The translations under genes and the position numbers were made by a program. Positions 1-64,000 of a stretch of 64,000 nucleotides of DNA are shown here, piece after piece. The notes beneath the pieces were generated by a model. It saw only the letters and a program-made list of their open reading frames with translations, did not search any database and had not been told where the DNA came from. The DNA lies in the NCBI GenBank assembly GCA_973895155.1, contig OZ316898.1:5939079-6003078 (forward strand), in the 5' to 3' direction. Within the stretch, counting starts at the first letter, position 1, and every line of letters starts with the position of its first letter. The stretch comes from Marsupella aquatica (Eukaryota; Plantae; Marchantiophyta).

Positions 1-816
1 ATTCTTACATTTTTCATTTCATGTTTTCATTTCATTTGTAGGAGTTCCTAAATCGAGATCCACGCTATTGCTGTGTAGTTGTAGGGAAAGGCAATGTCTT
101 TTCCTTTTGCTTCTTCGACGTCTAGGGGAAACAGTAGGACAGTAAGAACAAGAGAACTGAAAGATTGGCTTCCTTCGGCAGCTTCAACTTTTTCTCACAA
201 ATGGTGGAAGATCACTTAGTGCGTCATCGATGACAAGGAGCTACTTTCCATGAAGAGGCCCGAGTACTTCTAGAAATGTTTACATGAGACAAGAGAGAAC
301 AAGCAGTCCAAGGACACAACTAAGGTGGGAAATGGAAAACTCTCGTTCACAAAAATACAAACAGTAGATTTTGCAGTGGAGCGGATAAATCCACTCATCC
401 CCATTTGTGCAGGAGCCTCTTGGCAGAACACTCTTACTACCTGCTTTTACTAAGTTGACATAGTATCCTGCATATACCATGTATCTTGTGCCTATTCGTC
501 CTTGGGAGGATCCATTCCAGATTCATGATGCTGCCTTCGAACTTTCACCCGTGTCAACGACCTAAGATACAGAAACCCATCATCAAGAAAGGAAATAAAC
601 CTTTGTATAGGTTGAGCCAGTTTAAGACTCTCTGAATACTATTCATTCGGCTCAATATTCACTCACACCGTCACTTGATCTAAGAATCCAAACTAGTTCA
701 GAAACCTCAAACCTTGGACCCTCGCAACCCTCCTTTGATTTCCCTATCGGCACTCGGACCTGTGTGACAATCCGACAGTCGGTAGCCCCAACAACATATG
801 GTCTTCCGAGTGCCCT

Positions 817-3800
817 TTAGGAAGCAGGAACACCCCCTGGAGCACCACCCGAAAATTTGTTCAACATCTTCGCTATCACAGGTGCAACTTTGGGATTGCC
901 TTGATGCTTCGCCAGATTCGCTGGATTCTTCATGACTGCAAACAGATCGGGCAGCATCGGCAATTTCATTAGAATCTATTAAACATTAACAAAAACAAAA
1001 ACAAGAAGAAATCCTTGACGATAAATACACTTACGACGGAATTTGACAGTAGATTTCACAATGCATCTAAATTTGGCACTCATTGCAAGAATTTCAACGT
1101 AAGACGCGTGCCAAGGATACAGACCATCTTGTAGAGCAGACATGACATCCGGGTCCTGGAGAGCAGCCATAAGCTCTGGGTCCTGTAGCGTTCAAGGAAA
1201 AGAGTGAAAGTTTCAGATATTCATCTTTACAGCATCAGTAAGATCATTTGATCGAACTTGAGACCTTCCAGACATAGAATCGTTGCACACGATTGTGTTC
1301 TTTCCCCTGGCCAATGAAATTCTCCAATAGCTCAATTGCTCTCCTATATGATATTCATTCCCTAACCTAACCTAATTCACCGTTATACGAAACCACAGAA
1401 CGGAAAGACACAAGGCACTGGAGAAAGCTTTTGCTAGAGAATAGAAAGAGATAACACTCACACTTAAAATCTTGCTCATGTCGATGCCCCCCGGACCTGT
1501 TCCCCCTGCACCACCGGGGAAGCCACCTGGAAACCCACCAGGAAAGCCACCAGCACCAGCTCCAGGGAAGCCACCAGCACCAGCTCCAGGGAAGCCACCT
1601 GGAAAGCCACCTGGAAAGCCACCTGCTCCCGCTTGTGGTCCGGTTGATTTCTTTTGCTCTTTCTTCTTTGCAGCCTCATACGCAGCCTGAAACAAGGCAC
1701 AGTGCATCATGAGTTAAGCTGAAATTCTTACAGATCTAAAATCTGTCAGTTCATTTTCAATTGTAACATCTAGACGCTGCACTCCTAAGAGCCCAGTGCC
1801 ACGAACAGAAATTCGGCAAAATAATTCGTCTTTTCTGTGAACACAGTAATGAGCTGGCGAAGGCAAGATAATATTATTTAGTGACTTTTATTGCCATCAT
1901 GAACAATATGGTACTTCACAGGAAAGAACGATATCGCCTGTCACAATCACGAGTAATTGTCAATCAAACCCCGACGTGAGTGGGAAAGACCATTCAGAAC
2001 CCGGCATCCAGCCTCCACTTCACTCCACTTCGAAAAAACGCCTAGCAGCTTTAACAGCAATCGTTTCTCCAGAATTCTAAACAGAGTGGTGAGCCACGCG
2101 ATGAATTACTTTGACCAGTAATATCAGAAGTGTTTCTTTACCTTTGCCTCAGCCTTGCGTCTCTGCCTTTCTCGTTCAAGTTTTGATTCTTCCCTCTCCT
2201 TTCGGAGTCTATCATACTTCCGTCTGTGCTCTTCAATTTTGTGGACATTTGGTTCGACCTGAACGAGACAAAAATTAGGTCAACAGCCACCAAGAGACAA
2301 ATTCACCGATTTAAGGTGTTTCAGGATGGGACCCAACCGGTGAAAGAAATGAAAGAAGTGTCAGAATCTACACCATCGTTTCTGTTTCTAATAAAAACAC
2401 CTCCCTATGATTCCTACTTCAATATAGCAGGTTCTTGCACAACTGGTTGAAAAGTCAAACCTTTCTCAAGTCATCCTGGATCTGTTCATCAAAATCCAGC
2501 TTTGAAGCAACATAAAGGTCCTTCGCAGCTTCTTCCCATTTGCCAAGGAGCATATATCCTTCGCCCCTAAACTTGTAACCCTTTGCGGAGTCTGGATTTA
2601 TCTGTCCGACAAACAATCCACTTTGATTGTCAATCAGCAGAAACGGGTTACGCAATTTTACTGGACTTGTTCCCTCAAGTCATCTCAAAATCAAAGATAA
2701 GTGCACAAAATTAGCATTCAGTTGTCCAGAAAGTTGTGGAGAAGTACGAACCTTCAGGGCTGCTTCTGCATCTCTGATTGCAGCATTAGGCTTTTTCAAC
2801 TTAATGTACAAACCAGCTGCATTGATTAACAAGATTGCAAGGGTTCTCAATGAGACACTTAGCACTTTAACCAGCTTTAAACTATGAACGTTCGTAATAC
2901 TCCTTCACTGTATATTGAGGCTGAACTAAAGAGATTGAAACAGAGATAGCGTTTCCATGTGAAAGAAGGCATTGCCATTGCCAAAATACTTTTTGCAAAC
3001 TCCAACCTATTCCCGGAACGTTGATAAGACCTCAATACCTTAGACAATATACAAACAACGACAGATTAAACAGCATAGAGCTCTTTAATTTTTATTAAGC
3101 CTCATCCTAAACATCTGTAGACTAACCACAAACAAGATTTGCAAGTCCTGACTGTAAAGTAGGAATTGGCACAATATCATAGGGGCTCATGGCCACTTCC
3201 GTACCTCTGTTGGAATAGGGTATGGCTGATGTAGGATTCGAGAGGATTGCGTCTGTAAAGTACGCAAGAGCTACGTCGATATTTCCTGTTTAAGTTACAA
3301 GTTGACCTGGATCAGTCTTCAAACAACGAAAGCATTTAGATGTTTTCACAAAAACAGGAATTCACGAACATCAAGGAAAATACTAGAAATGATTCCTAGA
3401 ATCCTACCTTCGGCAACTGCTTCCGAAGCCTTCATCTTCGACTCTTGAGCTTTCTCTCGCATCTCATCTGTGACCTCGATAGTCGGGTCACCCATCTGTG
3501 CAGATTGATACAACATTATATGAGGAACCACAGAACTCATGCTCCAAAGAATCGAACCCTTCCAGCTCCGAACTGGCCGATATTATTTTTCTTTTAGAAT
3601 TCAAAGATGAATTTGAATGTAGTCCCTCTAGTGAGCTACGACAATCATTGCTGAGTCTACATCACTTATTGTATCTCCGATGCTCTCTATATCCAAATAT
3701 ACCCACCTTCTGTGCAGGTTCATGATCCTCATCCACTATTCCCTCGTTGTCCAATTCCACGTCCGATTCCACAATCTCCTCAACTTCTTCCTCCTCCCAC

Positions 3801-5283
3801 GCTTTAGGTGCTCCTCCGGTCAAATCCGGCATGTCTTCGTCATCACTGGCTTCGAACTCATCGTGGCCATGACCACATCCACACTGCAAAATAGTAATCA
3901 CCCCGTTCTGTAAAATTGCTCTACGTACTCACCAACTACAAAAATGATTTCTTAGAGCGCACAAGCATCTATGAGGTATTCCGTGAATGTAGAAGATACC
4001 AGCGAAAAGGCAGACACCTCCTATCAAGCCACTGTCGGAAGGATCTCGAAAGCTGCTGAACGTTTCTCTCTGTTGCTCAAGAAGTGCCGCTCTATGACAA
4101 TCGAGGGTCCAACATATCTCTCACAGACCTTATGGAAAGTCCTGTCTTTACCCTTGATCGCTAAGACAACGAAGATGGTTCCCTGCCAAGGGCGTCTTAA
4201 GAAGACCAGGATTCCCTCCTATTGTACATTGCCAAATATACAAACAACATCTACCTAAATACGATCGGCAACCTGCATCATAAGTTCTAAGCACAATGAC
4301 TACGACGCAAAAGATACCGACTACTGTAAATGGCCCCTCACCCCATCGTGCTCGTGGCTGCTGGGTTGCGGTCCGTACGCACTTTTTGGAAGAGCGGCTC
4401 CAACCCTGCACCAGTTCGAAGAACAGTCGACCGAGAATATGAGAAATTAATTAGATTTAGAAAGAGCATAATCAATTTCGCACCTGGGTAATGAGAGAAG
4501 GAATGAGAAATGGTGAACAAGACTTCAATATCTCACTTCGGCACGACATCAATTTAGAAGAAAAGTCCGCCGATACCGTTCGTGTTTTATTTCAGCTTGT
4601 GCGCATTAAGTGGACCGATGAATGAACGAGTGAATGGATGACTGTCCAGGGCAACCCAACAGGGGCTTCATGAACCGTACAAATAGACTACCCCGAGTCC
4701 AGGATTGCAAAGGCAGACAAGCAAGTTAGCTAACAGAAGACTAACTGGTACGCTGATCAAACTCCGTGACTTAACCAGGCGTCAAAATGTAGCCGACAGA
4801 TCTTGGGAGACTGCCGCATCAACAGCCGAGTTCCAAGAAACATAAGACAATACAAGAAAGTAATCTTCGTGATCAAAGACGAGGATAATGTGCTCAGCCC
4901 AGGCAAACCGAAGCCTCATAAAACAGGCCGTTACTCTGAAAAATCACCCATCTGGAAACCTGTCGACAGTAAGCTCTTTACGTTACAAACTCCTTGAGAT
5001 CTTGCCGATATCGGATCGCTTAGAGAAAACCCTTAGACACTTACCTAAAAACCTTCTCCGTCTTCATCTACAAAGTCTGGGACGAGCCGTCCTCGGCCCA
5101 TTCATCCATACATTTCTTCGTCCCAGGCAACACCGAAGACGGAATGAAAGAGTTAGGAAGAGATCTCCCTCACCGCTCCAGATAAGTCCGGAAGAATTGC
5201 AGCTTTGGGTCCTGCAGTAGCGCAGGGTTCTTCTCCACCTGCTCCACGAACGCCTTCAGCTCCGCCAATTTCGTCGCGTCCAT
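817..5283 (-). CDS. HIP: Hsc70/Hsp70-interacting protein (HIP/ST13, FAM10 family), multi-exon
   Basis: Spliced by eye with GT-AG introns. Exon 5283-5174 gives [37 protein letters not shown] (HIP N-terminal dimerisation domain). Later exons give acidic [40 protein letters not shown] segments ([19 protein letters not shown]; [13 protein letters not shown]...[12 protein letters not shown]), a charged coiled coil and GGFP repeats (~1480-1630). The STI1/DP tail is [19 protein letters not shown]...[24 protein letters not shown], with TAA at 819-817. Confidence 0.95.
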
Positions 5284-8200
5284 CTTCTCTTCTTTATCAC
5301 TCGCCGATCCTCTCAATTCTCCACTCAATAATCGTCCCTCCTCGTCTCTATCTCGGTCCTCTTCTTTTCACTTCTGCTTTCTCGTCAGCTCTATCTGCTA
5401 ACTACCGACCTGAAGTCCACTCTGGCAAACCTCCGTCAACAAAATCTTCTCTTCTCTTCTCTTTCTCTTCTCTTCTCTGAATCTCTTCTCTTCTCTTTGT
5501 CAGTTTCAGCACGATTTATCGAAGAACCAAACTGCACCCACCTTTCCCGCTCCCTCTCCCTCCTCCACTCTGTGCTCTCGTTTCTTTCTCTCCAGCTCTT
5601 GCGATCGAACCGAGGAACTCCCAATCTCCGACTCCACTTGTACAGACTACCATGTCTAAGTGCACTCTTCCGGGAAGACTCCCAATCCTGCACTTATCCA
5701 CTTGGGCGTCGTCTCAAAGCTTCCTAGGTAGTTTCGTAGGTAGAGTTGATGCCGTTTGGCCATAAACAAAATGGCAACAGCTTTTTCACCACCAAGTGAT
5801 GCAAAAGTTTTTTTTTTTTGGTTTATACTAGACTGTCTACAAATTCATATGGTCATGGCATATGAACCTTTTTGGTAAAAAGTTATGAATGATCACTTTT
5901 GATGTGGGACCTTTAAAGTCCAACAAGTTTTGAGGTTTGAGACCCTAGTGTATCCACAAAGTTATGAGTGAAGATATAAATTTATGCATTTCTCATATGG
6001 TTGCACTACCCTGGAAGCACATGGGAGGTTGCTTCTTATGCACTTTTTGATATGTGTTTTCATATCGCACACATTCTACAATATTCCTGCATCTGGAATG
6101 TGGGAACAAACCAATTGGTTTTCGTGTGAAATTTTTGTCCAGGAAAAGGTGAGGGCAATATATTTTCAAGCACAAAATTATGAGAATAGCAAGATGGAGT
6201 AAAAATGGTCACCCATCAGTGACCTTTGTTCTGGACAAGATTTAAGTGACAAAGCCACAAAAGATCATTTATGCACGTCCATATGTATATGGTTGCACTA
6301 TCCATATGAGACCCAAATAAGTGCATGAGAAATTGCTTAGGTTTTCTAACTCTCACCAGAGAGATCTGACGGGCAAAAAACAATGAGGAAAATCAGATAA
6401 AGAGTACTCCTACCATCTTCTCCCTCACACTTGTTCGACATTTGCCACAAAACCTTAAAAGATTACGCTAGCCGCTAGCAAGGAATCGGATTGCACTTAT
6501 ACAGGGTACTGTGATGACAAAACGACACCCCCAATGCCATCAATGCAAAGACAAGCTCCGTTCGAAACGCGTGGAAACGCAAAACAACAAGAGGGGAGGT
6601 GGAGGAGGGACAACAAGCGGCCAAATGCCGTGAAATTAATCCCCTCGAGGCAACGTGGAGCCCTGCAACGGCTTTCTGCGCGTGGGCCCCTTCGGTCTTT
6701 TTTCCTTTTGCAGACTCACCAAAGGGGGGTCATTATTATTCGTTGTCCCTCGGCATGCACGCTGTGTGACGCTGTGTCCCTATCCCCGTTCCGGTGCTGT
6801 CCTTCCCTGCGACGGTTGCGTCCTTGGTCCCTTGTCCCTTGTCCCCTACCTTGTCCCGTGAAGCTGACGGGCAACCGGGACTACCGGTAGTGGAGTGGCG
6901 GCGCACTGTAATGGATGGATAGGAGGGAATATTGGAATAATGTGGACTTTCGTTCCCAGATTTTACTCTCGTGGGTTCTTCTAGGAAAGTGATGGTCCCA
7001 AGGACGGCGCCAAGAACCCTCCAACTCAACGTGGAGTGACACATGCTACACTTTCACTCATTGATACTTTTCTTGTTTTCAAAAGGTCTTCTAATTGCAA
7101 GTTTGACCGTCAGTATCGCTCTTCATATCCGATTCGATGTTTTGGTCTTGGGCTAGTTAGAAAACGGCTTCAAAACATCTTTCTAACCAGGCTAATATTT
7201 CCAGTTTTCATGAAGAATAGAGAGAGTTATGAATTGTTAATGATAAGTCTGTCACTCACTATCCACGAGGCTAATATCTCCAGTTTTTATAAAGAATTGA
7301 GAGAGTTATGAATTTTGACTATTATTCTGTCCCTCACTATCCACACATTTCCACTTCCAAATAAATTTGGGCAACTGACATAAGAATTCACAAATTTCAT
7401 TAAAAATTGAGACAATCTAAAAATTAGAAAGATGAGTGTCCTATTTTCATGTGTCACGTTTCACTCATTGGTGTAATATGCACTATATGGGTAGGAAAGA
7501 GGGTTTTAGTGCGACTGTTCACATAGGTGGATTGGTTAAGTCATAACTAGTCCAATGCCCTTGTGTTGCATGATTGTCATTGCAGCCATGTTGTCATTGG
7601 TGTGACAATTTTGTTGGATTGCACAAAGATGTTGAGATGAGACAAAGAAGCTGGCAAAGAAGTTCAACTCTGTCAAGGAAGAGTTGTAACTATGACCATG
7701 TTGTTTGTGCAATCATGTTAATGGACACATAAATAGACAACACAAAGGCTTTGGCAAGATTGCCAAATGCCCATGTTAATGTTGAGAAGTGTTGTCCGTG
7801 TGACCATGCTATCCATAATACTTTATAGTCAATTGAAAGTGTACACTACCATTGTTCCCAGGAAAGTGTACACTACCACCGTTGATCGTCAAAATTTGAT
7901 CTCCTCCATTGATCTAAGCAATCTAGTAGCTTACACCTTGACCATTCCATACCGTCATCCACTGTCATTATAAGTGATACAAGCTCCTCAAAACTTGAGC
8001 TTAAAGCCCTTTTTGTTTTATTGTATTATGGTTCACAATGCTCAAACTTGTTATATACTTAATGCCCTTTTAGTAAAAAATAGTGAAAATAAAAAGCTCT
8101 GAGGACTTAAGCCGCACCTGCCCCTATAAAGGGCTACGGGTTACCCGTAGCTCTCATTCTAAAGAGTACAAGTTCAGAAATGGGCTTTGAGCTCCACAAA

Positions 8201-8919
8201 AGGTGCTGACTGCAAAACTTCTTTTTGGCAAATACTCCACAAAAGGTGCTAGTGTTCCACCTTTTATGGTGAGTAGTGAGACATGGAATGAGGCTTTTAT
8301 AGTGGCAGGTGTGGTTTAAGTGTACTAAGGTCCTACTACCAAAACATGATTGGCAATATGAGCTCGTCAAAACTCAAGCTCTGGTTTTTCAGGGCATTAT
8401 GGCCCATAATGCTCTATGAATAGGACTTAGCTAAATTAAAGAAAGTTGCATATGAGATATTTGGCCGAAAACCTCTAATGTGTAGGAAAACCCAGAAAAT
8501 AAAAAGCACATGGGCCTGAGCTAGATAAGAAGGTCCACATCAGAAAATCAAGGGCCAGGATCCACGAGTGGCAATGCACACACAACCCCACTAGGCTGTT
8601 TAAAGTTTTGTTTGGAGTTCTCCATCAATTCTCTCTAGAGCTCTAGAGCAGTACTTATGGGTGCAGTGAATTTAATCTTATTTATAAAGTGCAAAGGGAA
8701 GCTAAGGTCTATTTTCCTAGAGTGAAACCTCTAGACCCTTACTCTAAAGCCCTACCATCTGGATGGAAGAAAATGATGTATGTGAAATGATGGTCTCGCA
8801 TGCTTTTCAGGCCCTTCAATTCCCTGCTGGGTAGACTTTAGGGTAGTGTCTTTTGTTTTCCTTGCAGCTTGTGCCTGGCCTTTTTTGACTTTTTGGCCTT
8901 CTGGCCTTTATCTGGTTTT

Positions 8920-9261
8920 TGTTAGATATTGCTCGTCTTGTGACTCATGAGCTAACCACAGTTAGTCTAACTCGGGTTAGGACTTAGCTAATGTTAGCGG
9001 TAGTGCTATTGTGCATATAGCCGGGGCTGATGCCAGACCCTGGAGGAACTTAGGCTCATTGTTACGGAGCTAGTTGAGAGATAGGGAGAGCTTGTATTGT
9101 GGATGCTTGGTATGGCCGGTCGGCCTAGAGTGCAGTAAAGCTCTTGTGTGTTCCTGTGGACGTAGCCTCATGTGGAGGTGAACCATGTATCTCTCTGAGT
9201 CAACTCTTGTGCGTTGGATGGTTCTTGGGCTTGCCGTTGCGAATGTCGTCTATGCTCAACA
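8920..9261 (+). repeat. 5' LTR of copia element 1
   Basis: TGTTAG...CAACA, 342 bp, repeated at 16797-17140 and followed by the PBS. Confidence 0.95.
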
Positions 9262-9731
9262 AGTGGTATCAGAGCATAGACGACATTTTTTTGTGACAGG
9301 AGGGAGGTGACAAGGTTTTTTCATGACAGGTTTTTCCAGCGTTCATTGTCGATGGTACATTTGGAGTTTCATCGCATGAAACTCGAATGTGTGTGTGTGT
9401 GTGTGTGGCTTTCTAACGGTGGTTAGAACTCGCTGATCGGTATCCGTGGTGCGAAGGAATTGAAGTTTGCATCGTTCAGGGTTTATTCGTGTTTGACGGT
9501 ATTTCGGGGGAGAGACTAGAGTTCGCATTTTTCAACGGTGTGAGCCGTGCGGTGCGGGAGGGATCGCACATTATAGCTCAAGTTGAAAGGTTGAAGCGAG
9601 CTGGTCGTTTCGGTAGCTGAGTTGCTGTCGAGTTGTTACCGAGTGCATCGTGATGAGTGAAGGAGGCGTTCAGGTTTTTTCACAAGCTATGGAGCTTGTT
9701 CTAATCTGAACCGGGTTTCTCTTCGTGACGT

Positions 9732-10026
9732 CTCGGGGGTTTTACTTCCACAAAAATGGCACATCACGTGCGACGAAGTATAGGGTCGATTTATTGGTTT
9801 GAAGGGAAGAATTAAGAATTTTTGTAGAAGAACAATAGGGTCCTTTAAATTTAATTTTTAGACTTATAAGAACATTAGGGTCTTTCTAACCAAAATTTTG
9901 GAATATTCCAAGAATATTCCAAATTTATAGGGGTTGAAAAATAATTTTTTTCTTACATTTTAGGGGGTCCGAGGCCTAAAAACGTCGCAGGGGATGGGGA
10001 GACATCCATATAGTGAGACCCCCGAG
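9732..10026. mobile_element. hAT-type MITE (copy 1) nested in the copia-1 leader
   Basis: TIR CTCGGGGGTTTTACT / AGTGAGACCCCCGAG. Perfect 8-bp TSD CGTGACGT at 9724-9731 and 10027-10034. Related copies at 41910 and 58046. Confidence 0.88.
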
Positions 10027-10239
10027 CGTGACGTCCGACTTGGTGGAAGTGACGCGAAGTGCTTCGGCTCAACGGTGTGATCGCGGTGAGGCGGTCATTT
10101 TGAGCTCAGGATTGGTACTTGACGCGGAGTGAAGGCGACGCGGATAATTAATTTACTTTGCTAGAGCAATAGACTGTGCCTATGAAATTCAGCCACTTTT
10201 ACCACTGGCGGAATTCACTTTCCTTGTTTCAAACAGCGG

Positions 10240-10369
10240 CAAGGTGTGTAACCAACATTTTTTTTGGGTTAATTTAGGGCTATATTTTTCCCAATTTTTC
10301 TCAATTTTTTCTTCTCAGACCTCCCTCGCAACGGCCGGCTACTGCCGCCGGTCACCTTTTTTTTACTAG
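10240..10369 (+). mobile_element. Probable Helitron 3' terminus nested in the copia-1 leader
   Basis: GC hairpin CCGGC-TACTGCC-GCCGG about 14 nt upstream of CTAG|T (10366-10370); 5' end not located. Confidence 0.45.
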
Positions 10370-11310
10370 TGCCCTTGCGCTCCAGGTCCTGACACCCGTA
10401 TACCCCCCGGGTGTACCTCTTTTGCTCACGTATCCGCTTGTATGCGGTGTCCGGGTGACCGTATTTTCTGGTAAGAGCATGTTGGCTCTTATGAAGTTAA
10501 CCTTGCATGCCCATAAGTTCTACACTAAAACCAAAATGATAACTCTTGTAAGAAGGGTGGTGGGTATTAAGAAAGATTCAGGTGAAACTAATATACTATT
10601 AAATCCTACTTCACCATACTTGCGGATCAACACATCTTGGAAACTAATTTTTCTACGACATACAATCCTAATATCTCCAAGAGAAAATGAAATAAGAATG
10701 TCATCTGGACTCCTATTTAGATCCATGACTTCAATAAAAGGACAAAGATAATGCACTCCCACTCCTCTCGGTAAGACACTACTGGGTATACTATTGGCTC
10801 ATTAGAACTCATAATAGTAGCTGCAAATTGAACTCCAAAGTGATAAGTTAAATGCTGCCTCATGGATGACTTGTCTAAAAGATGGACTCTAACCAAAAAT
10901 GGGTTACGAAGGGGAAGATTAGGGATATCTCTCCCTCGTGGATTCATAATGACTCTTATTCCTTTGCTATCCGGGCCAAAGGATGCCCCACCCCTAAGTT
11001 TCCAAAGAGACCTTGTTCCCTAAGATCCCATCTATAAGTCTACCACTCATTCATTTGCTATCCGGGCCAAAGGATGCTCCATTACTATGTACATAAAACA
11101 AAGAATAGAAGAGAAAGATAAGAGAAGAAAAGAGGATCGCTTTGATGCGGAAATTATCAAAATGTGGGAATGAGGAGAGAGTGCCCCTCACCACTTTATT
11201 TATATTGAATCCAAGAGGGCATGGATTACGCCTAAACGCTTGGATGAAAGCCAAGTGGCACACATCCAACGTATGAATGCGTGCTAGTACTATTGCAATC
11301 AAAATAAATA

Positions 11311-11703
11311 ATGCATGCAAGTAAAACAACTAATACATGCACCTAAAACAATTTGTGCATGCATGCACCTTGTGGCTTGCACATTTGCTCATCTTGCATG
11401 TGCATAAAACAACTAATGCGTGCAAATAAAACAATTTGCATGCATCTAAAACAATTTGTGCATGCACCTTGTGACTTGCACATTTGCTCACCTTGCATGC
11501 ACATAAAACAACTAATGCATGCAAATAAAATAATTTGCATGCACCTAAAATAATTTGTGCATGCGCCTTGTGGCTTACACATTTGCTTACCTTGCATGCA
11601 TATAAAAGGACTATTGCATGCAAATAAAACAATTTGCACATGTATCCAAACAATTTGTGCATGCATCTTGTGGTTTGCATAGTTGCTTATCTTGCATGCA
11701 CAT
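11311..11703. repeat. Four-copy ~99-bp tandem repeat rich in TGCATG/CATGCA
   Basis: Unit approximately ATGCATGCAAATAAAACAATTTGCATGCACCTAAAACAATTTGTGCATGCACCTTGTGGCTTGCACATTTGCTCACCTTGCATGCACATAAAACAACTA, repeated four times. Confidence 0.9.
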
Positions 11704-12549
11704 ACATAATAGTCAAATTATTTAGTTACCCCGTAACAATATATAAAGCTAACCTATATACTTACTTATATACTTAGTGGTAATGATTTCATCATAAATA
11801 ATTGAATTATCACGACAGCGACCCCATACGGGGTCTTTTTGGTTAAAGGGGCTTAGACCCCCATTTTAAGGGCATTTTTTGGTTTTTTTCTCAACTCTCC
11901 TTTCTTTGGTCATCCCGGGCCCGATGACCCTCCATTTTAACCGCTTGGATAGGGAGAAAGGCCCCCTGTGAGACCTGTCGGACTATGCGGGAATATTCCC
12001 AAAAAAACAAAGAGCTGTTTTTGGTCGTCCGACAAAGATTCTGTCCGCCGAACGTTAACTTTTTTGGTTCTTTTTTTGCGAGGACGTTGCCACTGGAGTT
12101 AGCAAGGCGGCGCACCGATCACATTGCGATTCCGACGATGGATTGTACTAGGTATTTTGGTTATTTCCCGGGGTGGTCAAAACGGGGGAGTTTTCCAAGG
12201 ATTTACCCACCCGACCAAAATTTGAATAACTTTTCCGTCAAATTTTGATTTTGATTTTGGCTTTCAGTATTGGACTCCTAGCTTTGTGGTCTACGCGGCG
12301 GTGTTGAGTTTTATGAGAAGTTTTGAAAAAGACGTTTTTTCATGATCGTTTCATATGAGTGACTCGGATGATATTAGAAGAATTGGCGTCGATGGAGCTT
12401 CAGGATTGCGACGGTGAGACGGTGAGTCTGAGGAGGAGCTGCTACCGTTTGAGGAGGAACAAGTAACATCGGTACGATCACCGGTTTGGCGTGCAGTAGA
12501 GAAAGCTGTACTACTACCAGAGCTATCGGTAGTGGGGAAGAAGAGGGAG

Positions 12550-15500
12550 ATGGCTAGATTTGGAGGAGTGAAGTTTGAGGTGGAGAAGTACGATGATCAT
12601 ACTGATTATTTGCTCTGGGAGAAGGAAGTTCTACGGGCCATGGGCTTACTCATCTACTTTCATCACGAGAGCAGTATGATGGATAGGAGCAGATGATTGC
12701 TGTCAATGCAGTGATGCTATATCTCAAGCCGCACATCATCAAGCAACTGGATGATTATGCGGATTGCGCGTCATTGTTCAAGGCTCTAAGAGAGAAATAC
12801 TACTGGGAAGATGCGTCAGATCGGCTGTACAAGAAATCTCTCTTGATGAGTCTTAGGCTCAAGGAAGGGAACAAGATGTAGGATCACTTGGATGAGTTTG
12901 ACAGTCTAGCGGTGGATCTGTTTAAACCTGGGAAAACGAGTTGAAGATGAGGATAAGGCCTTGCTTCTGCTAAGCTCCTTACCGCCGTCATATTAGGGCT
13001 TGAAACAGATGCTCTTGTATAGAGATCTGAAGTCCATTTCGTATAATGAGGTGGTGAGCTCTTTACTATTTGATGATGCTCAGAAGAAGCTAGGTCAATC
13101 ACAGACAGCATCTTCTCCTAGCACTACGCTCAATGTGAACAAGGGAAGAGCAGCGCAGTGCACGAATGGACAGAACAGGTTTAGATCTACATCACGGGGG
13201 AGATCTAAATCCAGAGAGAAATCGCAAGAGAGAAAGCCTCTTGCATGTTGGAATTGTGGCAAGCCTGGCCACATGAAAAGGGATTGTCGAGTAAAGGTCC
13301 CTATTGCATCTGCTAACGCAACATCGAGCTCGCATGAGGTAGATTTACTCGATGATGATGACATATTGTGATGTCAAGGTTATGCTCTCAATGTAGTGTC
13401 AAATCCAGGTAGTGATGACTGGATTCTAGATAGTGCATGTAATTTTCACATTTGCTCTAGGAGAGATTTTTCAGTTCTTACACGGTTTCCAACGGGTCAG
13501 TGTTGATGGGAAATGGAATCCCATGTCAAGTTGTTGGACTTGGATCTGTAAGATTTCAGATGTTTGATGGTGTTGTAAGAACGTTGAGGAATGTGAGACA
13601 TATTCCCAGCATGATGAAAAATCTCATTTCACTTGGAGTTTTAGAGGCAAATGGTCATCAGTGGAGTTCTGCTAATGGTGTCCTTCAGGTTTCAACTGGT
13701 ACTAAAGTTGTATTGAAGGGAAAGAGACATAACAATCTATACATTTTGGAGGGCAGTGTAGTCTGTGATGAAGCCAATGTAACCTTATCTCATGAGGAGA
13801 CGGCCCGGCTGTGGCACTTCCGTTTGGGCCACATGAGTGAAAAAGGTTTGGCTATTCTTCAGAAGAAAGGATTACTTTCTAATTTGCAATCTTGTAAGTT
13901 GGAATTTTGTGAGCACTGTGTGTTAGGGAAGCAACACAGGAAACCCTTTGGAGTTGGAACTCACACCAGCAAGGAGGTACTTGAGTATGTACATAGTGAT
14001 GTGTAGGGTCCAGCCCCTACTCCCTCACATTCTGGACTGTTATACTATGTCACGTTCATTGACGATTACTCAAGGTATGTGTGGATATACTTTCTACACA
14101 ATAAGTCTGATGTTTTTGCCACTTTTAAGGAGTTGAAAGCCCAAGTTGAGAATCAGACTGGTAATAAGGTGAGATATCTATGATCGAATAATGATGGTGA
14201 ATACAGTTATGGTGAATTTGGAACGTATTGTAAGGAACAGGGGATTACCCGCTATCTCACAACAAGTTATACTCCTCAGTAGAATAGTGTTTCTGAGAGA
14301 CTTAACCGAACACTATTGGACCGCTCGAGGAGTATGTTGAGTCAATTATGCTTACCACATGAGTTTTGGGCTGAAGTTGTAAACATTGTAGCTTATTTGG
14401 TAAATTTTTCTCCATCCAGTTCTATTGGATTCAAGACGCCATTTGAAATGAGGTACGGGCATCCAGCAGATTACTCATATCTTAGGATTTTTGGATGTGA
14501 TGCTTATGTGCTTACACCTGCCCAACTTCGATCCAAGTTGGAGTCCAAGTCGAAGAAGTGCATTTTCCTTGGCTATCAGAAAGGTGTGAAGGGTTATAGG
14601 TTATGGGATCCAGTAACCTGTAAACTAATTGTCAGTAGAGATGTGTCCTTTAATGAGTCCAGATCATCAAAGGAGGGGGAGAGTTCTCAGGACTCCCATA
14701 CTGACAAGGGGAAATCTCCCATCCCGGACCGGGTTGAGGGGGAGATTAGTCATGATGCAGTTCATGACAGGAGAGATGGAGAAGCTTCGGGCTTGGAGCT
14801 GGTTCTTATGATGGAACAAGAGGAGCAGATTGTTGTTGGGGTACCTCAAATTCAACCAGCAGCAGCAACAGATCGGCCTGAGTCATCTACTAGAAGAACT
14901 TCCAGCCGTTCTACTAGAGCTCCTACCAGGTATGGTCAATGGGCAGACTCATCTAAGCTAGATGACATTGACATTGCACCTGAGGATGATGATATGGCTT
15001 TGATTTTGGATGAAGGAGAGTCTTCTTCGTACAGTGAGGCTTGTGCTTCAGAGCAGAAGCATGAGTGGAATGCAGCAATGCAGAGGGAGTTACAATCTTT
15101 GAGTGACAACAAGACATGGGAGCTGGTGGAGCTTTCAAGAGGTCAGCAAGTGGTGGACAACAAGTGGATTTACAAGTTGAAGGACAGTCCTTCAGAGGGT
15201 GGAGATAAGATCTACAAGGCAAGGCTTGTTGCCAAGGGGTTCACTCAGGAGAAAGGAGTGGACTACAATGAGGTCTTTTCACCGGTGGCTAAGTATTCCA
15301 CAATACGGATCTTGTGTCAGCTTGTTATGTTTTTTGGTTTGGTGATGGATCAGATGGATGTTGTTACTGCTTTTCTCTATGGCAACTTGGAAGAGTTGAT
15401 CTTCATGAGACAGCCACTAGGCTTTATGAAGAAGGGCCAAGAGAACTTAGTTTGCAGATTGCTCAAGTCCTTGTATGGATTGAAGCAGTCTCCCAGACAG

Positions 15501-16589
15501 TGGAACAAGCGGTTTGATGATTTCATGCTTGCTCAAGGTTTTACAAGGATGGTGTATGATCCTCGTGTGTATACAAAATCAGTCAAGAATGATGTATTTG
15601 GTTTCATCATTCTTGTTGTCTATGTGGATGACATGTTGATTGTGGCTAAAGATCAATCTGAGGTTGACAGTCTCAAGGCAAAATTGAGTGTTGAATTCAT
15701 GATGAAGGATCTTGGTAAGGCCAAGAGGATCTTAGGGATGGAGATTTTTAAAAACTCTGAGACTGGACAGTTGTGCTTGAGTCAAGGCTAGTATGCGAGG
15801 AATGTACTTGCACGATTCAACATGGAGAACTGTAAGCTAGTGAGTATTCCTTTAGCTTCATATTTTAAGTTATCATCGGCTTTCTCTCCTACGGATGCCG
15901 TGGAGAAAGGTCTGATGGCTAAGATTCCTTATGAGAAGGCAGTAGGCAGTCTGATGTATTTGATGACTTGTACTAGGCCTGACTTGGCCCTAGCGATGGG
16001 CAAGGTTAGCAGATTCATGTCAAATCCAGGGAAGGTACATTGGGAAGTTGTGAAGTGGATTCTCAGGTATCTGAAGGGAACACAGGACTATAGATTACTA
16101 TTTCATAAAAGATCAAATAGAACGTTAGTTGGCTATGTAGATTCTGACTATGGAGGCTGTCTGGATACAAGGAGGTCTACAACTGGGTTTGTATACACTT
16201 TTGGAGGAGGATGTATCAATTATGAATCTACCTTGCAGAAGTGCATATCTCAGTCTACTACAGAAGCAAAGTATATTGCAGCAGCAGAAGCAGCAAAGTA
16301 AGCAATTTGGTTGGATAAGTTGATCGCGGAGATGGGTTTAGAGCATGGCAAAATGACTCTAAACTGTGACAGTCAAAGTGCTATTCACTTGGCTGCTAAC
16401 CAGGTGATGGATAGCAGGGTAAAGCACATTGATATCAGGTACCATTTTATCAGGCAAGCAGTGTCTGATAAAACTTTTGAGCTAGTCAAGATTGATGGAA
16501 AGCTCAATCATGCTGATGCTTTTACCAAAGTGATTCATTTGGAGAGTTTCTCAAGACACCGTGCTACTTTGCAGGTTTTGCAATTGTAG
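12550..16589 (+). pseudogene. Disrupted gag-pol polyprotein of copia element 1
   Basis: Motifs: KFEVEKYD (gag start), CWNCGKPGHMKRDC zinc knuckle, WILDSA protease, LWHFRLGH, HSDV integrase, YVDD RT, YVDSDYGG/CDSQSA RNase H. Several in-frame stops (e.g. VWG read as V*G at ~14004, LRSD read as L*SN at ~14180, Q to stop at 15789) and frameshifts. Confidence 0.93.
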
Positions 16590-16796
16590 TGCAAGTAGAG
16601 TTATTTAGCAATGTGTGACTATTTGTATATGAATTACTCATTCCTGTTAGGCTACGGCTTAGTTCTAGTTAACCCTTAGTTAACCCTTGTGGTTTTTAGG
16701 GGGAGACCTGGTTTGGTGATTGTCTAGAACTTCCCGCTGAGGAATCCATATGGTAGCATTTAGTCCAGTCCCCAAGACAAGAGTCAAGGGGGAGTT

Positions 16797-17140
16797 TGTT
16801 AGATATTACTCTAGTCTTGTGACTCATGAGCTAACCACAGTTAGTCTAACTCAGGTTAGGACTTAGCTAATGTTAGCGGTAGTGCTGTTGTGCATATAGC
16901 CGGGGCTGATGCCAGACCCTGGAGGAACTTAGGCTCATTGTTACGGAGCTAGTTGAGAGATAGGGAGAGCTTGTGATGTGGATGCTTGGTATGACCGGTC
17001 GGCCTAGAGTGCAGTAAAGCTCTTGTGTGTTCCCGTGGACGTAACCTCATGTGGAGGTGAACCACGTATCTCTCTAAGTCAACTCTTGTGCATTAGATGG
17101 TTCATGGGCTTGCCGTTGCGAATGTTGTCTATGCTCAACA
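16797..17140 (+). repeat. 3' LTR of copia element 1
   Basis: TGTTAG...CAACA, 344 bp, preceded by the PPT and followed by TSD GTTTT. Confidence 0.95.
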
Positions 17141-17810
17141 GTTTTTCCCTTGATTGGGTTTTTGGCCTGTGGGACCTTGTCTCCCAGTTGGTTTAGCGCC
17201 CCCACTTTTTGGCAGTTTGATTGGCTGAACTTTCAGTTCAGCTTTGCGATGGGGGGCCCAAAAATGCCTCCAAACCTTTTTTCTGCGCATACCATACTGG
17301 GCATACTTTTCTCCAAAATAGAGTGTATACTACTAAGGAGAATGCATTGGTAGAACTTAAACTTTTGTGACCATTTCTTGGGTCCATATCGGGCATACTT
17401 TTCTCCAAAATAGACTATACACTACTAAGAAGAATGCATTTGCAACAGTTCAGCTTTTTTGACCAAACCTCTTGGGTCACCGGCCTCGTATATTTTTGTC
17501 ATGGGTCTATTCACATTAAAAGCCTGTGCATTCAGGCTCGCGGGTTTAGAGTAGTTCCCACCAATTCTTCCTCTTAGAGAGACTACTGCAGTACGTATGG
17601 GTGCACTGGGTTTAATGGGTTTAAGGCCGTCCCACCAAAACTCTCTGGAGAAAGTACTGCAGTATTTATTGGTGCAATGGGTTTAGTGCGTTTGAGGGTG
17701 GCATTGTCGTCAGCCTGAGGGAGGTCACTGTGGGCATTTCTCACAACTACTTCGCATTGATTGTTCGAGAAGTTGATTTTCGAGATACATTCGCATGCCG
17801 AGGTACAGAT

Positions 17811-20278
17811 ATGGCCTCTTCGAATACGACGCCAAAGAAAAAGGGAAGGCTTGAAGCTTTGGAGAAAAGACTGGCGACGACTCCCCGGCCCTCGTATTCC
17901 CCTTCTCCTTCCCCAATTCGCCCAACATTCTCAACACCTCAGCGAGGTAAGAATTTGTGGTGTATGTTTGATAATTATGCCAATGCGGTATCATTTGGAA
18001 GTTTAGTGATCAACGTGGTTTTGGATCGCAATTCGTTTCCTGATTTTGTTTACCTCTTTGAAGGGGACCAATTTGGTTGCTTTGCTTCGGCAGTGCTGTC
18101 GTTTCTTTCCATGGACAGGCTGAGATTTATGATTTTGTGCTGTGGGATGAATCGGATGCCGCCCAAACTGGCAGTGATGCGGCATACGCCAAGCTCTGTC
18201 CTTCCGTTCTAAATGGTCCGTTGTCTGCGAACCTTCAGGTGACTGATGAGTTTAGTTCTCCCTCATCCTCCTCTGTCTCTCCACCTTTGCTGCTTACTCT
18301 CTACTTTCAGCAATGAATCATTTGTCAAGGAACAGCATGTACGGTCGTGAGAGTTGCCTCTGTTCAAAACAGTGAAGTGCCCACCCGCTCACAGAAATTC
18401 ATTTTGTCAAGGGAGGACGAGCCTGACAATTCTGAGTTCAGATTTCGGGTCTAGTGTTAGGATTTGATAAGATTTATTTTTTCTGTATTCTCACAGTCAT
18501 TGCGCTCTCCTCTAATCCTTTCCTTGTTTCGAAATCTTCATTGAAAAGAGTGACATTAAAGGATTCTCACAGTCACTTTCCTTGTTGCGAAAGAAGCTTC
18601 ATAGAAATACAGAAAAAATAAATCTTCAAGGGTTGACACAACACTTGAAGATTCTCTTTTCCTTGTTGCGAAAGAAGCTTCATTGATCTCTAAAATCTGT
18701 TAATTTGAGTGTTCAATGTGTATGGAAACTGCTGAATTAGTTGAAGAAGAGTGGCGCATTAAAAGCATGGTGACGGCTGTGGTAGACAGGAATTCTTATG
18801 CTGAGTGTTCTGCAGATTTGCTATTGTCTCTTTGCGTCAGAAACAGTGTCTGTCAAACACTTGGGGCAGGAGTAAAACTGAAGCTTAAGGGGAAGAGTTT
18901 TGAGAATGATTTATCTTCAACAATCCCATCACGTGCGAATAAACTCTTCTAGGTATAGTGGAAACTAAGGAGAGTGATTGGATAAGGGTGGCTCAGTGAA
19001 GCACATGACGATGGTTGTATTAAAGAGTAGTTTCCAATTTGACGAAAAAGCAGATCGGTACTTGCCTTGTCCTGGTGGAATGAAAGACATTCCACCAATT
19101 AGTTCACACATGAACATGAGTTGAGGGGAAACTGAAGCTCTGTAAGGTGATGACGATTGGTCTCCTCAGTTAAAGCAGGGACAACGATTGAAGCATCTGC
19201 TGAATCTGAAGTCAAATCGATGCTTCAATGTCTGCGTGTTACAGGCATGATGTATATCAACTTCTGCACGACATGTGGAGAAATTACACTGAGGGTCTCA
19301 TGGCCACTTGCGGGTAAAGCACCAGTGAATATGAAGCTTAGCAACTGCCAGTTCTGATTAGCAAATCTCCAGTGGGTCATTGTCTTCATTTCAACCAATG
19401 ATCGATGTTCCACAGCATCATGCTCGTTTTAAGATTTCGTCTTACGGCAGTTATTTCCGAAACATCCTTGGCACCTAGATGCTGTCGTCTTAGAGTCGGT
19501 TCAGACATGTCAGGCTAGATTGTGTGATCAGGAACAATGCAGCCATGACGCAGTCCCGTCTTCTTGCAGCCGATCTTCACGGGGCAGTTCTGGCTGGTCG
19601 GTGCTCTATCACGTTGGGCTTCTGTTATTCCCAGTGTTGGTCTAGTTGCATTGTGTTACCTTTTACCTCGAAGTTCGTCATCCACTTAAGCTTTTTCTAA
19701 ACCTTGGTCTTCTGTGTCTTCCAGTGGTCGATTGCAAGAACCCAACACTTATTGGAATACAAGGTTTCATGATTAGAGAAACATCGAAGACCTTTGGGTT
19801 AATTAGTTCTAATGACAAATTTTCAGGTTTGACTTCACCTCCGGAAAGCTCGATTCCTAGTTCTTTCCGTATTTGTGACATAATTTGACATGTGTTTCGT
19901 TCTGAAACTTAATGCTTTGAACTCTTTTGGGGCTTTTGTGGTAAAGTCCCACTGCACTTGCCATTATCTCTTCCACAACTTGTTATCTGGTTTGTCAATG
20001 TGATTTTGTTGGTTTGTCCTTAGGAATCGTATTCTTCTCACACCTTCCCTGTCTTTCTTGCTACTTTACATTTCTTGCAGAAAAGCTCATCTATGAGAAC
20101 CTCAATTTCTTTCGAGTGGCCTCAAACATCGTTCAACCATCAGAAATTCTGACCAGATCGTTTTGCAGTGATTCCAAAAGCAGGATCTACGTTCAGGCTG
20201 AAGGTGAAGAACACGATATTCACTTTGTTTGGTAGCGGTTTAGGTCCAAGAGGTGCAACAGCAACAAACAAAATCTAA
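17811..20278 (+). CDS. POP4: Ribonuclease P/MRP protein subunit p29 (RPP29/POP4), multi-exon; middle exons uncertain
   Basis: Exons give MASSNTTPKKKGRLEALEKRLA..., DAAYAKLCPSVLNGPLSANLQ, HDVYQLLHDMWRNYTEGLMATCG (~19246-19313), RLLAADLHGAVLA, VVDCKNPTLIGIQGFMIRETSKTFGLISSNDKF and VIPKAGSTFRLKV...FTLFG, stop at 20276-20278. ADLHGA / G-x-x-x-RET / VIPK are the p29 family signature. Confidence 0.88.
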
Positions 20279-21260
20279 AACTCGATTTCTCTTCCAACTT
20301 TATTTTTACCATAGCATCTTTGAATTGCCCTTTCAAATATTCTTTCTGGGAGTAGTACATGATCCCCGATGATGATAGAGTTAGCAGCAAACAATCTCAG
20401 GTTAGGAGATCAGTGCAACTGATAACACCACTTGGGAGCGGCATGCGGATAAAGTTATAGCCGAGTTCACTCCATTTTCGAAGTGTAAAGAATTGTGTAG
20501 GAACGTTGTGAGCTCACAGCGATGTCTTCTACACCAAGTCAGAAAATTCCTCTATGGTACGTGACTACGATAGGATGTGGAAGTGACTGTACCTCATTGA
20601 CAGGCCAAGGTGTCATGAAAGAAATGTGAGCTTGGCGTCATTCGCTGATGTTTGTTTGCTTTCAATTTCTCGAGACGTTAAGAATTACAAAGCTTTGTCC
20701 TCCCCTTCGTTACAGATGTGATCCAACTACCCAACCACTTGTTCAGTTTTGAGCAACTACAATGTATCTATGGAATACCGTTTCCCCCGGACCTGGCTCC
20801 GAAGAAATGCACTCTCACCTTAAGCCCCAACTTGTTGTTCCCAACAAACAGCGCTAATTCTACTGTGGCATCCTATCCAAGTGGTACATTTGTTTCTCCT
20901 AGTGATCCATACAATGTATATGCATCCGTAACGACACCCTGAACGACTGAATGCTGCTAAGGGCTCCCGCTCTAAAGCTCGGAATCCTGTTGTCAAGATG
21001 AAATTGTTGTCATATGGAAGCTGGCTGTGGTGCAGTCTTTCCTATCATCAGAAGATGGCAACGGTATAGAAATTCTACTCTGCCTGTAGAGAAGACGGCA
21101 ACGGTATAGAAGTTCTTCTCTCAAGCCTCCAGAAATTGCTGGAGTGAAGTACAGGCTGTATTGTTGACCGAAACAGCAATGCGGTCTCATATGTTGGAAA
21201 CCCTGAGATGTGGGTTTTCATACTAGAGCAGAAGGTCTCAACCAACTACATGGCACAAAA

Positions 21261-23881
21261 TCAGAAGACGGAGAGAAATTCGTCAAAATCAGAAGAGGAT
21301 GAGTCGTTCTGGTCTTTTCTGAAACTCATTTCCTCGAAGTACCAATCAATGAGTGAGGTCATGGAAATGAAATTTCCTTTTCTCACTTTCAGAAACGAAT
21401 CGACCAAGGCGGGCATGACTTCAGCACACTTCTGAAAATGCCTATCCACAGTCAATTCCCGAAACTTGAGATCTTTCTGGAGCGTGGCTAGTTTTTCCGA
21501 AATCCAATCTGTCCCACGTCCTAGAGTGATCAAAGCTTTGCGACCATCCTCGATCAATCGTGCCATCACCGTCAAACTGCTGGCTTGTTTTTGCCGTCCA
21601 TGCATGTTGTCGGTGAGCTCATTGACCTGTAATTTCAGCTTTTCGAAGATTTCACTCACATATTGACCAATATCCCTGATGGTTGGCAAAGCGTTGGAGG
21701 TCGCTTTGGGTTGCATCTTTTGGGACTTTTTACCTTCAGAAGCTGACCCTACTTTCCCAATCCTTTTGGTTATTTCCTCAGCGTCCTTGTACAGCTTTTG
21801 GACCTTGGCACGGCCAGATCCCGACTCCAGGTCTTGGATCTTTCTGGTTATTTCAGCGTTCAAGTCTGATGCCAACGTGGCCCAGTGTTGAGTGTTCCCA
21901 TCAATCTTGCTCAGATTTTTGAGAGGTTCCCAATCTGACAAACGTCTACTGGTCTCTTTGACGCCTCCCTCTTCCGATGCAGGGGTTCCAAAGTCCTCAT
22001 GTGTCAAGTCAGGCTTATTTAGAAATTTCCAGACTTCCTGCAAATTGCAAAGAACAGATCAAATCTTCTTAGTTGTTAATGACAAAATGCGTGCCCTTTC
22101 TGTTCTAAAAAGCTCTATCCTGCACTGGCCTGGTTCACGCCAAAGATTTACATTTCAGAAGTCTACCCTGTCACACAGAATGTTCGGACTAGGAAGGCTG
22201 CAAGGACAATTCTGGCCCGGATCTTGTCTAGGTCTCAGACGAGGTGTTGGAAATTCAATATACGAATCGAGCACTAGTGCCAACACCTGGAGTAAGTATT
22301 TGCTTTTCGAAAAGTATCCTCCATTTTCAGTAATCAACGCCAAAAGAGTATACCTGCTCATACTGCACGGATTCTTGTCGCTGTATCGTAGAGTGTTCCT
22401 GATTTGGGAATTCTGGAGAGCCACTAATAGTAGTGGGCAGAATTTTCATTTCCCCTTCGTTCTAAGGATCAGATTCAGGACAAAGCATTCAGAGGTGGAA
22501 GAAGGTTTAAGGATAACAAAATTGCCCAAAATTAGCAGTAAATTGCGTACATGACAATGTTAAAGATGGCAAAGTCGTTGCAAAGAAGGATAAGAACGAG
22601 CATAATATTGTAGTTACCTGCTGATATTGTCCGCCGTTCTGTAGCTCGACCGGAGAGTATGCGTGATTCTGACTGGAGAAGGTTTCGTAATAAGTACCAT
22701 ATTGCATAGTGACTGTTTCTCCGGCCTGCGGATCCGCATCAGACGAAAGATTAGAAATAGGAAGAAGCATTCACGATAACAGGAATAGCTCAAAATTTTA
22801 GAGACGGATGGCGTTCCTCTCGGCCTTTCGTAAAATAGAGAATCGAGAGAGACCCATCGTTCGTTGCGTTGGGCAGAGTAAGCCTTTCCCCTTGGGACTA
22901 TATCCAGCTGAGTATAGAAGCTTAGGACTAAGAAAATAGTTTAAGATGACACATACCTCTCAAGAATAGTGATGAATAGCGTTTAGATTATCGAAGTAAT
23001 GGCAAAGAAGGGGAAGAGCTCGCAGAGTAGTACACCTGCTTATGAGACCGGTCTTTCTGTAGCTCTGTCATAGAGTACCCTTCATGTGGAATAAAGGGAG
23101 ACCCATAACCTGTGGTATTGGGCAGAGTGATCATGGTCGCTTCGGCCTGCGAATCCGCACCAGCATGGGAGGTTAACCAGGAAGAAGCTTTGAAGATGAC
23201 AACAAGTGCTCCAATGAAGCGGCAATTGTCTTTAGTAAGAAAGCCTTTGCAGAGAATGGACAGCTACCTACATTGTCCACTTACCCTTGGGTGTGTCGAA
23301 CATTGCCCCTGATCTCTAGCGATATTGGCACTCATCGACTCTTCAGACAAGGGCTGTAGTCCCAAATTTCCGAGCGAGGCGAGAATTTCGCTTTCAGCCT
23401 GTATATCGACATCAGCAACGAAGGTTAGAGATCGTCCTCACAACTACCGTACAGCATCCATTCCAACACGCAATTACTGCAAGGGGTAAGGAATCAAAGA
23501 TCATCGCCTCCAGAGTTACTATCCCTTCGCTCCTGCTAAAGGACTTCAGATCTATGGGCAGCGCAGATGATCTCATTTGCTTCCCCATGAGGTGAGACCA
23601 AAATAGGCATCACCCACTGTGGTCCACTATGTACTAGTGCTGTGCTGACTTTAGTACAGATACTGTGGCACAGAATACCAAACCTGCTCTGGCTTTTCTG
23701 CGTCCACCTCTAGGACAACGCGGAAGCGACCAACGGCGACAATGGTACTGGTGAGAATGCGGAACCTCCGCCGTGCCTCAATCCGTTTTCGCTTTCGAGT
23801 GTCTTCCTCCACATCCGCATCCATCACATCTGCAGGCTGCAAACTCATGCTATACTGCATGGCCTCTGGAATCTGTTCCAT
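21261..23881 (-). CDS. Unknown-family paralog A (~433 aa): N-terminal CaM-binding-like helix, three ~36-aa repeat exons, C-terminal helical domain
   Basis: Exons 23881-23684, 23146-23036, 22725-22618, 22461-22354 and 22037-21261. All introns are GT-AG and phase 0, and the frame is open throughout. Splice sites are conserved with paralog D. A non-coding 5' exon ends at about 24725. Confidence 0.75.
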
Positions 23882-26800
23882 TCTCGATTTTACTGTCTGC
23901 CCTAGAGTCTGCCAATAAAAAACGTATCAACTCACGATCCAGCTACCATAAAGCCGTCCAACAAACATTCGAGCTTGATGCCCCTGACTGCCATTGAGCA
24001 ACAGCGAGGGCAGTATAAACGTCCAGAACTGAGATCTCAAAGAGCTAAACCGCAAAGAGGAGTCTCAAATTGAGCTCATAGAATCAGCCCCGAAATACAA
24101 ATGCGACCGGTATCTGAACAAGCAGATGTACAGAGAAAAAGACAATCCATTCCGAATTTCAGGAGCGAGAAGGAAACTCCCAAGGGAAATCGTCATCATG
24201 ACTGTGTCGCATAGATTTCATGGAAAGATTAATCCGAAAGAGAACAAACAGCCAGGTATTGTGTGTACGTATGAATCGGCGTGAAGGTGAACTCTTCTTC
24301 TATGCCGCCTGCATTAGTCTGATTGCTTTACTTCGGCAAGAGAAGACTAGGGGCATTCTCTCAATTCCCACCAGCACGAGACAGGACACGAAGGTTCATC
24401 CACAACCCAACTCCGCCTCCCCCTCCCCCTTTTCTCTGGACGCTAAACCCTTCGGGTTGACAAGGTGCCCTAAAGGCAACACAAGCAAGGCGAGACTTAC
24501 AACACGCACAACAACTCTTGGAGCCAGAGATGGGAGTAGGACGGACTGAACCCATCACAGACCAAGGCGATTCAAGAGCAACATCAGTATTTTGCAGTCA
24601 GTAACTACCGGCTTTGTTAACTAACAACAAGAAAACCATATCGGAAGAGAAAGTTTCTGACCAGCTACTTGGAAAGGACCACGAAATTGCTAATTGAAAA
24701 GCAAGCTAAAGAGTACAGTAGTACCTGAAATGATGAATCAGATCAACGCAAACGCCAGAGACTGCACACTTCTGCACAACAGTGACAGACAATGGTTCAA
24801 TGGTGAGTCGGATAAAATGCGGCTCTCTTACTCGTCGTTCGCCCAAAATCAGTCGAGCAATCCCCACCCAAACGAGCTGTGCCTGCGCCTGGCAATTGCA
24901 GAACTTTCCGCCGTGAAGCGAGTGAAATCCTGAGACCGTGAGATCCCAAATTCTGAGAGCTCGCTGATCATGACCAACCAGTCTTCTGTCCTCTCTACTT
25001 ATGTTGTAGCCAACAAGAACCCCGCGAAAGCCAGATTGCCGACATTGTTTGACGCCTGTGACACGGTCAACCAGAGGTTTCTTAGAAGCTTCTTCGAATT
25101 GATTTTGCTCGACTGTCTCCTGTGCAGAAGGAGCGTCAATGGCGGCGGCTTTTCCGCCATTGAACTCCGGGCAAAGGACTGATTTTTCGCCCCGGTGTCA
25201 AATGTTACCTTTTGTGAAACACGGATGATGCTACGAGTACTCTTCATATAATTTTGCTAGATATTAATATCTGACGGTTGGATTTCCCTACATTTAAGGA
25301 GGAGCGTTAGATCTGGCTTATTGGGTTGTGGCTAGGTGTGAAATGGGCCGATGGAACGAAAATGTTTTTTGACTAAAGTGGCCAGCTGTGAAATGGGCTC
25401 ATGGAACACCAAAATCCTAGTAATGTATTTTACTGAAGTGGTTAGGACTTTTCAGTGAGCTGGAATCTATTGTAGCTAGTTTTTGAGACTGAAGAAAGGC
25501 TGGTCCAAAGGTGAATCTATCTGTGCACTGCGCACCAATCATGAATTGTTGGCTTAGATTAATTTCTGATAGTTGGATCTCCTTAGGTTTAAGGATAACC
25601 ATCAGATTTTGGCTTACGGAGTCTATGGCTCCATGGGAAAACTGGCTCATGGAGGACAGAAAACCTAGCAAATGTTTTGCCTGAAGTGGCAGCAACTTTT
25701 CAATGAAATGGAATCTAGTGAAATTTTGCCACTCAGAAAATGCTGGTCCTCGTCAGATGCAGAAAGGTGAACCTACCTGGTTATTCGGTTTGGTTACTGA
25801 GCTGGAAAATACCATGAGGAGTAAATACCTACACCAGGAAGTACCTACACCAGGAAATACGTACACACCACCCTTTTCAAGCCTTTTCAAGGTAACTAGA
25901 GCTAGAGAGTAAATACCCAAACCAGAAAATACCCAAAGAATATATATTTTCTTAGTTAAGTAACGCAAAGAGGAAATACCGGACTAGTAAGTACCCAGCC
26001 AACTTGACCCAGAAAGATGAATGTATATAGAGAGGAGAATGGTGTGTTATATATAATTATTAAAATGATGACATGCATGATAATTTTTTATCATTTCATT
26101 AACATTCAAAGAATATGAATAATACGATAATATGAATAGTACGGTAATATGAATAGTCTTTTCTGGGTTACCGTACCCATCCCCATTCACAGGATAAATA
26201 TATCTTGTTTAAAAATGCGTCAACTACAAGCTAGACTTGGGGGTTAGGTTTCTAGAGTGAAATGTCTCGACTGTAACTCCATGGTCCACCATGTGAATGA
26301 AAAAACTTATGACTATGATGTATGTCAAGTGATAATTATCATACATGCTTCTTTTTATTATGATTTCTATTTACATTAAAAAAATGTATTCTATGGCCCC
26401 ATCATAACATATGTGCAAAGAAAGATGAATGTATATAGAGAAGAGAATGGTGTGTTATATATGATTATTAAAATGATGACATGCATGATAATTTTTTATC
26501 ATTTCATTAACATTCAAAGAATATGAATAGTAAATATACTTTGGTGACAATTTTATTGTACTCTTTGTTATTCACGTTCAAAGAACAGGTAATTGGGGTT
26601 AGTAATTAATAAAACTTTGGGCTGAAGCAACATGAATCAACAAACACCTAGAAGTTGTACATTGCTATGAAACTAGTGTTATTTATTTTGAATTTCACAG
26701 ATTTGATCAGCAATCACTTCCACAACATCGAACGGCCCCCATTCCAGTTGTGTGGCTCTGGTGAGAGTTCGGCAGGGGTCCAAAGTCAAACCAGGCCAGA

Positions 26801-27160
26801 GTGAGTCCACAACAGATCTAGACTGTTGGTGATGCGTACAATGGCATGATGTGAGATGTCAATGCTCTGGAAGTTAACCTGAGTGGCTCCCTCAGTGCCA
26901 TGTTAGTCAATATTTTAGAAGCAACGGCATATTTTAAAATAATGCCAGTTCCTATGGCAATTTAGAAAGTCTCATTTTACAAAAACAAAGCCCCAGCCCA
27001 CTTGTTTATGAAAATTAAAGGAGAGGAAGTCATGTCAGTACAAGACAAGACACCACTAGACCAAAGCAGACCATAGGGCACCAAATTGCAGCAGAGGGAA
27101 AGACCAACACCTCCACCCCCTCACACACAACAAAATAGAAAGACAATTAGTTCGTGGACC
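22450..27160 (-). repeat. Inverted segmental duplication arm; partner ~58300-62700
   Basis: Reverse-complement similarity followed by eye through the exons and introns of genes A/D (high identity) and through about 2 kb of upstream DNA (much lower identity, with indels). Confidence 0.85.
26011..26529. repeat. ~115-bp direct repeat (26011-26120 and ~26419-26529)
   Basis: AGAAAGATGAATGTATATAGAG...TTAACATTCAAAGAATATGAATA appears twice, nearly identical. Confidence 0.85.
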
Positions 27161-28480
27161 TCTATCTGTTTTGATTGTATGTGAGGTATGTGTTGGACAA
27201 TATATGTGAAATAGATAAATGTGTTATAAAATGTGTAACAATGAACATATCTTTATTGAGACTACATGGTGGATCGAATCTGGAGACTAGGCCAGCTGAA
27301 ACTAGTGACCGAGCTGAATATATGAGCAAACCTCAACTAGTTCTGAAGCTGCAACGTGGTGCTCTGAGCTTGTGGCAATCCCAATCGCTTGGGAGTTCAG
27401 CTCTGGAGCCAGCAAAGGTATTTCAATTAGTAATCATGAGCACATTTGAAGATCTAATTGCAGGTTGGAATGGAAATGGAGCTTACCCGAGGACGTAAAA
27501 TATAGCTCTCGTTTGGATCATGTAGAACACCTTTGAACAAAGACCGGACAAACTGCAGTTCAACAATTTCCTTGCCATAATAGTTTTTCGACTCATCCAA
27601 AGCCAGCTATTTCAACAATGGATTTTAGAAAGTAATGCAACACACTTCTCCACGGTATTGCTTAGAGTGAGTAAACCTATGTATCAAGCTTAGGGCCATC
27701 TACATTAATTCTCGCTTGTCTCAAGCAATTGCTGTCTGGTAGGTAGCGGTGGTGGCCAGAGTTGGTTCGCAATTACCTTGTACGCATCTAGTGCGAGGCA
27801 CTTTGGAACCCACGATGCCATCACAATTTAAACCATAGAATTGTCTAGGTTATCACTTTATCTCAATATATATGGTCAGTTCGCAAAACTTTGTTCACTG
27901 GAAGTCTAGTGTTTAGCATAGTTGTCAAGGTTTGGTCACGACAGATTCACGACGGAGACTTTCTAGTAGTCACAGCAGCTTTGACTACTGGGAACTGTAC
28001 CGTGGTACTCTGCCACCAGGACACCGACGCTACCACAGAATGGGTATTTGTTGTACGCCTAGAAGGATTCAATTTTTTTCAAGCAATGGTGGGCAGAGTT
28101 GATTGAGAGGCATTTCATTTTGCGCTGAGGGGATTTCAAGTCCTCAAGAATAATTCTTATCTGAGTAGCTAGATTGCACGATTGATCATACTTCCGGATG
28201 AATGGAGCCTATGTAAGGGGAGGATCGCAGCATGGCCATTTGAAATTGTGTCATCTCGGAGCCTTCCTGTACTTGTCTGATCTTGGGCACGGTGAAGACT
28301 AGGATGCCCTTTTATTAATTTTTTAGATAGCCATACTCTTGCATCTCTCAACAGAGCTCGCTGCCAAAAAACTCATGAGTGTATCATCGATAAATTTCTA
28401 GCCGAGCTGCAAATTGTTACCCTTGAATTGTTTCTTTACCAGAAGTCCAGGAGAGACTCAAAGCATAAAGCCGGGTCAGC

Positions 28481-28483
<3 letters not shown>

Positions 28484-28534
<51 letters not shown>
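28484..28534. repeat. (GA)25 microsatellite
   Basis: Perfect GA run. Confidence 0.95.
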
Positions 28535-28540
<6 letters not shown>

Positions 28541-31500
28541 GCGGCAGGCAAAGCAAGGAAGATTCTAACTAGAGCGTTTAATAGTCTTAGCGCACTCCCT
28601 GTTCTCCCACTCGGCTGTGAAAGTGGAGTGGTTGAAGTATTTGCTTTAGCAGTGACTTAGTCCCGTGAACTTGGTGACCATTGGGTCTGTCTTGTCACTT
28701 TGAGATTGAAACACATTGTTGGTCTCCTCGGACACTCATTTTGTCATTTCATCGATTATTGTTGTTCGAGACTTTGGTGATTCATGACTTGATTGGACCC
28801 CTTCACATTCAATTCTTCCGTTTATTCAATCATTCTTTCCACCTGTTGCGGATTTCGGGTATAAATTGCGGATCACACAGTCCGGTTGGAATCCTTGGAG
28901 ATCAATTGCTCTCATCCTTTCACCAACCTTCGCAATCACATCCTGGCTAGTTTTGGTGTTTCCCTCCCCTCCTCTCTTTCGTTCAATCCAAAGTCGTCTC
29001 TCTATCATTAGTTGCCTCGCTTCTCATGCATCGTTGTGGAGCAAGAGTACTCAACCTCTTCATGGTCAAGTCAATGCCTCCGTCTTAGGTGAGGAGCAAT
29101 GACGTCTTCCTGAATTCCCTTACTCTCAAATTTTTTTGATTCGATATTCATTTGCAGATTGAAGCAATTTCCGAAATTCAATTCCGAGCAGCAATTTCAG
29201 AGCTCTCATTGAGGACTACAGTGATTTCCTCAAGAGAGACTATCATTTGTTAGCCATCATCGAGAATTGCTCTTCTGACTGCCTCTCGTGTGCGGATGAA
29301 CTTGACCTTCCGCTAAAGAAAGAGAAAAAGAGAGAGTCAATCTTGCTTTGCACTCTCTGCACTTGTTCGGAAGGTTAGATGAGTATTCCATTACCTCATC
29401 GCCACTTCTTCTGTCCTCGAGCATGACACGAGGAAATGAGGAAACACGAGGTTACCTTCTGCCCCTGCGGGATTCTTAACTGCCATGCTGTGTTGCTTCA
29501 TTTAATTACTTATTTATTACGGAATTGAAACCACAATTCACAAAAAAGGGTGGGCAGTTGGTTATTTGCGGTAGATAAAATTGAGTTGCGGGCCTACTCA
29601 ATGTAAATAAAACAGTTATTTTTGATTACTTTTTACATGAAGATTTACGGCATGGCGTCCCCAATTTTACCAAAATCCTGTCGCAAACACGAATGTCAAA
29701 GTCATTTTATTTTGTAAACCAAGTCGTTCCTATTTGCAGCGCATCATGATGATGTGGCGCGCTGTGGAGCCAGGAATTTTGGAAGGGACCTCTAGTGGGG
29801 TCCGTAATTAAAGACAAATGTAATCAAGCTATGAGATCTAATAGAGACACAACAAAGTGCTTCCCCCCCCCCACAGACACACACAAAAGACCTTGTTTCA
29901 AGATTAAAAAGATCGAGGGGAAGTCACCCATAGTTACCAAGGTATGTAATTAGCTTCTATGTTAGGCATTTACTCTTAGGTGTAGAGTTATTATGTAATT
30001 GTAGTGAATCTGACCTTAGTCAGGTGCTTGGGGACAGTTAGATGTGTCAGTACATCTACACTAGCAAGATTTAATTAGTGAGAGTAACCTAGGCTTATTG
30101 TTACACAACTAGTTGAGTGATAGGGAGTTAGATCCTTGTTTGTGGTTTCTTGGTATGGCTATGGCTCTTTTGTGTGACTTTTCACGTGAATGTATCATTT
30201 GGTGAGGTGAAGCACCCCATGAACCACATATCTCCTGTAGCGTTACTTGTGTATTCATTGGATGTTGCACATGCATGTGCATACTGTCTATGAGTAATGG
30301 TTGATTTCTCAACATTCTAGGCGGGGTCCTCAAATTTTATAAGTAACTTTCTTATACTGACATTATTCTTAAAAAAAAATGAAAAGTTAAGTGGAAATCT
30401 GTGAAACCCCATAGAAAGGGAGACAAGAGAAGCTAGTTGAAACATTTGCACCCAAGACCTATGAGTCTCTACTCAAGTGAGCTACCACTGAGCCATGCCT
30501 ACTTCGGGTTTCTTATGCATTCTTACAACTACTACAAGTGCTTGTGTCACACATATTAAACATGTGTAAAATGGTTTTACACACAATCCAAACCAAAATT
30601 GGAGCATGACTCTCTAGCTAGGGACTGAGATTTTATGGTTAGGAGTCACCCTTGACCATTTGAGCTGGCCACCAGGTCCCACTCAAGTGGATTATAGCAT
30701 CCAACGTAGTATAGAGGGACTCAGATGGAATCAAGAAAAGGACACTTAAGAAGTACGCTGTCTAAAGTGCACACATAGAGGAATGTGTGGCCATAGGCTC
30801 ATTCTCATGACTTTCGCAAATCAATGATTTGGAAATTGGATGATTAGAAAGCTTTCCAACTAGCCATGGTTGGTTTTCAGTTATTGAGTATTTGAGGAGA
30901 AATCTGCTCAGAATTCTAATTTCTAGTATTTGACTACAAAAAGGTTACCAACAAAATGGGCCAGGCAACAAAATATGGACTTCCTTTTCAACTGCCACAC
31001 TTTGCCTGAATCTTGGGCTTTTAAATTATGCAATTGCTCTTCTGGCTGCAGTCTAGTGCCTACTGATGGAGGCAATTCACTCCAATAGCAACTGGCCAAG
31101 GTCTTGTCCACGACCTCCTCATTTGTCCCATTTTGCAAACACCTCCATCAAAGTACCCATTACACACACACACACACTCTCTGGCTATCTTCCATCACTT
31201 TTGAATGGCCACAGAAGAGGCAAAAGAATCCTCATCCGCTCTGCTATTTTCTGTTGCCGGATGGCATTAAAACTTGAAGTTATATGGGTAGCTTCCTTAT
31301 TTTGAGTCACATCAGCAGTCTCCTGTCACATTGCAAATCATTTACAGTGCCACACATCTAAAGAATCATCTTCCACTACCCACAGGCATCAAAATCTTGG
31401 CTGCCATTTGTCTCCTTTCGCTAAACTAATGTGAAAGATGGCCAAAGCTCCTTTAAACCTCATTGTCACCTAAGGCACAGGATGGCAAAATAGCCCTTTT

Positions 31501-34500
31501 GAACCCCCCCCCCCCCCTTCCTTTTTGTAAGGATTTTTTGTAACTCATTATGGGGACCTGACGAGTGACAATGGTAGTTGAACTTGTATCCTTCTTTTCT
31601 ATATCATAATTAACTAGACCTCCGACATGGTAGTTTAATTCCTTGTGCCTCAATATCCCCTTAAATGTTGCAAATACCCTTCTTGCATTTAAATGCTACA
31701 TGGTCTACCATGGGGACGACCCATACTAACAGACTCCATTATCTGCCTCTTGAATATTAGTATGCATCTTTGCCACTTTCATAGCTACCTGAATCTGCAC
31801 CTGTGTGTACCTCCGTCGCAAGCAATCGACCAGTGTACAATTGTATGCGTCATAGAGGGGTCTACTTTCCTGCAAAAGAAATTTGAAGGGATTAATTGGC
31901 ACACTAGGAAATCTATTGTCTGCGGCTAATGTTTTTAATTCCATCACAATGACGAAGTGTACGCAATGCAACACTGTTCTCATATAATCATCGCATGTGT
32001 AAAGCCAACCAGTGAAATTTCCTCACCCTCAAGGAAATCCTTGCAGCTGAAAAAGCTTGAAACTCGCAGAACCCATTGCCACTACATGGAAGATGCACAT
32101 TTTCATGGGCGCCTGGGACCAATTTTCAATGCCGTTGCGCCCTAGTGTGAACAATCTTTGTGCGGCATAAGCGATCTGCAGCAAGTGAATGATTCTTGTG
32201 CCTCTCTCGCTATGCTGACACACCAACTTTCATCTTGTCTAAGGGGTCACGAGAAATTAAAGCCATTTTAGCCAAAACTCAATATAACATCACTTTTTGG
32301 CACATGAAAAAGAAAGGGACAGAAGAAGTTAATACTGGTGCCTCTGACTTCAAAAGTCTACACTCCAAAAGTGGTTACAGTAGTTATGCTCCCAATGCGT
32401 CACCCTATTGAAAGGCGCCAAGCACAGTTTTGCTTATTGCTTCACTACAATAGTTAGATGCTCACGAATTTGACTACTACTAGCCTGACTACTTGGACAT
32501 AATTATGCTAGGAAGGGGGAAGGGCTCCCTGTACCACTCCCCATCTATTCTTACAAGGATACTCTAAATATCCAAATTCTTGTTACTTGAGATATTAAGG
32601 TCTATGATCAATCTAGAGAGTAGGCCATGATTGAGGGGTACTTTTATCACGAATTATATTATAATGTAGATGCTCCCCTGCTCCTCCCTTCTTATTAAGC
32701 CCTACGTTTTTTTGGTTTGTAGTTGCCCTCCCCTTTTGAGTACCTTGTTTGTCCTTGCTGGACCTCTTTTAGAAGTTTTCATTGAATAGGAAAGTTGAGT
32801 AAGGACGAGATGAGACCGGATATGGCGCACCATGCATTGTGTTCCAATTGGACTGGACCCATTGTACAGGACCGGCGTGCTTTGCGCTGGCCGCCAAGAC
32901 TTCGGAGCTACGCAAACCCCAGAGGCCAGAGATTCATTCCCATCCCGAATCTTCATATTCAGTCACGGAAACCTTCGAATTTTCGGGAAACCTGCCATCA
33001 ATTTTGGCAAAGAACGGGCAGGTAATCATTGTCTTTTGGATGGGAACTCACAGAATCTTACAAGGCAAAAAGAATGGTCAGGTAATCGGTGTTGAGCTAA
33101 CCGTCCGTATATTGGCAATTCTGTCCCAGCTCCTAATTGTATCGATAGATTGTTCACCTTCTGGCCTGAGTGGCGTTTGCCTTTGTACGTTGTCTTTTGC
33201 CTTGAAAATTTCATTGCAATCTATTCATTGAAACGGCATACGCCATCTTTTTATGAGAGCAGAGTGAGTTCGCACGAGCTGCTGCTATGTTTTGCCCAGG
33301 GACTGTCTTCTCCCCTCCTTTTCGGTCTCCCTTTCATAGCTTTGGCGGCGTTTGTTGTTACGAAAAGAACGGAAAAGATCGGTGATTGATTCCGTTTCGC
33401 ATGTAGACTGTCCTAGTCTCGTCATTGCCATACTCATGATTACCAACTAACTGGGCTCCTTTTCACTCGGTCCTACTGCAGCTGACTCGAGCCAAAGTTT
33501 TCTGCGAAATTCTCAGAATTTTCAGTAAATTTGCTCTCTCTTTTCTTTGAGAATCAGAAATTAGTGCAAAAGTTAGAATCTCTGCGTACGTCACTGTCTC
33601 TTTTGTTCAAGCTGTTTCAATGTTAGCGCATTCCATGTGTCTGAGAGAGGTTGTCCCTGTCTCTAATAAATGGTGGAAAGGCAGCCAAGTGACTGTCCAG
33701 TACCGGGTCCGGTACATGATTATGTAAGAAGAACATGCAGTCATTTGTGAGAAGGAGGACCCCAGCCACATCACTTTACGGTACAAATGTCGAAAGGACA
33801 TTTCTCCCATAACTTTTCACAAAACGAGATGGTTGGGCTCTACTTTTTAAAGAAAAATGAGTTGGGGTATAGACTATTGAGCAGTCGATGGGCAGAGAAA
33901 CCACTGGCAAATAACAGCCCCAACAGCCATGCTGCCTTGAGCTCGGACCAGTTGGTCACCTCTATGATACCGGAACCTAAGTCGCCACCTATTTCGCATG
34001 TAAGGCCCGATTCCAGAGGAAACAAGCTGTTTCTTCGAAGGGAATTCTTTGTAATTGTTAGACCAAGCGCGCTTTAAACGCTTTAGACAATATCAATCGA
34101 TCGAGGGCCGTGTGTTCCTAATGCCAGGCATGAATTTAGAGCTATTGGAGACAATTTTCCTTTGGCTTTCGGAGAGCCCAGCAGTTTTTTGATTCATGCC
34201 AATCAGACGACTTGAGGACAAGAAACGATCAAATCATAAAAGAAAATTACTACGTGAAAAACCGAGCTGATAAAGAGAGAAACAAACGAGTGAACTCTAT
34301 CACAGCACAAGCTTCGTATCTGTTGAATGCGGTCGTTGTTTCTGAAACCATCTTTCGTCATTTGAATGGAGGCTTAGAGAAGTGGTCTAGCAGCATGAGA
34401 GCAACTTTATCTACTGGGCATACTGATTTGGGTTTTACTGCTATCAAACAAAATTGCGGAAATTCCCTTTACAACTACCATCTGCTCGGGTGGAAGCGGG

Positions 34501-34758
34501 TCAATATTATATCTCATCCCTGGGAACTTCTCATTGGTAAGATGATAAGCTGCATGTATTTCCATAAATCTGGACAGTTTTCAGTAAGAAGGTAGAGAAA
34601 TCGAGAAAATTTCTTGCAGACTGAAGTATCTCCTCTTGGATTTCCCGCTTTCTAATGAAGATGGTATAGGTCGTCGTGCAGTTAAGCTATCAATCACGGA
34701 AGTAGGCCACAAAATTTCTACACAATTATAGACTGAAAGGTTTCTGGGAAGTCTCTGG

Positions 34759-35458
34759 TTATACTCCCTCCGTCGTCTGTAAAAGTTCGAGAGGATCGAA
34801 GGGTTGAGCACAAATAACATGAATATTGGCACAGCGGCCATTATACCAGTTTAGGGTTCCGCGTATAATTAATCAGATCAGCACTTTGGAACTCTGATCT
34901 GTTTCAATTCGTTGTGCCCTGCAGAGCGTTGTGCCCTGCAGAGCGATTATAATTTACCGGGCAGACTTACTGTGCAAATGACGCAAAGAAACCACAAAAC
35001 TTGTCCGTAGCTTTATTTCCATATCAATCCTTCAATGTGAAATGTGGGGTCTTTGAACATGACACCCTGATGCAATCTAATAATAAATCAGCAAAGTGCC
35101 ATTTGCCACCAGTGTAGTGTGCTGCTTGAGGTAACTAATGACTATAACCTCCTCTACAGCTTCCTTTATCTTCCATGTTCCATATGTGCTCGATCGATCA
35201 CCTCTCAAGCCCTTCATGCGACAATGCATGTTTGTCAAGCTCGATCGTATTGGATAGATGTCGTAGGAGAGAAGGGCGAACCTGCTGCTCTTTCTCTCCC
35301 TCCACCTCCATTACCGACTTGAACCGGTTAACAGCTACGAGAGTAGTGGTGGCAACACGGAACTTCCTCAATAGTGCCTCAATTCGTGCGCTCTTGCGAG
35401 TGACGTCTACCGGAGGGTCCTCCTTCAGAATCTCGAGCGGAGGACTCTTGAAATGCAT
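34759..35458 (-). CDS. Unknown-family paralog C: short (~64 aa) product that is essentially only the CaM-binding-like module; 3' structure uncertain
   Basis: Exon 35458-35282 gives MHFKSPPLEILKEDPPVDVTRKSARIEALLRKFRVATTTLVAVNRFKSVMEVEGEKEQQ and ends at the same phase-0 CAG|GT as A/D. The next good acceptor (TTTTACAG, 34777) adds TTEGV then a stop. I found no downstream exon for the helical domain. Confidence 0.55.
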
Positions 35459-37669
35459 GGCTGGAGCTGACAAATTCAACTTCTAGATTCCAAAAGAGCG
35501 CTGAGCGAGCGAGTGTTTGGCAAATTAACGTCGTCTTTCTTGCGTATCTGTCTGAAGGGACCTTTTGTGGAATTGAAATGAGAAACGAAGTGCTGACTGA
35601 AGAACTTCCCCCGGCGCAGGATGATGAGGCCACCAACAGAAGAAGACCAGTCAAGCAATCACATTCTTGAAACAGAAGGCTTTGCTAAATCCTCAAGACA
35701 GAAACTGCTGTTCGACCTTTCTCAAACTCAAATATTTATGTGAGGCAGCATATATTTTACTGGGGAATAATTTTGGAGAAAGATTGGCCTTCAAGCAACA
35801 AGATGTCCGTGATCTAGAAGGGCTCCTAATGAAACGGACAGAGTACTAACCGGCGTTAGATTCTTACCGGCCTGTGGGCATTGTGATTTGGTAATCGGTC
35901 ATTGTAAAATAGCAGTTCTCCAATTGAAAGTGGTGTTTGACCAATGGGGGTTTATGAAGTCTTTAATGCCTGGACCAAGTCAGCTCTTCCACAATTCTTT
36001 CTGAGCTGGCGCTCGTAGGCTGCCTGAGTGCCTGTCCACTATGCAGTCGGACTATGTGACGTACTTCATCTTCAGTCCTGAATTACTCAGATTACTAAAG
36101 TAGTTGAGGGTGTTTTGTTACTCTGTTTAGATAGGAGGGCCTACACAGCTGCCCAAGTCCCAGTAAAGGTGTTTTAGAATCTCGAAGGATCTGCAGTACA
36201 GTACTTCATTGGTACACGAGCTCTAGGTAGATGCACAGGGTGAGCGGTAGAGTTAGTTAAGCCATAAAATAGAGTAACAGCAACGCGCCCGTCCTTAACT
36301 CACTAAAAATCAGCTTGCGTCCACCAAGGGGAATGCTTTTTCTGGAAAGCAAACCAGCATATTTCTCTGTGTGCTGTTCTTGACACAGCTTGAGGTGGGG
36401 AAAGCTAGAACTGTTCATTAATTTCGATGATAGAGAATAGATCTGTCCGTACTCTAGGCCCACCCTAATGGCAAATTGTATGTCAACACCTTAGCATCAA
36501 CTGGAGAACTACCTTTTGAAAGAGGCTGAATCAATGGAATTTTGTGAGTCAAACGACTGAGCAGACGAGGTCTACAAGTAGTTGTTTTTAAATTGACAGA
36601 AATTGTTCGAGAATGTAGGTAACGTAAGAATTGATTTTTGAATCTGAACCTCCAAGGAACAGGCACAGAGATGGCTGTGTGCAAATTGCTTCAAGGATGA
36701 AGCAAAGATGTTGAGATGCGAATGTGAACTTGAGGGAGTGTTGACAGCATATGAACTCTACATCGACAGCAACGAGGACCCAACTTCTCCAATTTCAAAT
36801 GCAACCTCTCCAGATTTCAGGTAAGCTTTCCACCATCCTACTTGACAATTTCAGTCTCCTGACTCCTGTGCGGCCAGCTTCAATCCCGATTCTTCTCACT
36901 CGTGAATGCACACTACTACACTACACCCTACTCCTTGCCGGATCCTCCTCTCAGCAAAGTCTCTTGCAGCGTCAGAAATCTTTGTCCCGTTCAAGACTCT
37001 TGGACTCTGAGGCTGCTTGGAGTTTCAACCTCTAACCGAACCTAGACTACTTCACGTCGGGTTTAAACCTTAACTCAACCTGAACCCAAGTTAAAAGTAC
37101 CTATGGTTACAACGGTTTTTACTCGTGCTTTCCACATACTAATGAGGGAGGGAAGTGCTCATCTGCCCTTCATGATGGGACATCACCAGAAGCAGTATTT
37201 TCCTTTGTATTTTGGGCTGGTGACACTTATTGCCGATTAGCAAAAATTGTATACTGGACTTGTGTGGTCCTATAATCAGATCGTCACATTTATGTACAGT
37301 TGGCTTTAGGCAAATAAGTCACTAAAACCTTTTAGAAGAGGTTAGAGTACGATGGCTGCCCAGAGGTGCCACTTGGATCTTGTGGTAGATTGGATGCATA
37401 GCAGATTAGGGTGCTTTACAAGAACTTGGGGGCAGCAAGTCCTTTTTCTCTGTGTAAGATCCACTCCCAGCCATCCATATTTGAGAACGGCCACATTTCA
37501 CTTTACATGAACTCAGGGGAACAATCAGGCAAAACCATTACAGAACCTAGTCATATGTCAGTGCATTTATTGATGTGTACATGTTTTTTTTGTCAAAAAT
37601 AGGGACCTTGTCTTGAGGTGGTCTAAAACATTGGAGCAAATGGTTGTTTCTTTTCAGGAATTGCATTTA

Positions 37670-37761
37670 TTACTTCCAGGCCTAACACATCTTGGCCATT
37701 TATTATTTCCAAACCTAACACATCTTGGCCATTTATTATTTCCAAACCTAACACATCTTGG
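37670..37761. repeat. 30-bp tandem repeat, ~3 copies
   Basis: CCTAACACATCTTGGCCATTTATTATTTCCAAA-type unit repeated. Confidence 0.8.
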
Positions 37762-40700
37762 CTCAGGCATTTTAACATTAGTGTATAGAAGTGGCCATCA
37801 CCTTAGCTTTGGATGGAGAGACACTGAATGACCACCATAGTCTTATAATGCCCCCTTCATTTGATGGTGTTTGATGTAGTGCCCTGTTTTAAGGGCTTTA
37901 ATATGTATTGCAGTTTGTTTTGTTCTCCCATCAGGATGAGATACTGGCACATTTGTCTGGTCTAGGGAAGGGATGAGACACTGGCTGTTGTTCCAGGGCT
38001 GTTTGCAGTGTTGCCCTTGTGTTGGGGTTCTCTTTTACTTTGATGGCCTTTCTGGGTCCCACTTCCGTGAGGTTCACGCCGAGGGCAGATATAAAGCACA
38101 GTTTTTAAAAAGCTTTTCGTTTCATTCACAAGCCCCTTCACGTGTAGCATAAATAAATAAGTGGGAAAACTTGCACAAAAAGGAACAATATTAGGAAGTG
38201 GTGAAACTAATAACTAGCCATAGTAGGTCGGTGAGTTGTGGGCCCCAGCGCCATGGAGGGCAGATAATCCCTTCCCTAGACCAGACAAATGTGCACCTGC
38301 CAAGGAATGATTATCTTCTGAGCCAGCCAGATAGTATCGGCAGACAACCATTAGCCTTTCGGAATAATTCAGCCTAGGGCGCCACGCCATGAATCTACAA
38401 CACTGGAGAACCGTGATCCAATTTTGACTTTCAGAAGTCTGTGCCATCCCATTCCCAAATTACTCCAGTTATTGGAGTATGATCGAACGGATAAGGTTTT
38501 GCACATACTCGGAGAAAGATCTCACCACTCGTGAGAGACGTTAGGTGTTTACAGGAATGGTTTTTCATGGAGTGGGTGAAGGTCAAAGAGGAATTGAAAG
38601 TTCAGAACTCTACCTACTGTAGGTCCGAATATGGAGGCGCAGACAAGGAATAAGGGCTCTCTTGCATGTGCGGCCCTTACCATTCCGAGATTATGAGAGA
38701 AAATTCAATCGAATCTCCACATAATCAGCGTCGGTAAAACGTGTCACCTGCTCATGCACTAACGTGTCCTCTCCAGTTCGGTGCTTAGTGCTTTCCTCCA
38801 GAATACGCTTTGTTCTGTATTCACCACGGTACGAGAGACCTATCAGGAACGAAGGATTTGTTCGCTGTCTTCAGACGTCAATTTATCCCTCCAGATTTTG
38901 ATTGCTGCCCTAATCCTTCCATTTTGTTTTGTCTTCAACTTTTAACGCTTCCATCGATAGAATGATGTCCATTTTTTTTTATGTATTCGTAAATGAGCGG
39001 ACTGCAAAAGCGAGCTCATTTATGGGCTCAGCTTTTCTCCCTGGTACCGTAGCACTTCGACCTTAGGTCCCTTGGGCCGGTGTCCCTTGTGGGTTCTCAG
39101 TTTTGTATGTTGGCTATTTGAATATAATTCATTTGGTTCTTGTGAGGCAAGAAAAGGCAAGAAAAAAGCGAGAATCAAACAGTCAAGAACCTGTCAACAA
39201 AAAACGACATCCTTTCTATACGCAGTAGTGATTTTGTATATACTAAATTGTCACGAAAACAAATGTGATTGGACCAAAATTGTTCCTCCATACTGGCTTT
39301 GATTCTAGATCAGATGGAGGCTTTCCCCATTCCTGCCTAGATATCCATATTTTCAACGAGCTATAGCACAGTATTTTTTTTTTGCCTCTAAAAAACCAAT
39401 TGAATTTCATTCAAAAAGCCAACATACAATGGGGGTGGCCCATACAACACAGTATTTCTCTTAGTTAAAATATACTCATGCCTATTAAAATTAACAACTC
39501 CGCTCGTTGATTCACTGGCATTCAAGATTAACCAGTGGCCTGATCAACAGAATGAAATATGCACAGTAACATCTCCCGTCCAAACCGATTCGACAAGTGA
39601 AGGACATGATGTAAAGCTCGGCATGGATGGTGCATCCGAGTTAACCTGCACATCTAAACTGGAATGGACCGGACTGAACAACCCTCATCGCCATCTCTGA
39701 ATTCCTCGTTGCCTTGGATCCCTCGTCCACCGGACAAAAACAAGCGTCCCCTACCTGACTGGACCCCAATGCGCGTGCAGTGAAGCATCGTCCTTTCCCT
39801 GGCTGGATTCGCTTGCTTTCTGCCTCTTAAATCCCAATTGGTGTTCCTCTGTTCTTCTTTCTTGATTTTCCTCCGAAAATTTCGGCATGGGTCCGTCTGT
39901 ACGAGATAAGGCTAGCAATTCTCACCTGCCTTGGAATCTCTTTCAAAATTTTCATGAGCACATGTTCTTCCAGTCCAGTTTTGGGTTATATCTTTCTTCA
40001 TGCTTCGCCTTTCCTTCAGTGTCGATTTTTGTTGTCGAGGGTGAAGCTGTCCTCGTTGATATGCAAAAGGATTCTAAAGCCGTTTCTTTCTATTTCTTGA
40101 TTACTTATCGATTTTTTTACACTTATTTGCAACAGTACTGACACTGAAAAATCCCCAAACCTCGAACACAACCGAGCCGAAAAGAAGGACGGCAAAGGAC
40201 TAGGCGCAGTTCTTGCAGAAGAAGGATGAGGAAAAGAGAGGATTACTCCTGACTCCAATAATGTCTTCCCCCTTTTGCTGTGGCGGCTCATTCGACCTTT
40301 TTGTACTACTGTAGGAGCCTATTAGTAAGATTTGGTGTACAATATCCCTCCATACCATGATAAGCACTCAATGAGTACCCAGATTAGAGCAGGGAAAGAC
40401 TTGCATTGACTTGTGTCAATCGCTTTTGGATACGACTCGAACTTTGGCTCACCATAGGCACCAATCTCTAGACAAATGATTGCGCATCTGCCAACCTGGC
40501 TCTGCCAGCTTCCCAAATAACTGAAGGAAAATCTATGGTGACCTTTCCTCCCTATCTGCAAAAGGCAGGCAAGGCAAGGCAGACGAGGAAACTCGTGGTC
40601 TCGTCCCAGAATGATGATGGGAAATGCTGGGCAGGAAAAGAAATAGGTCACGTTCTAGAAATTCGGAAGTGCACTGAAATTAGAAGCTGAGGCAAAATAG

Positions 40701-40897
40701 GACTTAAGAGACCCCTCCCTCATTTTGAGGACTTGATCGACAGCAAATTAAAGATCTATTTGGGATGCTCTGTACATTTAAAACTAGAAACCGAAAAACA
40801 AAATTGTTTCTCATTCACGTTAGGAGAGGTCACCCCACCCCACCCTCCCCAGTCAGCCCCCTCCCTGACTAGTCCTGGGACTTTGTTATATATAGCA

Positions 40898-42400
40898 CTA
40901 GCTCAATACCCGTGCGTTGCACAAAAGATGTCGTCACGGCCAAGATGTCATTGAGAACAAAAGAGGTCATGTCGGCCAAGAGGTTGTTGAGAAGAAAGAT
41001 GTTGTGTTGCCCAAGATGTTGTTGAGAACAAAAGATGTCGTGTCGGCCAAAATGTCGGTGATAACAAAATATGGCGTGTCGGCCAAGAGGTCGTTCAGAA
41101 CAAAAGATGTCGTGTTGACCCCAGTGTTGACCACGATGTCATGTCGGCCATGAATTGGTTGAGAAAAGAGATGCCGTGTCGACCAAGAGATTGTTGAGAA
41201 AAATGTTGTATTGGCCAAGAGGTCGTTGAGAAAAATGATGTCGTGTCGGCCAAGATCTCATTGATTAAAAAGATGTCGTATCAGCCAAGAAGTCATTGAG
41301 ACAAAGGATGTCGTGTTGGCAAAGAAGTCGTTGAGAAAAAAGATGTCATGTCGGCCAAGACGTCGTTGAGAAAAAAGATGTTGTGTTGGGCAAGACATCA
41401 CTGAGAAAAGATGTTGTGTCGGCCAAGACGTCATTGAGAAAACAGATGTTGTGTTGGCCAAGACGTCGTTGAGGAAAAATACCCGTGCATTGCACAAAAG
41501 ATTTTGTGTTGCCCAAAATGTAAAAGATGTCATTATGTGAAAGATGGCGTTAAGAAAAAGTTGTCATTTTGCCAAACTAAGTTATTGTGAAGTAAATGAT
41601 GTTATAAGTAAAAAGGTGTTGTTTCACCCAATATGTCCTTAATATGTGAAAGATAGCTCAATACCCGTGCATTGCACAAAAGATGTTGTCAACAAAAAAA
41701 GTGTCATGTTGCCAAAGATTTCGTTAAAAAAAAAAATGTTGTGTTGCCAAAGATTTCGTTAAGAAAAAAGATGTCATGTTGCCAAAGATGTCATGTTGCC
41801 AAAGATGTCGTTAAGAAAAAAGATGTCATGTAAGTTGCCAAAGATGTTGTTAATATGTGAAAGATGTTGTGAAGTAAGAAGATGTCATTAAGAACTATGA
41901 TGTCGTGTTCCCGGGGTCCTCACTTCTTTTCTTCCGACCCATCAGGCGTGAATAAGTATAGGGTTTTTTTATTGGGTTTAGTGAAATACTTTTAAATTTT
42001 TGTTGAAGAACATTAGGGTTATTTAAATCCAATTTTGATAATTATAAGAATCATAGGGTTTTTTAAAATCAAATATGAGAATATTCTTGGAATATTCCAT
42101 TAAGTTAGGGGTAAAAAAATTCCTAAAAAAACCTTTATTGACTTAACTTTTAGGGTGTTTATTCCCCCAAAACTTTGAGCGTGATATGAGACACCCCTTG
42201 GATTGAGGCCCCCGAGGTCGTGTTGCCAAAGGTGTCGTGAAGAAAAAATGTTCTTATGTGAAAAATGTCGTCAGGTAAAAGATGATGTTTCACCAAAGAT
42301 GTTATTAAGTATAAAATGGCCGATAAGTAAAGGATGTCGTTAGACAAAGATGTAAGTTGTGAAGTAAAAAATTGTTCTTAAGTACAATTGAAAATATTGC
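40898..42400 (-). mobile_element. Non-autonomous Helitron remnant(s) carrying a ~33-35-bp minisatellite
   Basis: The reverse complement ends ...TGTGCAACGCACGGGTATTGAGCTAG|T, a canonical Helitron hairpin plus CTAG. The terminus recurs at ~41479 and ~41655. The internal array unit is AAGATGTCGTGTCGGCCAAGACGTCGTTGAGAAAA. The 5' end was not located. Confidence 0.75.
41910..42216. mobile_element. hAT-type MITE (copy 2) inserted into the Helitron minisatellite
   Basis: TIR CCCGGGGTCCTCACT / ATTGAGGCCCCCGAG. Perfect 8-bp TSD GTCGTGTT at 41902-41909 and 42217-42224. AT-rich interior resembles 9732-10026. Confidence 0.85.
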
Positions 42401-43916
42401 TAGTAAACCATGTTAAGTTAAGTAAAAAAGTTGTTAAAATGTTGCCACTTTTTTGCCACCCCTTGCATCCTGAAGCCCCATTGATAACCCCAAAGTTTTT
42501 GTTACGTTATTAAGCTTTTTGCTGAAAGTTACCATCATTGGCCGCTTACTTAAAACTTCTTACTCAAAGTCGCCGTAATAGCTTAATTGGCGTTGTCTGC
42601 CCCGATGTCGAGACCCCTGGGGGAACGGCGCTGCTTGGCTGACTTTTCAGTGGCCCTTTCCTTGCACTTGCATATATCTTGGAACCTTATCAGTAACCCC
42701 AATTTTTTGGTTACTTTAAGCTTAGTTTGATTAAAGTTGACTGCGGCCGCTTTCTTGGCTTTGGCCGCCCCAACGCCAATTCCCCTTGAGGCAACGGCAC
42801 GACTCAGCCCACTTTTCAACAAAACAATTTGCCTACCCCTTGCATGGAACCCCTTGGTAACCTCATCCAAGTTTACTCGGCTCCTTAGTCGCCAATACCA
42901 TGCCCCCTTGGGATAGTGGTGTGGTTTGCAACACTTTCCAATATTGGAGGACCTGCCACCCCCAGACCAACTTTGGTCCAGATATTTTGGCCCCCACCCC
43001 ATGCCTCTTCCTGTGGTAAACAAAGGGGCAACATTGAGTTAGGGTTGGAGATGGACTTTGGGGTCCCGGGTTTAAACCATTAATTTTTGTTTTTAGCCAA
43101 TGTGGCAAATGTCAGCCTCTCAAAGGTAGGAGATGCTAGGAGTATTCTTCCACAATTTTTCTTGAATTATATCCTATTAGTCAGATATCCCTAGATTTAC
43201 ATACAACCGTTAGATTTTGGCAAATGAGGTCCATGATTTGGTGGGAGAGTGGCCAATGGTATGCAAAAAATCTAACAAATTTTTGGCAAAAATGGCGAAA
43301 AAAGTGGTGAACACATTTTGGGAAGATAGAAGTTGGCAAAAACTTGCACCAAAAAAATACATTTATTGGATCGAGGCTAGGGCCGTCTCAGGAGTTATCA
43401 TTGCTTCTTCTTCACTCTCCCTCTTCTGGCCATTCAGTAGTTGTTGTTGCTTAAAAGTTCTCATTTAAATGCCAGAAGCCCTTATGAGCTCACATAGGCT
43501 TGGAATACTTAGAGAACTTTAAACTCCAAAGGGAAAGAAGCTACGCTCCTCCCTTTCTCTTAAAAGTTGTACTCTGCTGGTACAACTGTACCTCTAGAGG
43601 ACCTCTATCCCCTTTGTACCTTGTACCTGGGCTCCCAAGAGTAATGAGCTCATATGTCTGTACCTGAAGGTACAATATAGTACTTGTCTTGTGCATCTTT
43701 GTGTACCTGGTTTGTGCACACCCTGTGTACACCCGGCCCTGTACCAGGTTTTTTCACGTTCCTTTTTTTTCCTTCCCCTTATTGGCTCCATATTTACAGG
43801 TTTTAATTATTCTCACCCAAAAGGACACTCCAAATTTGAATGACGACCACACCATTTTTTGGCGCAACTATGTATTATAGTTTAGGATGTTCATCTACTA
43901 CATTCCTTTTTAAGAG

Positions 43917-44540
43917 AGAGATTTGCTTGGTGTGATCTCAAATGAAAGTTTATGACTTAAATCAGCCCCCAAAATTCCAAAATGGCCCCATGGGACCTCA
44001 AACTATGTTGTAGCGGGTTTACTAAGAAATTGCTGGGCCATGCAGATCTCTGACACCTTACCTTGGTGAGAATGGGAAATTTTGACGTTGGGGTGAGACC
44101 TAATAGGACCCCCATTGCAACGCTCACGGGAGACAAGGCCCAGGACTTCCCAAGCAAAAGTCGGGTGCCATATTCAACCCAATGTGCAGACATCGTGCTG
44201 GATTGCTGGGGGTCAAAGCTGCGCTGCATTGAGAGGAGAGGATTGATGCTCATTGTGAGTGATGCAGAGGACTCGATATTGATACATTTTCCTGGATTGC
44301 GGGGAGTCAAAGTTGTGCATTGAAGCTGCGTTGCGCTCTGGGCTGGGCTGGGCTGCGAGTCTGTGAGGATCATTTACACTGATGGGGTCGACGATGTGAG
44401 GTGAGCATTGTCAGGCCCGACAATTTCTTAGTAAACCTGCTCCAACATAATTATGTTTGAGGTCCCATTGGGCCATTTTGGACTTTTGGGGAGTGGTTAA
44501 GTTGGCAACTTTCATTGGAGGTCCCACCAAGAAAATCTCT
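43917..44540. mobile_element. Mutator-like non-autonomous element with ~120-bp TIRs
   Basis: 43917-44038 is the imperfect reverse complement of ~44415-44540; only a degenerate TSD candidate. Confidence 0.7.
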
Positions 44541-45020
44541 ATTTTTACGGACCCCCACTAAAGGGTCTCTTCCAAAATTCCCGTCATGGGAGAGTGCCAC
44601 ATCAACAACAATCGCAACAAACAAGTTTTGTGAATCAAACTTACAGTTTTTATTTGTGTTTGCGTCAATTTTGGTGTAAATTTTGGGACGCTATGCTGTA
44701 AAATGAAAATGTAAACATTTAGAAACGCAAAGAGCAAACCGGGAAAACTGTCACTATGTAACCGTTTTAGTTATGTTTCTAATTAATATTAAAACTGAAA
44801 TTCAAAGATTTAAAAATTATTCCTTTCATATAATAAACAATGACTAATAACTTATAACTAACTTGATAACTTATTTGTTAAAAGGTAATTGGCACATGGA
44901 GTAAGATTTCTAGCCTTTTGGAATTAAGGCAAACTGCTAACTTGAACTCAAGGAACTGATACAATTCATTTGATGAGACCTTGATCTGGTTTCAAATGGA
45001 CTTGTCACAGATTGAATTTT

Positions 45021-45340
45021 GGGGTTCAAGCTATTGGGGATGCGATTATTGTTGATCCTACTGGGGGGAGCCATGTTGCGGTTGCCGCCCATGTGCCTGG
45101 CCATGCTGCTACCAAGGTGGCCGGGCTCAAGGAGGAAGCCTATGTAGTTCGTTACCCAGGGGATTGTTTCTACCCGTTTGCCTTTGATGTTTTTGGTGTT
45201 GTCGACCCTACTTTAGACCAGTTGTTGTGGGCCTGTGCAATATGTTTTAATGAGCGGAGGCCATTTCCCCCTGTTTCTGTCATCATCGCCTTTTTTAGGC
45301 ACCTGTCTGTGGCTCTTCAGAGGCAGGCTTTCACCCTCAG
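45021..45340 (+). mobile_element. 3' fragment of an RLE-type (CRE/NeSL/R2-like) non-LTR retrotransposon
   Basis: DAIIVDP...AATKVAGLKEEAY...FYPFAFDVFG...HLSVALQRQA matches the restriction-like endonuclease C-terminal pattern (D..V.DP / K...Y / F.P...E..G / LS..LQR). Confidence 0.7.
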
Positions 45341-45782
45341 GCAATTGGTTTTAAAGACTCCCGGCAAGTCCCTTCCTCTGCAGTTACTCCAAAGTTCTAC
45401 CAGACTTTTCAGTTCTCCACTCAATAAGGTGTTAGCCTTCATAGCTCCTTTGTAGATTACCTTTTTGGTCCTTGTTCCTTCCTCCTCTTTTCTTGGGACC
45501 CTTGGCTTGTTTTTCTTGGGGGCCATTCCCCTCTTTTCCCTTCCCTTCATTTCTTTTCCTTCCCTTCCGTTCCCTTCCCTTCCTTTCTTTCCCTTCCCTT
45601 CATTCAGTTGCTTTGCATTTGTAATCATGTCTCCCGGTTCCGCGGATTTCCCCTTGGGCACTGTGATATATAGGAAAGAAGGGATAATTATGATGGCGTG
45701 TGCAGAGGAGCCGGGTTTCTGTGCTGATGCTACTACTGCTGATGCAGCACTGGGTTATGAGCTCTCTCCGGCAGACTTGGAG

Positions 45783-46163
45783 CAATCCCTGGAGTCGTCG
45801 TCGTACTTGCGAACAATCCCTGGAGTCGTCGTCGTACTTGCGAACGAGATTGCCGCTGCTGCTGCTGCTGTGCTACTGCTGCCGGTTCTCGCTTGTCTTT
45901 GGGGATCGGGAGTGCTTTAAGGCGCGTGGATTCTGCCGGTTTGCTCAACCCAATCGAGACACTTTTGAGACGAGCCGACAGTTCTTTCAGAGCTGCTCTG
46001 GTCCTGGTGTGAACTGCTACTGCTACTGCTGCTGCTGGTTCTCGCTTGTCGTTGGGGAGAGCTTTAAGGCGCGTGGATTCTGCTGGTTTGCTCAACCCAA
46101 TCGAGACACTTTTGAGACGAGCCGACAGGTCATTTAGAGCTTCTCTGGTTCTGGTGTGAACTT
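45783..46163. repeat. Nested tandem duplications (30 bp x2, then ~145 bp x2) upstream of gene B
   Basis: CAATCCCTGGAGTCGTCGTCGTACTTGCGAA appears twice; GCTTTAAGGCGCGTGGATTCTGC...GAGACGAGCCGACAG...GGTGTGAACT appears twice. Confidence 0.85.
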
Positions 46164-46738
46164 CTGCTTGGGCGACAGGTTGTGGGAAGGGGGCGATTGG
46201 AGCTGTAATCTCGACGGTTTCGACGATCTCTACGAACAGGCTGTGGAAATCAGGGAGGTAGGTAACGCTGAAGCTGCTGTGTATGAATGGACGGATCCCT
46301 GGAGGTTTTCAACCCCTGCTCTGACCTCCAATTCGATTCCGTTGTTCGTTGTTGAGGAATTACTTCTGCACATTAGCGTGTTCTATGAGCAACTTGGTAA
46401 CTAGTAACGTGCCTCGTGAATTCTGTAGGTCGGGTGGCTGCTGCGCTTTGTCGAGGGCATTCTCTGGTGCAAGTTGAATTACCGCGGTCTGGAGAACTCC
46501 GAGCAATGAGCTGGATAGAACTCCTAGGTAAGTCAACCAAATCGGTGTCTGGCGAGCACGTCTTTCCTTTTCTAGGTGGGTCATCTCAAACAGTTAGACT
46601 ACATAGGTGATAGGTTGGAAGGGAGGCGGAATGTAGAAGTCTCTACTTTTGTCAGAAGCTCGTCACCCGAATGGGGATTTAGATGAAGATCGGGATCCAT
46701 CCACAGCCGCATCGTTCATCTAGCAAGCGGGATTGATT

Positions 46739-46805
46739 TGATCGTCTGCATCAAGGTAAAGCCACCTAGAATTGATCGTCTGCATCAAGGTAAAGCCACC
46801 TAGAA
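46739..46805. repeat. 34-bp tandem duplication
   Basis: TTGATCGTCTGCATCAAGGTAAAGCCACCTAGAA appears twice. Confidence 0.9.
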
Positions 46806-47433
46806 AGAGAGAGACCTTTTCTATGACAAATTTCTCGACCACCTCATAAGTCAAGGTAGGAGTGGATTGAGCTGCCCGGCTCGTTGTACTGAAGCACACC
46901 CTGCAGCCCAGAACTTGTTGATGCAAGTGACAACTTCAGAATAAGCACCGCCCCATGACAAGCGTGTCCGGCCTGTACAATCAGCAAAAGCCCTTTCAAT
47001 CATCGTCAAACTTTCCGACGTACTTACAAGGCTGCAAATGGACCTGGCTAGAGACAGAAAGGATTGATTGTTTAGCTCCTTGACTCTCATACCTGAGTAT
47101 GGACAGGGACAGACACAGAATTGCACTGCTTCCTTCAATTTCCAGTAATCCATATTGCTTGAATGACCAATGGTTACAGTCTTTCGAGGAACTAAATGCT
47201 ATACTAGTCCTTCAGATCGTGGTGAGTGACAAAGTAAGCTCATTGTAGAGGGAATATTGCGCGGTCACGGAAGTTGCAAGTGGGGATGGCAGTAGTGTGC
47301 AACCTCTGTAGTTCCTTGCAGCCCCTTTTCCCTGCTCTCTGTCTTGCTTTTCCTCTGATATTGTGCTCAGTGTGCTGGCCGGCATGTCAAACATCTTTGC
47401 TCATGTGTTGTCATTTGACTGCATCTGTCAGCG

Positions 47434-50400
47434 ATGGAAGGACTGGAAGACATCCGATTGCCATTTGAATCGGTGGCCACACAAGAGTCGGCAGAAGTTG
47501 TAGCCAAACCGATATTTTGCGAGCGCGAGTGTCCTGAGGTGGTCATGCAAAAGTCTTCGCCGAGTTTTTGGAAGTGGCGCAGAGTCAGCCTCGCAATTAG
47601 TGCCTGTAATCGAATGCGGCTTGTTGTGGAGAGCATCAAGGCTGTGGACGAACAGACAGCAGAGAAGGTTGCTATTGGCAAAGACCCTCCATGTTGCATC
47701 TTAATCATGTTCTGTCGGTTTAATTGCCATATTTTGTTGACAGGCATGGTCAAAGTTGTTTCAGTAGGAGAGACAACATTCAGGTATAACACCTTGAGGT
47801 CCTATGGTCTTTTCCTCAACGCTTCTTGTAGTGCTAGACGTCCGTAGTAATCCGGCATCGAGGTTGCTAATTTCTCCGTTTTCCATCTAAAGCATTGCCT
47901 AGGCAATCTATGAATCGAGGTTATGAAATATCATTATCACAGGGGCACCGTCTACGAGAGAGTGATCGGGATTGAGTAGCCTATGCTAACCTCGTGTGTT
48001 CTGTTCCAGTTTCCTCAACAGGAACAATATTGCTAATCTTGCGGAATGTACAGACCGGAGCCGCAATCAACTTCGCATTCGCCGAAGCATCGCGGGCGCA
48101 ACTTCCTGACCTCTTTCCTTGCGCGGACTACATGGTTGGTAAAATACCGACGTTCAATTGCAAGTGTTTCCTAACGCCTGGTGGCAAACTCAGACTTGAA
48201 ATGGAGAGCGTGGAGGCTGTGGAGCACGCCTTTGTCGACCAGGTTTGTCGTTCTTTCATGATGCCATAACGAGTAATTTTATCGTCACACGTACATCGTT
48301 CACGACAGTACTGTGTCCATATGAGTTGAAGAGGTATTGCGGCAGGGAGGGCAGTTGTGTATGTAGTAATGGCAAACTAATGACTTTGTCTCCCAATCTT
48401 CAATCCATACTTGTAGGTTGAGTCTTTAATTGATTTCGCCGGTGGGAATCAACAGGTTGCAAGCGAGGTCTCTGCTCGCGTGGATTTTTTCACGTCATTG
48501 ATTACAGGGCCAGTTGAAGAATCGCCGGATCCGGAACTGCAGAACATGATTCCGGAGGTGTTCTCTACTCAGACCGCAGTAAGGAAATGCAAACACACTG
48601 ACTTTATGTGTTCTTCGCATCAGATGGGATGGTCATGGTCAATGATTTGCGAATTTCGATAGCTCTAGGAGTCAGACCTGCGATCTTCCGGTTTGTGAAA
48701 GTTGCTTGCCTACCCTGAGTACCGCTCGAAAGGTTATGTCTGCCCTGTACCAATTATTAGAGCAAAGCGTGCTCAAAGTTAAGTTTTCTGAAAGGCGTTA
48801 GATCTGGATATTGTTGACAGTCACTTTGCTTCATGATTCATAGCAAAGTACCATGCGCTTCTAAGTGAGAAGTATGATTGTATCAGGCTGTTCTGCTGTG
48901 TCCACTCCCCCGGATATTACGGCTTGTTATCCGCTTGCTTGCTTTGATGATTAGTAGGGACGTGCCCTGTACGTATCACATTTCACCGTAGATCTATGTT
49001 CTACCTCCTAATGGATTAAAATCCATCTGTATCTCTGGCATGTATTTATGTGGGGGCCCCGCCTCCCCTTTCCCACTCATCACAGGAGATCAATAAACTT
49101 GTTCTCTTCATGGTATCAGAGCCTTCCCAGGATAATGCCTGAGGGCTCAGTCTTTTCTTCCGTATTTTTCTGTAGTTCCGAGTTGGTAAGAATCACTCGC
49201 GTAGCTTTGGAGTCATAGCTGTATAGTCTTACGTTGCAGGTGATAGATCCCTGTCGTGTTCTCCGTAGTACTCAGGAATTTATTTTCATAGGTGATAGGT
49301 CCCTGTGCATTTCTTAATAGTACTCAGGAACGATGAACCAGGATATGAATTTCTCAATGTCCAAGGACGAGAAACTTAATGGGAACAACTACCCATTATG
49401 GTCCTACAAGATGAAGCAGAGTTTCATCAAGGAGAAGATTTGGTACGTAGTTCGGGAGAATCTTCTTGGAGTGATCTTTGATGCTAACGATCCTGTCAAT
49501 CCCACTCCCGCTGAGCGACGTACAGCTCAGAACAAGGCATTATATATGCTGACTAAAGCAGTAGAGGACAAGATGCTTGCTAGATATGTGCGGATTGATG
49601 ATCCAGCTTTTCTCTGGGCAGAACTCCGCCGTGCTTGTGCAGGCAACACCACTTCTCGCCGTGTTGTACTCAAACGGAAGCTTTTCAGTCTCAGATTCCC
49701 TGAGTCTGCTACCATGACTACTAACTTCAGCACTGTCAATGAGTTACTTAACGATCTTGCTGCTGTGGATGTCGCTTTTACTGATGAAGAATTGCAGGGA
49801 GTAATCATTGATGCTCTACCCCGTAGTTGGGAGACCTTCGGAGCTGTTCTTGCAGGACGAGAGAATATGCCTTCCTTCTCCCAACTGGAGAATATTGTTC
49901 GTGAAGAAGAGAGTCGTCGTGGTGCTCGCAATTATGCTGGTGAAGAGGCGCTATTTGTCCGTCATGTTTTCCCCCCACCTGCACCTTATGGCCGGTTCAA
50001 CAACGCAGGGGGACGTGCCCGCGGTCGTGGAGGTCCTAATTTTGGAGGAAGAGGGGGCCGTGGACGTTTCCCGGCGCCATTGAACAACAACAACCGTGGA
50101 GACAACAACAACCGTGGGGCCTGCTTCACGTGCAGCGACCCCAGCCATGTTGCCCGCAACTGCCCTTTCCGTGGTCTCGAAACTGAGTTGCAACGCCTCA
50201 CCGCTCGTATGACTCAGATGAACATTGGGGCTGGACGTGCTGCAAACCTAGTGGAGACAAATTTTGGTCCAAACCCGAATCCCGACGTTGAAGAATATTT
50301 TGATGCTGCACCTGAGAATGTCGATACGGTTACAGCTGACCAGATTCTGGAGGCCAATTTTACTGAGGTGATAGCACAGCCTGATCACCCGGAATGGATC

Positions 50401-53400
50401 TTCGACTCTGGAGCTAACACCCACCTCACTAGTGACAAATCTGGACTCACAAATTTTGTAGCTCTTGCCCCTGGATCCTCGGTGGCAACCGCTGGTGGGG
50501 CTGCCTTGGATATCAAGGGTAAGGGCACCCTCATTCTTGATCAGAATAAACTTTTGAACGTTTTGTATGTGCCGCGTGCCCGTCGTAGCCTTATCTCTGT
50601 TGGAAATCTGGCTGATTTAGGACAAACTATATGTTTCAATTCCTCACAGTGTGTGGTGTTAGATCAAGAAAATCAAGTTAGCATGCATGGGGCACGTGAT
50701 CCAGTGACTCGCCTATACACTCTAGTTCCCAAGCCTCCACCTAAGCTTGAGCAACTCTCCTTACCGATAGCTTCATGTCACATCGCCACTACTTCTTCAT
50801 CTAATGCTGAACTTTGGCACAAACGCCTTGGACATATCCATTTTCAGAAATTAGCACACATGAGTTCAACTCACCTAGTTGTCGGCATTCCACATATTTT
50901 GCCAGTCAACACAATATGCAGCACTTGCATGGTAGCCAAGCAAACACGGGAAAGAATTCCAAAGCACTCTCTGACACAAACAACTAGGCCTTTTGAGCTA
51001 GTTCACTCTGACGTTTGGGGCCCAGCCCGTGTACCATCCTTAGCAGGCTCTCGCTATGTCCTCACATTTACCGACGACTACACACGGTATACCTGGACAT
51101 TCTTCCTTCGTTTCAAATCCGAAGTCTTTTCTACTTTCAAAGACTTTTGTGCTTCTGTCCAGAGTCAATTCGGATATCAGGTTGGATGCCTGCGAACCGA
51201 TCGAGGTGGAGAATACATTTCTCATGATTTTCAACAATTCTGCTCCACTAGAGGCATTTTTCGTCAACTCACTGCCGCCTACACTCCACACCAGAACGGT
51301 GTCTCTGAGCGTAAAAATCGAACTCTCATTGAAGCGGCTCGCAGCCTTTGCTTTGGTGCTCATTTTCCGGCACCTCTTTGGGAAGAGATGGTGCGGACTG
51401 CTACTTATATTCTGAACCGATGTTCCACTCGAGCTCTCTACAAAACAACTCCTTTTCAGCATCTTCATGGAATCAAACCTGACGTTAGTCATTTCCGAGT
51501 CATTGGCTGCTCAGCATATATTCACATCCCTGCTCCATTACGCTCTAAGCTTGAACCAAAATCTCTCAAAGCTATTTTTGTTGGTTACGATGAAAACACC
51601 AAGGGATATCGTTGTTACTCGCCCAGTAGACGTAAAATTATTATCAGTCGCAATGTTCGTTTTGACGAGTCTGAACTTGGCATCTTTGCCGTTGCTGGTC
51701 CTGAACCCACTTCCATCGATTTTGGGGATTTATCGCCTTTTGACTCAATTGCTCCACCTATACCAGACATTGTTCCTGCTCCCGATGATAATACCGACCC
51801 AGACTCCACTCTAGGAGATCACAAGGATACTGCTCCGCCTGACACGGTTATAGCAGATCCACCCATAGCTCCAGTTGAATATCGTCGCTCTGGCAGACTC
51901 CGCTCTCATAATTCTAGGCTTCTTGGGTTTTATGCTGAACCTCCTCCTTTAGAATTATCGGCTTGTGCTATCGAAACTTCTGATCCAACTATCACTGACA
52001 ACATTTCTCTTCGTGAAGCACTCACTCACCCTGACTGGTCTGGAGCTATTGACGAAGAGATGGACTCCATCCATAAAACCAACACTTGGACCCTTATGGA
52101 ATTACCCCCTGGCAAGCGCGCCATTCCATCTATGTGGGTCTTCAAACGGAAACCTATCTCTGCCACTCATGGTCGACTGAAGGCTCGTCTTGTTGCCAAG
52201 GGCAATTATCAGCAACATGGCATCGACTACTTTGAGACTTTTGCGCCAGTGGTCAAATGGACAACTCTCCGAACTATCACTGCCATATGTGCTTCCCGTG
52301 GCTGGCAGATCACTCACATGGATGTCGACACGGCTTTTCTAAACAGCAAAGTTCATGAAGATATTTACATGCATCAGCCTCCTGGACGTCGCATTGCTGG
52401 TAAGGAGCATCTTGTATGCCATCTCAACAATTCACTCTACGGCCTTAGACAATCCTCCAAAGCTTGGTACGACACTTTACATGCACTATTACAGAAGCTT
52501 GGTTGGATTCGTAGCTTACTTGATAACAATCTTTACTATTTTCTTGATGGATCAGACATTACTGTGTTGCTCACTCATGTTGACGATTTTTTTCTCACTG
52601 GGAGCAACGATACTCTTATTAGCTCCCACAAGACTGAACTTCGTAAGCACTTCAGCATGAAGGATCTTGGCCATGTTCAAAAATATCTAGGGATAGAATT
52701 TGATTCTTCTGCTACCGGAATCAAAATGCATCAACACAACTACTGCAATGAAATTCTTCAAGAATTTCATATGGGCTCTTGTACTCCGGCCCTCACTCCC
52801 TTACCGACAGGTACCGTTCTATCTACTGATTCCGCCAGTCCTCCTGTCGACGCTCATCTTTATTGTCGGATGGTAGGGAAACTAATTTACCTTACCAACA
52901 CTCGCCCTGATATATCCTTTGCTGTCAGCCTAGTCAGTCGTTTTATGCAAGATCCACATGAAGATCACATGCAAGCCACCAAGCACATCTTCAGATATCT
53001 TCGACACACTCTCAACTACGGCATTTTTTACAAACGGCATGCTCCACTCACTCTTTCTGCTTATACCGATGCCGACTGGGCTACCTGCCCTACAACTCGC
53101 CGATCTGTTGGGGCATATTTACTTACTCTTGGGGATAGCCCCGTTTCTTGGAACAGCAAACGTCAAGCCACAGTGAGTAAATCTTCTACGGAATCAGAAT
53201 ATATGGCTCTATCATCTGGGGCACAAGAAGCTGTATACATCCGCCGACTGCTGCTGGAACTTCAACTCATTCCCCATGTTGAGGTCACACTCAATTGCAA
53301 AGACCATCACATTCTTGATGCTCTTCACTCTTCTCGTCCAACTCTTCACTGTGACAACGAAGGTGCCATCAAGCTTGCACGAAACCCCGTTTTTCATGCT

Positions 53401-55284
53401 CGCACCAAACATATCGAAGTCCATCACCACTTCGTTCGGGAACGCGTCCTTGAGGGGGAATTAAACCTCACGTACATCCCAACTGATCTTCAACCTGCTG
53501 ATGTACTCACCAAGGCCTTATCCCGACCTCACTTTGAACGACATCGATCTGCTATTGGAGTTCTGGACTTGAGTTGCATTCCCGATACTATACCACTTTG
53601 AAAGCCAACGCCACATTTCTGTTTAGTTCTTTTGATCTGTCTGTAGCCTGTTTGATCTGCTCCGGTGGACCTATCAAACTCTGTGTACATCCAAGTGATT
53701 TACGTAATCTTGTCACATCCTGTTTACTTTCTCATACACTTAGAGCGAGGGAGGGTGTTGACAGTCACTTTGCTTCATGATTCATAGCAAAGTACCATGC
53801 GCTTCTAAGTGAGAAGTATGATTGTATCAGGCTGTTCTGCTGTGTCCACTCCCCCGGATATTACGGCTTGTTATCCGCTTGCTTGCTTTGATGATTAGTA
53901 GGGACGTGCCCTGTACGTATCACATTTCACCGTAGATCTATGTTCTACCTCCTAATGGATTAAAATCCATCTGTATCTCTGGCATGTATTTATGTGGGGG
54001 CCCCGCCTCCCCTTTCCCACTCATCACAGGAGATCAATAAACTTGTTCTCTTCAGATATTCGTTTTGCTTGCCTTATCGTGGACTGATAATGAACGTCAT
54101 TCAATCTGTTAAGTGCCACTTTGGTATCGCAAGGGTCTATCGATGTACGTTGTAAGGCTGCGCGGCATAGTATATCAAACCTCTCCAGTTCCTCAATGAC
54201 TTCTCACAGTGAATCGTACGGATTTTTGTTTCTAATCTGGTTTGCTGTTGATGATCGTTAGGATGTCGGCCCGGATGTCCTTGCATTAAACGACATTTCT
54301 GACGGTGGATCATTCCAAGCCTTCCTCGAGGAGATTTTAAGATCAGGGCCAATTGGCGAACCGGCCGTGGGTTCGACGTACTCTCCTAGGACATCCGCCA
54401 TCGATGAGGCAATGCAAAGCGGAATATTCGATCAGTTCTCGGTTCGTTGGTCGACTCCTTTTTTGTGATCGTTCGAAAATTTAGGATACAGTAGCGAACT
54501 TAGTATAGTAACTCGTTATGATAAGTTTCCCCAATCTTTTGCCTGATTCCATTTTCTCCGACTTTGACATTACTAACTTTGAGTTTTCGAGTTAGTAATA
54601 GATGGTGGATACAGAAATCCAGAAATTGAACAGATCTTAAGGTATGGCATGTGTGCTTGAAACTTGGCTTTCTAACCCTAATTCATTTGTTGATCCTATC
54701 CTCAGGAACAGCATGACGTTTCTGATACAGAGTCCCCGCTGAAGACCATGGAGGATGCTCCATTGTGGAAAGACACCATCATAAATCCTGTGAACGAAAA
54801 AATTGAGGAAATTTACTTGGGTATTGATCAGGCATCTGACCGCACAAAGCTAGAAGCCACGCAATCCAAAGCCCAGGAGTGTTCTGAGAGATTACAGAAT
54901 GAGATCCGCCACTTCCAGGGAGATCTTAACGGTATGTTCAATGACTTGAAAACCACACTAGCAAAGATTTCGAAAACCGTGCCAGGACATATCCAACTCC
55001 AGCTCAACAGAGCAATTTCTCAAGTCAACCATTTCAGCACCAAAGAACTGAAACGCTTCCTCCACGAAGCGAACGGAATAACGAAAAATCTCGTCAAGGT
55101 TGTCGACGACCTTCGGTACCGAAATGTCTCAACAAGCAAGATGTTCCAAAATTGTGCTTCGTCTGTCACTCAATTGGTGGAATCAGTCTTAGCATTGACC
55201 TCGAAGTTCATTTCCGTGGCAGACTTCAATCGGTACACAAGCGAATTGTACACTCTACCTAATTTTCGCGGTGGACGGTTCTAA
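47434..55284 (+). CDS. Unknown-family paralog B (~467 aa): CaM-binding-like helix, private middle domain, C-terminal helical domain; copia-2 sits in an intron
   Basis: Exons 47434-47667, inferred micro-exon 47768-47783, 48010-48242, 48417-48578, 54262-54441 and 54706-55284. The last three have splice sites and frame conserved with D. The last exon aligns with the last exon of A (DLRYRNVSTSKMFQNCA...LVES.L...KFISV vs DLKFRELTVDRHFQKCA...LVDS.L...NFISM). Confidence 0.68.
48812..54054 (+). mobile_element. Intact, very young Ty1/copia LTR retrotransposon
   Basis: 299-bp LTRs at 48812-49110 and 53756-54054, identical by eye. TSD GATAT. PBS TGGTATCAGAGCC at 49111. PPT AGAGCGAGGGAGGG. Single uninterrupted 1422-aa ORF. 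Confidence 0.98.
49333..53601 (+). CDS. Copia gag-pol polyprotein (1422 aa)
   Basis: LNGNNYPLWS gag, CFTCSDPSHVARNC zinc knuckle, WIFDSGA protease, LWHKRLGH, integrase HSDVWGP/RTDRGGEY/ERKNRTL, RT (HVDD), RNase H YTDADWA...CDN. Confidence 0.97.
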   Translation: MNQDMNFSMSKDEKLNGNNYPLWSYKMKQSFIKEKIWYVVRENLLGVIFDANDPVNPTPAERRTAQNKALYMLTKAVEDKMLARYVRIDDPAFLWAELRRACAGNTTSRRVVLKRKLFSLRFPESATMTTNFSTVNELLNDLAAVDVAFTDEELQGVIIDALPRSWETFGAVLAGRENMPSFSQLENIVREEESRRGARNYAGEEALFVRHVFPPPAPYGRFNNAGGRARGRGGPNFGGRGGRGRFPAPLNNNNRGDNNNRGACFTCSDPSHVARNCPFRGLETELQRLTARMTQMNIGAGRAANLVETNFGPNPNPDVEEYFDAAPENVDTVTADQILEANFTEVIAQPDHPEWIFDSGANTHLTSDKSGLTNFVALAPGSSVATAGGAALDIKGKGTLILDQNKLLNVLYVPRARRSLISVGNLADLGQTICFNSSQCVVLDQENQVSMHGARDPVTRLYTLVPKPPPKLEQLSLPIASCHIATTSSSNAELWHKRLGHIHFQKLAHMSSTHLVVGIPHILPVNTICSTCMVAKQTRERIPKHSLTQTTRPFELVHSDVWGPARVPSLAGSRYVLTFTDDYTRYTWTFFLRFKSEVFSTFKDFCASVQSQFGYQVGCLRTDRGGEYISHDFQQFCSTRGIFRQLTAAYTPHQNGVSERKNRTLIEAARSLCFGAHFPAPLWEEMVRTATYILNRCSTRALYKTTPFQHLHGIKPDVSHFRVIGCSAYIHIPAPLRSKLEPKSLKAIFVGYDENTKGYRCYSPSRRKIIISRNVRFDESELGIFAVAGPEPTSIDFGDLSPFDSIAPPIPDIVPAPDDNTDPDSTLGDHKDTAPPDTVIADPPIAPVEYRRSGRLRSHNSRLLGFYAEPPPLELSACAIETSDPTITDNISLREALTHPDWSGAIDEEMDSIHKTNTWTLMELPPGKRAIPSMWVFKRKPISATHGRLKARLVAKGNYQQHGIDYFETFAPVVKWTTLRTITAICASRGWQITHMDVDTAFLNSKVHEDIYMHQPPGRRIAGKEHLVCHLNNSLYGLRQSSKAWYDTLHALLQKLGWIRSLLDNNLYYFLDGSDITVLLTHVDDFFLTGSNDTLISSHKTELRKHFSMKDLGHVQKYLGIEFDSSATGIKMHQHNYCNEILQEFHMGSCTPALTPLPTGTVLSTDSASPPVDAHLYCRMVGKLIYLTNTRPDISFAVSLVSRFMQDPHEDHMQATKHIFRYLRHTLNYGIFYKRHAPLTLSAYTDADWATCPTTRRSVGAYLLTLGDSPVSWNSKRQATVSKSSTESEYMALSSGAQEAVYIRRLLLELQLIPHVEVTLNCKDHHILDALHSSRPTLHCDNEGAIKLARNPVFHARTKHIEVHHHFVRERVLEGELNLTYIPTDLQPADVLTKALSRPHFERHRSAIGVLDLSCIPDTIPL

Positions 55285-57269
55285 GAAGCTAGGTTAACCT
55301 GGAGCGTAAGACTTGATCTTATTTCCTCCACCGATTTTGACGTACTATTGTTCATTAGCTCAGGAATATACACAGAAGAGGGCAATTTTCATGGACGATT
55401 CCGGCGAAGATCAACATTTTTCCCAACCAAAGAAACGTGCTGATCAGCACGAGTTCAACTGCCGGTAGTAAAGACTTTGTTTTCATAGATTTTAAAGCTG
55501 TGCTGTATCCTTTTCTGCTTTGGAAAATGCATATTAAGCAGTTCTTCCGACCTCAATCTTAAGTCGCAAGATGATAGTGTGAGATGTGGTCAGGAAGCTA
55601 TACGGAAAACCCTCGCCGTTTGTTGTAATATACTAAGCGCCCTTGTGTGCAAAAAGGAGTAGGTCATTCTTCTAAACTGGCTCTTAGCTTAATTCTTGGG
55701 TAGATTTCAATCCCTAAGTTTGTCAGAGGCACGCATTTTTATCTACTCCTTTGGGGTGCCGATTTTATAAACTTTTGCATCAAATCTCTCGAATATACTG
55801 CCCTTCATATGGAGAATTTTCAGAACACAATTTGTTCTTTTCTGATCGTCAAGCCTTCTGATTGGCATGGTTGATGAATCGTTTCATGTACAACGGCTCA
55901 GAAACTGCTGACCTCTCCAACTCCACCAGAGTACACTCCGTTCCGCTGTGAAAATCAAACCTGGTCCTAGTTTACAAACACAGGCTGCTTGTTCCCTCCA
56001 ATCTGTGGGGTTTAAGCGGAATAGACTTTGAAATAAAAATAAAATTCAAAAGGAGTGTGCAAACACAAAACATCGTCGATTAGGATTCATGTGAACCTTG
56101 GCACAGGTGCTGAGGCACACTCGAAGTAACCGTTCTAGCTTAAAAATTGTGCCGTTTCCCTGATCGAGAGCAAATGCTCGTCCCTGGTTTACGGGTGTAC
56201 GCCTTCTACCTTAGAAATTGGGTCTCGGTAACTGCACATCAAAATATAACATATACGATGTACGACACCCCTGCATACCGTGATAATCGTAGGTTTTTCC
56301 TTTCAATCAATGAATGCAGCCACATTTTAATGTGTGATTACCAGCAGGGTTAGAAATTGTGCCTCTTTCGTGGTGATCGAGAGGAAATGCTCGTCCCTAA
56401 TTCACGAGTCGCCGGAGCTCAAGCTTAACTGTGTACCGTCATGTAACTTCTGTAGCTCAATTTGATGTGCATTCCAGAGTTAAATTTCCACAAACAACAG
56501 GTAAAACAGCACTATATGGCCCACCATCTGCTCTCCGAATTGTAGTTGAACAATCATGGTAGACGAACGACCACATGCGATCAGCAATGCTAGAAACATT
56601 GTAAATTTGTAACCACCAATGCACCATCATAGAAATTGTCGATACCCGACTTCAGTAATTTTTCAAAGCAAAGGAGAGAACATTATTTTGTGGGCTCGCT
56701 AAATTACACGTCGAAACGATGACGGCATTCCCACGGACCTTGCTTGCTGGAGTACCGTGATGGCATGGGTTGGCGATGAGTCCACTAGTAGGCTCGGGAC
56801 GATGGGCGGAATACGGTCGGAAAGCGGACGTGTCCTGATTCCGATACAGCCAAGCCTGATTCCGGGACGACCTAGTCCTGGGCATTGATTGAGGACGCCA
56901 ACTGAGAGAGTATGCAAGAGTCAGGGTATCTCAAACCCTAATTTTTTTTTGATATAGTTTTAATTTAGTAATTTTATGTTGGGAGTGTCAAAGCACTGCC
57001 ATAAGCAAGGTCTTGTGAGACTTTTCGGACACGGAAAGGCTGCGACACGGATTGGGAGTGTCACAGCACTGCCGTAAGCAAAGTATTACCGCTGAGAATT
57101 TTTGGATGTACCATTCATATGGGAGATGAATTTAGGTAGCCGGTAGTGTTTTTGTCTTTTTGTCTAGACAGTAAAAGCACTTTATATTCTAGACGGTAAC
57201 TCAGTTATGGTCTTGTTTTGACATCCCCTATTACCAAGTTTATAGTCCATGGACTGTTTCCCATAAAGA

Positions 57270-57385
57270 TTGGTTACATGCCATGACCATAAGTCACTGT
57301 AGAGCCTAGTGAAAAAAAACACCAGAAATAGCTTTTACATAACCCTATGAAAAAGCAATGGCCATTATTTTGTTTATGGCCATTT
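57270..57385 (-). repeat. Dispersed repeat, inverted partner at ~5757-5870
   Basis: TGGCCATAAACAAAA...CTAG...TATGGTCATGGCAT is shared in opposite orientation. Confidence 0.55.
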
Positions 57386-57615
57386 TTTTGGGTGTAAAAC
57401 TTTGAAGCTTTGAGATACCCTGATGGACCCATGAGCATGGTAATTTTCTTTTGCAATGGTGGCCAATGTTAACAACATTACTTATCTAATTTTACTAGAT
57501 TAATTTTTGACCTTAGATCGGAGGTCAAAAATTATTCTTGGACACCCAATTATACTAGAAAGTCAATCAAACAGGTGTTTTTTTAGGGTATTATTGTACG
57601 CACTTTGACACAAAG

Positions 57616-57955
57616 AGGAGATTACTATGTACTTGTAGTTTTATGTCAACATGGCCAGCATATTATTTAATGACAAAAATTTGCCAAATTTCACTACTAG
57701 AAAGTCAATCAAACAGGTTTCTTGCATCATAGAACCACCATGTTCTTGCTAAGGGGTGAAAACATGATCAAAGACAACAAACCTGCTTAATTATTTTATT
57801 GAGAAGACTTCTTAGTAGAGGTGGAATTTTGCAAATCAAAGAGCAAGAAACCTGTTTGATTGACTTTACAGTAGTGAAAGTAGGCAAAGTTTTGTAGTAA
57901 GAAAACAAGTTGGGGCCCATGTTTACATAAAACTACATGTATATAGTAATCTCCT
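57616..57955. mobile_element. MITE with ~110-bp imperfect TIRs (MULE-like foldback)
   Basis: AGGAGATTACTAT...AAAGTCAATCAAACAGGTTTCTTGC is the reverse complement of GCAAGAAACCTGTTTGATTGACTTT...ATAGTAATCTCCT. Confidence 0.75.
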
Positions 57956-58045
57956 ATTCAATTCATTGTCTGCAAAATAACCTAAGAAACAAGAGATTTA
58001 GCTCAAGTCTGCAGGAGGGGCTATAATTGCCCATATTGTTATGGA

Positions 58046-58296
58046 CCCCATCACCTGTGATGTTTTAGGTCTCGGACCCCCTAAAATGTAAGAAAAAATA
58101 TTTTTTAATCCCTAGGAAGTTGGAAATTTGATTAAAAAGACCTTACTTAATGTTCTTATAAATATCAAAATTGGATTTAAAAGACATTATTGTTCTTTTG
58201 AGAGAACTCTTAAATCTTCTCTTAGAACCAATATATAAAACTACTTTATCCTTAGTCACATATGATATGCCATTTTGTGTAAGTGAAGCCCCTGAG
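58046..58296 (-). mobile_element. hAT-type MITE (copy 3), inverted, one TIR lost
   Basis: Reverse complement of 9732-~10000 (CTCGGACCCCCTAAAATGTAAGAAAAAA... and ...GCCATTTTGTGTAAGTGAAGCCCCTGAG); no TSD. Confidence 0.75.
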
Positions 58297-60785
58297 GATG
58301 GGGTCCCCAAACTAATTAATTCTTTGTTGTATGGGAGGGGGTGGGATGTTGGCCTTTCCCTCCGTGGCCATTTGATGCCATATAGTCTACTCTGGTTGAG
58401 CAGTTTTGCCCCTAGTATACTTGGTAGTAACAGGGTTTCTTCCCCTTTACTTTTCAAAAAATATGTGGCTAGGAGCTTTGTTTTTGTACACTGAAATTCT
58501 GTAGAAACTGGCATTATCTACTCACATGCCATTTTTTTTTCTTCTAAAATATTGACTAATATGCGACAGATTTAACCAGAAACCACTCAGGTTAACTTCC
58601 ACAACATTGATGGCCCACAGCAAGACATATACCCCATCACGAACAGCCAAAACACCCAAGATCTGTCGTGGACTCCCGCTCACCTGGTTTGAGTTTGACC
58701 CCCTGCTCCCACCCTCACCTGGAGCCTCACAACTGCAATATGGGCCATCAATGCTGTGGAAGTGATTGCTGATTAACACTGTTGAATAATAGTAAATAAC
58801 ACTAGGTTTTGTTGCCTTCAGCCCAAAATTTAAATAATTATATATTCATCATGAGGACTGGGATGGGCACTAGGGTAAAACTAAGAAAAAGGATGTTGCC
58901 AACATCGTTCTACTTAACTAAAAATAGGGTGTTGTATAGGTATTTCCTAGTCTAGGTTTTACTCTCTAGGTCTACTTTACTAAAAAAAAAGGATGTTTTT
59001 TTTGGGTATTTTCTGGTCTGGGTATTTACCCTCTGGGTCTGCTGACCTCAAAAATGGGTGTGCCTCCTGGTCCCCTTATTTTACTCTTTTGAGTATTTAC
59101 TAGTTACAAGAACCAAACCGAATAACCCTTGGAGATGCTCTTATCTCGGGCATGAGTGGTGGGCCGTGCAAATAGATTCACCCTTTTCCCTTTCTGACAA
59201 GGACCAGAGTTTTTTGGTGGTGAAAATTTGTTACATTCCACCTCATTGAAAAGTCTTTACCACTTTGGACAAGAGGTTTGCTAGGTTTTTTGTCATCAGG
59301 CTGTTTCCCATCTATCTGCACTCCACAAGTCAGAATCTGACTGTTATCCTACATCTTGGGAGACCCATCTGTCAAAACCCAATCTAAGAAAACAGGTCAT
59401 GAGTAGTTGGCACGGATACGAGCAAGATAGATTTCTCCTTCATACTAGCTTTTTTTTAGTGGCAAAAATTACCCAGAGTCCACCTCGGTGAAAAGTCATA
59501 GCCACTTTAAGCTAAAAAATTACTAGGTTTTCTTTTCTGCCATCAGCCAGCCACAAATTTAGATACTATCCAAGAGCTTTTAATTACATTGTCACTAATG
59601 ATATTTTTATTTACAATTTTGTCATTGCTTTTATTGTATTTACAAATCTACCACGGTTTACAAATATTCCCATCTTGGTGATTTTGTTGAACTTGTCAAC
59701 TTTATATAAAATCGTGGCATCCTTGTAAATAAAAAAAACCACGATAATATTATCAATCTAAATATCTTCAGTGACAAAGTAATTAAAAGTTGTATCCAAT
59801 AACTCAAAGTATAACTGTCATCAAGGGAGACTGAACTGTCAAAATTTAAATTTTCTAATACATTGATATAAAAGATACACTTGGGATCTAGGCTTACATA
59901 GTGAACCCTTCTAGAGGGCAACTCAGGGAAAAACAAAACTAGTAAGGGGCAAAACTGAAAATACCAAAAACAAGGGGAAGTGCAAAGGTGAAAGGCAAAC
60001 AACAGAGATAAAGGGGTTTTTTTTTGGTATAACCTCTATATCCCTACATGCTAGTCTAACCAAATTATAGAAAGAAGATTCTTAACATATGAAATTCCTT
60101 CACACGAGATAACATTTGCCACGGTGGCGAAAACGAAGAGCTTGCTGGGAGCTCAATGGCGGGAAACCCGCCGCCGTTGACGCTCCTTCTCGACGACTCT
60201 GTGGAGCCAGTCCAATTCGAAGAAGCTTCTATGAAACCTCCGGTTGACCGAGTCCCAGGCTTCAGTAATCAATGTAGCGGGACAAACATTGTCGGCCTCT
60301 GTTGGACGACCATAATAAGTAGAGAGGAAAGAACAGTGGTTGCTCAAGATCAGCGACCGCTCAAAAATTGGGATCTCACGGTCTAAGGATTGCACTCGCT
60401 TCACCAAGGAAGGTTCCGCAATTCCCAGGCGCAGGCACAGCTCGTTTGGGTGCGGATTGCTCGACGATTTTGGCGGACGACGAGTGAGAGTGCCGCATTT
60501 GTCCGACTCACTGAGAACGTTGTCTGTCGCTGTTGTGCGGAAGTGTGCCTGGGGTCTGCGTTGATCTGGTTCTTCATTTCAGGTACTACTGTACTCTTTA
60601 ACTTTCTTTTCAATTAGCCTTGCCTTTTGGTCACCTTGCCATCCGTAAGGGTTTAGCTTCCCAGGTAAAAGGGGGGTGGGAGTTGGGTTGTTGATAAACC
60701 TTCGTGTCCTGTCTCGTGCTAGTGGGAATGAGAGATGTCGCTAGTCTTCTCTTGCCGAAGTAAGCAATCGCACTGATGCAAACAG

Positions 60786-60925
60786 CATTGAAGAAGAGTT
60801 CACCTTCAAAACGATTTATACATACATGCAGGCTGCATTGAAGAAGAGTTCACCTTCAAACCGATTTATACATACATGCAGGCTGCATTGAAGAAGAGTT
60901 CACCTTCAAACCGATTTATACATAC
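60786..60925. repeat. ~50-bp tandem repeat, ~2.8 copies, in the 5' intron of gene D (single copy in gene A)
   Basis: GCATTGAAGAAGAGTTCACCTTCAAACCGATTTATACATACATGCAGGCT repeated. Confidence 0.88.
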
Positions 60926-61312
60926 ACATAATACCTTGGTGTTCCGTTCTCTTTCGGATAATCTTTCCATGAAATCTATGCTGCAGCGACACAGCCATGA
61001 TGACGATTTCGCTTGGGAGTTTCCCTCTCGCTCCTGAAATTCGGAATGGTTCTTCTTTTTCTCTGTGCTCTCTGCTTGTGCAGATACCGGTCGCATTTGT
61101 ATTTCGGGGTAGATTCTATGAGCTCTATTTGAGACTACTCTTTGGGATTGAGCTCTGAGATCTCAGTTCTGGACGTCTATACTGCCCTCGCTGTTGCTCA
61201 ATGGCAGTCAGGGGCATCAATCTCTAATGTTTGTTGGACCGCTTTATGGTAGCTGGATCGTGAGTTGATAAGTTTTGATTGGCAGACTCTAGGGCAGACA
61301 TTAAAATCGAGA

Positions 61313-64000
61313 ATGGAACAAATTCCTGCCGATGTGATGGATGCGGATGTGGAGGAAGACACTCGGAAGCGAAAACGGATTGAGGCACGGAGGAAGTTCC
61401 GCATTCTCACCACTACCGTTGTCGCCATGGGTCGCTTCCGCGTTGTCCTGGAGTTGGACGCAGAAAAGAAAGAGCAGGTTTGGTATTCTATGCCACGGTA
61501 TCTGTACTAAAGTTAGCAGAGCACTAGTAGATAAATGGATCACAGTGGGTGATGCCTATTTTGGTCTCACCTCTTGCGGGAAACAAATGAGATCATCTGC
61601 GCTGCCGACAGATCTGAAGTACTTTAGCAGGAGCGAAGGGATAGTAACTCTGGAGGCGATGCTCTTTGATTCCTTACCCCTTACAGTAATTGCGTGTCTG
61701 AATGGATGCTGTACGGTAGTTGTGAGGGCGATCTCTAACCTTCGTTGCTGATGTCAATATACAGGCTGAAAGCGAAATTCTCGCCTCGCTCGGAAATTTG
61801 GGACTACAGCCCTTGTCTGAAGAGTCGGTGGATGCCAATATCGCTAGAGATCAGGGGCAATGTTCGACACATTCAAGGGTAAGTGGACCATAAAGGCAGC
61901 TGTCCCTTCTCTGCAAAGGCTTTCTTATTATAGACAATTGCCGCTTAATTGGAGCATTGGTATCTTTTCAAAGCTTCGTCCTGGTTGACCTCCCATGCTG
62001 GTGCGGATTCGCAGGCCGAAGGGGCCATGGCCACAGGTTATGGGTCTCCCTTTATTCCACATGAACGATATTCTATGACAGAGGTAGAGAAAGACCCGTC
62101 TTATAAGCAGGTGTACTATTCTGCTAGCTCTTTCCTTATTTTTCCATTACGTAGACATTCCTAAACGCCCTTCACCACTATCTTGAGAGGTATGTGTTAT
62201 CTTGAAATCTTCCTTTTAGTTCTAAGCTTCCATACTCATCTGGATATAGACCCAAGGGGAAGTAATTACTCTGCCCCACGCAACTATCTGTGGGTCTCTC
62301 TTGATTCTCTATTTTACGAAAGGCCGAGAGGAACGCCATCCGTCTCGAATTTTTGAGCTAGTCCTGTTATCGTGAATGCTTCTTCCTATTCCTAATCTTC
62401 CATCCTGATGCGGATCCCCAGTCTGACGGGGAAATGATCACTATGCAATATGGTACTTATTACGAAACCTTCTCCAGTCGGAATCTCGCATACTCTCCGG
62501 TCGAGCGACAGGACAGTGGGCAATATCAACTGGTAACTACGAAATTATGCTCGTTCTTTTCCTCCTCTGCAACGACTTTGCCATCTTTAACATTGTCCTG
62601 TAAGCAATTGACCACTAATTTTGGGCAATTTTGTTATCCTGACAGCTTCTTCTACCTCTTAATGTTTTGGCCTGAATCTGATCCTTAGAACGAAGGGGAA
62701 AAGGAAACAGGGCCAGTTGAAGAATCGCCGGTTCGGGAACTGCAGAACATGTTCCCTGCTCAGATCGCGGTAAGGAAATGCAAAACACACTGCCTTTATG
62801 TGGTCTTCGCATCAGATGGGATGGATATATTCAATAATTTGTGAATTTCGATAGCTCTAGGAGACCTGCGATCTGCCGCTTTGCAAGAGTCTCTTTTCGA
62901 CCCTGAGTACCGCTCGAAACGTTATGGCTGCCCGTCCTAGTAGAGCAAAGCGGGCTCACAGATCTCTTAAAGGCTTTAGACGTGGATCTTTGTTTTTGCT
63001 TTTACCATCTTGCTTCAGAATGATATAATGTTGCCCAGCATTGATAATGAACGTGACACATCGATTAGGTGACACTTTGGATCTATCAGTACTACGTTGT
63101 AAGGCTGCGCGGCTGAGTCAATCAAACCTCTCCAGTTCCTCAATGACTTCTCATAGTGGATTGTCCAGATTTTAGTTTCTAATCTGGTTTGCTGTTGATG
63201 ATCGTTAGGATGTCGTCCCGGATGTCTTTGCCTCAAACGAGGTTTCTGACAGTGGATCATTCGAAGCCTTCCTCGAGGACCTTTTAAGATCAGGGCCAAT
63301 TGGCGAACAGGCCGTGGACTCGCCGCACTCTCCTAGAATATCGACCTTTTATGAGGGAATGCAAAGCGGGACAATAGATCAGTTCTCGGTTCGTTGGTCT
63401 ATTCCTTTCCTGTCATCACTCGAAAGTTTGGGCTACAGTAGCGAACTTACTATAGTAGCTCGCTATGATAAGTTGCTCCAACCTTATGCCTGGTTCCATT
63501 TTCTCCGTTTTTTAGAGTACACGCAGCGGTGTTAGAGTCGAAGTCAGATTTTAATTCAAGGCATTGAATCATCGATCAGTCAGATTTCGAATCAGGCTTC
63601 AGGCTTCACGATATCTCGAAGTTAGTAATAGATAGTGGATATAGAAATATAGAAATTTAAGAGTTTTCGAAGCCTTAGGTATGGCATGTGCTCAAAGCTT
63701 CTCGATTATGTACTGTGGCTTTCTAATCCTAATTGTTGATCCTATCCTCAGGAACAGCATGATGTTTCTGATTCAGAGTCCCCGATGCAGACCATGGAGA
63801 ATAATCCAGAGTGGACAAACTCCATCATACATGCTGTAAACACAAAGATTTCGGAAATTTACTTCTGTTTTGATCAGGCATCTGACCGCACCAAGCTACA
63901 AACAACGCAATCCGAAGCCGAGGAGTGTTCTGTTAAATTACAGAAAAAGATCCGCCACTTCCAGGGAGAATTCAACGGTATGTTCAATGAATTGAAAACC
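61313..64000 (+). CDS. Unknown-family paralog D (runs off the window): chimera with an A-type 5' half and a B-type 3' half
   Basis: Exons 61313-61477, 62015-62110, 62422-62532, 62689-62769, 63209-63388 and 63752->64000. All are phase 0, GT-AG and open. Indels relative to A or B are 33, 15, 3 and 12 nt, all multiples of 3. Confidence 0.75.

Follow-up and report, generated by a model that had tools for sequence, protein, structure and literature searches.

Four copies of a gene family in the window

The window, i.e. the whole stretch of 64 kb that was analysed, is nuclear plant DNA with introns and copia elements and a GC content of 0.436. When local family HMMs were run over it exactly four first exons appeared, together with three large last exons belonging to copies A, B and D (Table 1). 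The first-pass annotation had described four paralogs by short peptides, and a six-frame search recovered each of the peptides A, B, C and D exactly once, the stretch 23684–23881 being exon 1 of copy A. In all four copies exon 1 starts with an ATG and has an AG/GT donor right after a short acidic stretch. The gene models were taken exon by exon, and full-length analyses were performed on the orthologs present in databases, not on spliced proteins from the window.

Table 1. Position of the identified exons, motifs and other features in the window.
Feature	Position	Strand	Details and basis
Copy A exon 1	23684–23881	-	66 codons, first ATG to CAG/GT donor; ORF
Copy A calmodulin-binding-like helix	23708–23776	-	Residues 36–58; anchors Phe40, Ile47, Phe53; family alignments
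Copy A exons 2–6 (span)	22354–23398	-	Approximate limits; tblastn with pieces of P0014, acceptor/donor context
Copy A exons 2–6 (approximate)	23306–23398, 23036–23146, 22814–22897, 22618–22728, 22354–22461	-	
Copy A last exon	21261–22037	-	Helical C-terminal domain and stop codon; ORF
Copy C exon 1	35282–35458	-	Motif 35306–35374; donor retained
Copy B exon 1	47434–47667	+	Motif 47563–47631; anchors Trp, Ile, Met
Copia retrotransposon in intron of copy B	48812–54054	+	Interrupts the gene, outside the motif
Copy B last exon	54706–55284	+	C-terminal domain and stop; HMM E 3.6e-63
Copy D exon 1	61313–61477	+	Motif 61385–61453
Copy D B-like 3' part	62707–64000	+	Last exon from near 63746, cut by the window end; HMM E 3.6e-18

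Gene A is open and, when compared by tblastn, collinear exon by exon with its ortholog in the leafy liverwort Calypogeia fissa (P0014). Its exon 1 is collinear with residues 1–60 of P0014 with 80% identity, the start of the orthologs matching the second ATG of copy A at 23860, and its last exon is 82% identical to residues 245–505 (local HMM E 9e-74). In between, exons 2–6 are repeated phase-0 exons encoding a disordered linker, and the equivalent region of P0014 has a pLDDT <50. Copy C consists of exon 1 alone, no C-terminal domain being found downstream of it in the local family HMM scan of the window. Exon 1 of copy B shows 56% identity over the exon to P0015 of C. fissa. The copia element inside this copy has two 299-nt LTRs that are 100% identical and an intact ORF of 1422 codons (49333–53601), and the homology between copies D and B is broken exactly at its position. 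Copy D is a chimera; according to blastn the region 61100–62707 is 87% identical to A, while from exactly 62707 to 64000 the sequence is 79–83% identical to B.

An exhaustive family search, in which an alignment of the last exons of copies A, B and D was run against 1.84 billion representative proteins, revealed only 13 family proteins. The named matches are all from C. fissa, where they are listed as "unnamed protein product", and no homologue was found in Marchantia; the family is confined to leafy liverworts. The orthologs are about 400–630 residues long. Their exon 1 helix is followed by a variable linker, in which every one of the repeated exons closes with Glu/Gln-Gln, and then by a helical C-terminal domain of ~190 residues; the motif is situated 30–50 residues from the N-terminus in the full-length orthologs. 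One member, P0008, is an uninterrupted ORF of 506 codons, including the motif, on a contig of 2457 nt, whereas the genomic genes contain several introns, and it is therefore regarded as a transcript, which indicates that the family is expressed, with splicing as inferred. The RNase P/MRP p29 gene next to the family is also syntenic with C. fissa, with a DNA identity of 70–83% there, so that the window belongs to a relative of that species and not to the species itself.

The N-terminal motif and the C-terminal domain co-occur in most family members. In P0007, from a third locus in C. fissa, a deletion of 10 codons removes motif position 1, in its neighbour P0002 (also C. fissa) the motif is both frameshifted and substituted, and in P0010 it is wholly absent. 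Either the helix is dispensable in some copies of the family or those copies are decaying.

Pfam searches with exon 1 (E up to 10) and with the large exons gave sub-threshold coiled-coil noise only, and the full-length orthologs (E up to 0.1) showed neither a kinase nor any other domain, which bears out the earlier statement that these proteins have no kinase domain. Nor was an ATPase domain found in the orthologs of 400–630 residues, and the DKTGT and GDGxND motifs of P-type pumps are missing from every frame of the window, as is any match to an IQ consensus regex in its six frames. A word-index protein search with the last exon of copy A returned no match, the full-length relatives exceeding the length window of that search, and the protein atlas gave no usable match.

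An AlphaFold2 model of P0014, made with a family alignment of 20 rows, predicts a helix at residues 18–54 (pLDDT 57–68) followed by a disordered linker and a helical C-terminal domain at 290–470 (pLDDT about 80–90), the latter modelled as a long antiparallel helical hairpin or bundle. When the fold of this domain was compared with known structures only generic long helical hairpins were returned (best Foldseek E 0.02), with a VIA Z of about 10, below the ~13 needed for helical proteins, and hence no assignable fold family. The model of the last exon of copy A, for which the alignment had three rows, reached a pLDDT of 39 and was unusable.

Composition and conservation of the exon 1 motif

The residues proposed in the first-pass annotation as the core of a 1-8-14 motif are found in all four copies of the window. 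Position 1 is an aromatic residue (F/F/F/W), position 8 is aliphatic (I/V/L/I) and position 14 is hydrophobic (F/F/F/M), while Ala10 and Arg13 are common to all four, as are Arg2, Val17 and Glu19. The basic lead-in had also been ascribed to every copy, but it is full only in A and D, with three basic residues, partial in C, with two, and weak in B, where there is one and where Arg-Arg follows directly after the Trp at position 1. The proposed divergence of the flanks holds only in part: the N-flanks of A and D are identical, and between A and C the identity is 41% in the flank and 55% in the motif. Since A and D are 89% identical, the window effectively contains three independent copies; independent support comes from the orthologs in other genomes that carry the motif.

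When the four window copies were aligned with three C. fissa genes and one transcript (alignment A3, n=8), 8/8 family members had a bulky hydrophobic residue at each of the anchor positions 1, 8 and 14. In this alignment position 1 is F/W/L, position 2 is Arg in all, position 8 is I/V/L, position 10 is Ala (Val once), position 13 is Arg (Leu once) and position 14 is F/M, followed by R/K at position 15, L/M/V at position 18 and Glu (Lys once) at position 19. Exon 1 ends with the motif block at the same phase-0 donor in the A-type gene, the B-type gene and the divergent paralog of C. fissa, and a transcript-like contig from a different sample has the same block as well.

Checking the motif against rules for calmodulin targets gave a divided result. 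The anchors at 1, 8 and 14 are in place, but a strict regex allowing FILVW at position 14 misses copy B, whose Met14 lies outside that set, and the net charge of the 14-mer is +2 in A, C and D, the strict textbook range being +3 to +6. Calculated over the 18-mer that includes the lead-in, the net charge is +5 to +6, and a lead-in of three basic residues singles out A and D only. About 12/20 residues of the segment are hydrophobic, and its hydrophobic moment is modest, 0.31–0.38 for the motif 18-mers of A, C and D and 0.15 for B, with sliding-window maxima of 0.45–0.53 in A, C and D.

The bare 1-8-14 spacing gave 2175 matches in the 101,722 six-frame residues of the window (21 per 1000) and is so frequent that the spacing alone is no evidence. 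Likewise, eight 1-8-14 matches, one row of which is repeated, have been published for a single small viral protein (PMC6890265). The 15-residue pattern common to the copies, on the other hand, occurs four times in the six-frame translation and these occurrences are the four copies themselves.

Substitution rates were calculated according to Nei-Gojobori. Between copy A and its C. fissa ortholog dN/dS is 0.43 in the motif and 1.14 in the N-flank, and between copy B and its ortholog the values are 0.13 and 0.83, respectively; for C compared with A the motif has a dN/dS of 0.31. The motif is thus under purifying selection (dN/dS 0.13–0.43) while the preceding stretch is near neutral.

Likeness to solved calmodulin-binding peptides

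An exon 1 profile made from the eight sequences of A3 was compared with 177,635 distinct PDB sequences. The top match was 4aqr_D (E 3.2e-4), the regulatory domain of Arabidopsis ACA8 crystallised with calmodulin, a chain of 57 residues in which both calmodulin sites were matched by the profile. Further matches were full-length ACA8 (8qmp_A, E 0.032) and an ACA8 peptide (2m73_A, E 1.1), and a profile of only the four window copies already had 4aqr_D as its best match (E 0.0018). The best E of any single stretch against ACA8 was 0.1, and PDB searches with the single exon 1 sequences of A and B gave no relevant match. Two skeletal MLCK M13 peptides were matched by the A3 profile at E 0.21 and 0.33, positions 1, 8 and 14 aligning on the Trp, Val and Phe of M13. 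Among the A3 matches were also unrelated proteins, namely DdmD (E 0.015) and a bacterial NADH dehydrogenase-like protein (E 0.74).

Eight further PDB rows match near the C-terminal end of the chain, their alignments stopping at the profile position where M13 also stops; seven are yeast proteins and one is a proteasome-maturation-factor chain described as an MLCK2 fusion. As the matches in these rows presumably lie at or past the native C-terminus of the chain, they are probably due to a purification tag derived from M13.

Taken at the profile level the likeness to calmodulin-binding sites is real but modest, and its closest solved relative is the plant protein ACA8, not the animal MLCK to which the spacing had been referred in the first-pass annotation. 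Like the motif of the family, site 1 of ACA8 (4aqr, 8qmp, 2m73) is situated in the N-terminal region, and the two share an aromatic, an aliphatic residue and Phe at 1-8-14, Arg2, Ala10, Arg13 and Arg15 as well as Leu and an acidic residue at 18–19, while an upstream Ile-Glu pair and a downstream acidic tail can be aligned. Unlike ACA8 the family has no P-type IIB Ca2+-ATPase body, and it has one site with no counterpart of the second calmodulin site. The pump N-terminal autoinhibitory domain PF12515 matched neither any exon 1 (E up to 10) nor any ortholog (E up to 0.1); only the comparison of the family profile with the ACA8 chain is significant. This likeness may reflect common descent or convergence.

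The reference to MLCK spacing is right insofar as the motif is in register with the Trp-Val-Phe anchors of M13 (2bbm, 3kf9), with an alignment over 17 residues in which Ala7, Ala10, Asn12 and Arg13 are common to both and in which the B-type copies are the most M13-like; it fits less well in the closer likeness to ACA8, in the charge of the 14-mer and in the Met14 of the B type. M13 has moreover an anchor at position 5, where the family has Ser or Thr, and in MLCK the segment follows the kinase domain, of which it is the autoinhibitor, whereas in the family it is N-terminal and has no kinase. The regulatory segments of CaMKI/CaMKII and smooth-muscle MLCK have a basic lead-in of the Ala-Arg-Arg-Lys type, a hydrophobic register and a final Arg plus hydrophobic residue. 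Lead-in and register resemble those of the family, which differs by the absence of a kinase domain, but none of these segments was among the PDB matches of A3 at E up to 10.

A complex with plant calmodulin, a check suggested in the first-pass annotation, was modelled. When metagenome contigs were scanned with a degenerate DNA pattern, a plant-type calmodulin ORF of 149 codons was identified (L007:440-886:-), the best single-domain PDB match of which is Arabidopsis CaM7. Another contig, L043, encodes a vertebrate-type calmodulin that may be animal or human and was left out of the test, and no calmodulin gene was found when viral contigs were scanned. The L007 calmodulin together with four Ca and residues 25–66 of copy A gave a score of 0.69, compared with 0.19 for the best of three controls. 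The mark set for this score had been reached by 51/78 solved complexes and by 2/108 mismatched pairs in a calibration set without peptides or riding ligands. Contact agreement between the runs was at least 87% and the pLDDT of the copy A partner at least 67. The predicted interface on copy A comprises residues 32–33, 36–54 and 56–57, i.e. the motif; on the calmodulin side it involves hydrophobic pockets in each of the two lobes, the Phe at position 14 being placed against residues of the N-lobe. As complexes of this kind are already solved, such a pass shows likeness and not binding by copy A; the model supports candidate binding to plant calmodulin, although the pass may reflect likeness only.

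A candidate calmodulin docking site and its alternatives

The helix encoded by exon 1 is probably a docking site of the 1-8-14 type for Ca2+/calmodulin or a calmodulin-like (CML) protein. The same had been proposed in the first-pass annotation for the N-terminus of these proteins, and the proposal gains in silico support from the likeness of the profile, the selection on the motif, the predicted helix and the complex model. Exon 1 would encode a basic, partly amphipathic helix around which calmodulin, or a calmodulin-like protein, would wrap in a collapsed antiparallel mode, presumably in its calcium-loaded form. The aromatic residue at position 1 would then be received by the C-lobe and the Phe or Met at position 14 by the N-lobe, with the aliphatic residue at position 8 placed between these two anchors. 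The helix would in this way head a liverwort-specific protein of ~500 residues, continuing through a disordered linker, made of repeated exons, into a long antiparallel helical C-terminal domain. In addition, it may keep the C-terminal domain, or else a partner, switched off until the helix is removed by Ca2+/calmodulin; the regulatory helix of ACA8 binds two calmodulins as well as the pump core (PMC6255812), which makes a combined docking and autoinhibitory role a reasonable analogy.

Other readings of the helix can be put forward, all of them less well supported than calmodulin docking. It could be an intramolecular or partner-binding element, packing onto its own C-terminal bundle or serving oligomerisation, with no role for calmodulin and a likeness that is merely that of a generic basic hydrophobic helix. 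This would agree with the hydrophobic richness of the segment and the low moment of the B type (0.15), with a C-terminal hairpin or bundle able to take up a further helix, and with the joint occurrence of motif and C-terminal domain described above. It is nevertheless rather unlikely, since the PDB search returned calmodulin-binding peptides specifically and not bundle helices in general, since copy D pairs an A-type helix with a B-type C-terminal domain, which argues against a tight co-adaptation of the two, and since the helix of copy C is constrained with no C-terminal domain at all. Such a role would in any case be compatible with calmodulin binding, as the helix of ACA8 does both (PMC6255812). 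The same compatibility applies to the proposal that the basic stretch serves as a nuclear localisation signal or as a helix binding acidic lipids of a membrane, for which the Lys/Arg cluster just before the helix in the A type, fitting a simple monopartite signal, and the charge of the 18-mer (+5 to +6) can be cited. The B-type copies, however, have no basic cluster, and what is conserved throughout the family is the hydrophobic anchors and Arg at positions 2, 13 and 15; as the acidic residues on both flanks suit a membrane anchor poorly and it is the hydrophobic register that is under purifying selection, this reading is considered improbable.

A chance similarity, arising in a fast-evolving and possibly decaying gene cluster and leaving the helix with no specific function, appears highly improbable. 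The bare motif is indeed very common and the family has few members, restricted to one lineage and unannotated, with one copy truncated, another harbouring a fresh retrotransposon and some paralogs lacking the motif. Against this stand a motif dN/dS well below that of the flank in two independent ortholog pairs, an exon 1 boundary that has been kept at all loci and the transcript-like contig in which the motif is part of an uninterrupted ORF of 506 codons.

With calmodulin docking as the preferred reading the origin of exon 1 can be considered. One speculative and on the whole unlikely scenario is that exon 1 was captured from the N-terminus of an ACA-type calcium pump, where it was the calmodulin-binding and autoinhibitory module, and re-used as a portable single-exon switch that by phase-0 exon shuffling came to gate an unrelated, liverwort-specific helical domain, in which case the A/B chimera of copy D would be a sign that the module is still swapped between genes.

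Calmodulin-binding helices of the basic amphipathic type are common, so that a further one is unsurprising in kind. What is new is the unannotated family that carries the motif, the type of motif being already known. Calmodulin targets have hardly been mapped in bryophytes, and the family has no annotation anywhere. The likeness to ACA8 offers a concrete model, in which an autoinhibitory helix would be displaced by calmodulin. If binding is true, the family would represent a lineage-specific output of calcium signalling in leafy liverworts and, at the same time, a compact natural case of a calmodulin-binding helix that forms a self-contained exon and recombines between genes.

Copy D is a recombinant gene

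Comparison of the paralogous copies at the DNA level identified copy D (window positions 61100-64000) as a recombinant gene. Over its first 1.6 kb, including the introns, it shares 87% identity with copy A; from position 62707 onwards the DNA is B-like (79-83% identity). In copy C, exon 1 has remained open, its donor is intact and its motif is under constraint; neither the family C-terminal domain nor a linker exon was detected in the 11 kb downstream of it (24100-35281, minus strand). Copy C may be a relic, or its exon 1 may be spliced to something unrelated.

Mobile elements and other reading frames

Two copia-type elements were found in the window. The one residing in copy B carries two LTRs of 299 nt each, 100% identical, and an intact ORF of 1422 codons (49333-53601); it probably inserted very recently and may still be active. 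In the second element the recognisable pieces are scattered across several ORFs.

Copia-type elements and their positions in the window
Element	Position	Remarks
Copia retrotransposon	48812-54054	Within intron of copy B
Second copia-like element, degraded	13000-16301	Gag zinc-knuckle, integrase and reverse-transcriptase pieces

An ORF at 1372-1710 (minus strand) ends in a tail of Gly-Gly-Phe-Pro-Gly repeats that recalls the C-terminal end of co-chaperones interacting with Hsc70. In two stretches, 11330-11680 (minus strand) and 45700-46137, the ORFs have internal tandem repeats of ~35-45 codons; these stretches probably represent repetitive sequence and not genes. Outside the window, one of the metagenome contigs retrieved with a calmodulin DNA pattern (L043) codes for a calmodulin of the vertebrate type; this contig may derive from an animal or from humans and was set aside.

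Synteny with Calypogeia fissa and the repeated linker exons

The region 17757-20348 is syntenic with the RNase P/MRP p29 subunit gene of the leafy liverwort Calypogeia fissa (70-78% DNA identity), which there adjoins the A-type orthologue, the gene order A-type followed by p29 being common to both liverworts. At a third C. fissa locus (L005:10001-12121 and L005:18333-20907) one family member has lost the position-1 anchor of the motif through a deletion of 10 codons, and in its neighbour the motif is both frameshifted and substituted and the C-terminal domain is duplicated in tandem.

Three or four mutually similar phase-0 exons, each ~35 codons long, make up the linker (22354-23146 in the window; 10977-12141 in L002, a sequence outside it); every one closes with Glu/Gln-Gln followed by a GT donor. 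These repeats look like the product of frame-preserving exon duplication.

Follow-up and report, generated by a model that had tools for sequence, protein, structure and literature searches.

Exon structure of the four copies

The window analysed here, a stretch of 64,000 nucleotides from the liverwort Marsupella aquatica, carries four related gene copies, designated A, B, C and D. Gene A, located on the minus strand, was rebuilt from the sequence as six exons, all with GT-AG borders and all in phase 0, giving a spliced protein of 471 aa. Its first exon (23684..23881) encodes 66 aa comprising an acidic start, an RKRKR cluster and a basic amphipathic helix with the 1-8-14 anchors F..I..F, and ends at the phase 0 donor CAG/GTTTGG. 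It is followed by exon 2 (23285..23398, 38 aa, phase 0-0, donor AGG/GTAAGT), by three cassette repeat exons at 23036..23146 (repeat 1, 37 aa), 22618..22725 and 22354..22461 (36 aa each) and by the last exon (21261..22037, 258 aa plus stop), which encodes the helical C-terminal domain. A further cassette at 22805..22915 on the same strand has decayed; it lacks an in-frame donor and reads into a stop.

Gene B on the plus strand consists of four exons encoding a spliced protein of 387 aa, likewise rebuilt, and is an intact divergent member. Exon 1 (47434..47667, 78 aa) encodes a divergent putative sensor helix with the anchors W..I..M and possesses the donor AAG/GTTGCT at the homologous phase 0 position. 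The 3' end of exon 2 (48054..48242, 63 aa) resembles a partial duplicate of the exon 1 3' end, and the 3' part of exon 3 (48417..48578, 54 aa) is source-type sequence for a chimeric exon of gene D. The last exon (54706..55284, 192 aa plus stop) encodes the B-type helical C-terminal domain. A preceding sequence-only reading had placed gene B at 47434-55284. This span also takes in a Copia LTR retrotransposon of 5.2 kb, inserted in sense orientation into the last intron (48812..54054, plus strand). The element exhibits 299-bp LTRs with 100% identity, is bordered by a target duplication of 5 bp (GATAT) and contains an intact Gag-Pol ORF of 1422 aa. Its arrival must have been very recent, since the LTRs are identical. 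The empty site of this insertion is still visible in a paralog, and the region as a whole is rich in TEs.

Copy C on the minus strand comprises a first exon alone (35281..35458, 59 aa), which shows 46% identity to exon 1 of gene A. It had been thought to extend to 34759, but a second exon is unsupported and the C-terminal domain is absent. As there is no further family exon nearby, copy C is probably a relic of exon 1. A processed copy was ruled out, because the sequence 3' of the exon retains the intron start GTT(T/C)G.

Gene D on the plus strand has six exons, the last of which is open at the window end (64000). Exon 1 (61313..61477, 55 aa) carries an in-frame deletion of 11 codons compared to gene A. 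Exons 2 to 4 (61765-61878, 62015-62110 and 62422-62532) are A-type, and all exon indels compared to gene A are multiples of 3. The following exon (62689..62769, 27 aa) is chimeric and changes, with the frame kept, from A-type (to about 62706) to B-type (62707 onwards), and the last exon (63752->64000) is B-type, its first 83 codons being open before it continues past the window. An inverted segmental duplication with genes A and D as its arms (left arm on the A side, 22443..27160; right arm on the D side, 58302..62707) exhibits 87% identity near the genes and about 70% farther out. In gene D, a 5' half of A-type, derived from this inverted duplication, has recently been joined in frame to a 3' half of B-type. 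The duplication arms and the in-frame A/B junction bear out the assumption that the cluster grew by duplication and chimerism.

The public sequencing runs listed for the locus included no RNA run, and no spliced joints were detected in four of these runs. These runs cover introns and intergenic DNA and are DNA-like. They contain two skips of 42 bp and 33 bp, neither of which is an intron; the 33-bp skip corresponds to an indel between genes A and D, i.e. to paralog contigs.

Shared exons, relatives and selection

Exon 1 could be aligned in all four copies and ends with the motif ..E(Q/K) at an aligned phase 0 GT donor. Gene B was the weakest member in this comparison (hhalign E 5.8e-5 over 23 columns). 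The last exons of A-type and B/D-type were aligned with an hhalign probability of 96.3% (E 2e-9, 160 columns), and the middle exons align as one repeat of about 36 aa with one copy per exon. The homology of exon 1 and its common donor in A to D, the last exon shared by A, B and D and the cassette nature of the middle exons, all proposed before, are thus borne out by these alignments.

Relatives were searched exon by exon, and the protein P0002 of Calypogeia fissa was used as stand-in for the full-length protein. A phmmer search against 1.84 billion representatives matched 8 clusters, and a profile search of a set of 5.8 billion clusters retrieved 7 proteins, including 3 new ones. All of these relatives originate from C. 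fissa, Logan contigs or JGI contigs, in agreement with the supposed lineage restriction. A search with the last exon of gene A confined to proteins of 143-455 aa yielded no match, which is explained by this length limit, the relatives measuring 471-511 aa. Neither the exons nor the full-length C. fissa members matched a named family in Pfam or PDB, and protein domains of TEs (Gag, RT, integrase, transposase) were found exclusively in the inserted Copia ORFs and not in the family exons, so that the family is indeed an unrecognised one. Pfam matches to BORCS6, ATG17_like, KxDL, HAUS-augmin3, Laminin_II and ApoLp-III were far below the gathering scores and were rejected as coiled-coil noise. Two queries of the ESM Atlas gave no lead, both scores being below 0.9.

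P0002 (505 aa) was annotated independently and is encoded at a locus (L001) syntenic to gene A. It has the same exon boundaries and phases as gene A, and in both species the RNase P p29 gene is a neighbour. This agreement lends independent support to the rebuilt exon chain of gene A, and the cluster of four related copies is confirmed. The cassette that is decayed in genes A and D is an exon in C. fissa. The Logan contigs L002, L003 and L006 contain intron-like sequence 5' of the last exon and were therefore rejected as cDNA and regarded as genomic. L006 represents a B-type ortholog. The synteny of gene A including its RNase P p29 neighbour is also of importance for the question whether we are dealing with stable host genes or with transposon cargo or fragments of host genes captured in the Pack or Helitron manner. 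An origin of the latter two kinds might be suspected from the TE-rich surroundings and the chimeric exon joining in gene D. It appears very improbable in view of this synteny, of family exons free of TE protein domains and of genes that are not framed by terminal repeats.

Gene A is a conserved, syntenic member of the family under selective constraint; its last exon exhibits a dN/dS of 0.14 at a dS of 0.70 compared to the C. fissa ortholog. Because of this low value for the C-terminal domain, the family is not uniformly fast-evolving, and a rapid protein divergence of the whole family, as previously claimed, was not found. Diversifying selection was not supported either: genes B and D show a dN/dS of 1.20, which is not distinguishable from 1 (Fisher p 0.66). 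Compared to L006 the values are 0.80 for gene B and 0.66 for gene D. The B/D-type copies are accordingly near neutral (dN/dS 0.66-1.2), which is compatible with relaxed constraint. Between genes A and D the dN/dS is 0.64, and exon identity is about as high as intron identity.

These near-neutral values, the similar exon and intron identity between A and D, the reduction of copy C to exon 1, the Copia element in the intron of gene B and the abundance of TEs in the region would fit a situation in which gene A is the sole working gene, segmental duplication and TE activity having left B, C and D behind as decaying by-products. However, genes B and D as well as L006 all retain open frames and splice sites. 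The frames were kept through 100-131 substitutions, for which the probability of remaining free of stops by chance amounts to 0.03 and 0.007, the value of 0.03 applying to the last exon of gene B. Furthermore, the indels between A and D located at or in exons (33, 15 and 3 nt) are in 3 of 3 cases multiples of 3, while the intron gaps are not. The chimeric junction in gene D is in frame, and the Copia element is intronic and, judged by its identical LTRs, very young. We regard the reduction to one working gene as somewhat unlikely. It is rather probable, though far from certain, that the family is a genuine protein-coding one, so far observed only in leafy liverworts of the Calypogeia type, which forms a young, rearranging cluster and whose proteins consist of a calmodulin-type N-terminal helix, a disordered repeat linker and a helical bundle, the Ca2+/calmodulin mechanism being inferred.

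Predicted protein architecture and the N-terminal helix

AlphaFold2 predicted for P0002 a helix at residues 18-55 (pLDDT about 80), about 170 disordered residues (72-240, pLDDT about 30) and a long helical bundle (291-489, pLDDT 70-85). This prediction supports the suggested order of helix, variable linker and helical domain. Modelled alone, the C-terminal domain is all-helical with moderate confidence (pLDDT 65) and contains a helix of about 74 residues. Its profile matched only de novo designed helical bundles in PDB, and Foldseek gave no match for the model at E<0.001. The top 50 matches of VIA-align were generic long helical hairpins (Z 9.4-10.4, 5-13% sequence identity). An MLKL, HeLo, RPW8 or pore-forming fold, which had been considered for this domain, was not borne out by these matches. 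As the domain has no informative structural match, its designation as an "effector" is a guess.

The profiles of exon 1 were compared with 177,635 PDB sequences. The best match was 4aqr_D (E 0.0015 and 0.0061), the regulatory domain of the Arabidopsis pump ACA8 in a crystal structure together with calmodulin, with the next unrelated PDB protein about 100-200 times worse. In this alignment the W/F and RF anchors are in register and the 1-8-14 positions are aligned; a second, weaker match was located on the second CaM site of ACA8. The structure 4AQR comprises residues 40-95 of ACA8 with two CaM (PMC6255812), and autoinhibition and CaM binding map to overlapping sites of ACA8 (PMC3276087). The best single stretch of the ACA8 match reached an i-E of 0.11-1.3. 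Single-sequence phmmer searches with exon 1 did not find ACA8, so that the match comes from profiles alone, and hmmscan of the exon 1 peptides and the full-length C. fissa members did not detect the Pfam domain CaATP_NAI (PF12515) with E limits of 1 and 10. A, D, C and P0002 show the strict 1-8-14 pattern within a basic stretch predicted as helix (pLDDT about 80). Gene B possesses W/I/M with Met at anchor 14, the protein P0006 has L/V/F, and anchor 1 is missing in P0004 of C. fissa.

The helix may also be a generic one in a real family and not a calmodulin sensor. It might then serve as nuclear localization signal (RKRKR), as anchor to acidic lipids or membranes or as coiled-coil partner, with a merely compositional likeness to ACA8. 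The RKR(K/A)R cluster directly in front of the helix in A-type copies, the marginal, profile-dependent ACA8 match, the missing CaATP_NAI match and the occurrence of the charged 1-8-14 pattern in 2-14% of shuffled exon 1 sequences as well would agree with this. On the other hand, the best hit among all PDB sequences compared was a CaM-bound plant regulatory helix with its anchors in register, and the second match coincides with the second CaM site. Furthermore, the RKR cluster is missing in gene B and weaker in copy C, and yet the anchor pattern is retained. The generic helix has an appreciable but limited probability. As to the calmodulin gating proposed from the sequence alone, the profile match to the ACA8 helix (E 0.0015-0.006) is suggestive of calmodulin binding by the exon 1 helix, but no proof, and single sequences and CaATP_NAI gave no match. 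Regulation of the family by Ca2+ is a guess from sequence.

In the reading favoured here, exon 1 encodes a basic amphipathic helix of about 35 residues with the anchors F/W (1), I/V/L (8) and F/M/Y (14) and a core 'A-x-(G/N)-R-F-R', which resembles the N-terminal autoinhibitory CaM-binding helix of the ACA-type Ca2+ pumps of plants. The predicted disordered linker is rich in Y/Q/P/S and composed of 36-aa repeats. Because each repeat lies on its own phase 0 exon, gain, loss or exchange of linker exons would leave the reading frame intact. The last exon contributes an elongated helical bundle of about 200 residues without recognisable relatives. Most likely, Ca2+/calmodulin would clamp the N-terminal helix and so alter what the C-terminal bundle is capable of, possibly by freeing an inhibitory contact in cis or in trans, by analogy with the ACA pumps. 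Exon 1 might be a regulatory module of an ACA pump copied onto a new helical domain, giving rise to liverwort-specific Ca2+/calmodulin decoders or, alternatively, to soluble decoys for which calmodulin or the pump core would be the object of competition with the ACA pumps, with linker length tuned by phase 0 cassettes and diversification by paralog chimerism. We consider this last reading, with exon 1 as a copied pump module, tentative and rather doubtful. It is speculative to assign the family to immunity, allorecognition or reproduction.

Significance and comparison with known systems

The nuclear genomes of leafy liverworts are barely explored, and newly sequenced lineages often contain orphan families of this size. 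The finding touches no long-standing open question. The locus is a clean natural example of the origin of new genes, exhibiting an inverted segmental duplication, an in-frame chimera at the exon level with both parental types still there, symmetric cassette exons that were gained and lost and a fresh retrotransposon with its empty site in a paralog. If the N-terminal helix binds calmodulin, the family would represent a compact lineage-specific Ca2+-signalling module on an uncharacterised domain.

In overall shape, the C-terminal model is similar to chemoreceptor cytoplasmic domains, SMC arms and the coiled coil of the translocator IpaB/SipB. This likeness to elongated antiparallel bundles is a shape analogy of the model, with Z values as for any long helical protein. 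MLKL, HeLo and RPW8 domains, which occur in fast-evolving clusters of other lineages, are all-helical, too, but form a compact four-helix bundle in contrast to the helix of about 74 residues in our model; none of them was detected in Pfam nor among the Foldseek and VIA-align matches listed.

With the 1-8-14 calmodulin targets (MLCK M13-type, CaMKI/II) the family shares the anchor spacing, the net positive charge and the predicted helix, and we assume that the exon 1 helix can be likened to the M13 peptide itself. Unlike MLCK and CaMKI/II, the family lacks a kinase domain, and the exon 1 profile search of PDB contained no MLCK or CaMK peptides at E<=10. In contrast to the ACA pumps, it has no P-type IIB ATPase core but a disordered region and a helical bundle downstream, and a single helix instead of the two tandem CaM sites of ACA8. 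With the N-terminal domain of ACA8 it has in common an N-terminal basic amphipathic helix, a spacing of 14 residues between aromatic anchors, the core 'A-x-x-R-F-R' and a lead-in that is first acidic and then basic.

Spliced architecture and homology of the copies

Gene A was spliced from the sequence into six exons on the minus strand (23881-23684, 23398-23285, 23146-23036, 22725-22618, 22461-22354 and 22037-21261), each in phase 0 with GT-AG borders, giving a product of 471 aa. Its best full-length match is the Calypogeia fissa protein P0002 (CAM6092451.1, 505 aa), whose locus L001 is syntenic with the window, the adjoining RNase P/MRP p29 gene being also in place. The annotated exons of P0002 agree with our model in order, phases and boundary sequences. 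P0002 has one additional cassette exon, of which A and D contain a decayed counterpart (donor lost, in-frame stop). We accept the spliced architecture of the family chiefly because this annotation was made independently in a second species; the sequence-only reading had described the anatomy correctly. For this locus no RNA runs are listed; all four public runs that cover it look like DNA.

Compared to D, exon 1 of A contains a 33-nt in-frame insertion (EAMQYSMSLQP, 23834-23868). In the C. fissa ortholog, translation is annotated to begin at a position corresponding to the Met within this insertion, so that gene A may start at 23881 or at 23860. A contig in all four public runs skips the 33-nt segment and is most likely a D-copy contig placed on A. 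The stretch 17757-20348 (plus strand) is syntenic with the C. fissa p29 gene (PF01868) beside the A ortholog, and a further syntenic block, 4871-5430, matches the beginning of a C. fissa gene of 413 aa.

The exon-1 peptides of A, B, C, D and three C. fissa genes align, and in all of them exon 1 closes after ..E(Q/K) with a phase-0 donor at the aligned position. Exon 1 of B has diverged most (E 5.8e-5 over 23 columns when compared by hhalign with a profile of the other exon-1 peptides). Homology between the A-type and B/D-type last exons extends over the entire domain (hhalign probability 96.3%, E 2e-9, 160 columns), a 23-residue K-rich loop of the A-type being missing from the B-type. Between these exons, A, D and P0002 carry copies of one ~36-aa unit, a single unit per exon (consensus xEGEMxTxxxxTxYGSPSxPNxxxSxxExQxxxxYEQ), whereas the middle exons of B differ from this type. 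The family has a three-part architecture: a first exon encoding a predicted helix, middle exons, and a last exon encoding a C-terminal domain predicted to be helical.

Duplication, chimerism and transposable elements

An inverted segmental duplication, 87% identical near the genes, carries A on one arm (22443-27160) and D on the other (62707-58302). In the D exon 62689-62769 the A-like sequence ends at 62707 and B-like sequence begins with the reading frame unbroken; downstream, D tracks the B segments 48504-48812 and then 54085-54954. As D matches A 5' and B 3' of this switch, it is an A-5'/B-3' chimera.

The splice model of gene B (plus strand) comprises exons 47434-47667, 48054-48242, 48417-48578 and 54706-55284. 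Its last intron contains a Copia element of 5,243 bp (48812-54054) whose 299-bp LTRs are 100% identical and whose 1422-aa Gag-Pol ORF is intact; the target duplication is GATAT, and the empty site is seen in D. By eye, the 3' end of B exon 2 (48180-48242, ..RLEMESVEAVEHAFVDQ before GT) resembles that of exon 1 (47610-47667, ..RLVVESIKAVDEQTAEK before GT), donor included, and may have arisen from it by partial tandem duplication. Antisense ORFs without Pfam match are open in homologous introns of B (54137-54352, minus, 71 aa) and D (63015-63299, minus, 94 aa), which may be due to chance.

Copy C consists of an exon-1 homolog alone (35458-35281, minus). When all exons and proteins of the family were used as tblastn queries, nothing else was detected near C, and the short second exon that had been proposed for it is unsupported.

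The window is eukaryotic, with about 44% GC and many transposable elements. An older Copia-type LTR retrotransposon spans 8918-17140 (LTRs 8918-9261 and 16795-17140, 95.4% identical), its Gag-Pol ORF being in several pieces with RVT_2 and SH3_retrovirus matches. Self-BLAST revealed degenerate direct (tandem-like) repeat arrays at 40899-41908, 11301-11704 and 45862-46168. The ORF 1372-1710 (minus) contains a long G/F/P-rich repeat and has no Pfam match.

Selection and distribution

The last exon of A is under strong constraint, as indicated by an omega of 0.14 against the C. fissa ortholog (dN 0.098, dS 0.70); for exons 1 and 2 omega is about 0.55, based on few sites. B-type values are higher: 0.80 for B and 0.66 for D against L006, a Logan contig with a B-type ortholog, and 1.20 for B against D, which is indistinguishable from 1 (Fisher p 0.66), so that diversifying selection is not demonstrated. 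With omega at 0.66-1.20 and frames kept, the B/D-type is fast-evolving or relaxed yet open. The chance of a stop-free frame is 0.03 for the last exon of B and 0.007 for that of A. Exons 1-4 of A and D show an omega of 0.64, exon identity being similar to intron identity, and the three A/D indels at or in exons (33, 15 and 3 nt) keep the frame. The proposed cluster of related copies is real. Its supposed mode of evolution is borne out by half: duplication and chimerism hold, rapid protein divergence does not for the constrained A-type.

No Pfam family reached threshold for any family exon or the C. fissa proteins. Among 1.84 billion representative proteins, phmmer with the last exon of A matched eight clusters only: six unnamed C. 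fissa proteins, one Logan contig and one JGI metagenome contig. Searching 5.8 billion clusters with P0002 and the domain profile added three further proteins, two from C. fissa and the Logan B-type ortholog. The family is new and lineage-restricted, as had been suggested. At least nine members are annotated in C. fissa; they are spread over several contigs, and two of them form a convergent pair 6 kb apart. The four-copy cluster seems specific to the window's species, since no other family member lies within 10 kb of the C. fissa A ortholog. This species is distinct from C. fissa: ortholog dS between the two is about 0.7, and non-coding DNA is about 70% identical.

The C. fissa protein P0001 contains the C-terminal domain twice in tandem. 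Its annotated N-terminus resembles a truncated exon 1, and exon-1-like sequence lies just upstream of its annotated start (L005, the locus carrying P0001, 20848-21032, minus); this may reflect mis-annotation or a degenerate first exon.

Predicted fold and resemblance to ACA8

For P0002, AlphaFold2 with the family alignment predicted a helix at residues 18-55 (pLDDT about 80) and further helices within 291-489 (70-85), residues 72-240 being disordered (about 30). In the domain-only model of gene A, which is all-helical (pLDDT 65), a single helix spans about 74 residues. Foldseek against the PDB gave no match at E<0.001 for the C-terminal domain model. VIA-align matched it to chemoreceptor hairpins, SMC arms and IpaB with Z 9.4-10.4, values which the tool itself notes are to be expected of long helical proteins in general. 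An MLKL, HeLo, RPW8 or apolipoprotein identity, raised earlier as a fold to check, is thus unjustified.

The exon-1 profile found as best match among all PDB sequences chain 4aqr_D, the regulatory domain of ACA8, a plasma-membrane Ca2+-ATPase of Arabidopsis. E was 0.0015 for a profile of five sequences and 0.0061 for one of seven, ~100-200 times better than for the nearest unrelated protein. The 4AQR structure comprises ACA8 residues 40-95 with two calmodulins bound (PMC6255812). The profile segment riEArrkfRivtttivAvnRfrlVlEvdaeke pairs with ACA8 SIERLQQWRKAALVLNASRRFRYTLDLKKEQE, and a second, weaker stretch maps onto the second calmodulin site. A, D, C and P0002 have strict 1-8-14 anchors, B has W/I/M and the C. 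fissa protein P0006 has L/V/F at these positions. However, single-sequence searches with exon-1 peptides missed ACA8, the best single stretch of the profile reached an i-E of 0.11-1.3 only, and the charged 1-8-14 pattern also occurs in 2-14% of shuffled exon-1 sequences. On this balance we consider calmodulin binding by the exon-1 helix slightly favoured, and the calmodulin-type sensor proposed from sequence plausible. In ACA8, the calmodulin-binding site is overlapped by the autoinhibitory region (PMC3276087). By analogy with the ACA pumps, Ca2+/calmodulin on the N-terminal helix might, as a rather doubtful further step, relieve an inhibitory contact or alter the partners of the C-terminal bundle.
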